A stretch of DNA of 32,000 nucleotides from Candidatus Saccharimonadota bacterium (GTDB lineage Bacteria; Patescibacteriota; Patescibacteriia; 2-12-FULL-60-25), in NCBI GenBank assembly GCA_023898425.1, contig CP060222.1, forward strand, positions 660,001 to 692,000. The letters are read 5' to 3'. Position 1 is the first letter of the stretch, and each line of letters opens with the position of its first letter. The notes under the pieces are model-generated. The model saw only the letters and a program-made list of their open reading frames with translations, searched no databases and had not been told where the DNA came from. A program made the position numbers and the translations under genes. Below, one piece after another: positions 1-32,000 of this stretch.

Positions 1-1430
1 AAGCCCGTTGGTGACTGACGAGGATTCATTGGAGCGTAGGTTGGCTGAGCAACATGCGGCTGTCTTGGCGCAGGAGATGGTGCTGGCTTTGCTACTGGCT
101 CTATTGGTGGAAGCTCTTCTTCGTATTCTTCTTCGTCTTCTTCAAGATCCTCTTGTTGACCGTGCTGTTGCGTAAGGCCACCTAAAACCTGTCTAAAGAA
201 TCCTCCACGTGACTCTTGTTGTGGTGGCATCTGTGGTCTTGGCTGAGCAATTGGAGCACGCTCAAGCGGAGCTACAGGCTCTTGTGGCATTGGTTGCGCT
301 GCTGGCGCTTGGGACATTGAACGCGGCGAGTAGTGTTGTTGCGGCGCCTGTGTTGGGGCTGGTGTCGGAGCAGCTGCAGGCGCAGAATTCATCGCTGACT
401 GTTGAGCCGGCGTCTGAGGAGGAACCTGTTGCGGAATAGGTGCCGAAACTTTTGATCCTTTGCTTGAAATCGGCAAGCCTTTTTCGAAGCCCGTTGCGAC
501 GACGGTAATTTTGACCTCGTCCTTCATGCCTTCGTCCACGGTTGTACCAAAAATAATACGCGCCTGTGGATCTGCGGATTGTGTGATGATTTTCGCCGCC
601 TCTGAAACTTCGTACATTCCGAGATTTGAGCCACCCGTAATTACAAAGAGAATGGCTTTTGCTCCATCAATAGAAACTTCAAGCAATGGTGAGGCGATCG
701 CTGCTTTTGCCGCATCTCCCGCACGATTATCACCATGACCACGACCAATACCCATTAAGGCGCTACCACGATTTGCCATAACCGAACGTACATCGGCAAA
801 ATCCACGTTAATCAAACCAGGTACGGTAATAAGTTCTGAAATACCCTGAACACCCTGTCTTAATACATCATCAACCGTTTCGAAAGCTTCGATAAGTGAA
901 GTGCGACGATCAATAATTTGTAAAATACGATCATTGGGGATTGTGATGATTGTATCTACATTGGCTGCAAGTTTTTCGTAGGCTTGATCTGCAATCGTAC
1001 GACGTTGTGCTCCTTCAAAAGCAAAAGGTTTTGTGACAACAGCGACCGTAAGTGCGCCCAATTCTTTTGCAACTTGTGCGATATAAGGACTAGCACCAGA
1101 ACCAGTACCACCACCTAGACCACAGGTAATAAAGACCATGTCTGCGCCTTTGAGCGCTTCGCGAATTTCGTTTTGGCTTTCTTCGGCAGCTTTAAAACCC
1201 ATTTCTGGATCCATACCTGCACCAAGACCACGCGTGACTGTTTTGCCCACGTGGATTTTGTGTTGTGCCATGGAGTGATGCAAAGCTTGCACATCCGTAT
1301 TCATCGCAATAAATTCAACGCCGCGGATTTTAGACGCGACCATACGATTAATCGAAGATCCGCCGGAACCTCCGACGCCAACGACTTTGATTTTGGCAAA
1401 GGTTTCAATTTCAGGTTTGACTTCGGCCAT
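1..1430 (-). CDS. ftsZ: Cell division GTPase FtsZ; the C-terminus runs off the left window edge
   Basis: Absent from the ORF track because there is no stop inside the window. Reverse translation from the ATG (complement of 1428..1430) gives MAEVKPEIETFAKIKVVGVGGSGGSSINRMV...ITCGLGGGTGSGASP, which carries the tubulin/FtsZ GGGTGSG signature. I checked the frame codon by codon and it stays open down to nt 3. Confidence 0.95.
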   Translation of the reverse strand, partial: MAEVKPEIETFAKIKVVGVGGSGGSSINRMVASKIRGVEFIAMNTDVQALHHSMAQHKIHVGKTVTRGLGAGMDPEMGFKAAEESQNEIREALKGADMVFITCGLGGGTGSGASPYIAQVAKELGALTVAVVTKPFAFEGAQRRTIADQAYEKLAANVDTIITIPNDRILQIIDRRTSLIEAFETVDDVLRQGVQGISELITVPGLINVDFADVRSVMANRGSALMGIGRGHGDNRAGDAAKAAIASPLLEVSIDGAKAILFVITGGSNLGMYEVSEAAKIITQSADPQARIIFGTTVDEGMKDEVKITVVATGFEKGLPISSKGSKVSAPIPQQVPPQTPAQQSAMNSAPAAAPTPAPTQAPQQHYSPRSMSQAPAAQPMPQEPVAPLERAPIAQPRPQMPPQQESRGGFFRQVLGGLTQQHGQQEDLEEDEEEYEEELPPIEPVAKPAPSPAPRQPHVAQPTYAPMNPRQSPTG

Positions 1431-1560
1431 AGATTGAGTACATCAGAGGTTCAAAAAGAGTGATAACTAAGAGAAAAATCGTTCCTACCTATTACGTTAC
1501 GCACCGGGGTGGATCGGGTCAAGACGGATCCGTCAAGGGTACGTCCTTAGAGGGGATTAC

Positions 1561-2820
1561 CTATGGAATGAACGATTTAAAGATCTTTTTTAGTGGTCCG
1601 CCGACCTTTTTTAGCAATTGGTCACCACTTGCAACAGCACTTGAGCGAATACCTTGAGCACCACGCTCATCTTCGTATCCCCATTGCAAGAGACTGATTA
1701 CCGTAGCATAGGCAGGATCTTTTGCGATTTCGATAAGTGGCGTGTGGATAGTGGAGCCTGAAGCGACAACAGCTGGTAAGCGCAATACTCGTCGCGCTAC
1801 GTCTACAATACCACGTGTTTTTGCGCCACCGCCCGTGATAACAACACCAGCCGATAACATTCCTGAACGGCCAATTTTTTGGAGCTCTTCTTCTATTTTT
1901 TCAAAAATTTCTTCTAAACGCGCAACAGCGATATCTGAAATATAACGCGGGTAAGCAAATTCAGATTCTGGCGCACCCAGCTCTTGCAGATCAATCGCCT
2001 CCGTATTGGACATATTTTCTGAAACACCATGCACAAAATGCCACTTACATTGCTCTGCCACCTCTAATGAAGTTTGTAATCCAAGCGCAATATCTCGCGT
2101 AACGTGATCAGAACCAATAGGCAAAATGACCGCGTGTAATAGCTCTCCGTCTTCAAAAACAGCGAGAGATGTTGTAGTGGCACCAATATTAACGAGCGCT
2201 GAACCCAAATCGCGTTGACGTGGTGTTAAAAATGCCTCTGCTGTTGCGAGTGGAGAAAAAACAAGCCCAGTAACATCAACATTGGTACGCATGACAGATT
2301 GCGTAATATTACGCACATGTCCAACGAGACCCTGAATAACACAGACCTCTGCTTCAAGACGAGCGCCTTGCATACCAACAGGATCTTTAATGGATTGTTG
2401 CCCATCAATGGTGAATCTCTGTGGTAAACGATGTAAGACTTCGTAATTTGCAGAGTGAGAACTTTGAGCCGCATGCTCAAGCACGCGACGATAGTCTTCT
2501 TCGCGAATACCGTCTGGATTAGAAATACCGACAACGCCTTTTGTTGGCTTTACTTGTACTTGTGCCCCACCAACACCTACATAGACCTCTGTAACAGGAA
2601 TACCAATATTACGTTCAACACGATCCAAAACAGCTGATACAGCGCTTGTTACATCATCCAAAGACTGAACGGCGCCTTTCGAAATACCTACGGACAATAC
2701 CTCGTCCGCTCCAATCATTGAGAGAATTTCGCGGCGATCCGAATCTACCGTCACTTGCCCAACGGCAAGACGGATTGCGGAACTTCCTAGGTCAATGGCG
2801 GCAATAAAGCGATCTCTCAT
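1561..2820 (-). CDS. ftsA: Cell division protein FtsA (actin-like ATPase)
   Basis: 419-aa ORF starting MRDRFIAAIDLGSSAIRLAVGQ..., the actin-fold phosphate-1 motif. It has an FtsA-like layout and sits directly upstream of ftsZ in the canonical ftsA-ftsZ order. ATG at 2818..2820. Confidence 0.9.
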   Translation of the reverse strand: MRDRFIAAIDLGSSAIRLAVGQVTVDSDRREILSMIGADEVLSVGISKGAVQSLDDVTSAVSAVLDRVERNIGIPVTEVYVGVGGAQVQVKPTKGVVGISNPDGIREEDYRRVLEHAAQSSHSANYEVLHRLPQRFTIDGQQSIKDPVGMQGARLEAEVCVIQGLVGHVRNITQSVMRTNVDVTGLVFSPLATAEAFLTPRQRDLGSALVNIGATTTSLAVFEDGELLHAVILPIGSDHVTRDIALGLQTSLEVAEQCKWHFVHGVSENMSNTEAIDLQELGAPESEFAYPRYISDIAVARLEEIFEKIEEELQKIGRSGMLSAGVVITGGGAKTRGIVDVARRVLRLPAVVASGSTIHTPLIEIAKDPAYATVISLLQWGYEDERGAQGIRSSAVASGDQLLKKVGGPLKKIFKSFIP

Positions 2821-3188
2821 AGTGAAAATACGACATCAATAACCCGTGGTCCGGCAATAAAAATGCCGACACAAAGGGCAAAAACGGAGGCAATCAATAC
2901 CGAAGCGGCCATTAAATCCTTTACTTCACCGGCATATTCATGCAGGCGTGGCTTCGCGAGATCTACCAAGCGTTCTAAACTACTGTTCGCCAATTCTAGC
3001 ACGAGCACAAGCACTGTCACAAGCAAGAGCGCGAATCTCTCCCAAAGCTCAAAAGGCAAGGCAAAAACAACAATTACTACCAAGACGGCAGCAAGGCTGT
3101 GGATACGAAAATTACGCTCTGTTCTAAAAGCAGTTACGATCCCTCGTAAAGCATTCTGAAAGCTACGCCAAAGACTGCGTCCGTTCAT
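2817..3188 (-). CDS. dgkA: Diacylglycerol/undecaprenol kinase, DgkA family
   Basis: 123 aa with three hydrophobic helices. The motif LELANSSLERLVD matches the prokaryotic DAGK E-x-x-N-[ST]-x-[IL]-E...D signature. It lies next to ybeY, as in many genomes. Its stop overlaps the ftsA start (ATGA). Confidence 0.85.
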   Translation of the reverse strand: MNGRSLWRSFQNALRGIVTAFRTERNFRIHSLAAVLVVIVVFALPFELWERFALLLVTVLVLVLELANSSLERLVDLAKPRLHEYAGEVKDLMAASVLIASVFALCVGIFIAGPRVIDVVFSL

Positions 3189-3622
3189 ACGTTCATGATC
3201 CTCTCTAGGAGCTCTTCTTGCAAGCGAAACATCACCATCTCCTCATCTTCAGTAGCATGATCGTATCCCTTAAGGTGTAAAACCCCATGGATCATCAATC
3301 GAAGCAATTCTTCTCGTGCTGAGATAGCACGACGCTTGGCTTCTCTTGTGGCATAAGAAGGACAAATAACAATATCCCCTAACTCAAATTCTACGGGTGA
3401 TTGCATCGCTGGATCTGCGTTAAATGAAAGCACATCTGTAGGTTTATTTATCTTGCGATACTGCTTATTTAATGTCTGAATTCGTTTTGGCGTGACAAAA
3501 GAAAGACTCACTAAGGTTGCCTTTCGTATTTTTAATTTTTTTGATAATAATTCTGCAGCGCGCGTGATATCGCGTTCAGAAAGCACTTTTGGCAAAGCCG
3601 TAACTCGTGTGAATTGGATCAT
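3185..3622 (-). CDS. ybeY: rRNA maturation endoribonuclease YbeY
   Basis: 145 aa containing HGVLHLKGYDH, the YbeY zinc-binding H-x-x-x-H-x-x-x-x-x-H motif. ATGA overlaps occur at both ends. Confidence 0.9.
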   Translation of the reverse strand: MIQFTRVTALPKVLSERDITRAAELLSKKLKIRKATLVSLSFVTPKRIQTLNKQYRKINKPTDVLSFNADPAMQSPVEFELGDIVICPSYATREAKRRAISAREELLRLMIHGVLHLKGYDHATEDEEMVMFRLQEELLERIMNV

Positions 3623-4998
3623 GGTGATGTTGTTGTGACATTAGGAATATCGACGGTACTTGTTGTCGTGACGGTATTTTCTGTTATTGCTGTAGTGGTA
3701 GTTGTAGCACCCACAACATCACCAGGACCATTTAACAAAGATTCTTCTGGAGGGATCATTTGTACCGGTGCGCCTTCGAGCTCTAGCGAGTTCAACATCA
3801 TCTCATAAATCGTGCGGTAATTGATATACGGCTTACTATCTGGATTGTATTTGAAGATAAAGACGCGTTCTCCCCAGGTGAATACCGCCTCTAAGCGATC
3901 TGGGCTCAAAATCCCCTCTAGACCTTGCTTTGTGGTTAATGAACGCAACATATCAGCCGTTGTTGTAGGACTTTTTGTAAGATACCAATCTTTTGCCGAG
4001 AGCTGCTGTGTATTTGGTACTACCTCGATCAAAAATCTTTCTCCTTGTCCCGTAACAATACTTGCTCTCTCGCCATCCGCGATATCCATCGAGCTCGTCC
4101 AAGCGGATGGCACGATAATCGACCAACCAATCGAGCCTTTAAACGATTTTACTAAGGTTGTATCTAAAATTTTTACTGGTGCTTGTGCCGCAGGATTATA
4201 AAGATGGAATACTTCGTTACCATCTAAGAACCCATCACGATCCGTATCGGGATTACGAGGATCTGTTGAGAAGACAAGCTCCTCGCTATCAGACAAACCA
4301 TCCGAGTCAGAATCAAGTCCTCCAGGTGGCAAAGACGGCGTCACGGGTTGCGCCGAAGCTACCGTCGCTAATGCTTCTGCAGAAGCAGGAGAAGCCCCGC
4401 CTTCGTTAACAGCAGAAATACGATATCGATAACTCAAACCAGCCGAAACACTTACATCAAGAAAAGATGTGCTATTTGCAGGTAGATTCGTCAAAATAGC
4501 AAAAGCTCCATCCGCCGTAGCGCGCTCTAAACGGAAACCTGTTTCGTCATTGGTTGCATCCAACCAAGTTAAGGTAATAGCTTGTGTACCACTCACTGAT
4601 GTCGCCATGATATTTGCTGGCGTTTGTGGAGGTGACTTTACAGGAGTTTCAATAACGGGAGGCGTTGTTACAATAGGTTCTTTTTTACCAAAAAGCGCTT
4701 CGCGATTTACATAAGCAAAACCACCACCGATCAAAAGCAAAATAATCAGCGCAAGAGCAATATATGGCCAAGGCGAAGGCTTTTCTTCTGCCATAGGAAC
4801 CAAAGCCTGTTTTGGCTTTGGTGGTGGCGGTGGTGTAGCGGGAGCAGGTGTTGGTGTTGCTTCTTTGGCCTCCATTTCGCGCGCATCCATCTTTAAAGCG
4901 ACGCCGTAGTATTTCTCCGGCATCACCACGATCTCTGGGGATCGTTTTGGTGACGATGGCGCTTCTGTGGGCGCTTTTGTCGCTTCAAAGGGATTCAT
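3619..4998 (-). CDS. Single-pass membrane protein: Pro-rich N-terminus, TM helix, FN3 domain, thrombospondin-type-3-like Ca-binding repeats, unknown C-terminal domain
   Basis: 459 aa. TM helix PWPYIALALIILLLIGGGFAYV at about aa 76-97. FN3-like segment ITLTWLDATNDETGFRLERA...YRYRISAVNEGGASPAS. Acidic repeats DSDSDGLSDSEELVFSTDPRNPDTDRDGFLDGNEV at about nt 4195..4317. Confidence 0.75.
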   Translation of the reverse strand: MNPFEATKAPTEAPSSPKRSPEIVVMPEKYYGVALKMDAREMEAKEATPTPAPATPPPPPKPKQALVPMAEEKPSPWPYIALALIILLLIGGGFAYVNREALFGKKEPIVTTPPVIETPVKSPPQTPANIMATSVSGTQAITLTWLDATNDETGFRLERATADGAFAILTNLPANSTSFLDVSVSAGLSYRYRISAVNEGGASPASAEALATVASAQPVTPSLPPGGLDSDSDGLSDSEELVFSTDPRNPDTDRDGFLDGNEVFHLYNPAAQAPVKILDTTLVKSFKGSIGWSIIVPSAWTSSMDIADGERASIVTGQGERFLIEVVPNTQQLSAKDWYLTKSPTTTADMLRSLTTKQGLEGILSPDRLEAVFTWGERVFIFKYNPDSKPYINYRTIYEMMLNSLELEGAPVQMIPPEESLLNGPGDVVGATTTTTAITENTVTTTSTVDIPNVTTTSP

Positions 4999-5001
4999 AC
5001 A

Positions 5002-5940
5002 TTAGGGGTTGAGTTTTGGCACCTCACACGTTGGTGTAGCGCACTTTCCGTCTCCACGGGGATTATAACCATTCTTAACCTCGTCACCATCCGGATATGT
5101 ATCTTTATCGGTATCTCTATTTAAAGGATTGGTGCCGTAAATTTTATTTTCATCACCATCTGTTAAACCATCACCGTCAGAATCTGGATTATTTGGATCT
5201 AAGCCTAGCTCGATCTCTTGTTGATCAGATAAACCGTCCTTATCAGTATCAACAACGCTCGTTGTAGATGGTGATGGTACCACTACAGGTGTTGATGTGG
5301 ATGGTAAAGGGATATTAACGCCAGAAGGAGGGATCGTGACCGGAGGTGGTAATGTTAATCCGCCCTTTGTTGTATCAACCTCTGTATCCGTTGACGTAGT
5401 CTCATTACTCGTTGGCGTAGTTGGGATAGGTGTTACCACATTTGTTGTTGTCGCCTGTGGAACGGTGTTTACAACAGGATCTTTTAACGTTGTGTCATTA
5501 GAGTTTTTATTGATCAATGTATAGATACCAAAAGCAGCTCCACCTAGTAAAACCAAAATCAATAAAGCAAGTAGCGCGACCTTCACCATAGATGGGCCCG
5601 TTGATGACGGTACTGGCGCCATTGCAGGCATCACCGGTGTACGCACAGGAGCACGGGTTGGCGCAGAATCCGCAAACATATCTTCTGGCTCTTGTGGCTT
5701 TGAAGACATGTCTTTATCTGTCATAGCCTCCGTAGGCATAGACTGAATTTCTGGACGTTGAGCTGCAACAGGCGCAGGAGCATTAAGCGCATCAGGCAAA
5801 GGGCGCACCGGCGTTGGTGTCGGTGAGTTTGATGCTGGTCTAGGTGTTGCTACCTGAGTTGGCTCAGGTGCTGCCATGGATTCTAATGCTTCGTCCGATA
5901 CATCGTCGGGTGCAAATGGTAAATTGTTTGGCGGATTCAT
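5002..5940 (-). CDS. Single-pass membrane protein with Pro/Thr-rich regions and a C-terminal TSP3-like Ca-binding repeat tail
   Basis: 312 aa. TM helix VALLALLILVLLGGAAFGIY. The tail reads DTDKDGLSDQQEIELGLDPNNPDSDGDGLTDGDENKIYGTNPLNRDTDKDTYPDGDEVKNGYNPRGDGKC (about nt 5005..5256). Confidence 0.72.
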   Translation of the reverse strand: MNPPNNLPFAPDDVSDEALESMAAPEPTQVATPRPASNSPTPTPVRPLPDALNAPAPVAAQRPEIQSMPTEAMTDKDMSSKPQEPEDMFADSAPTRAPVRTPVMPAMAPVPSSTGPSMVKVALLALLILVLLGGAAFGIYTLINKNSNDTTLKDPVVNTVPQATTTNVVTPIPTTPTSNETTSTDTEVDTTKGGLTLPPPVTIPPSGVNIPLPSTSTPVVVPSPSTTSVVDTDKDGLSDQQEIELGLDPNNPDSDGDGLTDGDENKIYGTNPLNRDTDKDTYPDGDEVKNGYNPRGDGKCATPTCEVPKLNP

Positions 5941-5957
5941 AGGCGTTTATTCGTTGA

Positions 5958-6497
5958 TTATACAGGTTGATACAGCGCATCTCCCTCTCCTAATGGATTA
6001 TACCCGTTTTTGATTTCATCCGCATCATTGAAGCCATCACCATCGGTATCAGCCTTATTTGGATCGGTGCCGTAGCGGGCTTCTTCGGTGTCGGGGATGG
6101 AGTCGGAGTCTGAGTCAAGCGAGCTATCTATGCTATTAGATTCATCCACATTTAAATCACTGTTTACCTCTTCTAATACATCTGGCTGTGGATTTAGGGC
6201 TGCTTTTGCTAATTGTTCATTGATGGTGGTAGCAATGTTTTCTTCAGTAGCTTCTACATGACCTTCTGTATAAAACCCTTCGCTTGGCGGATTAGCTATC
6301 CTCTCCACGGACAAGACCGGTATATCATTCGTTGAGGTTGCTTTATTTGTGCCAGATATGACATCAGATACCGTAACCGACACTCCTTCATCGGCTATCT
6401 CTCTATTTCTAAGCCAATAGATACCCGTCAACAATAATGAAATTCCTGTAACCACTGTTAAGATAAAAACGTTTTTTTTGTTGATTGTATTGATCAT
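5958..6497 (-). CDS. Signal-anchored small protein with a C-terminal TSP3-like Ca-binding repeat tail
   Basis: 179 aa. N-terminal hydrophobic anchor VFILTVVTGISLLLTGIYWL. The tail DSDSDSIPDTEEARYGTDPNKADTDGDGFNDADEIKNGYNPLGEGD shares its EVKNGYNP/EIKNGYNP ending with the 312-aa neighbour. Confidence 0.68.
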   Translation of the reverse strand: MINTINKKNVFILTVVTGISLLLTGIYWLRNREIADEGVSVTVSDVISGTNKATSTNDIPVLSVERIANPPSEGFYTEGHVEATEENIATTINEQLAKAALNPQPDVLEEVNSDLNVDESNSIDSSLDSDSDSIPDTEEARYGTDPNKADTDGDGFNDADEIKNGYNPLGEGDALYQPV

Positions 6498-6503
6498 ATT
6501 ACT

Positions 6504-7631
6504 TTATCTTGCATCCCTGAAATTTAGGTACGTCACTCCAGAATCCTCTCCAGTGACCCGGCATTGAGAATTGATAAGCTTGTTCTGTATTGTTATATCC
6601 CCTGTTTTTTCGTTCTGTGAAAAGACATGCCACGCATGAACGTCCGTAGACGTACCTATACCACACGATGTCTTTGACGCAATATCTTTATAATTTAGAG
6701 TATACATATTTTGCGATGTGATCACACGAACACGTAGCCCTAACAATCCTGCATAGGTTTCAGGGTAACGCAATCTGAACGTCCCATCATTATACTCAGT
6801 CTTATAAGTGAAATCTACGATATATTGATAGTTGCCCGTGCCTGTATTCCAGCTAGGGTCTCTACGATAGGCGTCTGTACGTGGGAAAGAATTAGATATT
6901 CCAAATGGATAATTACAGTGTAAATTTATATTTGAATTATCATTTGGAGACGCATTATCTGGTAACACATATCTACCTGGACTTACCTTATCTTTTTGTG
7001 ACCAAGGCGTATAACAAGCCAGATAGGCATGTGGCCAATGCCCTAGATCTATATTCATATCTCCTCTATAAAAATCACGGAAACAATCAATATTGTCTTG
7101 ATTATTTTGCGATGTCCAATTACATGGGTGACTTGGCTCAAACTTGTAAGGACTAGCTGATAAGCGAGTACCATAAGCTACGTCATTACCATCACGATGC
7201 CCCATACTTGGTGGCAAGTACAACCTATTTGTAAAGTATTGGGTTAGATGCTCATTACCACTAGTCTCAGTACCATCAAGAATAACGTAGGTTTCGTTTT
7301 GAGCTACTTTTGGCGCAAGATATAACTTTGCAATCTCCGATCTACTATTGAACGAAAATTGATTTGATTCATATGGCCAGTAACCTCCATTAGCTCCCTC
7401 ATCTGGTTCTGGGATATTTTTGAATGGTTCATCTGGGCTTATTGCTGGATCATAATCTGTAAATTTAACAGGGTTTGTCCCAGGGATAGGCATTCTGTAT
7501 GGGCTATTGTTTACTGTGTATTTCAATACACCCCAAGGCTGTCCATCACATCCATTAAAAGGTCTTCCGGTTTTGACCCCGTACAAATATTGTCTTTGTA
7601 ATAATCGACCACGATTTTGTAGCTTGAACAT
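6504..7631 (-). CDS. Hypothetical Asn/Tyr/Trp/Cys-rich protein with no recognisable family; start uncertain (ATG 7631 or ATG 7493)
   Basis: 375-aa ORF. The first 109 nt overlap the giant gene in another frame. Starting at M47 (7491..7493) removes the overlap. No signal peptide from either start. Six Cys lie after M47. The region is visibly more AT-rich than its neighbours. Confidence 0.6.
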   Translation of the reverse strand: MFKLQNRGRLLQRQYLYGVKTGRPFNGCDGQPWGVLKYTVNNSPYRMPIPGTNPVKFTDYDPAISPDEPFKNIPEPDEGANGGYWPYESNQFSFNSRSEIAKLYLAPKVAQNETYVILDGTETSGNEHLTQYFTNRLYLPPSMGHRDGNDVAYGTRLSASPYKFEPSHPCNWTSQNNQDNIDCFRDFYRGDMNIDLGHWPHAYLACYTPWSQKDKVSPGRYVLPDNASPNDNSNINLHCNYPFGISNSFPRTDAYRRDPSWNTGTGNYQYIVDFTYKTEYNDGTFRLRYPETYAGLLGLRVRVITSQNMYTLNYKDIASKTSCGIGTSTDVHAWHVFSQNEKTGDITIQNKLINSQCRVTGEDSGVTYLNFRDAR

Positions 7632-10600
7632 GCGGGATTTTTCAGAATGTTTTCAAATCTATATTTGCCATCTTTATCTGCTATCACATCCTTAACACGA
7701 AGCCCACGGCTAAAGAGTGTAACGCGTGCTCCAGGTATAGGGTAATATCGATACAACGCATCAAGCACCTGACCTTCAATCACACCGTCTCCAATTGCAT
7801 CCGAACATTTAGCACAACCAGAATACTGACACGTATTGTTACAAGTAATTTCATCACGTCCACTCACCTGACGATTCGCAAAGTCATACCCAAGCGCCTT
7901 ACAGCTTACATTTGGATCAATAGCAACACCTGCTTCACATTGCTCTGGGCTATTTTCATCAACACGTCCATTGCCACAGTACCCACCTGACTGCGCTACT
8001 TGCTGACAAGAAGTCGTACAGGCGAGACACGTTGAACCATAGTCGGCACCATCTGGACATGCGCCACCGTTTTGTGAGCCGAGATCACATTGCTCAACGC
8101 CTGCGTTAATTTTTCCGTCACCACAAATATTCTTTTTACACGAATTTGTATACGTGTCGGTATCGCTACGATTACCGTCATCGCATTCTTCGCCTTGGTC
8201 GACGTTACCGTCTCCACAAGAGCCGACTGGTTTACAGCCAGACCAGTCAGCAAATTGACACTGATTCTGCAAGCCTGGAGACGTACAAACACGCATATTT
8301 TGTGTTTCGTACTCTGCGCAAGTACCGCCTACAGAGGCACAATCGCTATTTGTATTACACGAAACAAAGTTATTCTCTGGAGTTTTAACGGTACAATATT
8401 TCACAGGAGAACAGCCTTCTTTTGTTGTTTCGACATTACCATCGCACTTCTCATACGGAGCGTCGACTTTATTATCACCACAAAATGGCGCAACACCCTG
8501 ACATGATTGAGAACAGGTTAATGCCGCATTACAACCCGGGCCACAATACTCACCATTACGATTACCCAAATCGCAGAGCTCACCCGGTGCTAATTTGTTG
8601 TCACCACAGTAACTATCATAGCCTGTACAGGTACGATTACAGCGACCATAGGTACCATTAAGCGCACTTCCGTCATCACAAACTTCGAGAGTAGGTAGTT
8701 CTGTACATGTGATATTCGAACCTACCGGATCACCCGGTGACTGACATTCGGCTGCATTGCCTGCGTTAGTACATGCTTGACCATACTTTAACCCCTCACC
8801 ACCAAGACACTGTGCACGGTCAATACGACCATTGCCACACATGCTTTGTGCAACACAGGTAGCATTTGATGAATCAACAAAGCCTTTACAATCGTTACAG
8901 ACTTGTAGTTTTGTCCCTGCTGCACCGGAGGCTGTAGAACAAGAAGCGCCACGCGTATCCCCTACTTCACAGACTTCGTTTGTACCGATAACACCATTAC
9001 CACAAACATCGTCTTGGCCGTACTCGGTACCTTGGCAAATACCGCTGTACTTCCAAGTGCCACCAACCGTGAGACATTGACCCGTAGAAACTTGAGCGCC
9101 CGTTGGGCTTGTAACGGTACAATTCGCATCAACAGAACAAGGGCTATCGATATTTGTACAACGCTTAGCTTCTGTTTGTAGTGATGGCACATAACGTGAG
9201 GCATCTGCTGCTTCGAGCTCTGTTCCGAGTTCGAATCGACGGCCACCATCTACGGCACGATATTGATAAATACGTGATACCGATGCTTGTGGTGACGAGG
9301 TATTCAAAACAGGACACATATATCTCTTTGAGATTGTGTTCCAACACGTTGTCGCCTCGAGGCCTGTTTGATTTGCAGGTACATTACAAGTTTGACCAGT
9401 ACCACAATCTGAATCGGTCATACACGCTGATTGTGACGTAGAACAGAATCCACAAGACAAGAAGCGATTTACAGGATCCGTAGCACCGTTATCACCAAAG
9501 ACGGTTTGCCAGCTCGGCCAACGACTCGTCGACATACCCTGAATAAAGCTACCACTATCAAGCGTTGGATAGGTGCCGTTTTGCTCTTTTGTAAGCTCAA
9601 GATTATTACTCATGCGAGAAATATCGGCGATACGCTTAAGATCACGCTGTAACTTAGGCTTAAAGCTCGCACAACGTAGATTGGTATTCTTTTGTAAACA
9701 CTCCCAATCTGCCGTACAAGTGACGCGAGCACCGTTTTCACGATAGGTTTCGCTTACCGAATGACCTGGTTCAGCGATGGCATATTCACAAGCATTTTGA
9801 ACATCATCTTGAAGATTTGCGTTTAAGAAGAAGTTTGCAACAAGCTGATCAAAAATACCTTGCGTGATCTTACTTGCATCGGGGTTACGTGAAATGATGT
9901 AGATATTTGGATAAACGTCGCCATTAGCAAGATCGTTTGTATTTGCTGCCGAAACATAAACAGTAGCTCCATCTTTGAGTGCCTCGTAACCATCGACCGT
10001 TGCTGACTGCGGTGAACCCGAGAACCCTTTTGATGCAAACCAATCACGTATATTTAAGTGCAGTGGATTAGACATCACACGAATACCGATACCATCCCCT
10101 GCTAATTCTGGTGAGCTAGCTGTATCAAAACTAAGAAGATATTGACGTAATACACCTTGTGCACGATCAGCATTTGATAGCTCCACATGAACAGCATTCA
10201 TCGAAGGTAGATCATCTGCTGTGAGATCAAGACTCTCTCCATCGCGACAATACATCGTAGAGAAGTTAAAGAATGTTGGGCCATTAGCTATTTCAGGAGC
10301 ATAATGAGCAAGAGCATCAGAGTTTTCTACATCAGCAAATGCACCCAGATTACGTGCTGGCCATGGATTTTCACAAAGAAGAGCTGTACTCAATAATGCT
10401 CCTCGAATAATTTGATTTGTTGACGAAGGTGTTGTGACGGCATCGTTTGTAATACGTAACTCAGCTGAAATATACGAGCTTCCCATCTTGTCTTTTGAAG
10501 AAACATCTGCCTGTGTGCCACCGACCTGATTTCCGGCGATACCAGCAACAGAGAATACCGGCTCTTCAGAAGAGCTCCATGGCTGCCACTCCCAATTATA

Positions 10601-13600
10601 TTCTGTAACAGGTGACAAGAGCGAAGCGGACCCTGCCTGAACCGAAACAACTTGAGCATTGTACCGATGGGTCTCGTTTACTTTTGTAAAGGTAGCTGGT
10701 GAATCAACGTTTGTATCCGAAACACGAATATCCGATATCGTACAAATGCTTGCACCTGTAGTAAATGGCCAGAATTGTGATCCTGACATTACAACACCGC
10801 GCTTAGACATAATGCCCGTTTTACCATCTGGGTTATCCGTAAGATTTACGTCGCCACGTACCAATACACCGTATTGTGTATTCGCTTTTAATGCCGAAGA
10901 GATATACAAGTATGCCGTCGTTTGACCATTTGATTCTGTTGTAGAAATCGTTCCTTTTACACTGCCTGCACAATACACATCCGCTTGAGCTGGCTTTACA
11001 AAGAACGCGGTTACCCAGTTTTTGATTTTTGCAAACCAACCTTGCGGAGAAGCTTGTACGATAGTGACATCCTCAAGACCAGCAGGACACGCAGTACCTG
11101 AATGTACTTCAGTAATAATCAAATGATTCGTAATAGACTGCTCATCCATTAGCGTATTGAACTTAAGAGTGAAAGCTGTATTGCGACATACACCCGTTGC
11201 GCCTGAAGCTGGTGTCGCCGAGACAATATCCGGACGTGGCGCACAGCAACCCGATTGATCAAGGCCAGTCCCACTAGGACAAGACAGCTCCGTCGTATAA
11301 CCACATTTTAACCCATAGACCGCTGAACCTGTTTTTTGTGTGACGGTTGCGTTTAGCACCGAGCTCATAAGTCCGCTTGCATCTGGGTTGGCTTCGCCTA
11401 CGATTTCAGCTAGCTGAATGGCATCTGGGCTTGTACCAGCACCTGCACTTTCACACATAATGGATTCACCGATACCTGTGACACCATCACCACAGAAAGA
11501 AGGGTTGATATAGGATGCAGACGAACCCTCTAAGAGACAACTACTCGAACAGCCGTCACCTGCTACTGAATTTCCGTCATCGCAGGTTTCGCCTGCAGTA
11601 AGATCTGTATTACCGTTGCCACAACAAGCACCGATACTGGTACTGGTACATGCTTGCGTACCCGTCTTGAGACAGGTGTTTGCATCACAGCCTGCGATAG
11701 GCCATACACCGCCGATTTTTTCACAGGTCTCACCGGCTTCTTGAATACCATTGCCACAAAGCGCAACAACCGCTGTTGATCCTTCGTTGGTACAAATACT
11801 GCTACAGCCGTCACCGCTACGCGTATTACCGTCATCACAAGACTCCCCGTCAGCAATGTCTCCATTACCACAAGTAGAACCACCTTCGTTTGCTCCCAAT
11901 ACCTGACAATCTGCTGAACAGCCCGGTGTACCATTTGGACCTGGGTCACATTGCTCCCCACGATCAATAGTTCCATTACCACATTGTGCGCTCGCTGAAG
12001 GCTTCCAAAGACACTGCGAAGAACAGGTTGCTGTTTCTGAACCTTCGTCACACTCTTCGCCACCTATAGCATCTGCAGACAAGATGACACAATTATCTCC
12101 AAAAATCGTACGCCCATTAATACAGTAGGCGGCATTTTTTGTTTCGACGATACGGTTTCCGCAAGAAGCCGTTTTTCCTGCGACACCTGTAGCACCGGTT
12201 TGGATACAACGGTCTGTACAACCTGCTGCACGATTTTTTGATGTACTCACCAAGCCTGTAGAAGGAGCGTTTCCGTTACCACCATTAATAAAGCGACTTA
12301 CGTCACCGCTTTGATCAATAGACCAATTGTAAGACTGGTTATTTGAGAGGATCTGTCCTTTTTGTGAACAGCTATCAGGAGCGGATTTTGTGCTTGCCGC
12401 AAACAATTGTCGTTGACCAACAACTGTTTCGATCTTTTTCATCGGCGAAACATCAACAGCCGCAATACCGCACATCGTGTCATCTGAGTCTTTTACACGG
12501 AAGGTCCATGTATATCCCTCAGGGCTATTTAAGTCGGTAAGGAGTAAGCCATCAACCGATCGCACACCCTGCAAAGTACCACCACGAACCGTAACTTTAT
12601 AGAACTTACCACGTTGAAGCAGTGTATTGCCTTGGTTATCCAACATGTCTAGCTTTGCAAAACGTAGCTTTGGATCATTTGAGCCAGGTACCGCCGAAAG
12701 CGTTGCCGAAGGTAATTGACTTGGCATCCAAATTTGATCAAAGGTGCGGCAATTTTCATTGGTACAACGACGTACTTCAAAGGCATTTGCTACAGAAGCG
12801 GCATTCATTGGCACACTGAACTCAGCCCATACGGCAGCATTGCTACAGGCGCTGTCACAACCCGGACCATAATTAACTATTGTTGGAGGCTGTGGACGAA
12901 TATAGAGATCGGCTGTATCAAGATAATCTTCACCACCAAGTACGATAGCAAGCTCAACTTTGACAGGGTCATTACCCGTATCAGCAAGACCTGTTGCAAC
13001 TTGATCAAGAGACTGTGTTTGGCCATCAATAGTATTTGTGATAGATGCACGACCATCTGAAGTAGACCATTGTGCTGTATACGTAAGACCATTCCAGTTC
13101 ATCACGATACAAGCATCCTCTCTTGGATAACCAATAACGGTATAGTCACGTGTTTCATTTAAGGTGCTCATCTCTGCTGTATTTGGCAATACATCAATAC
13201 TTCCTAAGAGACAAACATCCGCTTCGTTACGTGTTTTAAACGTAAAACAGTATGCATTACCAGCGCCACACTCGGTATTTTCTGCCATTGGAATACCTGT
13301 TGAGGACAAGATGCCTGTAGTAAGAACAACTTGATAGGTTGATTGTTCGATCCAAGTACCACCAACAACCTGTGCTTGAATATATCCTTCGTCACCATTA
13401 GTACCTACTCGTGGGTAGTTTGGGGCAAAATCAACCAACTCTTTTGTGACACAAGCGTCAGCACCTGATCCTGTACAACGATAAAGCTGAATGGTACGGG
13501 ATGAGCCGGTCCCTACAATGCTTGTCTCATCTAGATGAGTATTAAAGCGCAAATACACGTCACTATTTACACAAACATTATTTCCGCCTTGATGGTTACT

Positions 13601-16201
13601 CCATGGCGAAGGTGATGGAGGTTTATTTTGGCTACATTCTTCGATAACCAAAGGATTAACCGGGATAATACCCGTAGAAACCGTCCAAGCAAATTGAGCC
13701 GATGTAACAGCAGCCGCACAGACACCACCAACCGAACAAGCACCTGAAGCACAACATTGTTCGCTTGCACCACAAATACCGGCATTTTCTTGACAGCTTT
13801 GCACGGCAAAAGGCACCGCATTTGAGTTTACGGCATTGACGGCTACCGACACATTGCCCGTTCGTGAACCCGCTGGCACAAAAGACGAAACCGTCTGACT
13901 CGTCCAATCCCCGCTTTCAACTGTTGCATCAACGCGCGCGGTGCCTGTACCCGTAAAGGTAAGTTGACCAGCATTTGAAAAATTCTCACCAACGACGTCG
14001 ATAGGTGTTCCAACAGGACCTGATGCTGGGCGAATCGCACAAATACCAGGAGTAGGCGTACCACTCTCAACCACAAAGCTCGCCGCCGAAGATGCGACAG
14101 CATCAGAACGCTCAAGAACAACAGTATAAGGCCCAGGAGCAACTGCTTCGTTTCCAATACCCGCACTGACATTTGCAGGAACCTTAACGGTGACCGCTGT
14201 ATTTGACCAAAAGCCTGTACCACAAGCTGCTGGAAAATTTGTATCTGCAATACCCGTTGCACCATCAGCACGTTTAAAGGTTACCTTACCTACCGTATTA
14301 CCAAAGTCCGTACCTTGAAGGGTAATATATTGCCCGATAGCACCACGATCCGGCGTAATACTATTAATTTTTGGCGCTGATGCAGCTGTTCTCGTATCGA
14401 TTCTAAAGGCTCGTTGATTTGAAGAGATATTGTTTGATACGACAGAAACCGGATAGTTTGCCGGAGTATAAACAGGGGTATTTAAAATAATCGATGTGTC
14501 GGACCATGTTTGCACGGTTGATGCTTCGCGATCAGCAAAAAAGACTTTTCCGGCTGTTGCACCAAAGCCAATACCACGAATCTCGATACGATCACCACTA
14601 AAACCTGAGTCTGGTGAAATCTGACATATCGCAGGATGAGCAACATCATTAACAACAAAAGGCTCTAAAACAGGACCGTTTGTATCAATTGAAGAATCCG
14701 TAAGATTATTTGTTGCATGTTGCACATCAAGTCCACCCGTCTCAGCGCCAGCAGGTACCTCTACAAGAATTGAATTACTCGTCCACGTTGCAACACCGCT
14801 TGCAAGACAAGCCTGCGCCGGTTGCGCCACGACACCATTCGTAAAGCGAACGGTTCCAGGCGAATTACCAAATCCACGACCCGTAATTGACACGACGGTT
14901 CCTGGGCGACCATCTAGAGGTGAGATACCTGTAATGAGCGGCGCATCGACACAGATATTATTCACACAAGCGCCCGAAGAACAATCGCTATTACCAGTAC
15001 AACTAGTGCCTGAGCAAGCGCCGCAAGATCCTCCACAATCAATCGCCGTTTCATCACCATTCAATAAACCATCAGCACAGTAAGCAGGACGAACGGTAAT
15101 TGTTATTGAATTTGAATTGGTAAAGTTTGAATCTAAATCAAAGACTTTTACAGAGAGCGTGTGGCTTCCTGGTGTTAAAATCGTTGAGTCAATCTGACCA
15201 GAAAGCGTCGTAACCCCATTATCAGTGCCAGAAATAACGGCATTACCTCTCGTGCTGCCGTCTAAAAGAATTTCTGCCATTGAGATACCCGAATCATCGG
15301 TTGCTGTAGCAGATACAGAAACCGAGTCGCCCTGCACAAAAATCGCTCCGTTTAATGGTGTGACAAGACTAACGCTTGGCGCTTGTGTATCCACAAGATC
15401 ACCTGTTTCAAAATCCGCTGTACATGCTGGTGCAAAACCGCCACATGTAATCGCGAGTCCTGATACTGAACGCGTACCGCTTCCAACACGAATGGTAAAA
15501 CCTGTATTTGCCTCTAAACATTTACGATCTTCGTTTGGTGCTGGACATGTTGCCGTAGGGACAAAGGTTGCTACCGAACCGATAAGCAACCACTCACCTT
15601 CGACAGCTGATTGATCCGATGTTTTAACAACCTGAATATCAGCATTCGTCGCATCTACTTCGCGAGAAAAAACGATACGAGGCTCAACATTACGCAAAGG
15701 CACTGAACCCGTAGGTGTTATGCTTTGAACTTGAAAAGATTGGCTTGAGCCTCCCCCACCTAAGCCACCACCGGAGCCAGAACCACCAGAGCCGCCACTA
15801 CCACCATTATTCCCATTGGTAGCAGACAATAACGTACTAATAACAAAAGCCGTGATCCCCCATGCTGACAAAATAATCACTAAACCGATAACGGCATTGG
15901 TAAGGGTTCGTTTTGCTTTTGCGATTTTTTCTGCATCTCCTCCAGAAGTCATCCATGTAAAACCCGCATACAAAATAATCAAAACAAGAATGATTCCGAT
16001 AATTCCGAGTGTTGCATTGATAATACGCACGATAATGGTGCGCGGATCTGTTCCTGATAGGTTTACCGTTTGACCCACTTCGTTGAGGCCAAGCGTGTCT
16101 TGTGTTTGCGCAAGAACTGATGGCGCATAAACAGCAAGAGCCATCATGACGATGATGGCGGCAAGTGGGGCGATCCAGCCCAATAAACGTTTGTTTTTCA
16201 T
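7523..16201 (-). CDS. Giant (2892 aa) surface protein: signal peptide, VirB2/TrbC-like pilin hairpin, Gly/Ser linker, Ig-like domains, 4x IPT/TIG, SbsA/Big_5-like Ig domains, two arrays of CGNG...CDDGN...GDGC Cys-rich repeats, and a C-terminal carboxypeptidase-regulatory-like beta domain
   Basis: Uninterrupted 8679-nt ORF with ATG at 16199..16201 and TGA at 7523..7525. The N-terminus MKNKRLLGWIAPLAAIIVMMALAVYAPSVLA|QT is followed by two TM helices around LYAGFTWMTSGGDAEKIAKAK. The domain motifs are read directly from the translation. Confidence 0.92.
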   Translation of the reverse strand: MKNKRLLGWIAPLAAIIVMMALAVYAPSVLAQTQDTLGLNEVGQTVNLSGTDPRTIIVRIINATLGIIGIILVLIILYAGFTWMTSGGDAEKIAKAKRTLTNAVIGLVIILSAWGITAFVISTLLSATNGNNGGSGGSGGSGSGGGLGGGGSSQSFQVQSITPTGSVPLRNVEPRIVFSREVDATNADIQVVKTSDQSAVEGEWLLIGSVATFVPTATCPAPNEDRKCLEANTGFTIRVGSGTRSVSGLAITCGGFAPACTADFETGDLVDTQAPSVSLVTPLNGAIFVQGDSVSVSATATDDSGISMAEILLDGSTRGNAVISGTDNGVTTLSGQIDSTILTPGSHTLSVKVFDLDSNFTNSNSITITVRPAYCADGLLNGDETAIDCGGSCGACSGTSCTGNSDCSSGACVNNICVDAPLITGISPLDGRPGTVVSITGRGFGNSPGTVRFTNGVVAQPAQACLASGVATWTSNSILVEVPAGAETGGLDVQHATNNLTDSSIDTNGPVLEPFVVNDVAHPAICQISPDSGFSGDRIEIRGIGFGATAGKVFFADREASTVQTWSDTSIILNTPVYTPANYPVSVVSNNISSNQRAFRIDTRTAASAPKINSITPDRGAIGQYITLQGTDFGNTVGKVTFKRADGATGIADTNFPAACGTGFWSNTAVTVKVPANVSAGIGNEAVAPGPYTVVLERSDAVASSAASFVVESGTPTPGICAIRPASGPVGTPIDVVGENFSNAGQLTFTGTGTARVDATVESGDWTSQTVSSFVPAGSRTGNVSVAVNAVNSNAVPFAVQSCQENAGICGASEQCCASGACSVGGVCAAAVTSAQFAWTVSTGIIPVNPLVIEECSQNKPPSPSPWSNHQGGNNVCVNSDVYLRFNTHLDETSIVGTGSSRTIQLYRCTGSGADACVTKELVDFAPNYPRVGTNGDEGYIQAQVVGGTWIEQSTYQVVLTTGILSSTGIPMAENTECGAGNAYCFTFKTRNEADVCLLGSIDVLPNTAEMSTLNETRDYTVIGYPREDACIVMNWNGLTYTAQWSTSDGRASITNTIDGQTQSLDQVATGLADTGNDPVKVELAIVLGGEDYLDTADLYIRPQPPTIVNYGPGCDSACSNAAVWAEFSVPMNAASVANAFEVRRCTNENCRTFDQIWMPSQLPSATLSAVPGSNDPKLRFAKLDMLDNQGNTLLQRGKFYKVTVRGGTLQGVRSVDGLLLTDLNSPEGYTWTFRVKDSDDTMCGIAAVDVSPMKKIETVVGQRQLFAASTKSAPDSCSQKGQILSNNQSYNWSIDQSGDVSRFINGGNGNAPSTGLVSTSKNRAAGCTDRCIQTGATGVAGKTASCGNRIVETKNAAYCINGRTIFGDNCVILSADAIGGEECDEGSETATCSSQCLWKPSASAQCGNGTIDRGEQCDPGPNGTPGCSADCQVLGANEGGSTCGNGDIADGESCDDGNTRSGDGCSSICTNEGSTAVVALCGNGIQEAGETCEKIGGVWPIAGCDANTCLKTGTQACTSTSIGACCGNGNTDLTAGETCDDGNSVAGDGCSSSCLLEGSSASYINPSFCGDGVTGIGESIMCESAGAGTSPDAIQLAEIVGEANPDASGLMSSVLNATVTQKTGSAVYGLKCGYTTELSCPSGTGLDQSGCCAPRPDIVSATPASGATGVCRNTAFTLKFNTLMDEQSITNHLIITEVHSGTACPAGLEDVTIVQASPQGWFAKIKNWVTAFFVKPAQADVYCAGSVKGTISTTESNGQTTAYLYISSALKANTQYGVLVRGDVNLTDNPDGKTGIMSKRGVVMSGSQFWPFTTGASICTISDIRVSDTNVDSPATFTKVNETHRYNAQVVSVQAGSASLLSPVTEYNWEWQPWSSSEEPVFSVAGIAGNQVGGTQADVSSKDKMGSSYISAELRITNDAVTTPSSTNQIIRGALLSTALLCENPWPARNLGAFADVENSDALAHYAPEIANGPTFFNFSTMYCRDGESLDLTADDLPSMNAVHVELSNADRAQGVLRQYLLSFDTASSPELAGDGIGIRVMSNPLHLNIRDWFASKGFSGSPQSATVDGYEALKDGATVYVSAANTNDLANGDVYPNIYIISRNPDASKITQGIFDQLVANFFLNANLQDDVQNACEYAIAEPGHSVSETYRENGARVTCTADWECLQKNTNLRCASFKPKLQRDLKRIADISRMSNNLELTKEQNGTYPTLDSGSFIQGMSTSRWPSWQTVFGDNGATDPVNRFLSCGFCSTSQSACMTDSDCGTGQTCNVPANQTGLEATTCWNTISKRYMCPVLNTSSPQASVSRIYQYRAVDGGRRFELGTELEAADASRYVPSLQTEAKRCTNIDSPCSVDANCTVTSPTGAQVSTGQCLTVGGTWKYSGICQGTEYGQDDVCGNGVIGTNEVCEVGDTRGASCSTASGAAGTKLQVCNDCKGFVDSSNATCVAQSMCGNGRIDRAQCLGGEGLKYGQACTNAGNAAECQSPGDPVGSNITCTELPTLEVCDDGSALNGTYGRCNRTCTGYDSYCGDNKLAPGELCDLGNRNGEYCGPGCNAALTCSQSCQGVAPFCGDNKVDAPYEKCDGNVETTKEGCSPVKYCTVKTPENNFVSCNTNSDCASVGGTCAEYETQNMRVCTSPGLQNQCQFADWSGCKPVGSCGDGNVDQGEECDDGNRSDTDTYTNSCKKNICGDGKINAGVEQCDLGSQNGGACPDGADYGSTCLACTTSCQQVAQSGGYCGNGRVDENSPEQCEAGVAIDPNVSCKALGYDFANRQVSGRDEITCNNTCQYSGCAKCSDAIGDGVIEGQVLDALYRYYPIPGARVTLFSRGLRVKDVIADKDGKYRFENILKNPACSSYKIVVDYYKDNICTGSKPEDLLMDVMDSLGVY
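7799..9013 (-). repeat. Cys-rich repeat array 2 (degenerate CGNG/CGDN/CGDG...C(D/E)...C units) inside the giant gene
   Basis: Repeat units seen: CGNGVIGTNEVCEVGD, CGNGRIDRAQC, CDDGSALNGTYGRCNRTC, CGDNKLAPGELCDLGNRNGEYCGPGC, CGDNKVDAPYEKCDG, CGDGNVDQGEECDDGNRSD, CGDGKINAGVEQCDLGSQNGG and CGNGRVDENSPEQCE. Confidence 0.65.
11442..12063 (-). repeat. Cys-rich repeat array 1 (Myxococcus-type cysteine-rich repeat pattern) inside the giant gene
   Basis: Repeat units seen: CGNGTIDRGEQCDPGPNGTPGCSADC, CGNGDIADGESCDDGNTRSGDGCSSIC, CGNGIQEAGETCE..., CGNGNTDLTAGETCDDGNSVAGDGCSSSC and CGDGVTGIGE. Confidence 0.7.
13798..14941 (-). repeat. Four tandem IPT/TIG-like Ig domains (protein-level repeats) inside the giant gene
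   Basis: The four repeats start at PLITGISPLDGRPGTVVSITGRGFG, PAICQISPDSGFSGDRIEIRGIGFG, PKINSITPDRGAIGQYITLQGTDFG and PGICAIRPASGPVGTPIDVVGENF. Confidence 0.75.
15743..16201 (-). other. N-terminal module of the giant protein: signal peptide, pilin-like two-TM hairpin (aa 33-126) and Gly/Ser linker (aa 127-153)
   Basis: The segment TDPRTIIVRIINATLGIIGIILVLIILYAGFTWMTSGGDAEKIAKAKRTLTNAVIGLVIILSAWGITAFVISTLL is followed by NGNNGGSGGSGGSGSGGGLGGGGSS. Confidence 0.7.
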
Positions 16202-16207
16202 GTGAAA

Positions 16208-18145
16208 TTACGGAAGTCTTATAGGAGCAACACATCCACCCGCTTGTGGACGACCATTACAGCAATTAGGATTTTGCGTATTTGCAGCACAGCTCACGGA
16301 TGCGGCTGGTACATAACAATTTTGATACAGATTCTGAATGCCAGAATTAAGCACCGGTTGATAAATCGGCACAATTGCTGTAGCGCCTGTACCAGTAGCC
16401 GCAACAAAGAGACGATGATCGATCGTAATCTTACCAAGCGATGTTGTGTCACCAACGCCTGCTACAGAACCTGCGGATGTAAGCGGTTGATAGGATGCCG
16501 ACCACCAAAAAGTATCCGCCATACGTGCTGGCTCATTTGTCTGCAGAACAACTTCGTCACTATTGACCGTTGATGCACGTAAAGGCGTATCAAACGTCGC
16601 ATCAATCATTGCATCAACTGAAAGATTACTCGAAGCACCAGCATCACCGGCGCGTGGATTTGTTGAGCGAATAACCGGAGCATCTAAGTTTGGTCTGTCC
16701 GTCGTCTGAAATGTCCAACCGTAGTCATCATTACCTGCTACAGCATCGCTATCAGAACCTTGGGCTTGATTATCGCCATTACCATCTAAAGAATTGCTCG
16801 CAAGATCTACAATACCATCATACAGAGAACCTGATACGGCAGCTGTTGGTGGATTATCACTCAAGGTTGCTGCTTTTGCGACCACAGCAATAGCCGTGCT
16901 CGCAGGCAAACAATAGATTGTTGAACCACAAGAATTTGTGCCACAGCTTTGATCGGTGACAAATTCTAAGGTTCGGTATTGATTTGATAATTTAAATGAG
17001 CCATTAGGACGCGTTGTCCCGCCAGCCGTCACCTGAACATTGGTAAATCCTGAACCATTTTGAAACATTCCTGATGCAGAAACAGGATCAACCGCTTCGC
17101 TAAACTGCATTTGCACAATCACGTTTGGCGCATAGGAGCCGCCGTCAGTAGGAATAACCGAAGTTACACGTGGAGGCGTATTATCGATGATGGTCGATAC
17201 TTGAAATTGCCATTTATATCCTGCGCTAAAACTCCCTCCGAATGCAGCTGAATTATCTTCTCGACGCAAACCGTTTAATCCTCCAACAAACTCAACCGTA
17301 TAATCCGTGTCTACGGTTGGGCTACCGAGATATTGCACGGGACGAATCACAAAGGTCTGACGATCGTCGGTAAAACTTACACGCGCCTCGGTTGTGGATA
17401 AAGCCTGATCACGTTTACCGGATGGATATACTTTTACAATGTCCGCATTTAAGCCGATGGTTGTCGTGCGACCAGCATCATCAGCAAGATTTGAAGGTGT
17501 CCCATTGTCGTCATAACCAGCAATCATGGTTGAAAGCTTGATTGGTTCTTTGAAGGTGATAACGATGGCTGTATTACGCGCAATACCGGTTGCATCACGA
17601 GCCGGAATATGAGACTCGACGATCCCTGCACCGAGCGCACCGGCAGAACCAGGAAATCCACCATTATTACCAAACGGGTCACCTGTACCGGATCCGCCGC
17701 CAAGACCACCATCGCCCGCTAAAAGCCCGATAACAAATGCGGTGATCGCAAAAGAAGAAACGATGATAATTAACCCAATAATACCGTTACGAATCCAGAG
17801 TTTTGCTTTTTCGATTTGTTCATTATTGCCACCCGCCGTCATCCACAACCAACCTGCATAGATGATAATAACGAGCAATACGATACCCATGAAACCCAAA
17901 AAGATATTGATGATACGACCAATAATCGTAGGAAGATCCGTTTGCGTTTCTAAACCGGTGGCAGCACCAACTTCGGTGAGACCTGGGTCAACGGTTTGTG
18001 CAAAGACGGCGGATGGGGCGGCAAAAAAAGCGACGCAAAAAAACACCGCAATCACGACAGCGAAAATACTCGCCATCCGTGATCGTGCGGTGCTTCTTAC
18101 GGAACCATCCGAAAGCATGGGAAGGAGGGATCCAAACATGTACAC
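16208..18145 (-). CDS. 645-aa surface protein: signal peptide, VirB2/TrbC-like pilin hairpin, Gly-rich linker, three SbsA/Big_5-like Ig domains, Cys-rich C-terminus
   Basis: The ORF-track start at 18145 is GTG, and an ATG lies at 18137..18139. Signal-like stretch ASIFAVVIAVFFCVAFFAAPSAVFA|QT. The hairpin PTIIGRIINIFLGFMGIVLLVIIIYAGWLWMTAGGNNEQIEKAKLWIRNGIIGLIIIVSSFAITAFVIGLL is paralogous to the giant gene's N-terminus. Big_5-like starts include PPRVTSVIPTDGGSYAPNVIVQMQFSEAVD. Confidence 0.88.
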   Translation of the reverse strand: MYMFGSLLPMLSDGSVRSTARSRMASIFAVVIAVFFCVAFFAAPSAVFAQTVDPGLTEVGAATGLETQTDLPTIIGRIINIFLGFMGIVLLVIIIYAGWLWMTAGGNNEQIEKAKLWIRNGIIGLIIIVSSFAITAFVIGLLAGDGGLGGGSGTGDPFGNNGGFPGSAGALGAGIVESHIPARDATGIARNTAIVITFKEPIKLSTMIAGYDDNGTPSNLADDAGRTTTIGLNADIVKVYPSGKRDQALSTTEARVSFTDDRQTFVIRPVQYLGSPTVDTDYTVEFVGGLNGLRREDNSAAFGGSFSAGYKWQFQVSTIIDNTPPRVTSVIPTDGGSYAPNVIVQMQFSEAVDPVSASGMFQNGSGFTNVQVTAGGTTRPNGSFKLSNQYRTLEFVTDQSCGTNSCGSTIYCLPASTAIAVVAKAATLSDNPPTAAVSGSLYDGIVDLASNSLDGNGDNQAQGSDSDAVAGNDDYGWTFQTTDRPNLDAPVIRSTNPRAGDAGASSNLSVDAMIDATFDTPLRASTVNSDEVVLQTNEPARMADTFWWSASYQPLTSAGSVAGVGDTTSLGKITIDHRLFVAATGTGATAIVPIYQPVLNSGIQNLYQNCYVPAASVSCAANTQNPNCCNGRPQAGGCVAPIRLP

Positions 18146-18148
18146 ATC

Positions 18149-18586
18149 TTACTCCGAAAGCAGTCTCTGGACAATGGCTCTGACAGTGTTTCCGTCGGCC
18201 TTTCCATCCACAGCCTTCATTGCCGCTCCCATGGCCTTACCCATATCACTTGCCTGCATACCTGCAACAGCTTCTTTCACGATTTTTTCTACTTCTTCTA
18301 CCGGCATTGCTGGGGGTAAATAGGCAGAAAGGATATCGATTTCTTGCTGTTGTTTTTCTACAAGGTCTTGGCGTCCTGCGGTCTGAAAATCTGAGATCGC
18401 GTCTTGATATTGCTTGATCATGGTTTTCAAAACAGCAAAGGCGCTTTGATCATCGAGATCTTTTTGCATTTCTATTTGTTTGTTTTTTAACGAAGTGCGA
18501 GCCATGCGTAGCACCGAAAGGCGCTGTTCGCTTTTTGCCTTCATGGCTTCTTTTAAGTCTTGGTCAATACGTTCGATGACGGTCAT
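18149..18586 (-). CDS. yqeY: GatB/YqeY-domain protein
   Basis: MTVIERIDQDLKEAMKAKSEQRLSVLRMARTSLKNKQIE...GKAMGAAMKAVDGKADGNTVRAIVQRLL matches the YqeY-like family pattern. The ORF-track start at 18616 is a TTG; the ATG at 18584..18586 gives the usual N-terminus. It lies downstream of rpsU, as in Firmicutes. Confidence 0.85.
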   Translation of the reverse strand: MTVIERIDQDLKEAMKAKSEQRLSVLRMARTSLKNKQIEMQKDLDDQSAFAVLKTMIKQYQDAISDFQTAGRQDLVEKQQQEIDILSAYLPPAMPVEEVEKIVKEAVAGMQASDMGKAMGAAMKAVDGKADGNTVRAIVQRLLSE

Positions 18587-18616
18587 AGTATGAACTACTT
18601 TAACGGATAAGAACAA

Positions 18617-18668
18617 AAGAAGCTAGCTATTAACGACTAGTAACCTAGTGGCTAATCTCTAGCTTCTT
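18617..18668 (-). terminator. Stem-loop between rpsU and yqeY: 10-bp stem AAGAAGCTAG/CTAGCTTCTT, 32-nt loop with an inner ACTAG/CTAGT hairpin, then a T-rich run on the minus strand
   Basis: Plus-strand 18617..18626 is the exact reverse complement of 18659..18668. On the minus strand the stem is followed by TTTTGTTCTT. The long loop makes it atypical for an intrinsic terminator. Confidence 0.4.
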
Positions 18669-18676
18669 GGATGCGT

Positions 18677-18919
18677 TTAACGGCGTCCTTTTTTGCGTTT
18701 TTCTTCTTTGAGCTGACCTGTTTTCATGAGGTATTCGTACTGTTGACTCATGAATTCGCGGCGAAGAGCCCCGAAGCGGCGACCATTACGGTTTGGACCG
18801 CCATCGTGGAAACGACGTTTTTTGGCTTCGATTTGTTTGCCGCTGGACTGAAAGCGACGCTGGAAGCGGCGCAACATAGCGTCAAATGTTTCGTTTTTCT
18901 TGCGATTGATTTGTACCAT
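18677..18919 (-). CDS. rpsU: 30S ribosomal protein S21
   Basis: 80 aa, very basic. MVQINRKKNETFDAMLRRFQRRFQSSGKQIEAKKRRF fits the S21 pattern (F-[DE]-x-A-L-R-R-F-K-R). A strong SD, AAAGGAG (complement of 18929..18935), lies 9 nt before the ATG. Confidence 0.85.
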   Translation of the reverse strand: MVQINRKKNETFDAMLRRFQRRFQSSGKQIEAKKRRFHDGGPNRNGRRFGALRREFMSQQYEYLMKTGQLKEEKRKKGRR

Positions 18920-18972
18920 GGTGACACGCTCCTTTCTGGGTAAATTCGTATCTAATTGATACGTTGGCCCAG

Positions 18973-19001
18973 AATATAGCTGAACTTAGCCAAAACGTCA
19001 A
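18973..19001 (-). promoter_or_regulatory. Sigma-70-like promoter for rpsU: TTGACG, 17-nt spacer, TATATT
   Basis: On the minus strand the -35 TTGACG is the complement of 18996..19001 and the -10 TATATT is the complement of 18973..18978, with an exact 17-nt spacer. The predicted 5' UTR begins with the hairpin CGTATC-AATTA-GATACG (18947..18963). Confidence 0.5.
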
Positions 19002-19032
19002 TAAGTCAAATTGGGCCTGAATCATCCCCTGC

Positions 19033-19054
19033 CCCTTCTTTATTTAAAGAAGGG
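19033..19054. repeat. Perfect palindrome CCCTTCTTTA-TT-TAAAGAAGGG
   Basis: The arms 19033..19042 and 19045..19054 are exact reverse complements. It lies between the hisS stop and the rpsU promoter. Confidence 0.7.
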
Positions 19055-19070
19055 CGACTGACTCTGACCT

Positions 19071-19096
19071 CCCTCTTCTTTTAATAAAGAAGAGGG
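19071..19096. repeat. Perfect palindrome CCCTCTTCTTT-TAAT-AAAGAAGAGGG, related to the one at 19033
   Basis: The arms 19071..19081 and 19086..19096 are exact reverse complements. It starts 25 nt after the hisS stop codon on the transcribed strand. Confidence 0.7.
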
Positions 19097-19115
19097 AATG
19101 AGGGAGATGATTCTC

Positions 19116-20498
19116 TTAAGGCTTTAAATTCTGTAGTTTTTTCTTGATTTCGTGGACGGCTTTTTTGATATCTACCGTTTCTTGAGAACCAGCATCCATA
19201 TCACGGATTAAGACGGTACCGTCAAGAACTTCCTTTTGGCCCAAGACGAGCGCCCATTTTGCCTGACGTTTATTTGCTACTTCCATCTGTGCTTTGATAT
19301 TGGATTTGGCAAAGGCTTCACCAACAGGAATACCTGCTTCGCGGAACTCTTCAAAGAGAGCGAGGGCTTTTTTGCGACCCATATCTCCAAGTTGAGCGAT
19401 AAAGACATCTACCGATGCATAACGATGCTGATCAGGAGAAGGTGGGTTCTTTTCTTTTAGGCGAGAGATGATGCGATCGACACCAAAGGCACAACCCACA
19501 GCTGGTGTAGGGCGGCCACCGAGTAACTCAACGAGACCATCATAGCGTCCACCGCCACCAAGAGCAGACTGTGATTGTTCTGCATCCTCTGTGCTTGCAT
19601 ACCACTCCCAAACGGTTTTGGTGTAGTAATCAAGACCGCGAACCAAGTATGGATCAAGCTGATACGGCACACCTAACTCATCAAGATACTCGAGCACTCG
19701 CATAAAGTGCGCTTTTGAATCCTCATCCAACCAATCAACGAGTTGCGGTGCTTCAGCTTTTAACTCAAGAATGACTGGATCTTTTGAATCGAGTAAACGC
19801 AATGGATTTTTTAATAAACGTTTTTTGTCTTCGTCTGAAAGTTTGGCTTTCTTTGCACGGAAATAGGCAACGAGAGCATTCTTATAGTTTGCGCGAGATT
19901 CTGGTGTACCGAGTGAGTTGATACGTAATACTGCATCAATACCTAAGCTCTTTAACACATTCCAGCCAAGAACAATAAGTTGCGCATCGACAATCGCGTC
20001 TTCTTCGCCAATACATTCGAAACCTGCTTGGTAGAATTGTCTAAATCGACCAGACTGTGGACGATCATAGCGAAACATTGGACCTTCGTACCAAAGTTTT
20101 ACGGGTTGTGGCACGTTTAACATGCCGTGTTGAATGTAAGAACGAACAACGCCCGCTGTACCTTCTGGACGTAATGCTGCGTCTTCGCCACCGAGTGTAT
20201 CAAAGCGATAGAGTTCTTTTTCAACGACATCCGTTGCACGACCTACGCCACGAATAAAGAGAGCCGTCTCTTCTACGATTGGTGTATCAATGCGATCAAA
20301 GCCGTATGACCCTGCAATGCTTGCAACGGTGTCACGCACTTCTTGCCAATAAGGCTGATCATTTGGCACAAGATCACGCATACCGCGCATGATCTGAATC
20401 GGTTGCGGAGCTTTTTTGGATGATGTCGCTGCTTCTGCAGAGGCTTTTGCGGTTGCCGTTGTTTTTGCAACGGTCTTTTTTACTGGTTTGGATGGCAT
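19116..20498 (-). CDS. hisS: Histidine--tRNA ligase (class II) with a Lys/Ala/Thr-rich N-terminal extension
   Basis: 460 aa. The RGMRDLVPND... and ...FRYDRPQSGRFRQFYQ class-II HisRS motifs are present, with a C-terminal anticodon-binding-like region. The start is 4 nt after the lepB stop. Confidence 0.93.
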   Translation of the reverse strand: MPSKPVKKTVAKTTATAKASAEAATSSKKAPQPIQIMRGMRDLVPNDQPYWQEVRDTVASIAGSYGFDRIDTPIVEETALFIRGVGRATDVVEKELYRFDTLGGEDAALRPEGTAGVVRSYIQHGMLNVPQPVKLWYEGPMFRYDRPQSGRFRQFYQAGFECIGEEDAIVDAQLIVLGWNVLKSLGIDAVLRINSLGTPESRANYKNALVAYFRAKKAKLSDEDKKRLLKNPLRLLDSKDPVILELKAEAPQLVDWLDEDSKAHFMRVLEYLDELGVPYQLDPYLVRGLDYYTKTVWEWYASTEDAEQSQSALGGGGRYDGLVELLGGRPTPAVGCAFGVDRIISRLKEKNPPSPDQHRYASVDVFIAQLGDMGRKKALALFEEFREAGIPVGEAFAKSNIKAQMEVANKRQAKWALVLGQKEVLDGTVLIRDMDAGSQETVDIKKAVHEIKKKLQNLKP

Positions 20499-20502
20499 AG
20501 GT

Positions 20503-21111
20503 TTATTTGTCTAATTCGTAATCAAATGAAGTGAAGTGTTTCCAGCGATCAAACGGAAATCCGCGTAGCCAGACTCGACCAACGACATAGCTTTTATTTA
20601 CTGGTCCAAAGAAACGAGAGTCTAAACTTGATGAACGATTATCTCCAAGGACATAATACTCATCCATTTTTAACGTTACGGTTTGTGAATTTGCCGTGAA
20701 GTCTTGATCGAGGTAGCTTGTTTCGTTTATAAGCATCCCGTTAGGATGTTTATCATTGTAGATCTTAATCTTACCATTTGAGATTTCTACCGTTTCACCT
20801 GGCAAACCGATAATGCGTTTAATGAAAAATTCTTTCGTATTGTTTGGATACTTGAATACCACGACATCACCACGCGCAGGCGTATGCAATCGATAGGAGA
20901 GTTCATCGATGATCAAGTATTCATGATCAAAGAAATTTGGCTCCATGCTAGCACCCTGAACGTAAAAAGGCTGGATGAGAAAAAAACGAATCGGAATAAT
21001 AAGCGCTAAAGAAATGGCCAATACTTGAACAACTTCAAGGATAACTCCTAGCGGAGATGATGATGCCTCGCTTACCGAGTCATCCGTCTTTTTGCGAAAT
21101 AGTGTAAACAT
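20503..21111 (-). CDS. lepB: Signal peptidase I (S26 family)
   Basis: 202 aa with an N-terminal TM helix. The catalytic Ser box is GASMEPNF, the Lys box is FIKRIIGLPGE, and GDNRSSSLDSRFFGPV is also present. Confidence 0.9.
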   Translation of the reverse strand: MFTLFRKKTDDSVSEASSSPLGVILEVVQVLAISLALIIPIRFFLIQPFYVQGASMEPNFFDHEYLIIDELSYRLHTPARGDVVVFKYPNNTKEFFIKRIIGLPGETVEISNGKIKIYNDKHPNGMLINETSYLDQDFTANSQTVTLKMDEYYVLGDNRSSSLDSRFFGPVNKSYVVGRVWLRGFPFDRWKHFTSFDYELDK

Positions 21112-21159
21112 AGCGGAATACGGCCTATCATACCCTAAAAAAGACCCCTTGTCGAGCCT

Positions 21160-21573
21160 CTACTTTTGACTTTTTTCGATGATTTTTTCGTATTGTTTTA
21201 TCGTCACCGGCATGACCGAAAGCCTCGATTGACGTACGAGCGAAAAGTCAACAAAAAAAGCATCTGCCTTAATCTCAGCTAGTGTCACTGGTTTCTTTAA
21301 TGCTTTAACTGGAACGATGTCCACAGCCACCCAATCTCGCTTTTGATCAGTATTCGTTGGATCCGGATAAGCGGATTTTTTTATTGAAGCGAGGCCTACC
21401 ACTTTTTTGGGACCTTGGCTTTCATAAAAAAGCGCGATGTCCCCTACCTTCATCTTTTTTAGATTCAAAGCTGCTGCCGCACTGCGTACACCTGTCCAAG
21501 CCGTTTTGCCATCATGAAGCAATTCTTTCCAACCAAATTCTTCGGGGTCGGATTTAATAAGCCAATAGTTCAT
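21160..21573 (-). CDS. EVE (PUA-like) domain protein
   Basis: 137 aa. MNYWLIKSDPEEFGWKELLHDGKTAWTGVRSAAAALNLKKMKVGDIALFYES... matches the EVE/DUF55 pattern (YWL-x-K-x-x-P...W-x-GVRN...M-x-x-GD...FYHS). Confidence 0.8.
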   Translation of the reverse strand: MNYWLIKSDPEEFGWKELLHDGKTAWTGVRSAAAALNLKKMKVGDIALFYESQGPKKVVGLASIKKSAYPDPTNTDQKRDWVAVDIVPVKALKKPVTLAEIKADAFFVDFSLVRQSRLSVMPVTIKQYEKIIEKSQK

Positions 21574-21577
21574 AGAT

Positions 21578-22504
21578 TTATGTTCTTAAAAAACGAATTG
21601 CTTCGGTAAGTGCTTCTTGATCACTCTCTAACCACTTGATGCGCTGATCCCGCTTAAACCAAGTAAGTTGGCGTTTTGCATAATGCCATGTCGCTAATTG
21701 AATAGCGGTTTTTGCTTCGTTTTCTGTTAATTGTCCCTCAAGCACTTGGCGTAACTCTGGATACCCAATAGAAGACCATGCCGGCACATCGAGCGGAATA
21801 TCTTTTGTTAATAAATCACGAACCTCTTGTAACCAGCCATCATGAAAGAACCGTTCAATGGTTGTATCGATGCGATTACGCAATACCTCTGGCTCATGTT
21901 TTAATGCTAACTGCAATGCATCATATTTTGGATCACCGTTTTTACGAATTTCGTTTATTGGAAGGTCGAGTGCTTTTATAAGCTCTATCGCTCGAATAAT
22001 ACGTCGAGGATTTTGTAAATCGATGCTATTGCCTGCATCTTCATCTAATTCTAGCAGCTCATGAACAAGCTCAGGCAGGTCTTTTTGCTCAAGTTCTTTG
22101 CGTAGCTCTTCGTTTGGTGGAACCTCTGGTAATAATGGTTGATCGATCAAAGCGCTGATATACAAACCTGTGCCACCAACAATGATAGGTAGCTTATTAC
22201 GTGATAAAATATCTTCAATACGTTCTTCAGCGAGCGCTTTATATTCGGCAACGCTGATTGGCTCACGAGGGTCTTGCGAATCCATCAAATAATGCGGGAC
22301 ATCATCTACCCAACAGATATGTTCGTCGTGGTGATATTCGCTTTCGCATTCGGGCTTACCAGTACCAATAGAAAAATCTTTATAGAGTTGACGAGCATCA
22401 GCGCTCACAATTTCTCCATCAAATCTTTTTGCTAACAAAAGACCCAGCGAAGTTTTACCGCTTGCTGTTGGACCAACGATACAGAGGATTTTTGGTAAGC
22501 TCAC
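21578..22504 (-). CDS. miaA: tRNA dimethylallyltransferase MiaA
   Basis: 308 aa with a GTG start. The P-loop is IVGPTASGKTSLGLLLAKRFDGEIVSADARQLYKDFSIGTGKP, and the IPPT family layout is typical. Confidence 0.92.
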   Translation of the reverse strand: MSLPKILCIVGPTASGKTSLGLLLAKRFDGEIVSADARQLYKDFSIGTGKPECESEYHHDEHICWVDDVPHYLMDSQDPREPISVAEYKALAEERIEDILSRNKLPIIVGGTGLYISALIDQPLLPEVPPNEELRKELEQKDLPELVHELLELDEDAGNSIDLQNPRRIIRAIELIKALDLPINEIRKNGDPKYDALQLALKHEPEVLRNRIDTTIERFFHDGWLQEVRDLLTKDIPLDVPAWSSIGYPELRQVLEGQLTENEAKTAIQLATWHYAKRQLTWFKRDQRIKWLESDQEALTEAIRFLRT

Positions 22505-22515
22505 ATTACCTCTGA

Positions 22516-22956
22516 CTAATTACCCGCTTTTGCTTTTTTGATGGCTTGCACAACACGACTATCGCTCTTGAGCTGTTCTACAAAAATCACATGTTCGCGA
22601 TTGATGAGCATCCAGTCTTCTGGGCCATGAAGCTCTTTACCTAGTTTAATGAGAGCCATGTCTCCTTCTGAACCAACTTCGGTACCTTGTGCTTGCACGG
22701 GTTGCTTTGACTGCAAGTAGTAAACATCCGTTAGCTTGTACGAACCTCTTGTTGAGACAAGCTTACCAAAATACACTTGGTCATTTGTTAAAAAAACAGC
22801 CTGGTAAGAGTCACCGTTAATAACCGAAGGTAAGGCGGTGAACGTATAAACAAAGAGTCCTCCCAAAATAAGGGCACTCATGACCAAGATAGCAATTGCT
22901 CGTTGACGAGATTCGGTCAAAAACATTGGTATACGCATATGCCTACAGTGTAACAC
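22516..22956 (-). CDS. Hypothetical membrane-anchored protein; start ambiguous (GTG 22956, ATG 22938 or ATG 22926)
   Basis: 146-aa ORF with one N-terminal TM helix, AIAILVMSALILGGLFVYTF. The rest is soluble-looking and belongs to no family I recognise. Confidence 0.6.
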   Translation of the reverse strand: MLHCRHMRIPMFLTESRQRAIAILVMSALILGGLFVYTFTALPSVINGDSYQAVFLTNDQVYFGKLVSTRGSYKLTDVYYLQSKQPVQAQGTEVGSEGDMALIKLGKELHGPEDWMLINREHVIFVEQLKSDSRVVQAIKKAKAGN

Positions 22957-22957
22957 A

Positions 22958-22986
22958 TTCTCAACGACAATAAAAAGCGCTATAAT
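22958..22986 (+). promoter_or_regulatory. Promoter-like site for the small plus-strand ORF: TTCTCA, 17-nt spacer, TATAAT
   Basis: A perfect TATAAT sits at 22981..22986, and TTCTCA at 22958..22963 gives a 17-nt spacer. The ATG lies only 8 nt after the -10 element, implying a leaderless or near-leaderless mRNA. Confidence 0.3.
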
Positions 22987-22994
22987 AAAGACCT

Positions 22995-23171
22995 ATGGCA
23001 TCCCCCACCCCTCAACAACAAGCCGCCTTAAAGCAAGCCTACCTAAAACTCAATAAAGACTTGCATGACGTAAAAAAAACATTTATCGAGCGTTCACTCC
23101 CCGTTCTTGATCAACTAGACGAAAAAACCCAACAAGCGATACGTGATCACATCAAAAACACCTCGGAGTAA
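22995..23171 (+). CDS. Small hypothetical protein (58 aa, helical, charged); the only complete plus-strand ORF with signals
   Basis: Absent from the ORF track, probably because it is shorter than the shortest ORFs listed (60 aa). Manual translation gives MASPTPQQQAALKQAYLKLNKDLHDVKKTFIERSLPVLDQLDEKTQQAIRDHIKNTSE*. Its stop codon lies in the loop of a strong terminator hairpin. Confidence 0.35.
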   Translation: MASPTPQQQAALKQAYLKLNKDLHDVKKTFIERSLPVLDQLDEKTQQAIRDHIKNTSE

Positions 23172-23187
23172 CCGAGGTGTTTTTTTA
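23154..23187. terminator. Bidirectional intrinsic terminator shared by eno (minus) and the small plus ORF
   Basis: A 9-bp stem ACACCTCGG/CCGAGGTGT (23158..23166 and 23172..23180) has a 5-nt loop. It is flanked by A5 upstream and T7 downstream, so a U-run follows the hairpin on either strand. Confidence 0.75.
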
Positions 23188-24447
23188 TTTGCGTGTCTCG
23201 AGCGAGATCTCCATGAGACGATTGTATTTTTCGACGCGCTCAGAACGAGAGAGACTACCGGTTTTGATATAGTCTGATCCGCAAGCATAAGCAAGGTCAG
23301 CAATAAACGTATCCGACGTTTCTCCTGAGCGATGCGAGATCGCTGTTTTAAAACCATTGGTATGAGCCATGATAATGGCTTCGACCGTTTCTGTGACTGT
23401 ACCGATTTGATTTGGCTTAATAAGAATAGCATTTGCTGCTTTTTCTTCTATTCCACGCTTAAGACGATCGACATTTGTGACAAAGAAATCATCACCAACA
23501 ATAACAGACTTCTTTTTAAGTTTTGGTAACGCTTTGATCCAGGCAGCCCAATCATCTTCGGCAAATGGATCTTCTATAGATTCGAGAGGATACTTTTTTT
23601 TGTAACTCGAGATACCGTTGCGTTAACTCATCCGATGTATAGGTCTTACCCTCAGTCTTCATCTCGTAGACACCTTTTTGGCGTTATAAAATTCAGAGGC
23701 GGCAATGTCTGTAGCGAGCGTGATATCTTTACCGGGTTTATAACCCGCTTTTTTAATAGCTTGAACCAGCACATCAAAAGCATTTTCTATTGTGTGAAGC
23801 TGTGGCGCAAAACCACCTTCATCACCTACCGTCGTTGTAAAACCGTTTTGCTTTAAGATCCCCGCTAGGGCATGAAATACTTCAGAGCCTGCTCGAATAC
23901 GCTCTTCGATAGTGCGTTGTTTTGGAACAATCATGCACTCTTGGACATCGAGTGACCAGTTTGCATGAGCGCCACCATTTAAAACGTTCATGGTAGGGAT
24001 AGGCATCTTTGCTGCACGCGGAAACGCGTAGATACGTCTTAAGGTTTTCCACAATGGTTCTTTACGATGCATCGCTACCGCTTCGGCACAAGCAATCGAA
24101 ACCGCAAGCATCGCATTTGCTCCAAGATGGGATTTTGTTGCTGTGCCATCCAGCTCTCTCATTTTTTCATCAATAGAGGTGAGTTTTGCCGCATTCATGC
24201 CTTTTAAGGCGCTCGCAATAGGTCCATTGACGTGTTTTACCGCTTTAAGAACACCTTTGCCACCATAGCGCTTACCACCATCACGAAGCTCTAAAGCTTC
24301 ATGTGAGCCTGTAGAAGCTCCGCTTGGTACTCTCGATTCTGCTGACGCACCAGAAGAGAGTGTCACGCGACACGCGACGGTTGGATTGCCTCGAGAGTCG
24401 AGAATTTCTCGTGCAACGATAGATTTTATTTTTGTATTAATAAACAT
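23185..24447 (-). pseudogene. eno: Enolase, interrupted by two compensating 1-nt frameshifts at homopolymer tracts
   Basis: The N-terminal 258 aa (…AASEFYNAKK) and the C-terminal part ([16 protein letters not shown]...[16 protein letters not shown]...[18 protein letters not shown]) share one frame. The conserved segment [27 protein letters not shown] between them is encoded in a different frame. As written, the main frame hits TGA at 23659..23661. Confidence 0.9.
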
Positions 24448-24471
24448 AAAGGACGCTTACTCATTACCCTA

Positions 24472-25227
24472 TTAACGAATTTCAAAGGTCACCGAGATAT
24501 CTGCTTCTACATCAAGTGAACCTGGCTTAATATCAGGAGCTTGTGCAACAGCGTCTTCAGCACGGAAGGTATAAATCGGAGGTGTTGGTGCATTTGAAGA
24601 ACTCTCAGAGAACGTTACGATACGGACGATAGAAACACCCATGGCTTTTGCAAGCATGTCTGCCTTTTCGCGGGCATCAGCTATTGCTTCGGCACGAGCT
24701 TGTACTTTTAATGCCGTTGGATCATCTACAGAAAAACGGACGCCATTTACTTGATTTGCGCCTAATGAACCTGCCTTAGCAAGCACATTACCTACCTCGC
24801 CTAAATCACGTACTTTTACGTGGAGGTTTTGCGAGACGGCGTACCCACTAATGCGCTGCGCACCGTCTGTATAATCGTAACGTGGTGAGATATTGTAGTT
24901 CGTTGTTTGGATATCTTCTTCGGCAATACCCATCTGTTGTAATGCTGCGATAATACTATTCACCTTTTGTGTATTTTCGTTTTGGATGGTTGGAACATCG
25001 CTTCCTTCGCTATAAAGACCGAGGTCAATATCAGCAAGATCGGGCTTACTCGAAATGGAGCCGCTTCCGTCAATCGTAATCGTATCACGGCTTCTCGGAG
25101 CCTGACCGACTTCATTTGTTTCTTTATACACCTTCAATGTACTCACCAATAAAAACAATGTGAGAGCGCTTAGTGCGATGCTCCCAGCAATATGAACAGC
25201 TGAAGGTGATTTTGTTGTAGTAGCCAT
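24472..25227 (-). CDS. SIMPL/DUF541 family protein (YggE-like periplasmic/immunogenic protein family)
   Basis: 251 aa with an N-terminal anchor, SAVHIAGSIALSALTLFLLV. The segments ITIDGSGSISSKPDLADIDLGL...NYNISPRYDY...ISGYAVSQNLHVKVRDL...GANQVNGVRFSVDD...ARAEAIADAREKADMLAKAMG follow the SIMPL pattern. Confidence 0.78.
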   Translation of the reverse strand: MATTTKSPSAVHIAGSIALSALTLFLLVSTLKVYKETNEVGQAPRSRDTITIDGSGSISSKPDLADIDLGLYSEGSDVPTIQNENTQKVNSIIAALQQMGIAEEDIQTTNYNISPRYDYTDGAQRISGYAVSQNLHVKVRDLGEVGNVLAKAGSLGANQVNGVRFSVDDPTALKVQARAEAIADAREKADMLAKAMGVSIVRIVTFSESSSNAPTPPIYTFRAEDAVAQAPDIKPGSLDVEADISVTFEIR

Positions 25228-25256
25228 AAGGTGCGTTTAAGAATCTTACCTACATC

Positions 25257-26444
25257 TTAACGTAATTGTTTTAATCCAGGTAGGTCACCATTATTTGCAA
25301 GGAATTCAAGCATCGCTCCTCCGCCCGTAGAGACAAAATCTATCTGTGATAATGCCTTCGCTTGCGCGATAACCGGGATCGTATCACCACCGCCGCAAAT
25401 ACTTAAGGCAGCATCAGAGCGTTTTGCGATACTTTTTGCAATAAATCTCGAACCAAATCCCGTTGAGAACACCTCACTTAATCCGAGAGGTCCATTCCAA
25501 ACAATAGTCTTTGCTTTTTGAATATGACCGTGCCACTCACGGAGTGTTTTTGGACCAATATCAACAATAATATCGTCTTTTTCTATTTGGTCTATCGTTA
25601 CTTTGCGAAGTCGTGGCTGCAATGAAAGTTTTTTTGTTACGATTACATCTACTGGCAACAAAATCGTTTTTTCTTTGAGTAATTTTTTTACTATCGGCAA
25701 TGCCTCTGCCTCATAATAAGACGCCCCAATCGAATGATTGTGCATTTTTATAAATAACGCTGCCATTGCTCCACCAATACAAAGCGTATCCACATTTTTT
25801 GTTAATGACTTAATGATACTTGCTTTTGTAGTTAGTTTTTTACCTCCGAGGATCGCTAAATAAGGCGAAGCTGTTTTCTTTAACAATTTACTCAAATTCG
25901 TAACTTCATCAATAAGAGCGGGTCCCGCATAACTCTCCATGAGCGATGCAAGACCTACGACCGTTGTGTGCTTTCTATGACATGAAGCAAAGGCGTCATT
26001 AACAAATATCCCACCTAATGACGCGTAAGCTTTTGCTAACGACTTATCATTCAGCATCTCTTTTTTTTCAAATCGTACGTTCTCTAAGAGAAAACAGGTT
26101 CCCGGCTCTGCATCTTGGATCTGTTTTTGCATCGCTTTTAGATCTTTTGCTTTCGTGACCGATCCCTCAAGATAAACAATATTCATCCCAATCGCTTTTT
26201 TTACAATAAGAACGAGTCTCTTGGTAGAAAATGGTGCTTCACGTTTTTTTGGCCTGCCGATATGCGTTAAAAAAATTGGCTTTGCACCACGCTCCACTAA
26301 CTCACCAATAAGCACCTTAGAACGCTGTAACTTGAGATGATGCTCAGCTTCGAGCGAGCCATTGAGCGGGATATTCCAATCAACCCGTACTAAGACAGGC
26401 TGTTGGTCGAGTTTATGTTTTGCCGATAATGTACGAAGTTTCAT
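25257..26444 (-). CDS. pgk: Phosphoglycerate kinase
   Basis: 395 aa. VLVRVDWNIPL..., FLLENVRFEKKE and GGGDT... are PGK hallmarks. Confidence 0.93.
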   Translation of the reverse strand: MKLRTLSAKHKLDQQPVLVRVDWNIPLNGSLEAEHHLKLQRSKVLIGELVERGAKPIFLTHIGRPKKREAPFSTKRLVLIVKKAIGMNIVYLEGSVTKAKDLKAMQKQIQDAEPGTCFLLENVRFEKKEMLNDKSLAKAYASLGGIFVNDAFASCHRKHTTVVGLASLMESYAGPALIDEVTNLSKLLKKTASPYLAILGGKKLTTKASIIKSLTKNVDTLCIGGAMAALFIKMHNHSIGASYYEAEALPIVKKLLKEKTILLPVDVIVTKKLSLQPRLRKVTIDQIEKDDIIVDIGPKTLREWHGHIQKAKTIVWNGPLGLSEVFSTGFGSRFIAKSIAKRSDAALSICGGGDTIPVIAQAKALSQIDFVSTGGGAMLEFLANNGDLPGLKQLR

Positions 26445-26453
26445 GGTGTGATA

Positions 26454-27461
26454 TTAACGAAGGTTTTTACCAACCTCGAGCGACATCTCTGCAAGTCGAT
26501 TTGAGTATCCCCACTCATTATCATACCAAGCGATGACTTTTACCATATCACCATCAACAACCTTGGTGAGCTCTAGATCTACAATACAACTTGCTGGATT
26601 GCCAATAAAATCAGAAGAGACAAGGGGTTCATTCGTTACTTCTAGAATACCCTTGTAACGAATATTACTGGCCGCTTTTTTGAGCGCCTTGTTTACATCT
26701 TCGACACTCGTTTTCTTTTTTAAGAGAAAGGTAAAATCTGAGAGTGAAACCACAGGTACCGGAACACGAATCGATAAGCCATCAAACAATCCTTTGAGCT
26801 CAGGAATAACCTCGGTTGTGGCGATGGCAGCACCCGTTGTTGTAGGGATGATGTTTTCTGCCGCGGCACGTGCACGACGCAAATCACGATGTGGTCCATC
26901 TTGAAGATTTTGATCTGCGGTGTACCCATGGATGGTTGTCATCATGGCTTTTTTTACACCAAAGACATCATTCATGATCGCGGCAACAGGCGAAATGCAA
27001 TTTGTGGTACAGCTCGCATTATTGATGACTTTTGCTTTTTTGCCTGCACCTTTTTCGTTTACACCAATAACATGTGTTGGGATCTCACCGCCTTTTGACG
27101 GCGCGCTAATAATGACGCGTTTTGCACCAGCCTCAATATGCTTAGAAGCACCTTCTAAATCCGTAAAACGTCCGGTGCATTCGAGCACAACATCAATACC
27201 AAGTTTTGCCCAAGGTAATTGCGTTGGGTCCTTTTCTGAAAAAACCTGGATCTTTTTACGTCCAACCGTAATCGATTTTGCGTCTGAGGAGATCTCTTGA
27301 TTCCAACGACGATATACGGTGTCATGCTTTAATAAATGCGTTAACGTTGCAGTATCGGTAAGATCATTAATCGCGACAACTTCAAAACCTGGCAAGGCAA
27401 ACCCTGCGCGTAAAACATTGCGGCCAATGCGGCCAAAACCATTTATTGCAATACGTGTCAT
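26454..27461 (-). CDS. gap: Type I glyceraldehyde-3-phosphate dehydrogenase
   Basis: 335 aa. It carries the Rossmann motif MTRIAINGFGRIGRNVLRA, the catalytic NASCTTNC and the C-terminal WYDNEWGYSNR. Confidence 0.95.
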   Translation of the reverse strand: MTRIAINGFGRIGRNVLRAGFALPGFEVVAINDLTDTATLTHLLKHDTVYRRWNQEISSDAKSITVGRKKIQVFSEKDPTQLPWAKLGIDVVLECTGRFTDLEGASKHIEAGAKRVIISAPSKGGEIPTHVIGVNEKGAGKKAKVINNASCTTNCISPVAAIMNDVFGVKKAMMTTIHGYTADQNLQDGPHRDLRRARAAAENIIPTTTGAAIATTEVIPELKGLFDGLSIRVPVPVVSLSDFTFLLKKKTSVEDVNKALKKAASNIRYKGILEVTNEPLVSSDFIGNPASCIVDLELTKVVDGDMVKVIAWYDNEWGYSNRLAEMSLEVGKNLR

Positions 27462-27487
27462 AAGGAGCGGTAGGAGAGATTAACAAC

Positions 27488-28411
27488 TTAGTATTTTTTA
27501 AATTCGCGTTCTTCTTTGCGTGATTTGTACAAGAAGAAAAAGGCTAAAAACAGGGTTCCTCCAGCAATTGCCCAAAGCCAAGGATAATTAAAGAGTGAAT
27601 CTTTGTTTGCACGCTCAGTTGTTGCACCCAATACTCTGCCTTCGGTAGGCGCATCGGTCGTATCTGTTGTTGGCATGATGACCGTGCTTGTTGTTGGCTC
27701 GGTGGGTATAACAGGAGGTGGCGTTGTTGGATCCGGTTCTGATTTATTTGGGTCAAGCGGAAAAGCATCGTCTTTATCACCTACGCCATCACCATCGGTA
27801 TCAAACTTTAATGGATTCGTGCCAATAGCCTGCTCCTGAAAATCGTAGAGACCATCATTGTCGTCATCTGAGTCTTCGGAATCATCGATGCCATCACCGT
27901 CAGTATCTTTGGACTTTTTTGGATCTTTTGGAAATTGATCCTTGGTATCAGGGACTCCGTCATTGTCGTCATCTGGATCAATCTCATCGCCAATACCATC
28001 ACCATCATTATCACGATCAACAAAGAACGTAATAGACGCTGAATCACCTATAACACCGTTCTCCCCTTTTGTATCAACGCGTAATGCGTGGTTACCATAT
28101 TCTGATGGTTTCCAGGCAATCCATACTTCTTCGGCTAGACCATCCTTTTTGTAGGAGATTGGCTTTGTGCCAATGAGCTTGTTATTGGCATAGAATAATA
28201 CGTCACCTTCGGTGTCACGTTTGCAGAGCGGTTGAACCGTGGCATAAATCTTGGCTGAATAACCAACAAAAGGAGCCGCTGGCAAAACACTAATATCCTC
28301 ATTACGGATAGAAAGCGTACATCCCGCAGCATCAGTTGCTGCTAAAGCTGGCGACGAAACAATAAGCATCGCTGCCACAAAGAGGGGTACGGAAAAGCGT
28401 GATAAGTTCAT
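27488..28411 (-). CDS. Secreted protein: signal peptide, Ig-like N-domain, long TSP3-like acidic Ca-binding repeat region, Pro/Thr linker and C-terminal TM anchor with basic tail
   Basis: The ORF-track start at 28435 is TTG; the ATG at 28409..28411 gives [24 protein letters not shown]|ATD. The repeats are [24 protein letters not shown]...[22 protein letters not shown]...[12 protein letters not shown]. The C-terminus is [30 protein letters not shown]. Confidence 0.78.
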
Positions 28412-28470
28412 ATCTGCTACAAGGATAACATACAAACATCTCCCCTCGAACCCCCTACCCCCAACAAACG

Positions 28471-28500
28471 AAACACACCCCCAAATGTGGGGGTGTGTTT
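28471..28500 (-). terminator. Hairpin terminator after tsf
   Basis: An 11-bp stem ACACACCCCCA/TGGGGGTGTGT (28473..28483 and 28488..28498) has a 4-nt loop. A T-rich run follows on the minus strand (TTTCGTTTGTTG) and TTTT on the plus strand. Confidence 0.55.
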
Positions 28501-28528
28501 TACACTATCGTACCTGGGGGGTGAGCGC

Positions 28529-29143
28529 TTAGCAGGTCTGACCCGACGGAGCGGACATCACCATGCGTGAAAAACGCGTTACTTCGATTTTTTCACCACT
28601 CTTTGCAGAAAGAGCTGTGATAAGTTGCTCGATTGTCATATCCTCATCTTTGATAAAGGATTGTTTGGTCAAACAAACATCTGAGTACCACTTTGTGAGT
28701 TTGCCTTCAATGATCTTTGCCTTAATATCTTCTGGTTTTTTATCATCGGCCATCTCAGCAGCAAATTCTGCTTTCTTTGCTTCGAGTACGTCAGCAGGAA
28801 TAGCCTCTGGGCTTACATATGTAGGCTCTACAGCAGCTACCTGAAGCGCAAGATCATTTGCCAAGTTCTTAAAATCATCACCGCGTGCGACAAAGTCTGT
28901 CTCACAGGTAAGCTCAACGATTGAAGCAAGCTTACCATTGTGATGAAGGTAGGTTGCCAGCAAGCCTTCGGTTGCATCACGTTCTGATGCTTTCTTTGCG
29001 GCTTTGATAGCACCTTTCTTTTTAAGAACTTCGATCGCTTTGTCCATATCACCACCTGCTTCTTCGAGAGCGTTTTTACAGTCAACGATACCAGCAGAAG
29101 TGCGATTACGGAGCTCCATGACGAGCTTGTTGTCGATAGCCAT
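28529..29143 (-). CDS. tsf: Elongation factor Ts (short form)
   Basis: MAIDNKLVMELRNRTSAGIVDCKNALEEAGGDMDKAIEVLKKKG is the UBA-like EF-Ts N-terminus, followed by ...LTCETDFVARGDDF. The ORF-track start at 29188 is an upstream GTG; the ATG at 29141..29143 fits the family. It lies downstream of rpsB. Confidence 0.9.
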   Translation of the reverse strand: MAIDNKLVMELRNRTSAGIVDCKNALEEAGGDMDKAIEVLKKKGAIKAAKKASERDATEGLLATYLHHNGKLASIVELTCETDFVARGDDFKNLANDLALQVAAVEPTYVSPEAIPADVLEAKKAEFAAEMADDKKPEDIKAKIIEGKLTKWYSDVCLTKQSFIKDEDMTIEQLITALSAKSGEKIEVTRFSRMVMSAPSGQTC

Positions 29144-29196
29144 AATTGTTTTGAATGTTATGAGGTCAGCAGAACAGTCTCTACCCACCTTCGGTA

Positions 29197-29964
29197 TTAA
29201 TTTTTCTTGAGTTGAGCAAACGAACGCGCTTGAGGTGAAGCAACGAGCGTATTACCTAAACGCGCACGGTTGGATTCCCATTCTTTTTTACCATCAAGGA
29301 TAGCACCAGAAACAATGTCAGCCATCATTTGAATAGCTTTTACGGCGTCATCATTCGCAGGGATTGGGTAATCGATATCTGTTGGGTTGACGTTAGAGTC
29401 ACAGACAGCAACAACTTTTACACCACGGCGAGCCGCTTCTTGAAGAGCTGTTTTGTCTTTCTTTACATCAAAGATGAAGAGAGCATCAGGTACACGGTTC
29501 ATTTCTTGGATACCACCGATCTTGTCTTCGAGAAGCTTGATCTGTTCTGCAAAGCGAAGCTGTTCGAGCTTAGTAAATTTACCGAGCTCACCTTTTTCTT
29601 GCTTACGCTTAAGATCCTTCAATTTGCGAATCTGTGAAGCGATGGAAGCAAAGTTTGTAAGTGTACCACCGAGCCAGCGCTTATTGATATAAGGCATGCC
29701 TGCAGCAATAGCAGCGGTCTCAACGATTTGAGAAGCTTGCTTTTTTGTACCAACAAACAAAATAGTACCACCACGAGCCGCTGTCTTTTTCATAAAAGTG
29801 AGCGCTTCGTCGAGAGCCTTTGTTGTCTCTTCGAGGTTGATGATATGGATACCTTGGCGTTGACCAAAAATGAATTTCTTCATTTTAGGGTGCCATTTTG
29901 AGGTCTGGTGACCGAAGTGCATGCCTGATTGAAGCATGTCCTCCATGGAAGGGAGTTTTGACAT
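29197..29964 (-). CDS. rpsB: 30S ribosomal protein S2
   Basis: 255 aa. MEDMLQSGMHFGHQTSKWHPKMKKFIFGQRQGIHIINLEET is the S2 signature. An AAGGA Shine-Dalgarno sequence lies about 8 nt upstream. Confidence 0.95.
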   Translation of the reverse strand: MSKLPSMEDMLQSGMHFGHQTSKWHPKMKKFIFGQRQGIHIINLEETTKALDEALTFMKKTAARGGTILFVGTKKQASQIVETAAIAAGMPYINKRWLGGTLTNFASIASQIRKLKDLKRKQEKGELGKFTKLEQLRFAEQIKLLEDKIGGIQEMNRVPDALFIFDVKKDKTALQEAARRGVKVVAVCDSNVNPTDIDYPIPANDDAVKAIQMMADIVSGAILDGKKEWESNRARLGNTLVASPQARSFAQLKKN

Positions 29965-30067
29965 AGAAAATTCCTTTTATTCGTTCATCCCAGGCCCCTC
30001 TAACTCCAGAGGAGAAAGGAAAAAGGGTGCCGTATAGCGGGGTAGACGAGGGTTAATTAGTGCCAGA

Positions 30068-30096
30068 ATCCTACCCAATATCCCCTTTTTTGGCAA
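30068..30096 (-). promoter_or_regulatory. Promoter-like site for rpsB-tsf: TTGCCA, 17-nt spacer, TAGGAT
   Basis: On the minus strand the -35 is the complement of 30091..30096 and the -10 is the complement of 30068..30073, with an exact 17-nt spacer. This implies a leader of about 95 nt. Confidence 0.4.
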
Positions 30097-30125
30097 GTCT
30101 TAGACAAAAAACAAAAAAATAATAA

Positions 30126-30149
30126 TAAAAAACGAGGATTACTCCTCGT
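30126..30149 (-). terminator. Intrinsic terminator of prfA, with the stop codon in the hairpin loop
   Basis: The minus strand reads CGAGGA-GTAA-TCCTCG followed by TTTTTTATTATTATTTTTTTG. The stem is 30133..30138 paired with 30143..30148. Confidence 0.72.
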
Positions 30150-31209
30150 CTTCGTTGCCTTGTTTGCCTGATTTTACCGCTAGTACGATTTGCTCCATAT
30201 CCCCATCCATAATCAATGGTAAGTTATGCCATGATTTTTTGATGCGATGATCAGTGATACGATCTTGCGGATAGTTGTAGGTACGAATCTTTTCTGAACG
30301 ATCACCTGTACCGATTTGAGAACGACGATCCGCATCGAGTTCGGCGTGACGTTTTGCTTCTTCCATCTCCCAAAGACGAGATCTAAGCACCGTCATAGCA
30401 CGTTCTTTGTTTTGGAGCTGTGAACGCTCATCCTGACAAGATACCGACAACCCCGAAGGAAGATGTGTAATACGTACGGCAGATTTAGTTGTATTCACCG
30501 ATTGTCCACCTTTACCACCAGCACAAAATGTATCAATACGTAGATCTTTTGCTTCGATGACTACCTCGGTTTCTTCGAGCTCAGGCATAACTGCAACAGA
30601 AGCCGTCGAGGTATGAATACGCCCTTGCTTTTCAGTGCTCGGCACACGCTGAACGCGATGCACACCAGACTCGAACTTATACCAACCATAGGCTCCCGTG
30701 CCTTGAATTCCCAAGATAACTTCTTTGTAACCGCCGGTTTCATTGGTGGATTCGGACAATAGATTGGACTTCCAACCACGACGCTCAGCAAAACGAAGAT
30801 ACATTCGTAAAAGATCCCCCGCAAAAAGCCCCGCTTCATCGCCACCGGCACCGGCACGGATTTCCATAATAATGTCGTTTTGATCATGTGGATCAGGCGG
30901 TACGAGAGCAATCTCAAATGCCTCTTCAGCAATAGCGAGCTCCGGCTGAATCCGAGCGAGCTCTTCGAGGCCCATTGCCTTCATTTCTTCATCCCCTGAG
31001 GCTATTGCCTCTTCGGCATCCTCAAGCGCTTGAGCCAATCCCAAATAACGATCAGCTACGTCGGCGAGCTGTCTTGCGTGGTTAAAAACCATGGACGCTT
31101 CTTTGATGAGCTTTTGGCTAGCAAGCGTTTCAGGGAGCGCTAGCTTTGCCTCTGCTGCTTGAACAGCTGTTTTTGCTTCTAACGCCTTTTGTTTAAGAGA
31201 ATGATTCAT
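30139..31209 (-). CDS. prfA: Peptide chain release factor 1
   Basis: 356 aa. It has the GGQ motif ([23 protein letters not shown]) and an RF1-type tripeptide region, [17 protein letters not shown] (P-x-T, not SPF). Confidence 0.93.
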
Positions 31210-31234
31210 ATTATTTTATAAGTTTTATGATAGC

Positions 31235-31301
31235 AAAAACCCCTGTCTCATAACACTTATTGCGACAAAACGTCGCAAAAAATGCTGAAAACAGGGGTTT
31301 T
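31235..31301 (-). terminator. Nested hairpin between rpmE and prfA (terminator or attenuator-like)
   Basis: The outer 11-bp stem AAAACCCCTGT/ACAGGGGTTTT (31236..31246 and 31291..31301) encloses the inner hairpin TTGCGAC-AAAAC-GTCGCAA (31260..31278). On the minus strand the outer stem ends in a T-run. Confidence 0.5.
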
Positions 31302-31305
31302 CTAG

Positions 31306-31605
31306 CTAAGCACCGATTTCAACTGTAGCGTTTGCGTTGCGTTTTTCTGCTTTAACCGCTGCGCGTTTTGCGTTTTTTGCCTTCTTGCCTGAAGCGTCTT
31401 CTTGCTTAAGAGAAGCAAGACGAGCAAATTTATCAATACGACCTGCTGCATCGATAAGATTTTGCTTACCAGTGTAGAAAGGATGGCATTGATTACAAAG
31501 TTCAACGCTAATTTCAGGAAGTGTTGAACCTACTTTTACGGTGTTTCCACAAGAGCACGTAATGACGGAATCTTTGTGGTATGTTGGGTGAATGGCTGCC
31601 TTCAT
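31306..31605 (-). CDS. rpmE: 50S ribosomal protein L31 (Cys-containing, Zn-ribbon type) with a Lys/Ala-rich C-terminal extension
   Basis: MKAAIHPTYHKDSVITCSCGNTVKVGSTLPEISVELCNQCHPFYTGKQ matches L31. The ATG at 31603..31605 is preferred because the upstream ORF-track start at 31656 falls inside the predicted -35 element. Confidence 0.88.
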   Translation of the reverse strand: MKAAIHPTYHKDSVITCSCGNTVKVGSTLPEISVELCNQCHPFYTGKQNLIDAAGRIDKFARLASLKQEDASGKKAKNAKRAAVKAEKRNANATVEIGA

Positions 31606-31627
31606 ATGGGTATTTGAGAATGCGCAG

Positions 31628-31656
31628 ATACTAGCAGAACCTTCGAAAATACGCAA
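31628..31656 (-). promoter_or_regulatory. Promoter-like site for rpmE: TTGCGT, 17-nt spacer, TAGTAT
   Basis: On the minus strand the -35 is the complement of 31651..31656 and the -10 is the complement of 31628..31633, with a 17-nt spacer. The leader is short (about 15 nt). Confidence 0.45.
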
Positions 31657-31749
31657 GACAAAGGCTTCGTTATCACCTTTTAGCAGTATTGACGGGCTAT
31701 GTTAGTAGCCTTAGGGTTTAAATGACTCGTACCGGAGGAGATGCCCGTC

Positions 31750-32000
31750 ATGCCATCTAAAAAAGCAGAGCCTTATATCCGTGAAGATTTTGAGCTAGAG
31801 AAAACCCATCTATTTATCGATGCTGAAAATGACACGACCGTTCATTCTAAGCTCGCTCTCGTGTGGGTACGGTATATTAAAGTTACTAGCTCAAGATTTG
31901 GGACTAACGATGGAGTGGAGCTTCACATTGCTTATCAAGCTCCTGGACAAGAGGATGCTATCGAGGGGATGGTAAGCCCTGAGGACTTTGAACGTCTTGG
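31750..32000 (+). CDS. Hypothetical protein, 5' partial view; the ORF runs off the right edge
   Basis: Absent from the ORF track because there is no stop inside the window. A GGAGGAG Shine-Dalgarno sequence at 31734..31740 precedes the ATG at 31750. The 83 open codons read MPSKKAEPYIREDFELEKTHLFIDAENDTTVHSKLALVWVRYIKVTSSRFGTNDGVELHIAYQAPGQEDAIEGMVSPEDFERL. I recognise no family. Confidence 0.4.
   Translation, partial: MPSKKAEPYIREDFELEKTHLFIDAENDTTVHSKLALVWVRYIKVTSSRFGTNDGVELHIAYQAPGQEDAIEGMVSPEDFERL

Follow-up and report, generated by a model that had tools for sequence, protein, structure and literature searches.

The VirB2/TrbC T4SS pilins of Patescibacteria (PF18895) have a signal peptide and, after it, a pair of hydrophobic helices connected by a short basic loop. 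They are small and encoded in arrays near virB4 (PMC12102498), and the VirB2-like pilin arrays of Patescibacteria T4SS loci are essential in Southlakia (PMC10633639, PMC12102498, PMC12857230). Two proteins encoded in the 32,000-nucleotide stretch of DNA analyzed in this study (the window), which comes from the same phylum, begin with the same elements; however, the hairpin makes up only the first ~140 residues of proteins of 645 and 3,232 amino acids, there are exactly two such heads, both encoded in the interval from yqeY to ybeY and remote from any T4SS gene. In NCBIfam, both heads match best to the Mycoplasma ICE "Mbov_0395 family pilin-like conjugal transfer protein" (NF045849), which, as in Patescibacteria, comes from a single-membrane bacterium. 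This model is 80 positions long and covers the head only, and no ICE or conjugation genes were found around the locus.

The giant fibrillar adhesins, i.e., the T1SS RTX proteins SiiE, LapA, and MpIBP and the Gram-positive CnaB/Ig stalks and sortase pilins, resemble the 3,232-aa protein (hereafter, the giant) in their long chains of Ig-like β-sandwiches, their nearby Ca-binding elements, and their distinct distal region. The giant differs from them in that it appears to be anchored by an N-terminal VirB2-like hairpin, not by a T1SS retention module or LPXTG/sortase; its stalk is nonrepetitive and collinear between distant species, whereas theirs are variable arrays of near-identical repeats; and its gene is located in a housekeeping operon without a dedicated secretion system. 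The D-x-D-x-D-G-x-x-D-x-x-E loops of bacterial TSP3 proteins (PF18884, TSP3_bac), including the Myxococcus gliding adhesin CglD and cohesion protein MtsD, recur in three small proteins of the locus. In contrast to CglD and MtsD, the repeats here form the tail of small single-pass proteins, and the repeat regions of those two proteins are the sole NCBIfam similarities of the trio (20-32 bits against whole-protein cutoffs of 400-800). No description of this five-gene module was found in literature searches, and Pfam and NCBIfam searches did not assign its genes to unrelated known systems, in line with the original prediction that no system of this composition has been described.

Gene content of the module

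All six of the minus-strand ORFs originally listed are present (Table 1), and profile searches found no enzyme, transporter, ATPase, or regulator among the genes, as had been stated. The reading of these ORFs as six genes fails: the cassette comprises five genes, and the 375-aa ORF belongs to the giant as its out-of-frame continuation. The corrected order is the 645-aa pilin-headed Ig protein (gene 1), the giant (gene 2), and three bitopic TSP3 proteins (genes 3 to 5).

Table 1. Positions of the features in the window (the six ORFs as read are genes 1, 3, 4, and 5 and the two pieces of the giant)
Feature	Position	Strand	Basis
Upstream flank: rpsU (S21) 18677-18919, yqeY 18149-18616	18149..18919	-	
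Best sigma-70-like promoter match (coding strand TTGACG-17-TATATT), upstream of rpsU	18973..19001	-	
Gene 1, pilin-headed Ig protein, 645 aa	16208..18145	-	ORF list, Pfam, TM map
T4SS_pilin (PF18895) head of gene 1, aa 68-135	17741..17944	-	Pfam
Gene 2, giant, 3,232 aa with missing C restored	6504..16201	-	ORFs, domain map, relatives
T4SS_pilin (PF18895) head of giant, aa 54-119	15845..16042	-	Pfam
Giant as read, 2892-aa ORF	7523..16201	-	ORF list
Giant as read, 375-aa ORF	6504..7631	-	ORF list
Frameshift site, one C short in C-run	7569..7571	-	Base-level alignments to L005, L007
Giant variable tip, corrected aa ~2897-3232	6504..7514	-	Comparison with sister species L012
Gene 3, 179-aa bitopic	5958..6497	-	ORF list, TSP3_bac 35.7 bits, TM map
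Gene 4, 312-aa bitopic	5002..5940	-	ORF list, TSP3_bac 46 bits, family motifs, TM map
Gene 5, 459-aa bitopic	3619..4998	-	ORF list, Pfam, family alignment, AF2
Downstream flank: ybeY 3185-3622, dgkA 2817-3188, ftsA 1561-2820, ftsZ from ~1451, off window	1..3622	-	

At the frameshift site, the minus strand of the window reads AAAACCGG, where its relatives read AAAACCCGG. Two independent short-read assemblies that are 99.8% identical to the window, L005 (SRR12358676) and L007 (ERZ28656179), contain the extra C in AAAACCCGG and a single 3,232-aa ORF, which is also that of P0122. The enolase gene is broken in the window by three more single-base homopolymer indels (positions 23680, 23601, and 23187), which points toward assembly error. 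Relatives at a greater distance have the 375-aa sequence directly after the C terminus of the giant and in the same frame, and an exhaustive phmmer search found it only as the C terminus of 3,175-3,410-aa proteins or their fragments; the ORF itself had no Pfam match. There is therefore no orphan protein without an export signal, and the predicted Cys-rich, aromatic, lectin-like protein of 375 aa is rejected as an artifact: it is the variable C-terminal tip of the giant. The spacing of no more than 29 nt claimed for the cassette holds only if the 375-aa ORF starts at Met47; as listed, this ORF and the 2892-aa ORF share 109 nt. The gaps inside the five-gene block are 3-17 nt.

Pilin-like heads, stalk, and tip

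A hydropathy scan bore out the claimed membrane signals, with a signal peptide and two TM helices in each pilin-headed protein and one TM helix in each small protein. The gene 1 product, which has 636 aa if Met10 (nt 18118) is the start, carries its signal peptide at aa 24-42 (cleavage motif VFA|QT). Its two TM helices span aa 78-96 and 125-143, and a Gly-rich linker leads on to a Big_5 Ig-like ectodomain and a Cys-rich cap at the C terminus. Its family comprises >680 clusters with identities of 43-86%. The Pfam scores are 30.6 bits for T4SS_pilin and 58.7 bits for Big_5, and the T4SS_pilin score of the giant is 45.4 bits (49.5 bits with the N-terminal chunk as the query), so that both heads pass the PF18895 gathering threshold of 26.6 bits. 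Against NF045849 (cutoff, 40 bits), gene 1 scores 36.9 bits and the giant 41.1 bits, and TrbC (PF04956) matches the giant head at a subthreshold 22-25 bits. Both proteins are Sec-type precursors in which the signal peptide precedes two TM helices joined by a short basic loop, and the heads align with 48% identity over 121 aa (gene 1 aa 23-142; E = 4e-19); as judged from sequence, they are paralogous.

One reading of these heads is that they are genuine pilins, which the Patescibacteria T4SS, encoded elsewhere in the genome, would extract from the membrane and polymerize into a pilus with the Ig ectodomains and the giant exposed on its shaft or tip. The PF18895 scores, the NF045849 match of the giant at the cutoff, the VirB2-type topology, and the pilin arrays in Patescibacteria T4SS loci all speak for it. 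In solved conjugative pili, moreover, the pilin termini point outward, so that there could in principle be room for an exposed C-terminal extension. On the other hand, TrbC stays under its threshold, no characterized VirB2 is known to have a large ectodomain, and a helical shaft would have little steric room for subunits that are each 500-3,100 residues larger. The window contains no T4SS gene (virB4, virB6, trsD, or other), and neither do the 10 kb around any inspected locus. Uhrbacteria, which the lineage carrying the module resembles, are presumably members of class ABY1. The T4SS of ABY1 is located elsewhere, adjoining comF, recG, and radA (PMC12102498). We regard a T4SS pilus as improbable. 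Of the "polymerization-type VirB2-like hairpin" originally proposed, the VirB2-like part is upheld by the PF18895 matches, whereas the polymerizing label is unproven in view of the large ectodomains and the distance from T4SS genes.

Both ectodomains are all-β and Cys-rich, with ~500 aa of Ig-like sequence in gene 1 and ~3,100 aa of nonrepetitive sequence in the giant, which contains 146 Cys residues. From the N terminus, the giant consists of a signal peptide, the VirB2-like hairpin, a Gly-rich linker, a Big_5-like domain, Big_7, three TIG domains, Cys-rich myxo_disulf/DUF4215 repeats, a second Big_5, a conserved 560-aa region (aa 1860-2420) that matched no known family, more Cys-rich repeats, a CnaB/CarboxypepD_reg-like sandwich, and the variable tip. 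Big_5, Big_7, TIG, and DUF4215 are the Pfam matches that accompany T4SS_pilin in the pilin-headed proteins. Complete homologs of the giant have a roughly fixed length (2,966-3,410 aa), and the giant is collinear with those of 3,175-3,410 aa at ~40-50% identity with few gaps. A strain comparison revealed purifying selection (dN/dS, 0.01-0.25) and a recombination mosaic (dS, 0-1.09).

The tip departs from this pattern. Identity to sister species L012 is 80-87% at aa 2000-2500 and 19-30%, with indels, from aa 2897, so that over the last ~340 residues it falls from ~80% to ~27% between sister species; the tip is also the least conserved part in distant giants (17-30%). It retains conserved Cys residues and a GGYWPYES motif. 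A fold search with the C-terminal part of the giant returned nothing at E ≤ 0.001; only the CnaB/transthyretin-like sandwich before the tip matched, weakly (E = 0.004-0.1), with CnaB-type domains of UafA, BcpA, SdrD, and Cna as the best matches. The AF2 model of the tip is poor (pLDDT 54), and a binding function is suggested only by its position and variability.

TSP3 membrane proteins

The gene 3 product has a TM helix near its N terminus (aa 10-28) and acidic TSP3 Ca-binding repeats at its C terminus, e.g., DTDGDGFNDADE at aa 150. In gene 4, a Pro-rich N-terminal stretch of ~120 aa, taken as cytoplasmic, carries conserved NLPxEP and EPEDIF motifs and is followed by a TM helix (aa 121-139), a Thr/Pro linker, and two TSP3 repeats (aa 231 and 253). 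The gene 5 product contains the conserved motif PEIVVMPEKYYGVALKM, likewise taken as cytoplasmic, a TM helix (aa 79-97), fn3 (aa 126-208), two invariant TSP3 loops (aa 229-262), a Thr-rich tail, and a conserved α+β C-terminal domain (aa ~280-420), which had no Pfam or PDB sequence match; AF2 pLDDT is ~95 in this domain and in fn3. Genes 4 and 5 are thus the two of the three with conserved motifs ahead of the TM helix. The N-in topology of all three small proteins is inferred from their domain types.

The prediction of three small proteins with Ca-repeat tails holds as to the single TM helix in each and the TSP3_bac matches of genes 3 and 4, which pass the Pfam cutoff of 25 bits; the gene 5 match, beside fn3, is subthreshold at 18.8 bits. 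The gene 5 family (g459) has at least 439 members, and the acidic TSP3 residues (D229, D231, D233, D251, D253, D255, and others) as well as G234 are invariant across 68 of its sequences. The counterpart of gene 3 by position has 185-250 aa and 2-5 TSP3 motifs in related loci and 80-117 aa and no TSP3 in more distant ones; the Ca-binding trio is therefore not universal. Another TSP3 protein is encoded in the window at 27488-28435. In an arrangement reminiscent, as an analogy of function only, of cellulosomal dockerin-cohesin tethering, small proteins with paired Ca-binding loop-helix modules are encoded beside Ig-like β-sandwich proteins, and docking of this style would allow Ca-dependent attachment of the TSP3 trio to a fiber base. 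Dockerin and cohesin profiles had no match in the module at E ≤ 0.01.

Genomic context and proposed role

Rather than forming a niche accessory island, the module lies within the string rpsU-yqeY...ybeY-dgkA-ftsA-ftsZ. The rpsU-yqeY gap is 60 nt, and the end of yqeY is 3-30 nt upstream of gene 1, according to the start codon chosen. Adjacent genes between yqeY and ftsA either overlap (4 nt at each of gene 5-ybeY, ybeY-dgkA, and dgkA-ftsA) or are separated by no more than ~30 nt. No terminator-like signal above chance was found inside the block. The promoter-like site upstream of rpsU is a candidate start of a long transcription unit; it is a consensus match only, and promoter-like sites taken together showed no enrichment relative to shuffled sequences.

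Homologous loci were found in 236 species genomes, and 80 species loci were examined. The giant, two small TM ORFs, a g459-like gene, and ybeY-dgkA-ftsA are present in all 80 where the contig allows, and the ybeY-side order follows the g459 homolog in 79. Besides the window, six organisms have the order yqeY-645-giant, even where the 645-aa protein is only 43% identical, and rpsU-yqeY lies upstream in the same order in loci L001-L010, L091, and L092. The gene-order check proposed with the original prediction thus gave conservation in every related locus with enough contig (the 80 species and these further loci). The module is best read as vertically inherited in an Uhrbacteria-like lineage of Patescibacteria.

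Five independent surface-protein genes could also have come to lie side by side by chance, the "system" being an artifact of reading neighbors together. The first small ORF does differ among loci in length and TSP3 content, and a TSP3 protein occurs elsewhere in the window. However, each of the 80 species loci keeps the order and spacing, including those where identity of the 459-aa protein drops to 38%, with the tight gaps inside the block and 1.0-1.9 kb between the giant stop and the g459-like start across loci, and the 645-aa and 459-aa families share contigs (at least 21 contigs of at least 20 kb hold both, by comparison of contig listings). A chance assemblage is very improbable.

The module proteins diverge slightly faster than their housekeeping neighbors, with median identities to the window of 50% for FtsA, 51% for DgkA, 45.5% for YbeY, 43% for g459, and ~36% for the giant stalk, the last being lowered by redundant HSPs. 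Given this housekeeping-like divergence and the purifying selection, a core envelope role fits at least as well as host-specific adhesion. The vicinity of ftsA/ftsZ, together with this conservation, would also fit a structural envelope role without adhesion. Alternatively, the module could encode an envelope scaffold or a lattice resembling an S-layer, with the 645-aa protein and the giant as a membrane-anchored stalk and canopy that follow a logic like that of the archaeal SlaB/SlaA pair; the TSP3 proteins would organize the lattice, and adhesion would be secondary or absent. Such a scaffold agrees with the one syntenic copy at each locus within the housekeeping/division string, with divergence like that of FtsA and YbeY, with purifying selection, and with the roughly fixed length and collinearity of the giant. 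S-layers are commonly Ca2+ dependent, and Big_5 corresponds to the InterPro "SbsA Ig-like" domain of a Geobacillus S-layer protein; both points count in its favor. Periodic surface layers have been seen on groundwater CPR cells (PMC7906910), which also speaks for it. A 3,232-aa, 146-Cys protein with a hypervariable distal tip is, however, unlike known lattice-forming S-layer proteins, and SLH or other S-layer anchoring domains were absent in Pfam and NCBIfam searches. We consider the scaffold unlikely, although it is the strongest of the alternatives.

We tentatively favor, at somewhat less than an even chance, a vertically inherited, constitutively expressed, membrane-anchored surface fiber whose distal tip is variable and whose base bears the Ca-binding trio. 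The module would be transcribed constitutively together with the housekeeping and division genes. The hairpins would hold both pilin-headed proteins in the cytoplasmic membrane with their C-terminal ectodomains outside, and the giant would form a stalk of roughly 100 nm (estimated from ~30 modules of ~4 nm), whose variable tip may contact a partner surface, e.g., a host cell or matrix. The 645-aa paralog may serve as a short base or co-anchor that pairs with the giant head to head, and the three TSP3 proteins may form a Ca2+-stabilized collar around the fiber base, coupled to the cell interior by their putatively cytoplasmic N-terminal tails. Of the Ca-dependent, envelope-anchored structure originally proposed, the outline is still the best reading; the orphan lectin has been dropped, polymerization is unproven, and a core envelope role fits at least as well as host-specific adhesion. 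Cryo-TEM of groundwater CPR cells has shown pili-like appendages on the surface that reach host cells (PMC7906910). As a means by which ultra-small Patescibacteria may build contact fibers, the module is a good candidate that has so far gone undescribed.

Gene content of the block and the split giant gene

The original prediction described a cassette of six minus-strand ORFs, all of which are present where it placed them; however, the cassette contains five genes, since the 375-aa ORF is the C-terminal part of the giant protein encoded by gene 2. What had been regarded as an "orphan" Cys/aromatic protein without its own export signal is actually the distal portion of the exported giant. The 375-aa ORF and the end of the 2892-aa ORF share 109 nt, read in different frames, and a word-based (k-mer) search with its sequence returned only itself. 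In tblastn searches against relatives, the 375-aa sequence continues the C-terminus of the giant in-frame in the contigs L001 and L002/L003, in which the 645-aa protein is 83% and 58% identical to that of the window, respectively. An exhaustive phmmer search of 1.84 billion representatives matched it only to the C-termini of 3,175-3,410-aa proteins or fragments thereof, and the 375-aa ORF was therefore rejected as a separate gene.

Contigs for base-level comparison were selected by an identical 645-aa protein. L005 (Logan SRR12358676) and L007 (ENA ERZ28656179) are independent short-read assemblies that match the window at 99.8% identity; in both, a single gene of 3,232 aa is called. The alignment shows a single-C difference at 7569-7571, i.e., AAAACCGG in the window and AAAACCCGG in L005 and L007. 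Three more single-base indels relative to L005/L007 are located in A-runs of the window (23680, 23601, and 23187), and these break the enolase gene. From the intact ORF with one more C, the in-frame homologues, and the further A-run indels, we conclude that the split of the giant is a homopolymer consensus error in the window assembly, which was presumably made from long reads; hence, the cassette has five genes. A programmed frameshift was rejected because the ORF is intact in two independent assemblies, and the three other homopolymer indels breaking enolase weaken it further.

The enolase gene is split by the same type of error into ORFs of 262 and 105 aa, and short-read assemblies of the same organism contain an intact 420-aa enolase. 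In L091, another related contig, the giant is called in pieces, namely a 167-aa T4SS_pilin ORF (11763-12266) followed by ORFs of 1,584 and 2,033 aa, and many small ORFs occupy the place of the giant in L001 (11825-17032). These are probably further frameshift artefacts; a separate small pilin gene is a conceivable alternative in L091. The practical lesson is that an "orphan" gene in a deposited MAG was a homopolymer indel artefact, and errors of this type appear to have broken up the giant in further long contigs as well (L001 and L091).

Features of the block and of neighboring regions, in window positions
Feature	Position	Strand	Description
rpsU	18677-18919	-	Upstream of yqeY
Gene 1 (645 aa)	16208-18145	-	Signal peptide with A-x-A|Q site; TM aa 78-96; basic loop; TM aa 125-143; Gly-rich linker; Ig-like ectodomain; Cys-rich C-terminal cap
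Gene 2, giant (3,232 aa)	6504-16201	-	Head; Gly-rich-type linker as in gene 1; Big_5-like; Big_7; TIG x3; Cys-rich myxo-type repeats; second Big_5; 560-aa block; more Cys-rich repeats; CarboxypepD_reg/CnaB-like sandwich; ~340-aa tip
Variable tip of the giant	6504-7514	-	
Mid-giant region	10205-13803	-	aa ~800-2000
T2SSG-like segment of the giant	9560-9640	-	Corrected giant aa ~2192-2217, in the conserved core
hisS-rpsU spacer	19001-19122		
Enolase	23115-24447		Split
Fourth TSP3 protein (315 aa)	27488-28435	-	Outside the cassette, between gap and tsf

Organization and conservation of the locus

The gaps between the five genes measure 6, 6, 17, and 3 nt. Gene 5, which encodes the 459-aa protein, ends in a 4-nt overlap with the start of ybeY; ybeY-dgkA and dgkA-ftsA overlap likewise, and ftsA is followed by ftsZ, which runs off the window. 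The GC content is even over the block and the regions flanking it. On the coding strand, the best match to a promoter is found immediately upstream of rpsU, and internal terminators or promoters dividing the block do not exceed the shuffled expectation. Because rpsU-yqeY and ybeY-dgkA share one conserved gene string in Bacillus subtilis as well, the module has the appearance of an ancient insertion within a housekeeping operon.

The hisS-rpsU spacer is unalignable between strains that are otherwise 99.8% identical; it measures ~120 nt in the window and ~24 nt in L005 (L007 and L004/L006 were also compared). Depending on the gene caller, either S21 or an antisense 90-aa ORF is annotated in this region.

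The gene order recurs in relatives: yqeY, a 645-aa homologue, and the giant are found in all gene tables inspected, which span contigs of progressively distant members with 645-aa identity down to 43%. Where the contig extends, TSP3 proteins come after the giant, followed in L010 by an fn3 protein, ybeY, dgkA, ftsA, and ftsZ. The 645-aa family comprises more than 680 clusters (43-86% identical) and the 459-aa family more than 439, and a comparison of the hit lists showed homologues of both together on at least 21 contigs with a length of ≥20 kb.

One genome per GTDB species was scanned with the profile of the 459-aa family; this yielded 236 species, from which 80 loci were kept. Wherever the contig reaches, the C-terminal part of the giant lies upstream of the 459-aa homologue (80 of 80 loci), and ybeY-dgkA-ftsA lies downstream in 79, the remaining contig ending too early. 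The interval from the stop of the giant to the start of the 459-aa homologue is 1.0-1.9 kb and contains two ORFs in most loci. The first ORF encodes 185-250 aa, with an N-terminal TM helix and 2-5 TSP3 motifs; the second encodes 270-416 aa, and its TM helix, at residues ~70-150, is usually accompanied by 1-4 TSP3 motifs. In more distant loci (a subset of L028-L088), the first ORF, again with an N-terminal TM helix, is only 80-117 aa long and lacks TSP3 motifs, and the second is longer (340-416 aa), so that part of the lineage has a duo plus a mini-protein instead of a trio. Chance adjacency of five independent genes that form no functional unit is very improbable, because such synteny makes coincidence unlikely.

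The housekeeping-like conservation and the location next to ftsA/ftsZ would also suit an envelope scaffold, i.e., a structural, S-layer-like role of the module, which we regard as a serious but less likely alternative. Big_5 domains are present in the block, and neither Pfam nor NCBIfam gave an SLH match that would point to S-layer anchoring.

The MAG of the window, which is part of a 1.03-Mb contig of that MAG (locus tags H6759_), is labeled "Candidatus Nomurabacteria bacterium" at NCBI, which disagrees with its closest relatives by block genes, labeled Uhrbacteria or "Patescibacteria group". Many related contigs (L013, L014, L017, and others) were deposited as "uncultured Gammaproteobacteria bacterium" (TPA binchicken, SRP co-assemblies) despite a Patescibacteria-type locus. 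The Gammaproteobacteria and Nomurabacteria labels look like taxonomic mislabels.

Architecture of the encoded proteins

Profile searches support the originally proposed domain composition of pilin heads, Ig-like modules, and TSP3 repeats. PF18895 (T4SS_pilin) opens both the giant (45.4 bits) and the 645-aa protein (30.6 bits; cut-off, 26.6), and PF04956 (TrbC) remains below its threshold (22.2 bits; cut-off, 27.9). In NCBIfam, where similarities are overall limited to heads or repeats, the heads are similar to NF045849, "pilin-like conjugal transfer protein". A hydropathy scan gave both proteins a signal peptide and two TM helices with a short basic loop between them, and the cleavage motif AQ is conserved in the 645-aa family alignment. 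The two heads are 48% identical over 121 aa (E = 4e-19) and are followed by ectodomains of ~500 aa in the 645-aa protein and ~3,100 aa in the giant, across which Big_5, Big_7, TIG, and DUF4215 domains are detected by Pfam. The 645-aa protein had no match among known structures in a sequence search.

The heads share with VirB2/TrbC pilins the profile match and the layout of signal peptide, two helices, and basic loop. VirB2/TrbC pilins are, however, small hairpin-only proteins encoded with T4SS machinery, whereas the heads carry large ectodomains, and no VirB4, VirB6, or VirB3/TrsD Pfam family was found among the genes called within 10 kb in L001-L010, L091, and L092. By their sequences, the heads are members of the PF18895 family at the domain level that lack the small size and T4SS context of pilin genes. 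A T4SS encoded elsewhere could polymerize them, since both exceed the PF18895 threshold and T4SS loci of Patescibacteria encode arrays of VirB2-like pilins, which are essential in Southlakia (PMC10633639, PMC12102498, PMC12857230). Such a pilus is a serious alternative but unlikely: none of the inspected loci has a T4SS gene within 10 kb, and the T4SS of the class ABY1, in which we place Uhrbacteria, is reported beside comF, recG, and radA (PMC12102498). The ectodomains also set the heads apart from known VirB2 proteins.

The giant contains 146 Cys residues, and its Cys-rich repeats show similarity to TIGR02232 (NCBIfam). Its conserved core (aa 1860-2420) is rich in invariant residues (Trp, Tyr, Cys, and Asp) and has no match in Pfam or the PDB; in a sequence search of the whole protein against known structures, only TIG/CGTase domain D was matched. 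The tip, represented by the 375-aa ORF, has no Pfam match. An AF2 model of the tip from a 10-sequence alignment had a pLDDT of 54, and Foldseek matched the model of the tip region weakly and only over a CnaB/transthyretin-like sandwich of ~65 residues. The core segment KLQRDLKRIADISRMSNNLELTKEQNGTYP matches the T2SSG pseudopilin family weakly (E = 0.11), as was seen in one of six homologues, and resembles the amphipathic helix and "G-x-YP" motif found in the globular domains of type IV pilins. It is possibly a pilin-derived module without the hydrophobic helix, or a chance resemblance.

Median identities to the window across the 80 loci are 50% for FtsA, 51% for DgkA, 45.5% for YbeY, 43% for the 459-aa protein, and ~36% for the giant stalk, the last being an HSP-weighted value depressed by redundant repeat matches. 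Five full-length distant giants are collinear with that of the window, almost without gaps, at ~40-50% identity to residue ~2850, and their last ~330 residues show 17-30% identity and many indels. Against the sister species (L012), the identity is 80-87% at residues 2000-2500, 55-70% to residue 2896, and 19-30% from 2897 to the end. Between the window and the strain L004, the 645-aa gene and the head of the giant are virtually identical; along the giant, dS ranges from 0 to 1.09 and dN/dS from 0.01 to 0.25. As segments with dS = 0 adjoin one with dS = 1.09, these swings indicate a recombination mosaic between strains. The identity profile and the low dN/dS argue that the giant is a functional, constrained protein with an exchangeable or fast-evolving distal end. 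Differences from the strains L004-L008 cluster in the middle of the giant, especially at aa 1500-1800, with 4.4 differences per kb versus 0-0.7 elsewhere (99.8% strains). DGR-driven variation of the tip was rejected, since the 32-kb window contains no template/variable repeat pair, with no repeat touching the tip, and no RT-like ORF.

With giant repeat adhesins (RTX/T1SS and LPXTG), the giant shares a long Ig-like array (Big_5, Big_7, three TIG, and CarboxypepD_reg/CnaB-like modules) behind an export signal and a predicted surface exposure. Those adhesins have near-identical tandem repeats of variable copy number and T1SS or sortase partner genes, whereas the giant has only short Cys-rich internal DNA repeats, is collinear with distant homologues with few gaps, and combines N-terminal signal-peptide export with housekeeping neighbors. 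No RTX, LPXTG, or transporter match was found in the cassette proteins with Pfam and NCBIfam. By analogy, the giant may work like a fibrillar adhesin; it has neither the repeats nor the secretion signals nor the partner genes that mark the RTX/sortase classes. Docking of the dockerin-cohesin type is an analogy only and was rejected; neither dockerin (PF00404) nor cohesin was matched at E <= 0.01 in any cassette protein.

Each of the proteins encoded by genes 3-5 (179, 312, and 459 aa) has one TM helix in the hydropathy scan, with TSP3 loops at or near the C-terminus. TSP3_bac (PF18884) scores 46 bits in the 312-aa protein and 35.7 bits in the 179-aa protein (cut-off, 25); in the 459-aa protein, which also carries an fn3 domain, it stays below the threshold (18.8 bits). 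Ahead of the TM helix, NLPxEP and EPEDIF motifs are conserved in the 312-aa family and PEIVVMPEKYYGVALKM in the 459-aa family, which continues past the helix with fn3, two TSP3 loops, and a conserved α+β domain. In 68 sequences of the latter family, the invariant residues are D229, D231, D233, G234, E239, E240, D253, D255, D259, G260, N261, and E262; D237 and D251 are near-invariant (90% or more). The acidic ligands of the TSP3 pattern D-x-D-x-D-G-x-x-D-x-x-E are conserved, and the loops are predicted to bind calcium. Resemblance to bacterial TSP3 proteins is confined to the repeats, NCBIfam pointing to the TSP3 regions of CglD and MtsD.

The fn3 and α+β domains of the 459-aa protein were modeled by AF2 with a pLDDT of ~95. 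A fold search with this model was dominated by the fn3 domain, fn3 was the only match of the family to known structures by sequence, and profile and sequence searches gave no match to the C-terminal α+β domain in Pfam or the PDB. Its strand/helix order in the model gives only an impression of a PsbP/Mog1-like fold. The fourth TSP3 protein, of 315 aa, has a layout reversed relative to genes 3-5: an N-terminal signal peptide, five acidic predicted calcium-binding loops, and a C-terminal TM anchor that was read from the sequence and not flagged by the hydropathy scan. Its TSP3 DNA repeats fall into the same repeat family (D1) as the TSP3 repeats in the cassette genes.

A candidate surface fibre of Patescibacteria

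Our tentative reading, quite possibly correct, is that the five-gene module forms a membrane-anchored surface fibre. The two paralogous hairpins would be seated in the membrane, with one short and one very long β-rich ectodomain pointing outward, the variable tip of the latter being suited to contact with a changing partner. The three small predicted calcium-binding membrane proteins would form the base of the fibre, and their conserved tails, taken as cytoplasmic, would link the base inward. We found no description of pilin-headed giant proteins or of the five-gene block in the literature searched, in which PF18895 appears only as a VirB2 marker in surveys of T4SSs and in a structure-cluster survey. 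From these parts we infer the function of the module, which would be an undescribed, although not categorically new, membrane-anchored fibrillar surface apparatus.

It is improbable that the heads polymerize as true pilins into a conjugative-type (T4SS-family) filament; we know of no VirB2 with an ectodomain. In a single-membrane cell of an Uhrbacteria-like lineage, the subunits or tip of such a filament would bear the 3,100-residue stalk and the exchangeable recognition domain. The three bitopic proteins would seat the filament as a calcium-dependent collar, whose cytoplasmic tails would tie the filament to the division apparatus with which it would be co-transcribed. If so, host contact would be coupled to cell division.

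PF18895-headed giants are encoded away from T4SS loci, so that the "T4SS pilin" domain serves both as a small pilus subunit and as the N-terminal module of very large predicted surface proteins, a point of importance to surveys in which VirB2 homologues are counted from profile matches. Patescibacteria constitute much of bacterial diversity, and an attached life on other cells is assumed for most of them; to our knowledge, the contact molecules are known only for a few cultivated Saccharibacteria. The module is a concrete, lineage-wide candidate for such attachment, with at least 236 species-level genomes (459-aa family profile), a fixed chromosomal position, and purifying selection. The combination of a hairpin, a stalk of roughly fixed length, and a fast-evolving tip leads to clear predictions on attachment in uncultured Patescibacteria.

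Follow-up and report, generated by a model that had tools for sequence, protein, structure and literature searches.

Does an open reading frame of 2892 codons, running from an ATG over 7523..16201 on the minus strand of the window (the whole stretch of 32,000 nucleotides analysed here), encode one complete protein, and of what use might so large a protein be to its bacterium? The frame, to which an earlier note on this DNA had drawn attention, does exist and all the motifs quoted from it are found in the translation (CADGLLNGDETAIDCGGSCGAC at aa 375-396, RPDIVSATPASG... at aa 1656, ALLCENPWP at aa 1940 and VIEGQVLDALYRYY at aa 2807). Chance cannot account for an open frame of such length, and ~100 homologs share it. 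The reading that we favour, and hold on sequence grounds to be moderately probable, is that of a giant membrane-anchored fibre or adhesin at the cell surface.

Extent of the gene

The gene had been described as uninterrupted. It is not, as a 1-nt deletion splits the coding sequence into two ORFs, and the features concerned are as follows.

6504..16201, minus strand: full gene as in intact relatives, 3232 aa; the window version is two ORFs
7569..7571, minus strand: frameshift site, GG in the window and GGG in contig L001 (plus-strand letters)
6504..7568, minus strand: hypervariable C-terminal tip of ~355 aa, a separate hypothetical protein in the record

Alignment by blastn of the window with L001, a public contig 99.66% identical to it, reveals CCC reduced to CC on the gene strand at window position 7570 (the codons there being ...AAA CC(C) GGA AGA CC...), and it is because of this homopolymer deletion, which cuts the frame off from its continuation in ORF 6504..7631, that the 2892-codon ORF stops early. 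The 3232-aa relative P0001 is collinear with ORF 7523..16201 followed by ORF 6504..7631; the intact 3232-aa frame is present in three independent assemblies, L001 among them, and ~100 homologs of 3000-3850 aa all carry the C-terminal part that the 2892-aa ORF is missing. Judged by its relatives, the ORF covers residues 1-2,877 of a surface protein of ~3,230 residues that is conserved in ultra-small Patescibacteria. The CarboxypepD_reg-like domain was thus wrongly taken for terminal because the frameshift hides the C-terminal part: intact relatives continue past that domain into the tip, and the intact protein ends ...VTYLNFRDAR.

Could the deletion be a genuine one? If the frameshift is real in the strain then a tip-less protein of 2892 aa is made, perhaps alongside a second product of 375 aa, through natural loss or as part of on/off switching. 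The deletion does fall at the junction of trunk and tip, 3 codons beyond the last conserved sandwich domain, the homologs P0055/57/58/59 are naturally tip-less and the NCBI record annotates two CDS here. However, a 3-nt run is too short for efficient slipped-strand switching, the frame is intact in the three independent assemblies, and all four single-base differences between window and L001 (7570, 5985, 23601 and 23679) are homopolymer length changes, two of which break enolase, a core glycolytic gene, by putting 26 codons out of frame; this is the typical pattern of long-read error. A natural variant is therefore unlikely, and the loss of the tip in the assembly is most probably a sequencing error in the form of a homopolymer indel. 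That indel is the real assembly problem, the concern about chimerism or repeat collapse having proved unfounded. TRF and a direct-repeat search yielded three diverged 38-nt units only, with no long DNA repeat or tandem array to suggest collapse, and the full collinearity of the window with the independent contig L001 counts against chimerism. tRNA and Rfam scans of the window gave no matches.

Anchor, stalk and tip

From its N-terminus onward the protein can be divided into the following parts, all of them on the minus strand.

16109..16201, minus strand: signal peptide, aa 1-31, probable cleavage VLA|QT
15818..16042, minus strand: VirB2-like T4SS_pilin hairpin, aa 54-128, two hydrophobic helices and a Lys/Arg-containing loop TSGGDAEKIAKAKRTLTN
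15737..15817, minus strand: Gly/Ser-rich flexible linker, aa 129-155, from the sequence
15149..15736, minus strand: two Ig-like domains, Big_5-like at aa 156-248 and Big_7 at aa 275-351
14951..15079, minus strand: Cys-knot module, aa 375-417, CxDGxxNGDETxxDCGGxCGxC plus CTGNSDCSSGACVNNIC
13802..14941, minus strand: four IPT/TIG domains, aa ~421-800, boundaries approximate
12164..13591, minus strand: Big_5-like domain, aa 871-988, then beta-rich modules, aa ~989-1346
11402..12163, minus strand: Cys-rich array 1, aa 1347-1600, six CGNG/CGDG-type units of ~37 aa each
10397..11236, minus strand: Big_5 (SbsA-like) domain, aa 1656-1810, and a beta domain to aa 1935
9017..10396, minus strand: central conserved domain, aa 1936-2395, no Pfam or PDB relative
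7802..9004, minus strand: Cys-rich array 2, aa 2400-2800, weak DUF4215 in 4 stretches
7571..7783, minus strand: transthyretin/CarboxypepD_reg-like beta-sandwich, aa 2807-2877

Among 55 homologs A31 is invariant and Q32 at least 90% conserved, and hydropathy marks hydrophobic segments at aa 4-33, 54-88 and 99-128 with none beyond aa 128. The pilin-like anchor perceived earlier is supported, and it is of the VirB2/TrbC type rather than a type IV pilin: PF18895 T4SS_pilin scores 45.4 bits against a cut-off of 26.6 (E=8.5e-12, aa 54-119) and NF045849 (Mbov_0395 pilin-like) 41.5 bits against 40, with TrbC PF04956, at 22.2 bits, under its cut-off of 27.9. Both the signal peptide and the two helices with a short charged loop that make up the PF18895 layout are present, and over its N-terminal 135 aa the giant shares 40-55% identity with PF18895 pilins of Patescibacteria that are separate proteins of 119-167 aa; the size is not that of a stand-alone pilin (~100-170 aa), the giant having 3232 aa, or 2892 in the window. 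Such likeness to real pilins may point to a role beyond anchoring.

Most of the domain calls made for the stalk were upheld by profile comparison. Of the two Ig-like domains, Big_7 is matched in a Pfam segment scan at 45.6 bits (E=8e-13), the Big_5 match at aa 156-248 being weak and below cut-off (E=0.0032). No Pfam family matches the Cys-knot module at aa 375-417, in which C375, E384, C389, G390, C396, C401, C407, C412 and C417 show little or no variation. The PF01833 profile bears out four IPT/TIG domains (83.1 bits against a cut-off of 20.9, E=1.4e-23, 4 stretches, best at aa 523-599 and 610-709). Further along, Big_5 at aa 871-988 stays under cut-off (E=4e-4), and the beta-rich modules that follow are conserved, with conserved Cys and Trp columns and no family assignment. 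The best stretch of the next Big_5 domain, aa 1656-1708, coincides exactly with the RPDIVSATP sequence on which the SbsA/Big_5-like call had been based, PF13205 scoring 58.4 bits against 23.6 (E=7e-11).

The two Cys-rich repeat arrays are likewise confirmed. TIGR02232 myxo_disulf_rpt is well above its cut-off (61.3 bits against 20.8, E=5.5e-17, 6 stretches) and DUF4215 is borderline, at 19-28 bits around a cut-off of 27, with array 1 scoring 28. Three units of array 1 can be seen as diverged DNA repeats, 63-74% identical and 111-114 nt apart. In array 2 the CGNG/CGDG/CGDN motifs lie at aa 2400, 2455, 2532, 2574, 2662, 2693 and 2742, and its Cys and Glu columns are invariant among the 55 homologs. 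The earlier count of well over 100 cysteines was correct, for there are 138 (4.8%) in the 2892-aa ORF, densest at aa 800-1000, 1300-1650 and 2150-2800. Across 55 homologs sharing 32-73% identity, conservation reaches 90% or more at 108 of the 146 Cys; this, together with the lack of any hydrophobic segment past aa 128, supports the extensive extracellular disulfide bonding that had been predicted.

The central region was rightly said to be without a recognised family, though the range given for it, 9450..10800, was shifted by ~400 nt. Profile scans find no Pfam or NCBIfam relative, and against PDB there is no sequence or profile match and, with BFVD included, no fold match at E<1e-3. It is nevertheless well defined: the AF2 model has a pLDDT of 85.4 and a pTM of 0.85, and a 29-residue helix (KLQRD..R..D....LE) is followed by G.YP.L..G, W.SW and DP.N motifs. 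It is carried by 1272 representative protein clusters at 50% identity. In six shorter proteins inspected the core of the domain directly follows an N-terminal signal peptide, and many more of the matches listed align to that core at the same N-terminal position. Is it an embedded type IV pilin head? The resemblance is by motif alone (RD..R..D....LE....G.YP.L), and this identification was rejected: T2SSG PF08334 is detected in 3 of 28 members only (E=0.012-0.05), there is no PDB profile match and no pilin is among the top 50 Foldseek matches. A Mog1/PsbP-like fold was also set aside, since the best PDB matches, to BT_1490, PsbP, TplEi and Tsi3, cover a sub-domain and are no better than E=4.8e-3 and TM=0.42, and so were phage lipoproteins from BFVD, whose E~1e-2 is too weak for assignment.

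For the sandwich at aa 2807-2877 the CarboxypepD_reg call is a tentative one, backed by fold and by homologs and not by the protein's own profile score. PF13620 reaches 23.7 bits (E=6e-5), under its cut-off of 32.3, and is precomputed for many homologs; AF2 gives a pLDDT of 82-95, and Foldseek returns transthyretin, HIU hydrolase, SdrD and BcpA (probability 0.99-1.0, ~60-97 residues), the transthyretin-like matches having a TMt of 0.4-0.5 over ~60 residues.

Beyond it the character of the protein changes. Compared with P0001, homologs are 10-19% identical in the tip and 30-60% identical in the trunk. Another sequence takes the place of the tip in P0004, P0028, P0033 and P0034, the naturally tip-less four have none, and in P0066, P0075 and P0087, members of a distant subfamily, it is a VWA domain. 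For the window's own tip there is no Pfam match, no PDB sequence match and no recognisable ligand-binding domain. Its AF2 model is moderate (pLDDT 68.7 overall and <50 across 116 residues), with no Foldseek match beyond the first, transthyretin-like, sandwich.

Relatives, neighbours and the proposed role

The window comes from a Patescibacteria (CPR) genome. Of the 118 homolog matches nearly all belong to Patescibacteria or metagenome bacteria, as do all those of full length; the sole match with a Myxococcota name is weak, with 2% coverage. The protein had been called a mosaic with eukaryote-like elements, which the evidence does not bear out: the domain families matched are bacterial or universal, all of them being common in bacteria, and neither among the 118 matches nor among the profile matches is there any eukaryote-specific relative or family. 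In the literature we found no account of the giant family, nor of giant ectodomains joined to PF18895.

The neighbouring genes are as follows.

16208..18145, minus strand: partner gene of 645 aa on the upstream side, with a T4SS_pilin anchor paralogous to that of the giant and with three Big_5 stretches (Pfam)
3619..6497, minus strand: three membrane proteins on the downstream side, each single-pass and with bacterial TSP3 (Ca-binding) repeats (Pfam, hydropathy)

The stop codon of the partner is 6 nt from the ATG of the giant, the two genes overlap by 4 nt in the syntenic loci L002-L004, and the partner is 48% identical to the N-terminus of the giant across 121 aa. The partner stands directly upstream of the giant throughout L001-L004, where the order of the TSP3 proteins, one of which also has fn3, is kept as well. 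This succession of partner, giant, TSP3 proteins and then ybeY-dgkA-ftsA-ftsZ persists in loci down to 30% identity.

With two adjacent genes sharing a PF18895-type domain, should one think of type IV secretion? The giant would then be a true substrate or subunit of a Patescibacterial T4SS, its VirB2-like domain pulled from the membrane and built into a pilus or the tip or base of one, and its 3,100-aa ectodomain a pilus-borne adhesin. The above-threshold Pfam score and the identity to free-standing pilins fit with this, as do other Patescibacterial giants that join PF18895 to LamG, FG-GAP or fn3 ectodomains (P0100-P0116). VirB2-like pilins are widespread in Patescibacteria, no PrgB-type adhesin has been found for a CPR T4SS, and the pilins of a T4SS cluster are essential in Southlakia, the sole strain tested (PMC12102498, PMC10633639). 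Against it, neither the 32-kb window nor the flanking 10 kb on each side in the four syntenic loci contains a gene for VirB4, VirB6, VirB3 or a coupling protein, and T4SS genes of the ABY1 class adjoin comF/recG/radA, not ftsA/ftsZ (PMC12102498). Moreover, an appendage of 3,100 aa on each subunit should be sterically incompatible with a helical VirB2 polymer, which would therefore leave at most a minor or tip role. We regard a T4SS substrate or subunit as distinctly unlikely, and give equally little credence to the more specific version in which a T4SS mounts giant and 645-aa partner, as modified VirB2 pilins, on its pilus, either at the tip or at the base. Were that correct, the giant polypeptide would supply the host-contact adhesin that has so far been missing for the CPR T4SS, with an exchangeable tip setting host range, and the 460-aa central domain, which >1,000 other secreted CPR protein clusters share, would be a new lineage-specific surface module.

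The same neighbourhood can be taken to indicate a structural part of the envelope, an S-layer-like or wall-spanning scaffold serving cell shape or division and not the binding of other cells. Big_5 is the Ig-like domain of the SbsA S-layer, the trunk is conserved across 2,850 aa, the adjacent TSP3 and fn3 membrane proteins look structural, and a fixed operon-like chromosomal cluster directly upstream of ybeY-dgkA-ftsA-ftsZ, a strongly conserved single-locus housekeeping context, suits a structural role too. Yet there is no sign of lattice-forming self-association, and a tip that is hypervariable, swappable and sometimes of VWA type is the hallmark of a protein that recognises a ligand, not of one that forms a lattice. 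It also counts against a scaffold that S-layer proteins are usually far shorter and Cys-poor. This too seems improbable.

How, then, might a surface fibre be put together? The locus would be that of a vertically inherited giant surface fibre of a CPR, Magasanikbacteria-like, bacterium. Sec would export the pre-protein, with the signal peptide cut after Ala31, and the VirB2-like hairpin at the mature N-terminus would anchor the product in the cytoplasmic membrane, topology rules predicting the Lys/Arg loop inside and everything past residue 128 outside. After the Gly/Ser linker, the Ig-like, TIG and Big_5 sandwiches and the two arrays of disulfide-knotted ~37-aa repeats would form a stiff stalk, perhaps many tens of nanometres long on the number of domains (the sandwiches being counted only approximately). 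The 460-aa domain would sit as a globule two-thirds along this stalk, and the transthyretin-like sandwich would bear the fast-diverging, exchangeable tip. The pattern of conservation and the VWA tips of relatives suggest that the tip would contact a ligand, most likely on the surface of a host cell or particle, and the variable outer tip probably binds other cells or surfaces. The shorter partner, with the same anchor, would be co-translated with the giant, whose gene lies next to those of the TSP3 membrane proteins and among housekeeping genes. Precedents exist, in that large Cys-rich extracellular CPR proteins with strain variation have been proposed as attachment factors (PMC4736985), and surface adhesins are essential for the epibiotic growth of Saccharibacteria (PMC10633639).

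Significance and comparison with known systems

Patescibacteria constitute a large share of bacterial diversity. To our knowledge, all those cultivated so far live attached to other microbes, and we know of no contact molecules outside a few Saccharibacteria. For lineages of the Magasanikbacteria/Uhrbacteria type the giant family would be a concrete, conserved candidate for contact: one fibre of 3,200 aa with an unusual anchor derived from a pilin, with a trunk alignable across orders and a tip differing between close relatives, the pattern to be expected of a host-specificity determinant. The central domain represents an extracellular family of 1272 clusters that is as yet unannotated and deserves a Pfam entry and a structure. 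There is also a practical lesson for giant genes in long-read MAGs: single homopolymer errors can silently truncate them, and annotation then yields two proteins.

The Cys-rich proteins of Peregrinibacteria (Anantharaman et al. 2016, PMC4736985) likewise have a signal peptide and are very large and Cys-rich. They average ~1,650 aa, come in multi-gene clusters and have no reported pilin-type anchor, whereas the giant family is ~3,200-3,800 aa long and, in each of the four loci examined, occupies the same conserved place on the chromosome; it combines a VirB2-like hairpin with a TIG/Big_5 stalk and a delimited variable tip. With PF18895 VirB2/TrbC pilins (Quinonero-Coronel et al. 2025, PMC12102498; PMC10633639) the giant shares signal peptide and hairpin. 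The known Patescibacterial pilins are ~120-170 aa, often in arrays near virB4, the Southlakia pilin array being essential (PMC10633639); here the pilin domain accounts for the initial 4% of 3,232 aa, with no T4SS gene nearby.

In architecture there is a parallel with giant fibrillar adhesins ('periscope'/Bap/SiiE/LapA, LPXTG stalks; PMC9704523), in which a tandem Ig-like stalk projects a distal binding module and, as in the giant family, length and tip vary. The giant's anchor is instead N-terminal and pilin-like, its stalk has diverged units in place of near-identical repeats and is predicted to be heavily disulfide-bonded, and neither domain scans nor the sequence reveal an LPXTG/sortase signal, a T1SS C-terminal signal, RTX, an autotransporter barrel or a lipobox. 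The myxococcal Cys-rich acidic repeats (TIGR02232/DUF4215) have their unit, CGNGxxExGExCDDGNxxxGDGCSxxC, in both arrays of the giant; repeats are ~20% of it, and lineage, anchor and other domains differ from those of the myxococcal proteins.

SpaC and RrgA are pilus-tip adhesins with VWA domains, and SpaC is among the weak Foldseek matches of the tip/sandwich model. Like them, the distant giant subfamily has a VWA domain, which is terminal and borne on sandwiches of Ig-like and transthyretin-like type; unlike them, the window protein has a tip that is not VWA and a stalk that is not assembled by sortase-mediated polymerisation but is one polypeptide.

Reading frame, frameshift and true gene end

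On the minus strand an ORF of 2892 codons with an ATG start occupies 7523..16201, its product having 138 Cys and 11% Gly, with Cys density maxima at aa 800-1000, 1300-1650 and 2150-2800. The frame and Cys-rich character described in an earlier note are thereby confirmed, and all the motifs quoted there are present in the giant protein where stated. The observation was real, though its boundaries were wrong, and 'uninterrupted' does not hold. Protein searches gave ~100 homologs of 3000-3850 aa covering 90-100% of the 2892-aa query. The best match is P0001 (3232 aa, 'IPT/TIG domain-containing protein'), encoded in a Candidatus Magasanikbacteria MAG. Its contig (JAGQLA010000011.1, L001) and the window share a 26.2-kb alignment with 99.66% identity, 83 mismatches, mostly transitions, and 5 gaps. 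At 7570 the window has GG and L001 GGG (gene-strand codons ...AAA CC(C) GGA AGA...); with one base fewer, the gene changes frame past residue 2877 and runs into the stop at 7523. The remaining ~355 residues are found, in the correct frame, in ORF 6504..7631 (375 aa). Both products are identical to database records (USN52137.1 and USN52136.1, from a 1,032,900-bp contig labelled Candidatus Nomurabacteria), and three independent assemblies (NCBI, Logan, ENA) contain the intact 3232-aa form.

Genes outside the giant gene
16208-18145 (-): partner, 645 aa, directly upstream, ending 6 nt short of the giant's ATG
23188-24447 (-): enolase, split in the window by indels 23601 and 23679
27488-28435 (-): fourth TSP3-repeat protein, 315 aa, between tsf and gap

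All four single-base indels between window and L001 are homopolymer length changes, and since two of them (23601 and 23679) put 26 enolase codons out of frame, with a stop, the giant's truncation is probably a homopolymer sequencing error, the alternative being a real tip-less variant. The repeat collapse once raised as a possible artefact is not an issue, as a search of the giant gene for long DNA repeats and tandem arrays found neither, only three diverged 38-nt units at 111-114 nt spacing within the first Cys-rich array.

The enolase indels, of opposite sign and 78 nt apart, are in T-homopolymers, with the stop at 23659; L001 has an intact enolase of 420 aa. A C-homopolymer indel at 5985 alters the C-terminal residues of a 179-aa TSP3 protein (182 aa in L001), and 240 nt upstream of it is an in-frame GGT insertion (6228-6230). 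Within the giant gene 11 of the 17 differences from L001 fall in 250 nt at 12623-12873 (aa ~1110-1193), a poorly conserved loop, with several amino-acid changes (N/S, R/Q, Q/P, I/V); either recombination or local hypervariability could explain the patch. Codon 2684 (8151) encodes Tyr (TAT), whereas P0001 and no fewer than 90% of 55 homologs share a conserved Cys there; the window's giant is left with an odd Cys number, through a sequencing error or as a variant with one Cys unpaired. The 99.66%-identical contigs are labelled by NCBI as Candidatus Nomurabacteria (window, USN52137.1) and Candidatus Magasanikbacteria (L001, MCA9391199.1); the two labels cannot both be right.

Anchor, stalk and central domain

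Domain layout of the intact giant (aa; minus-strand gene 6504..16201)
1-31: signal peptide (A31 invariant, Q32 at least 90% conserved; hydropathy)
54-128: T4SS_pilin, PF18895 (45.4 bits, cut-off 26.6)
129-155: Gly/Ser linker
156-248: Big_5-like, below cut-off
275-351: Big_7
375-417: conserved Cys knot, no family
~421-800: four TIG domains
871-1346: Big_5-like and unassigned beta modules
1347-1600: Cys-rich array 1 (TIGR02232, 61 bits, six units)
1656-1810: Big_5; additional beta domain to 1935
1936-2395: central domain
2400-2800: Cys-rich array 2
2807-2877: transthyretin/CarboxypepD_reg-like sandwich
2878-3232: C-terminal tip

The earlier domain calls largely stand; gene integrity and origin do not. 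The 'eukaryote-like mosaic' finds no support, the families matched being bacterial or universal and the full-length relatives all Patescibacterial, and the CarboxypepD_reg-like domain, taken for the terminus, is followed by the tip.

The anchor is a hairpin of two hydrophobic helices with the loop TSGGDAEKIAKAKRTLTN between them, scoring 41.5 for NF045849 (cut-off 40), with a weak TrbC/VirB2 match. As a hydropathy scan of the window ORF revealed no more hydrophobic segments over the 2,764 residues that follow the hairpin, these, and by extension the last ~355 residues of the intact protein, should be extracellular. At 40-55% identity to stand-alone PF18895 proteins of 119-167 aa, the anchor is unusually close to genuine pilins. 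VirB2-like pilins occur widely among Patescibacteria and were essential in Southlakia, the only strain tested; no PrgB-type adhesin has so far been found for their T4SS (PMC12102498, PMC10633639). Because of that gap and the likeness of the anchor to pilins, the giant might be a pilus-associated adhesin; however, it has no genomic link to T4SS genes, with no VirB4, VirB6 or relaxase gene near it in the window or compared loci, and we consider this role quite improbable.

Of the 146 Cys in the intact protein, 108 are conserved at 90% or more across 55 homologs (32-73% identity), which is strong evidence for structural disulfides.

For the central domain, AlphaFold2 with a 22-homolog alignment gave a confident mixed alpha/beta model (mean pLDDT 85.4, pTM 0.85) in which query residues 245-273 form a 29-residue helix. 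Sequence and profile searches of the PDB found no relative, and Foldseek against PDB and BFVD nothing at E<1e-3, its top matches being Mog1/PsbP-like (BT_1490, PsbP, TplEi, Tsi3), sub-domain only, at TM<=0.42. Exhaustive phmmer placed it in 1272 representative clusters (50% identity), 1147 at E<=1e-10, which together have no Pfam entry. Top matches are mostly giants with the domain near residue 2000; in all six shorter secreted proteins inspected (267-1,062 aa) the core (query ~95-330) comes directly behind the signal peptide, as in many further listed matches. By these searches it is a real, widespread, unannotated family of extracellular domains.

The core corresponds to window 9400-10110 (giant aa ~2030-2265); in the shorter carriers (P0168, P0204, P0238, P0254, P0232, P0245) other Cys-rich or Ig-like regions follow it. 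A weak T2SSG match and the motif RD..R..D....LE....G.YP.L had suggested an embedded pilin head, an idea rejected since T2SSG was reproduced in only 3 of 28 family members, at E>=0.012. Contig JAXLZL010000001.1 (L005) encodes both a 131-aa 'hypothetical protein' (P0265), 79% identical to the giant's N-terminus, and a 79%-identical central domain; it may hold a further giant gene that was broken up in assembly or annotation.

Variable tip, gene neighbourhood and proposed role

Across the family, identity to P0001 is 30-60% in the trunk and 10-19%, with many gaps, over residues 2890-3232. P0004, 71% identical overall, shares past position 2800 only the first 75 residues, beyond which is a different region of ~535 residues; the tip is likewise replaced in P0028, P0033 and P0034, whereas P0055, P0057, P0058 and P0059 end soon after the sandwich, and a more distant subfamily has a VWA domain in the tip. 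Tips are VWA-containing, Cys-rich (~550-640 aa), of the window type or absent (VWA-type and other C-termini compared: P0064, P0066, P0070, P0075, P0087). AlphaFold2 modelled the sandwich of residues 2800-3232 confidently and the remainder only moderately; Foldseek matched the sandwich to transthyretin, HIU hydrolase, SdrD and BcpA (prob 0.99-1.0), with no structural match for the model beyond it.

Nearly all plausible window genes are on the minus strand and are housekeeping (RF1, S2, Tsf, GAPDH, PGK, enolase, MiaA, LepB, HisRS, YqeY; further along YbeY, DgkA, FtsA); tRNA and Rfam scans of the window gave no matches. The partner has three Big_5 stretches and a T4SS_pilin anchor like the giant's (48% identity, 121 aa). 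Three single-pass membrane proteins encoded downstream carry bacterial TSP3 repeats, and one of them has fn3 in addition. The order YqeY, partner, giant, TSP3 proteins, YbeY, DgkA, FtsA, FtsZ, NrdR is conserved, including at loci whose giant shares only 30-44% identity, where there is a 4-nt overlap between the partner and giant genes; LepB and HisRS are upstream in three of four loci.

At its C-terminus the partner has a short Cys-rich tail, CYVPAASVSCAANTQNPNCCNGRPQAGGCVAPIRLP, which might pair with the giant; its exact sequence was not found in a 15-billion-protein collection, whereas neighbouring proteins were. The 315-aa TSP3 protein, 11 kb away, carries a signal at its N-terminus and a hydrophobic tail at its C-terminus; for so short a stretch of genome, the frequency of such Ca-binding surface proteins is striking.

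The observed domain make-up, conservation and gene order fit a membrane-anchored giant surface fibre, whose topology, length and ligand binding we infer: it would be exported by Sec, its signal peptide cleaved, and held by the VirB2-like hairpin, a rigid stalk stapled by disulfides presenting a fast-evolving, exchangeable module that would recognise a ligand. A purely structural envelope component would match the housekeeping context but accords poorly with the variable tip, and is unlikely.

Giant adhesins built of a stalk and a tip are familiar from other bacteria. Among the CPR, Peregrinibacteria have large, strain-variable Cys-rich extracellular proteins, proposed attachment factors weakly similar to the myxococcal repeat (PMC4736985). 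The kind is thus already known. Within the searchable literature the new elements are a 3.2-kaa ectodomain whose N-terminal anchor derives from a pilin, the fixed cluster of partner and TSP3 genes beside ftsA/ftsZ, the unannotated central domain family and the documented exchange of tips.

Follow-up and report, generated by a model that had tools for sequence, protein, structure and literature searches.

Two adjacent genes on the minus strand of the window, that is, the whole stretch of 32,000 nucleotides analysed here, encode large proteins with the same N-terminal plan: a signal peptide, a two-helix hairpin of a VirB2-like pilin family, and a glycine-rich linker. A hairpin that normally forms conjugation-type pili is here tethered to antibody-fold surface domains, and the arrangement recurs across hundreds of genomes. 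We propose, with a probability of roughly one half, that the two proteins, called A and B, are surface adhesins or fibrils held outside the cell by their pilin module; the cassette may be a means by which ultra-small Patescibacteria cells cling to hosts or surfaces. A search of the literature, including the accounts of Patescibacteria pilin arrays, found no description of such a hairpin-ectodomain fusion cassette.

Genes A and B and their common N-terminus

The features of the two genes are the following, with their source in brackets.

16208..18118, minus: gene A, pilin-Ig fusion protein (ORF, gene calls, Pfam)
17999..18118, minus: signal peptide of A, with a positively charged n-region (MLSDGSVRSTARSR) and predicted cleavage between VFA and QT
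17717..17944, minus: pilin hairpin (T4SS_pilin) of A, consisting of TM1, a short K-rich loop and TM2 (PF18895)
17639..17716, minus: Gly-rich linker of A, residues ~121-146 (composition, AF2)
16211..17638, minus: ectodomain of A, an Ig-like (Big_5) chain followed by a conserved Cys-rich C-terminus (Pfam, AF2, Foldseek)
6504..16201 once repaired, minus: gene B, giant pilin-fusion protein (ORF and sister contigs)
16109..16201, minus: signal peptide of B, residues 1-31, with predicted cleavage between VLA and QT
15827..16048, minus: pilin hairpin (T4SS_pilin) of B, residues ~52-125 (PF18895, NF045849)
15743..15826, minus: Gly/Ser-rich linker of B, residues 126-153 (sequence)
7571..15742, minus: main part of the ectodomain of B (Pfam and NCBIfam)
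7569..7571 (~7570), minus: deletion of one nucleotide that shifts the frame of gene B (CC run, against CCC in sister contigs)

The ORF tool lists gene A as 16208..18145, with a GTG start and 645 amino acids; a start at ATG 18118 (636 amino acids) or ATG 18076 (622 amino acids) is likelier, the first being the choice of database gene calls and yielding a protein identical (100%) to the 636 residues of P0032. Gene B, as read in the window, spans 7523..16201 on the minus strand (2892 amino acids) and is accompanied by an out-of-frame ORF at 6504..7631. At the site of the deletion the window reads AAAACCGG, and two sister contigs, 99.6-99.8% identical, read AAAACCCGG. When the missing base is put back, a single ORF of 3232 amino acids is obtained that ends at 6504: this is the length of gene B in the sister assemblies and of the database representative P0240. 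The ORF 6504..7631 is the C-terminus of the gene B product. Since the repaired ORF has 3232 amino acids, the cargo of B measures about 3080, and not the 2740 or so of a preliminary description of this DNA, whose estimate of 470 for A was close to the 480 found here. The two genes are co-oriented and probably co-transcribed.

The N-termini of A and B share 44% identity and 59% positives over 150 amino acids (BLASTP, E=8e-28), in agreement with the half identity first judged by eye; outside the N-termini, BLASTP detects no significant similarity. The peptide strings quoted at that time are correct for both proteins, and so are the two signal peptides, although the cleavage motif, given as A-x-A before QT, is in fact V-x-A before QT. 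Residues A26 and Q27 are each conserved in at least 90% of 117 A orthologues. Both proteins have three hydrophobic spans, the signal peptide and two transmembrane helices, and the loop between the helices is rich in lysine and arginine (AEKIAKAKRT); the pattern is therefore consistent with the positive-inside rule and with the topology of VirB2. AF2 models place the helices of the A hairpin (residues ~45-120 in the 622-residue numbering) at 48-80 and 85-119, with pLDDT ~90, and those of the B hairpin at 53-84 and 90-132. The linker of 25-30 residues, correctly described before, is kept and rich in glycine in all orthologues: in the 30 amino acids past TM2, the mean glycine fraction is 0.45 for B orthologues (n=70) and 0.37 for A orthologues (n=77). 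The model of the A linker is disordered, with pLDDT below 50 at residues 123-138.

The hairpin as a member of a pilin family

The T4SS_pilin family, which the preliminary description had named, is recovered by profile search: A scores 30.6 bits and B 45.4 bits against PF18895, both above the Pfam gathering threshold of 26.6, and the isolated N-terminus of B reaches 53.2 bits. Against NF045849, the NCBIfam model of the Mbov_0395 pilin-like conjugal transfer protein found in Mycoplasma ICEs, B passes the curated cut-off of 40 with 41.5 bits, and A falls slightly below it with 36.9. That lineage and the host of A and B are both monoderm, as expected for MPF-FATA-type systems (PMC12102498); however, the Mbov_0395 family is a small protein of 80 positions on a mobile element, whereas the module considered here heads giant chromosomal proteins.

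The resemblance to TrbC/VirB2, also proposed earlier, holds for the extent of the alignment, with a score just short of the threshold. PF04956 aligns with B over model positions 11-95 of 98, which is nearly complete, yet with 22.2 bits for the whole protein and 27.3 for the isolated N-terminus, under the cut-off of 27.9. Among 30 members of the family, 14 match this model at E<0.01. The classical conjugative pilins of this family, VirB2 of Agrobacterium, TrbC of RP4 and TraA of F, have the same signal peptide, two hydrophobic helices and short basic loop, but they are 70-120 amino acids long, are encoded in the T4SS operons of diderms and have no cargo domains attached. No similarity of the hairpin to a solved pilin was detected, either by sequence in a HMMER profile search of the PDB or by structure in Foldseek, where the best match is not significant (E=1.2).

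Could the module be a generic membrane anchor with no conserved motif, as the preliminary description had allowed? The alignment of fused and stand-alone members has seven columns without any variation and eight more conserved at 90% or above, and the conserved positions include the loop motif YAGFxWMTAGG(N/D)xEK..AK; over the 117 A orthologues, which are 36-87% identical, hairpin positions are conserved at 90% or more. Because these columns are common to fused and stand-alone pilins, the hairpin is not a generic anchor: judged by its sequence, it is a true, constrained member of the pilin family. The loop, predicted to be cytoplasmic, is strongly conserved; this hints at some function past passive anchoring, and to that extent weighs against simple membrane-anchored display. 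Other PF18895 hairpins also bear extracellular cargo (PKD, LVIVD, TIG), always on their C-terminal side.

The ectodomains, and whether they are released

The ectodomain of A contains three stretches of Pfam Big_5 (E=1e-15), and its cysteines are invariant in the alignment of orthologues. Its AF2 model is all-beta (pLDDT 89.7, pTM 0.77), and the best Foldseek match in the PDB is the S-layer protein SbsC (4uic, E=3e-9); cadherins, titin and the bacterial Ig-like domains of L,D-transpeptidases are also among the best matches. With TM-scores to A of only ~0.15, the likeness to SbsC is one of domain type only. The ectodomain of B combines Big_5, Big_7, four TIG/IPT domains, Cys-rich DUF4215/myxo_disulf repeats and unannotated globular regions; cysteine makes up 4.5% of the whole B protein, whose sequence matches in the PDB are confined to the TIG-like domains. 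Both SbsC and PrgB of pCF10 are, like A and B, elongated extracellular Ig-like chains on a monoderm envelope. However, PrgB is anchored to the wall by LPXTG, SbsC binds a secondary cell-wall polymer, and neither has a pilin hairpin.

The match to an S-layer protein is one reason to consider that the hairpin may serve only transiently, for export or as a pro-region. A cut by signal peptidase or some other protease would fall just after TM2, at a conserved junction of the type L-x-A|T-G, leaving a pilin of normal size behind and freeing the Ig-rich ectodomain to join an S-layer-like coat or to be secreted. Directly after TM2, the orthologues of A and of B and the stand-alone pilins do have a small-residue motif, [EQGN]-A-T-G; three to four genes upstream of the cassette there is a conserved gene for signal peptidase I; and C-terminal processing is known for the TrbC pilin of IncP. 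We nevertheless hold this scenario to be improbable: TM2, with ~25-30 residues, is of a length usually unfavourable to cleavage by signal peptidase, the upstream gene is probably the housekeeping enzyme of the cell, and the glycine tether fits best with an ectodomain that stays attached.

Distribution and gene order

Relatives of A are encoded in at least 577 species-level genomes, most of which bear the label Uhrbacteria or Patescibacteria. There are at least 304 homologues; 118 of the 120 listed have ~570-670 amino acids, and nearly all combine PF18895 with PF13205. In nearly all of 80 loci examined, a giant pilin-headed ORF directly follows A, with ~3100-3630 amino acids where it is complete. 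The surrounding housekeeping order is fixed: SPase I, hisS, yqeY, A, B, TSP3, and the TSP3-repeat gene after B is also found in distant genomes. In the window, the neighbours are:

20503..21111, minus: signal peptidase I (S26), a conserved neighbour three to four genes upstream
18149..18616, minus: yqeY-like gene, directly upstream of A, conserved synteny partner (gene annotation, synteny)
5958..6497 and 5002..5940, minus: TSP3-repeat proteins, downstream surface-protein genes
3619..4998, minus: fn3 protein with a TM helix, downstream surface-protein gene

The signal peptidase is probably the enzyme that cleaves the signal peptides of A and B, a link to the cassette that we infer. The best promoter-like site lies at 19001-18973, upstream of the yqeY-like gene.

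One may ask whether an assembly or gene-calling error has joined a small pilin gene to a downstream surface-protein gene. Indel errors do occur in the window, and P0001, a seeming stand-alone pilin of 131 amino acids that we rejected as such, is a piece of a B orthologue cut off by a frameshift. However, the errors observed in the window split genes and do not fuse them, and the same continuous architecture is found in independent assemblies from the 577 or more genomes, as well as in 117 A orthologues of full length. Because of this recurrence, an artefact is effectively refuted.

Some genomes have a small stand-alone pilin gene between A and B. The closest stand-alone relatives of B (56% and 51% identity) sit in tandem PF18895 arrays: in L088 six such genes follow one another, and L087 has about nine, with a few other genes among them; the B hairpin is thus nearer to array pilins (56%) than to the A hairpin (44-48%). 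The A and B hairpins of one genome are also more alike than those of different genomes (0.52 against 0.47, a value exceeded in 0 of 5000 permutations).

Such VirB2-like arrays (PF18895/PF04956) share with A and B the hairpin family, the signal peptide, the conserved motif and the phylum. Their genes are likewise adjacent and divergent, with a mean identity of 25% and a maximum of 54% (Wang et al. 2023, PMC10633639; Quinonero-Coronel et al. 2025, PMC12102498), to be compared with 44% here, but A and B differ from them by their large C-terminal ectodomains. The array of Southlakia epibionticum is essential and lies within a T4SS locus (Wang et al. 2023, PMC10633639); A and B, in contrast, lie in a housekeeping neighbourhood. 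As described earlier, the window contains no VirB4, VirD4 or other T4SS gene, and none was found in a further 10 kb on the ftsA/ftsZ side (sister contig L002), nor at two distant cassette loci with Pfam-annotated gene calls.

Proposed display at the membrane, or possible incorporation into a pilus

With a hairpin of this family, A and B can be regarded as specialised members of a pilin array, and two uses of the module have to be weighed. In the solved pili of the VirB2/TraA type, the F-pilus and the T-pilus, both termini point outward, and cargo placed, as it always is, on the C-terminal side of the hairpin would suit a pilus. A and B might then be modular minor or tip pilins: a VirB4-type T4SS would extract their hairpins and co-polymerise them with stand-alone VirB2-like pilins, so that the outer surface of the pilus bears covalently attached Ig-like adhesin arms. 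The A and B hairpins retain every invariant residue of stand-alone pilins, loop motif included, and the interleaved small pilin genes, the closeness of B to array members and the likeness of A and B within a genome all point the same way. In Southlakia the pilin array is essential, and the T4SS of Patescibacteria may elaborate pili (PMC10633639, PMC12857230), for which no separate adhesin is known; T4SS surveys of Patescibacteria found none of the PrgB type (PMC12102498), a result that speaks for display at the membrane as well.

However, a cargo of 50 kDa, and above all of ~320 kDa, is sterically implausible on every subunit, so A and B could only be rare ones. The cassette lies beside T4SS genes in none of the examined loci, and according to the literature on these pilins, a pilus of PF18895 proteins has not yet been visualised. 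Of the three cassette-bearing Uhrbacteria genomes in Table S1 of PMC12102498, two have VirB4 and the third, a draft MAG, lacks it. The missing T4SS genes and VirB4, and the lack of a detected fold match to solved pilins, count against the display reading too. Incorporation into a pilus is thus a tentative alternative, to which we give distinctly less weight than to display at the membrane.

In the display that we favour, A and B would be exported by Sec in a monoderm Patescibacteria cell (Uhrbacteria-type, class ABY1) and their signal peptides cleaved. The PF18895 hairpin would cross the cytoplasmic membrane twice, its two ends facing outward and its short loop, rich in Lys and Arg, facing the cytoplasm; TM2 would therefore thread the C-terminal part outward. 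A flexible glycine tether of ~28 residues may hold the Ig-like chain away from the membrane, displaying ~480 amino acids in A and, in B, ~3080 amino acids of Ig, TIG and Cys-rich repeats, which would act as an adhesin or surface fibril touching hosts, particles or neighbouring cells. Both proteins probably interact laterally with stand-alone pilins, or with the same machinery.

The design has a parallel in modular type IV pilins, such as PilB and PilC of Streptococcus sanguinis, which carry an extra C-terminal functional module: an N-terminal module for polymerisation or anchoring is joined to an adhesive globular module shown outside. Those pilins belong to an unrelated superfamily, with a class III signal peptide, a single N-terminal helix and an unrelated assembly machine; the cargo here reaches ~3000 amino acids. 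Of the genes of unknown function in Patescibacteria cultures, those for T4SS pilins belong to the most strongly expressed, and their products have been read as host-adhesion proteins (PMC10936435).

Two adjacent genes with a common N-terminal module

The window is a run of minus-strand chromosomal housekeeping genes (ftsA, dgkA, ybeY, hisS, lepB, miaA, eno, pgk, gap, tsf, rpsB, prfA and rpmE) with a GC content of about 45%; both its gene content and its composition are typical of a small Patescibacteria genome. It contains two genes, A and B, which we refer to jointly as the cassette:

16208..18145, minus strand: gene A, ORF as listed
7523..16201, minus strand: gene B, ORF as it stands in the window

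Only 6 nucleotides separate the stop codon of A from the ATG of B, and the ORF listing bears out the adjacency of the two genes that had been claimed in the preliminary description. The likeness of their N-termini is equally real, with 44% identity over 150 amino acids (E=8e-28), and the rest of the two proteins shows no alignment beyond these N-termini. Each protein has three hydrophobic spans: a signal peptide, and the helices TM1 and TM2 of a hairpin. A short Lys/Arg-rich loop, AEKIAKAKRT or NEQIEKAK, follows TM1, and a Gly-rich linker of about 26-28 residues comes after TM2 in both proteins, as described. The peptide strings that had been quoted for A and B are correct; the end of the signal peptide, given as A-x-A, is in fact V-x-A|QT in both.

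The length of B also has to be revised, since the 2892 amino acids read in the window are a truncated version of the protein. In two sister contigs with identical FtsA (L002 and L003), which match the window at 99.6-99.8% identity, the giant gene is called with a length of 3232 amino acids. Where both of them read CCC, the window has only CC (7569-7571); putting the missing base back at about 7570 yields a single ORF of 3232 amino acids that ends at 6504, and the ORF at 6504..7631 is thus the C-terminus of B. The downstream gene, which codes for TSP3 repeats, differs from the sister contigs by a 1-nucleotide indel at 5985 that disrupts it, and by a 3-nucleotide indel at 6227-6230. The enolase gene (about 23150-24447, minus strand) is interrupted too: near 23600-23660 its reading frame is briefly lost and then regained, and with two in-frame stops in the original frame the gene is called as a 262-aa fragment. 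Because of these further indels we attribute the frameshift in B to an error of assembly or sequencing and not to biology. Together with the break in enolase, it suggests indel errors in the assembly of the window; given three independent disruptions of the indel type, and sister contigs that are intact, sequencing errors are the expected origin of the window's frameshifts.

In GCA_046350895.1 (L001, 9995-11933) the orthologue of B is in many fragments, and a frameshift splits the pilin module itself. The database protein P0001, of 131 amino acids and 79% identical to the N-terminus of B, was considered as a stand-alone pilin and rejected: its locus, L001, shows that it is a frameshift fragment of this broken orthologue.

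The hairpin and the pilin families

The preliminary description likened the hairpin to two families of pilins, with different outcomes. The Pfam profile T4SS_pilin (PF18895, 71 positions, gathering threshold 26.6 bits) recognizes both proteins, with 30.6 bits for A (model positions 2-68) and 45.4 bits for B (positions 6-70), and the score rises to 53.2 bits for the isolated N-terminus of B. The TrbC/VirB2 profile (PF04956, threshold 27.9 bits) leaves both below threshold: A scores 10.5 bits, and B 22.2 bits as a whole protein or 27.3 bits as an isolated N-terminus. Still, PF04956 aligns along almost its entire model, and 14 of 30 relatives match it at E<0.01, the best at 8.8e-8. On these profile scores, the relation of A and B to TrbC/VirB2 reads as a remote, near-threshold kinship and not as membership. 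A third profile, NCBIfam NF045849 (Mbov_0395 pilin-like conjugal transfer protein, cut-off 40 bits), is passed by B with 41.5 bits and just missed by A with 36.9; since this is an equivalog model for an ICE protein of only 80 residues, A and B are clearly not its equivalents at full length.

A search with the first 134 residues of B returned 31 relatives, almost all of them stand-alone PF18895 pilins of 119-167 amino acids. The joint alignment of 30 sequences, A and B included, has 7 invariant columns (G80, W83, M84, A96, G106, L107 and I109 in the numbering of B) and 8 columns conserved at 90% or more; all 30 members match PF18895, and the motif YAGFxWMTAGG(N/D)xEK..AK....AVIGLVIIL is common to fused and free forms. 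The Gly linker of A and B starts exactly where the stand-alone pilins end, 10-20 residues past TM2. Judged by sequence, the hairpin of A and B is recognizable as a genuine pilin-family hairpin.

The AF2 model of the module is a helix-loop-helix with pLDDT around 90-95. Foldseek comparison with the PDB brings up only non-specific helical hairpins, the best at E=1.2; the 50 matches listed include no conjugative pilin. A HMMER profile of the module finds nothing at E<=10 among all PDB chain sequences. Two-helix hairpins carry too little signal, and the structural comparison is thus uninformative about a VirB2-like fold.

The ectodomains and their probable orientation

The AF2 model of A, based on an alignment of 117 sequences, has a mean pLDDT of 89.7 and a pTM of 0.77; in it the hairpin is followed by a linker that is disordered at residues 123-138 (pLDDT<50), and then by an all-beta body. 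Pfam detects Big_5 in A at E=1e-15, and cysteines near its C-terminus are conserved. Foldseek ranks SbsC first (4uic, E=3e-9), an S-layer protein with Ig domains, followed by Ig-like domains of bacterial L,D-transpeptidases, then by cadherins and titin; E-values range from 3e-9 to 1e-5 for SbsC, the L,D-transpeptidases and the cadherins. Since the TM-scores are low, the resemblance of A to these proteins is limited to the type of domain and the chain-like architecture. B, in which Cys makes up 4.5% of the residues, combines Big_5, Big_7 and four TIG/IPT domains with many Cys-rich DUF4215/myxo_disulf repeats and with globular regions to which the searches assign no annotation. Among PDB sequences, full-length B matches only TIG-like E-domains of cyclodextrin glucanotransferases; the homologue search with its central globular region (about 1880-2320) returns unannotated fragments only, and the Pfam scan of its C-terminal 392 amino acids gives nothing significant. 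Both ectodomains carry chains of Ig-like domains of an extracellular type.

If the positive-inside rule and the known topology of VirB2 apply here, removal of the signal peptide would leave both ends of the hairpin outside the cell. TM2 would then export the C-terminal cargo, and a flexible tether would keep this cargo at the monoderm cell surface. We give about one chance in two to the most economical reading, in which the pair A and B serve as surface adhesins or fibrils anchored by a pilin module. It is also conceivable that the ectodomain does not stay attached: TrbC pilin undergoes C-terminal processing, and a cut past TM2, at the small-residue junction [EQGN]-A-T-G, would release an S-layer-like ectodomain. 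We regard such a release as very unlikely.

Conservation of the pair

Full-length A has at least 304 homologues, and all but 2 of the 120 listed are about 570-670 amino acids long; nearly all those listed combine PF18895 with Big_5. In MAGs of Candidatus Uhrbacteria or Patescibacteria, some bear the annotation 'pilin' or 'Ig-like domain-containing protein'. With each GTDB species represented by a single genome, a relative of A is encoded in at least 577 genomes; this recurrence among homologues, along with the loci inspected, excludes the possibility that fusions of the A-B type are artefacts.

In nearly all of the best 80 loci, the A-like ORF is directly followed by another ORF headed by a pilin module, and this second ORF, where the contig permits completeness, is a giant of about 3100-3630 amino acids. 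The order signal peptidase I - hisS - small ORF - yqeY - A - B - TSP3-repeat protein is kept even where A is just 45-54% identical. The nearest neighbour is of the same type for 69 of 76 A hairpins and for 57 of 70 B hairpins; by this measure the two form largely separate orthologous groups. The mean identity between A and B hairpins (L007-L086) is 0.52 within the same genome and 0.47 between different genomes, a result matched by none of 5000 permutations; co-evolution, gene conversion or shared composition could lie behind this difference. The Gly tether, the Ig-rich cargo and the deep conservation of the A-B pair are established features of the system.

Several observations concern the surroundings of the cassette. 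TSP3_bac repeats (thrombospondin type-3, Ca-binding) occur in several membrane-anchored proteins of the window, at 3619-6497 and 27488-28435, one of them with fn3. As TSP3 genes lie directly 3' of B both here and in distant genomes, the surroundings of B look like a conserved surface-protein island. In every syntenic locus examined, the signal peptidase I gene (window 20503-21111) precedes the cassette by three to four genes. TraF-type homologues of signal peptidase process IncP pilins; the enzyme near the cassette may simply be a housekeeping one. A scan for promoters and terminators gave counts at or below the shuffled expectation, and the only sign of a promoter, a weak one, lies upstream of yqeY. 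In GCA_963851785.1 (L005, 1-2186) the cassette is preceded, at a distance of about 8 kb, by a second giant gene, of 3289 amino acids, for which no Pfam match is recorded. Finally, numerous MAG records titled 'uncultured Gammaproteobacteria bacterium' (L010, L013, L018, L020-L024 and others) carry an Uhrbacteria-type cassette; these labels are probably placeholders or errors.

Pilin arrays and secretion genes

The closest free relatives of B are the database proteins P0003 (56% identity) and P0004 (51%), both of them encoded in tandem PF18895 arrays; the array in L088 has six genes in a row, and that in L087 about nine, among which a few other genes are scattered. These arrays match the 'VirB2 array' arrangement, found in 383 Patescibacteria assemblies and essential in Southlakia epibionticum (PMC12102498, PMC10633639, PMC12857230). 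On both of these unrelated contigs, a gene for an SBP_bac_1 solute-binding protein is within or directly beside the array (L087 5753-7126, L088 3681-5060), which raises the question whether PF18895 hairpins may be tied to transport or binding proteins.

Five cassettes of Uhrbacteria-type genomes contain, between A and B, a complete small pilin gene of about 120-135 amino acids with its own signal peptide, and can thus be read as pilin arrays of three members:

L045 8735-9247: interposed small pilin gene
L053 11821-12258: interposed small pilin gene
L055 11713-12120: interposed small pilin gene
L060 7065-7439: interposed small pilin gene
L061 11637-12155: interposed small pilin gene

The strong constraint on the hairpin, including its cytoplasmic loop, its closeness to the pilins of arrays and the interleaved small pilins suggest that it does more than passive anchoring. 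In the leading alternative, a pilus of the T4SS type would incorporate A and B as minor or tip subunits. Both termini of the pilin face outward in the solved VirB2-type pili, which makes this topologically possible; however, incorporation would be sterically possible at low stoichiometry only. Like a functional conjugative pilin, A and B are predicted to have a signal peptide, two TM helices and a short basic loop; they differ from it in their extra domains, in the lack of T4SS genes in the loci searched and in their size, 622-636 and 3232 amino acids against about 70-130 for a small domain-free mature pilin. We hold this alternative to be unlikely, and keep the reading of A and B as pilin-anchored adhesins or fibrils.

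The earlier remark that VirB4, VirD4 and other T4SS genes are absent is accurate for the 32-kb window, and none appear in a further 10 kb on the ftsA/ftsZ side (L002), nor in the Pfam-annotated gene calls of the cassette loci L001, L005 and L006. Table S1 of PMC12102498 includes three cassette-bearing Uhrbacteria genomes, of which two are VirB4-positive and one, a draft, is negative. That survey counted as VirB2 any PF18895 match with more than 50% HMM coverage and stressed small protein size; fusions are unmentioned in it, and a PrgB-type adhesin was undetected. No adhesin has been identified for the pilin-array/T4SS systems of Patescibacteria (PMC12102498; PMC12857230), whose arrays recent work found essential for epibiotic growth (same references).

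With Ig-like ectodomains of about 480 and 3080 amino acids, the pilin-headed pair is a candidate for the making of contact by tiny host-dependent cells and may be the missing adhesin of the T4SS/pilin system. It also lends itself to testing which of two roles the PF18895 hairpin has, that of a filament subunit or that of a membrane anchor. The hairpin family and the Patescibacteria pilin arrays are already known, and database pipelines label some orthologues of A as 'pilin'. In the literature searched, neither a VirB2-like module fused to very large ectodomains nor the fixed A-B cassette of Uhrbacteria-type genomes is described. VirB2-family pilins are textbook small subunits devoid of cargo, and, to our knowledge, T4SSs of the Gram-positive type were formerly thought to lack them.

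The wider family

An exhaustive profile search yields 84,361 cluster representatives at E<=1e-3. Since these comprise many fusions and multi-hairpin polyproteins, the results bear on the annotation of a large share of the surface proteomes of 'microbial dark matter', where such genes are currently named just 'pilin' or 'Ig-like domain-containing protein'. The profile contained A and B, and the best 150 of the 84,361 are thus skewed towards their orthologues.

Among these 150 top matches, 115 (within P0152-P0298, for example P0153, P0156 and P0162) have from 2 to 13 tandem T4SS_pilin hairpins per polypeptide. Stop-codon read-through of pilin arrays was considered as their origin and set aside: in proteins like P0153 the units, of about 100 amino acids, are without internal signal peptides, so that they are apparently true polyproteins. 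Such 'poly-pilins' seem to be unremarked in the literature searched.

Other T4SSs delegate the function of adhesin to separate proteins, such as VirB5 or PrgB. In Patescibacteria, adhesion might instead be written into the pilin gene: T4SS-type (VirB2-family) pili would contain some subunits that bear giant Ig-like adhesin arms through a covalent fusion, the A-B cassette would form that end of the essential Patescibacteria T4SS which recognizes the host, and the tandem multi-hairpin polyproteins would supply this system with filament segments linked in advance. This broader picture we think quite unlikely.

The wider pattern of cargo-bearing and multi-hairpin forms is not described in the literature searched. 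The top 150 include 32 single-module proteins, 11 of which have a C-terminal extension of more than 150 amino acids, with Big_5, TIG, LVIVD or Big_7 as cargo; P0233 combines two hairpin modules with PKD domains. In the cargo-bearing members of the top 150, the hairpin is always N-terminal to the cargo.
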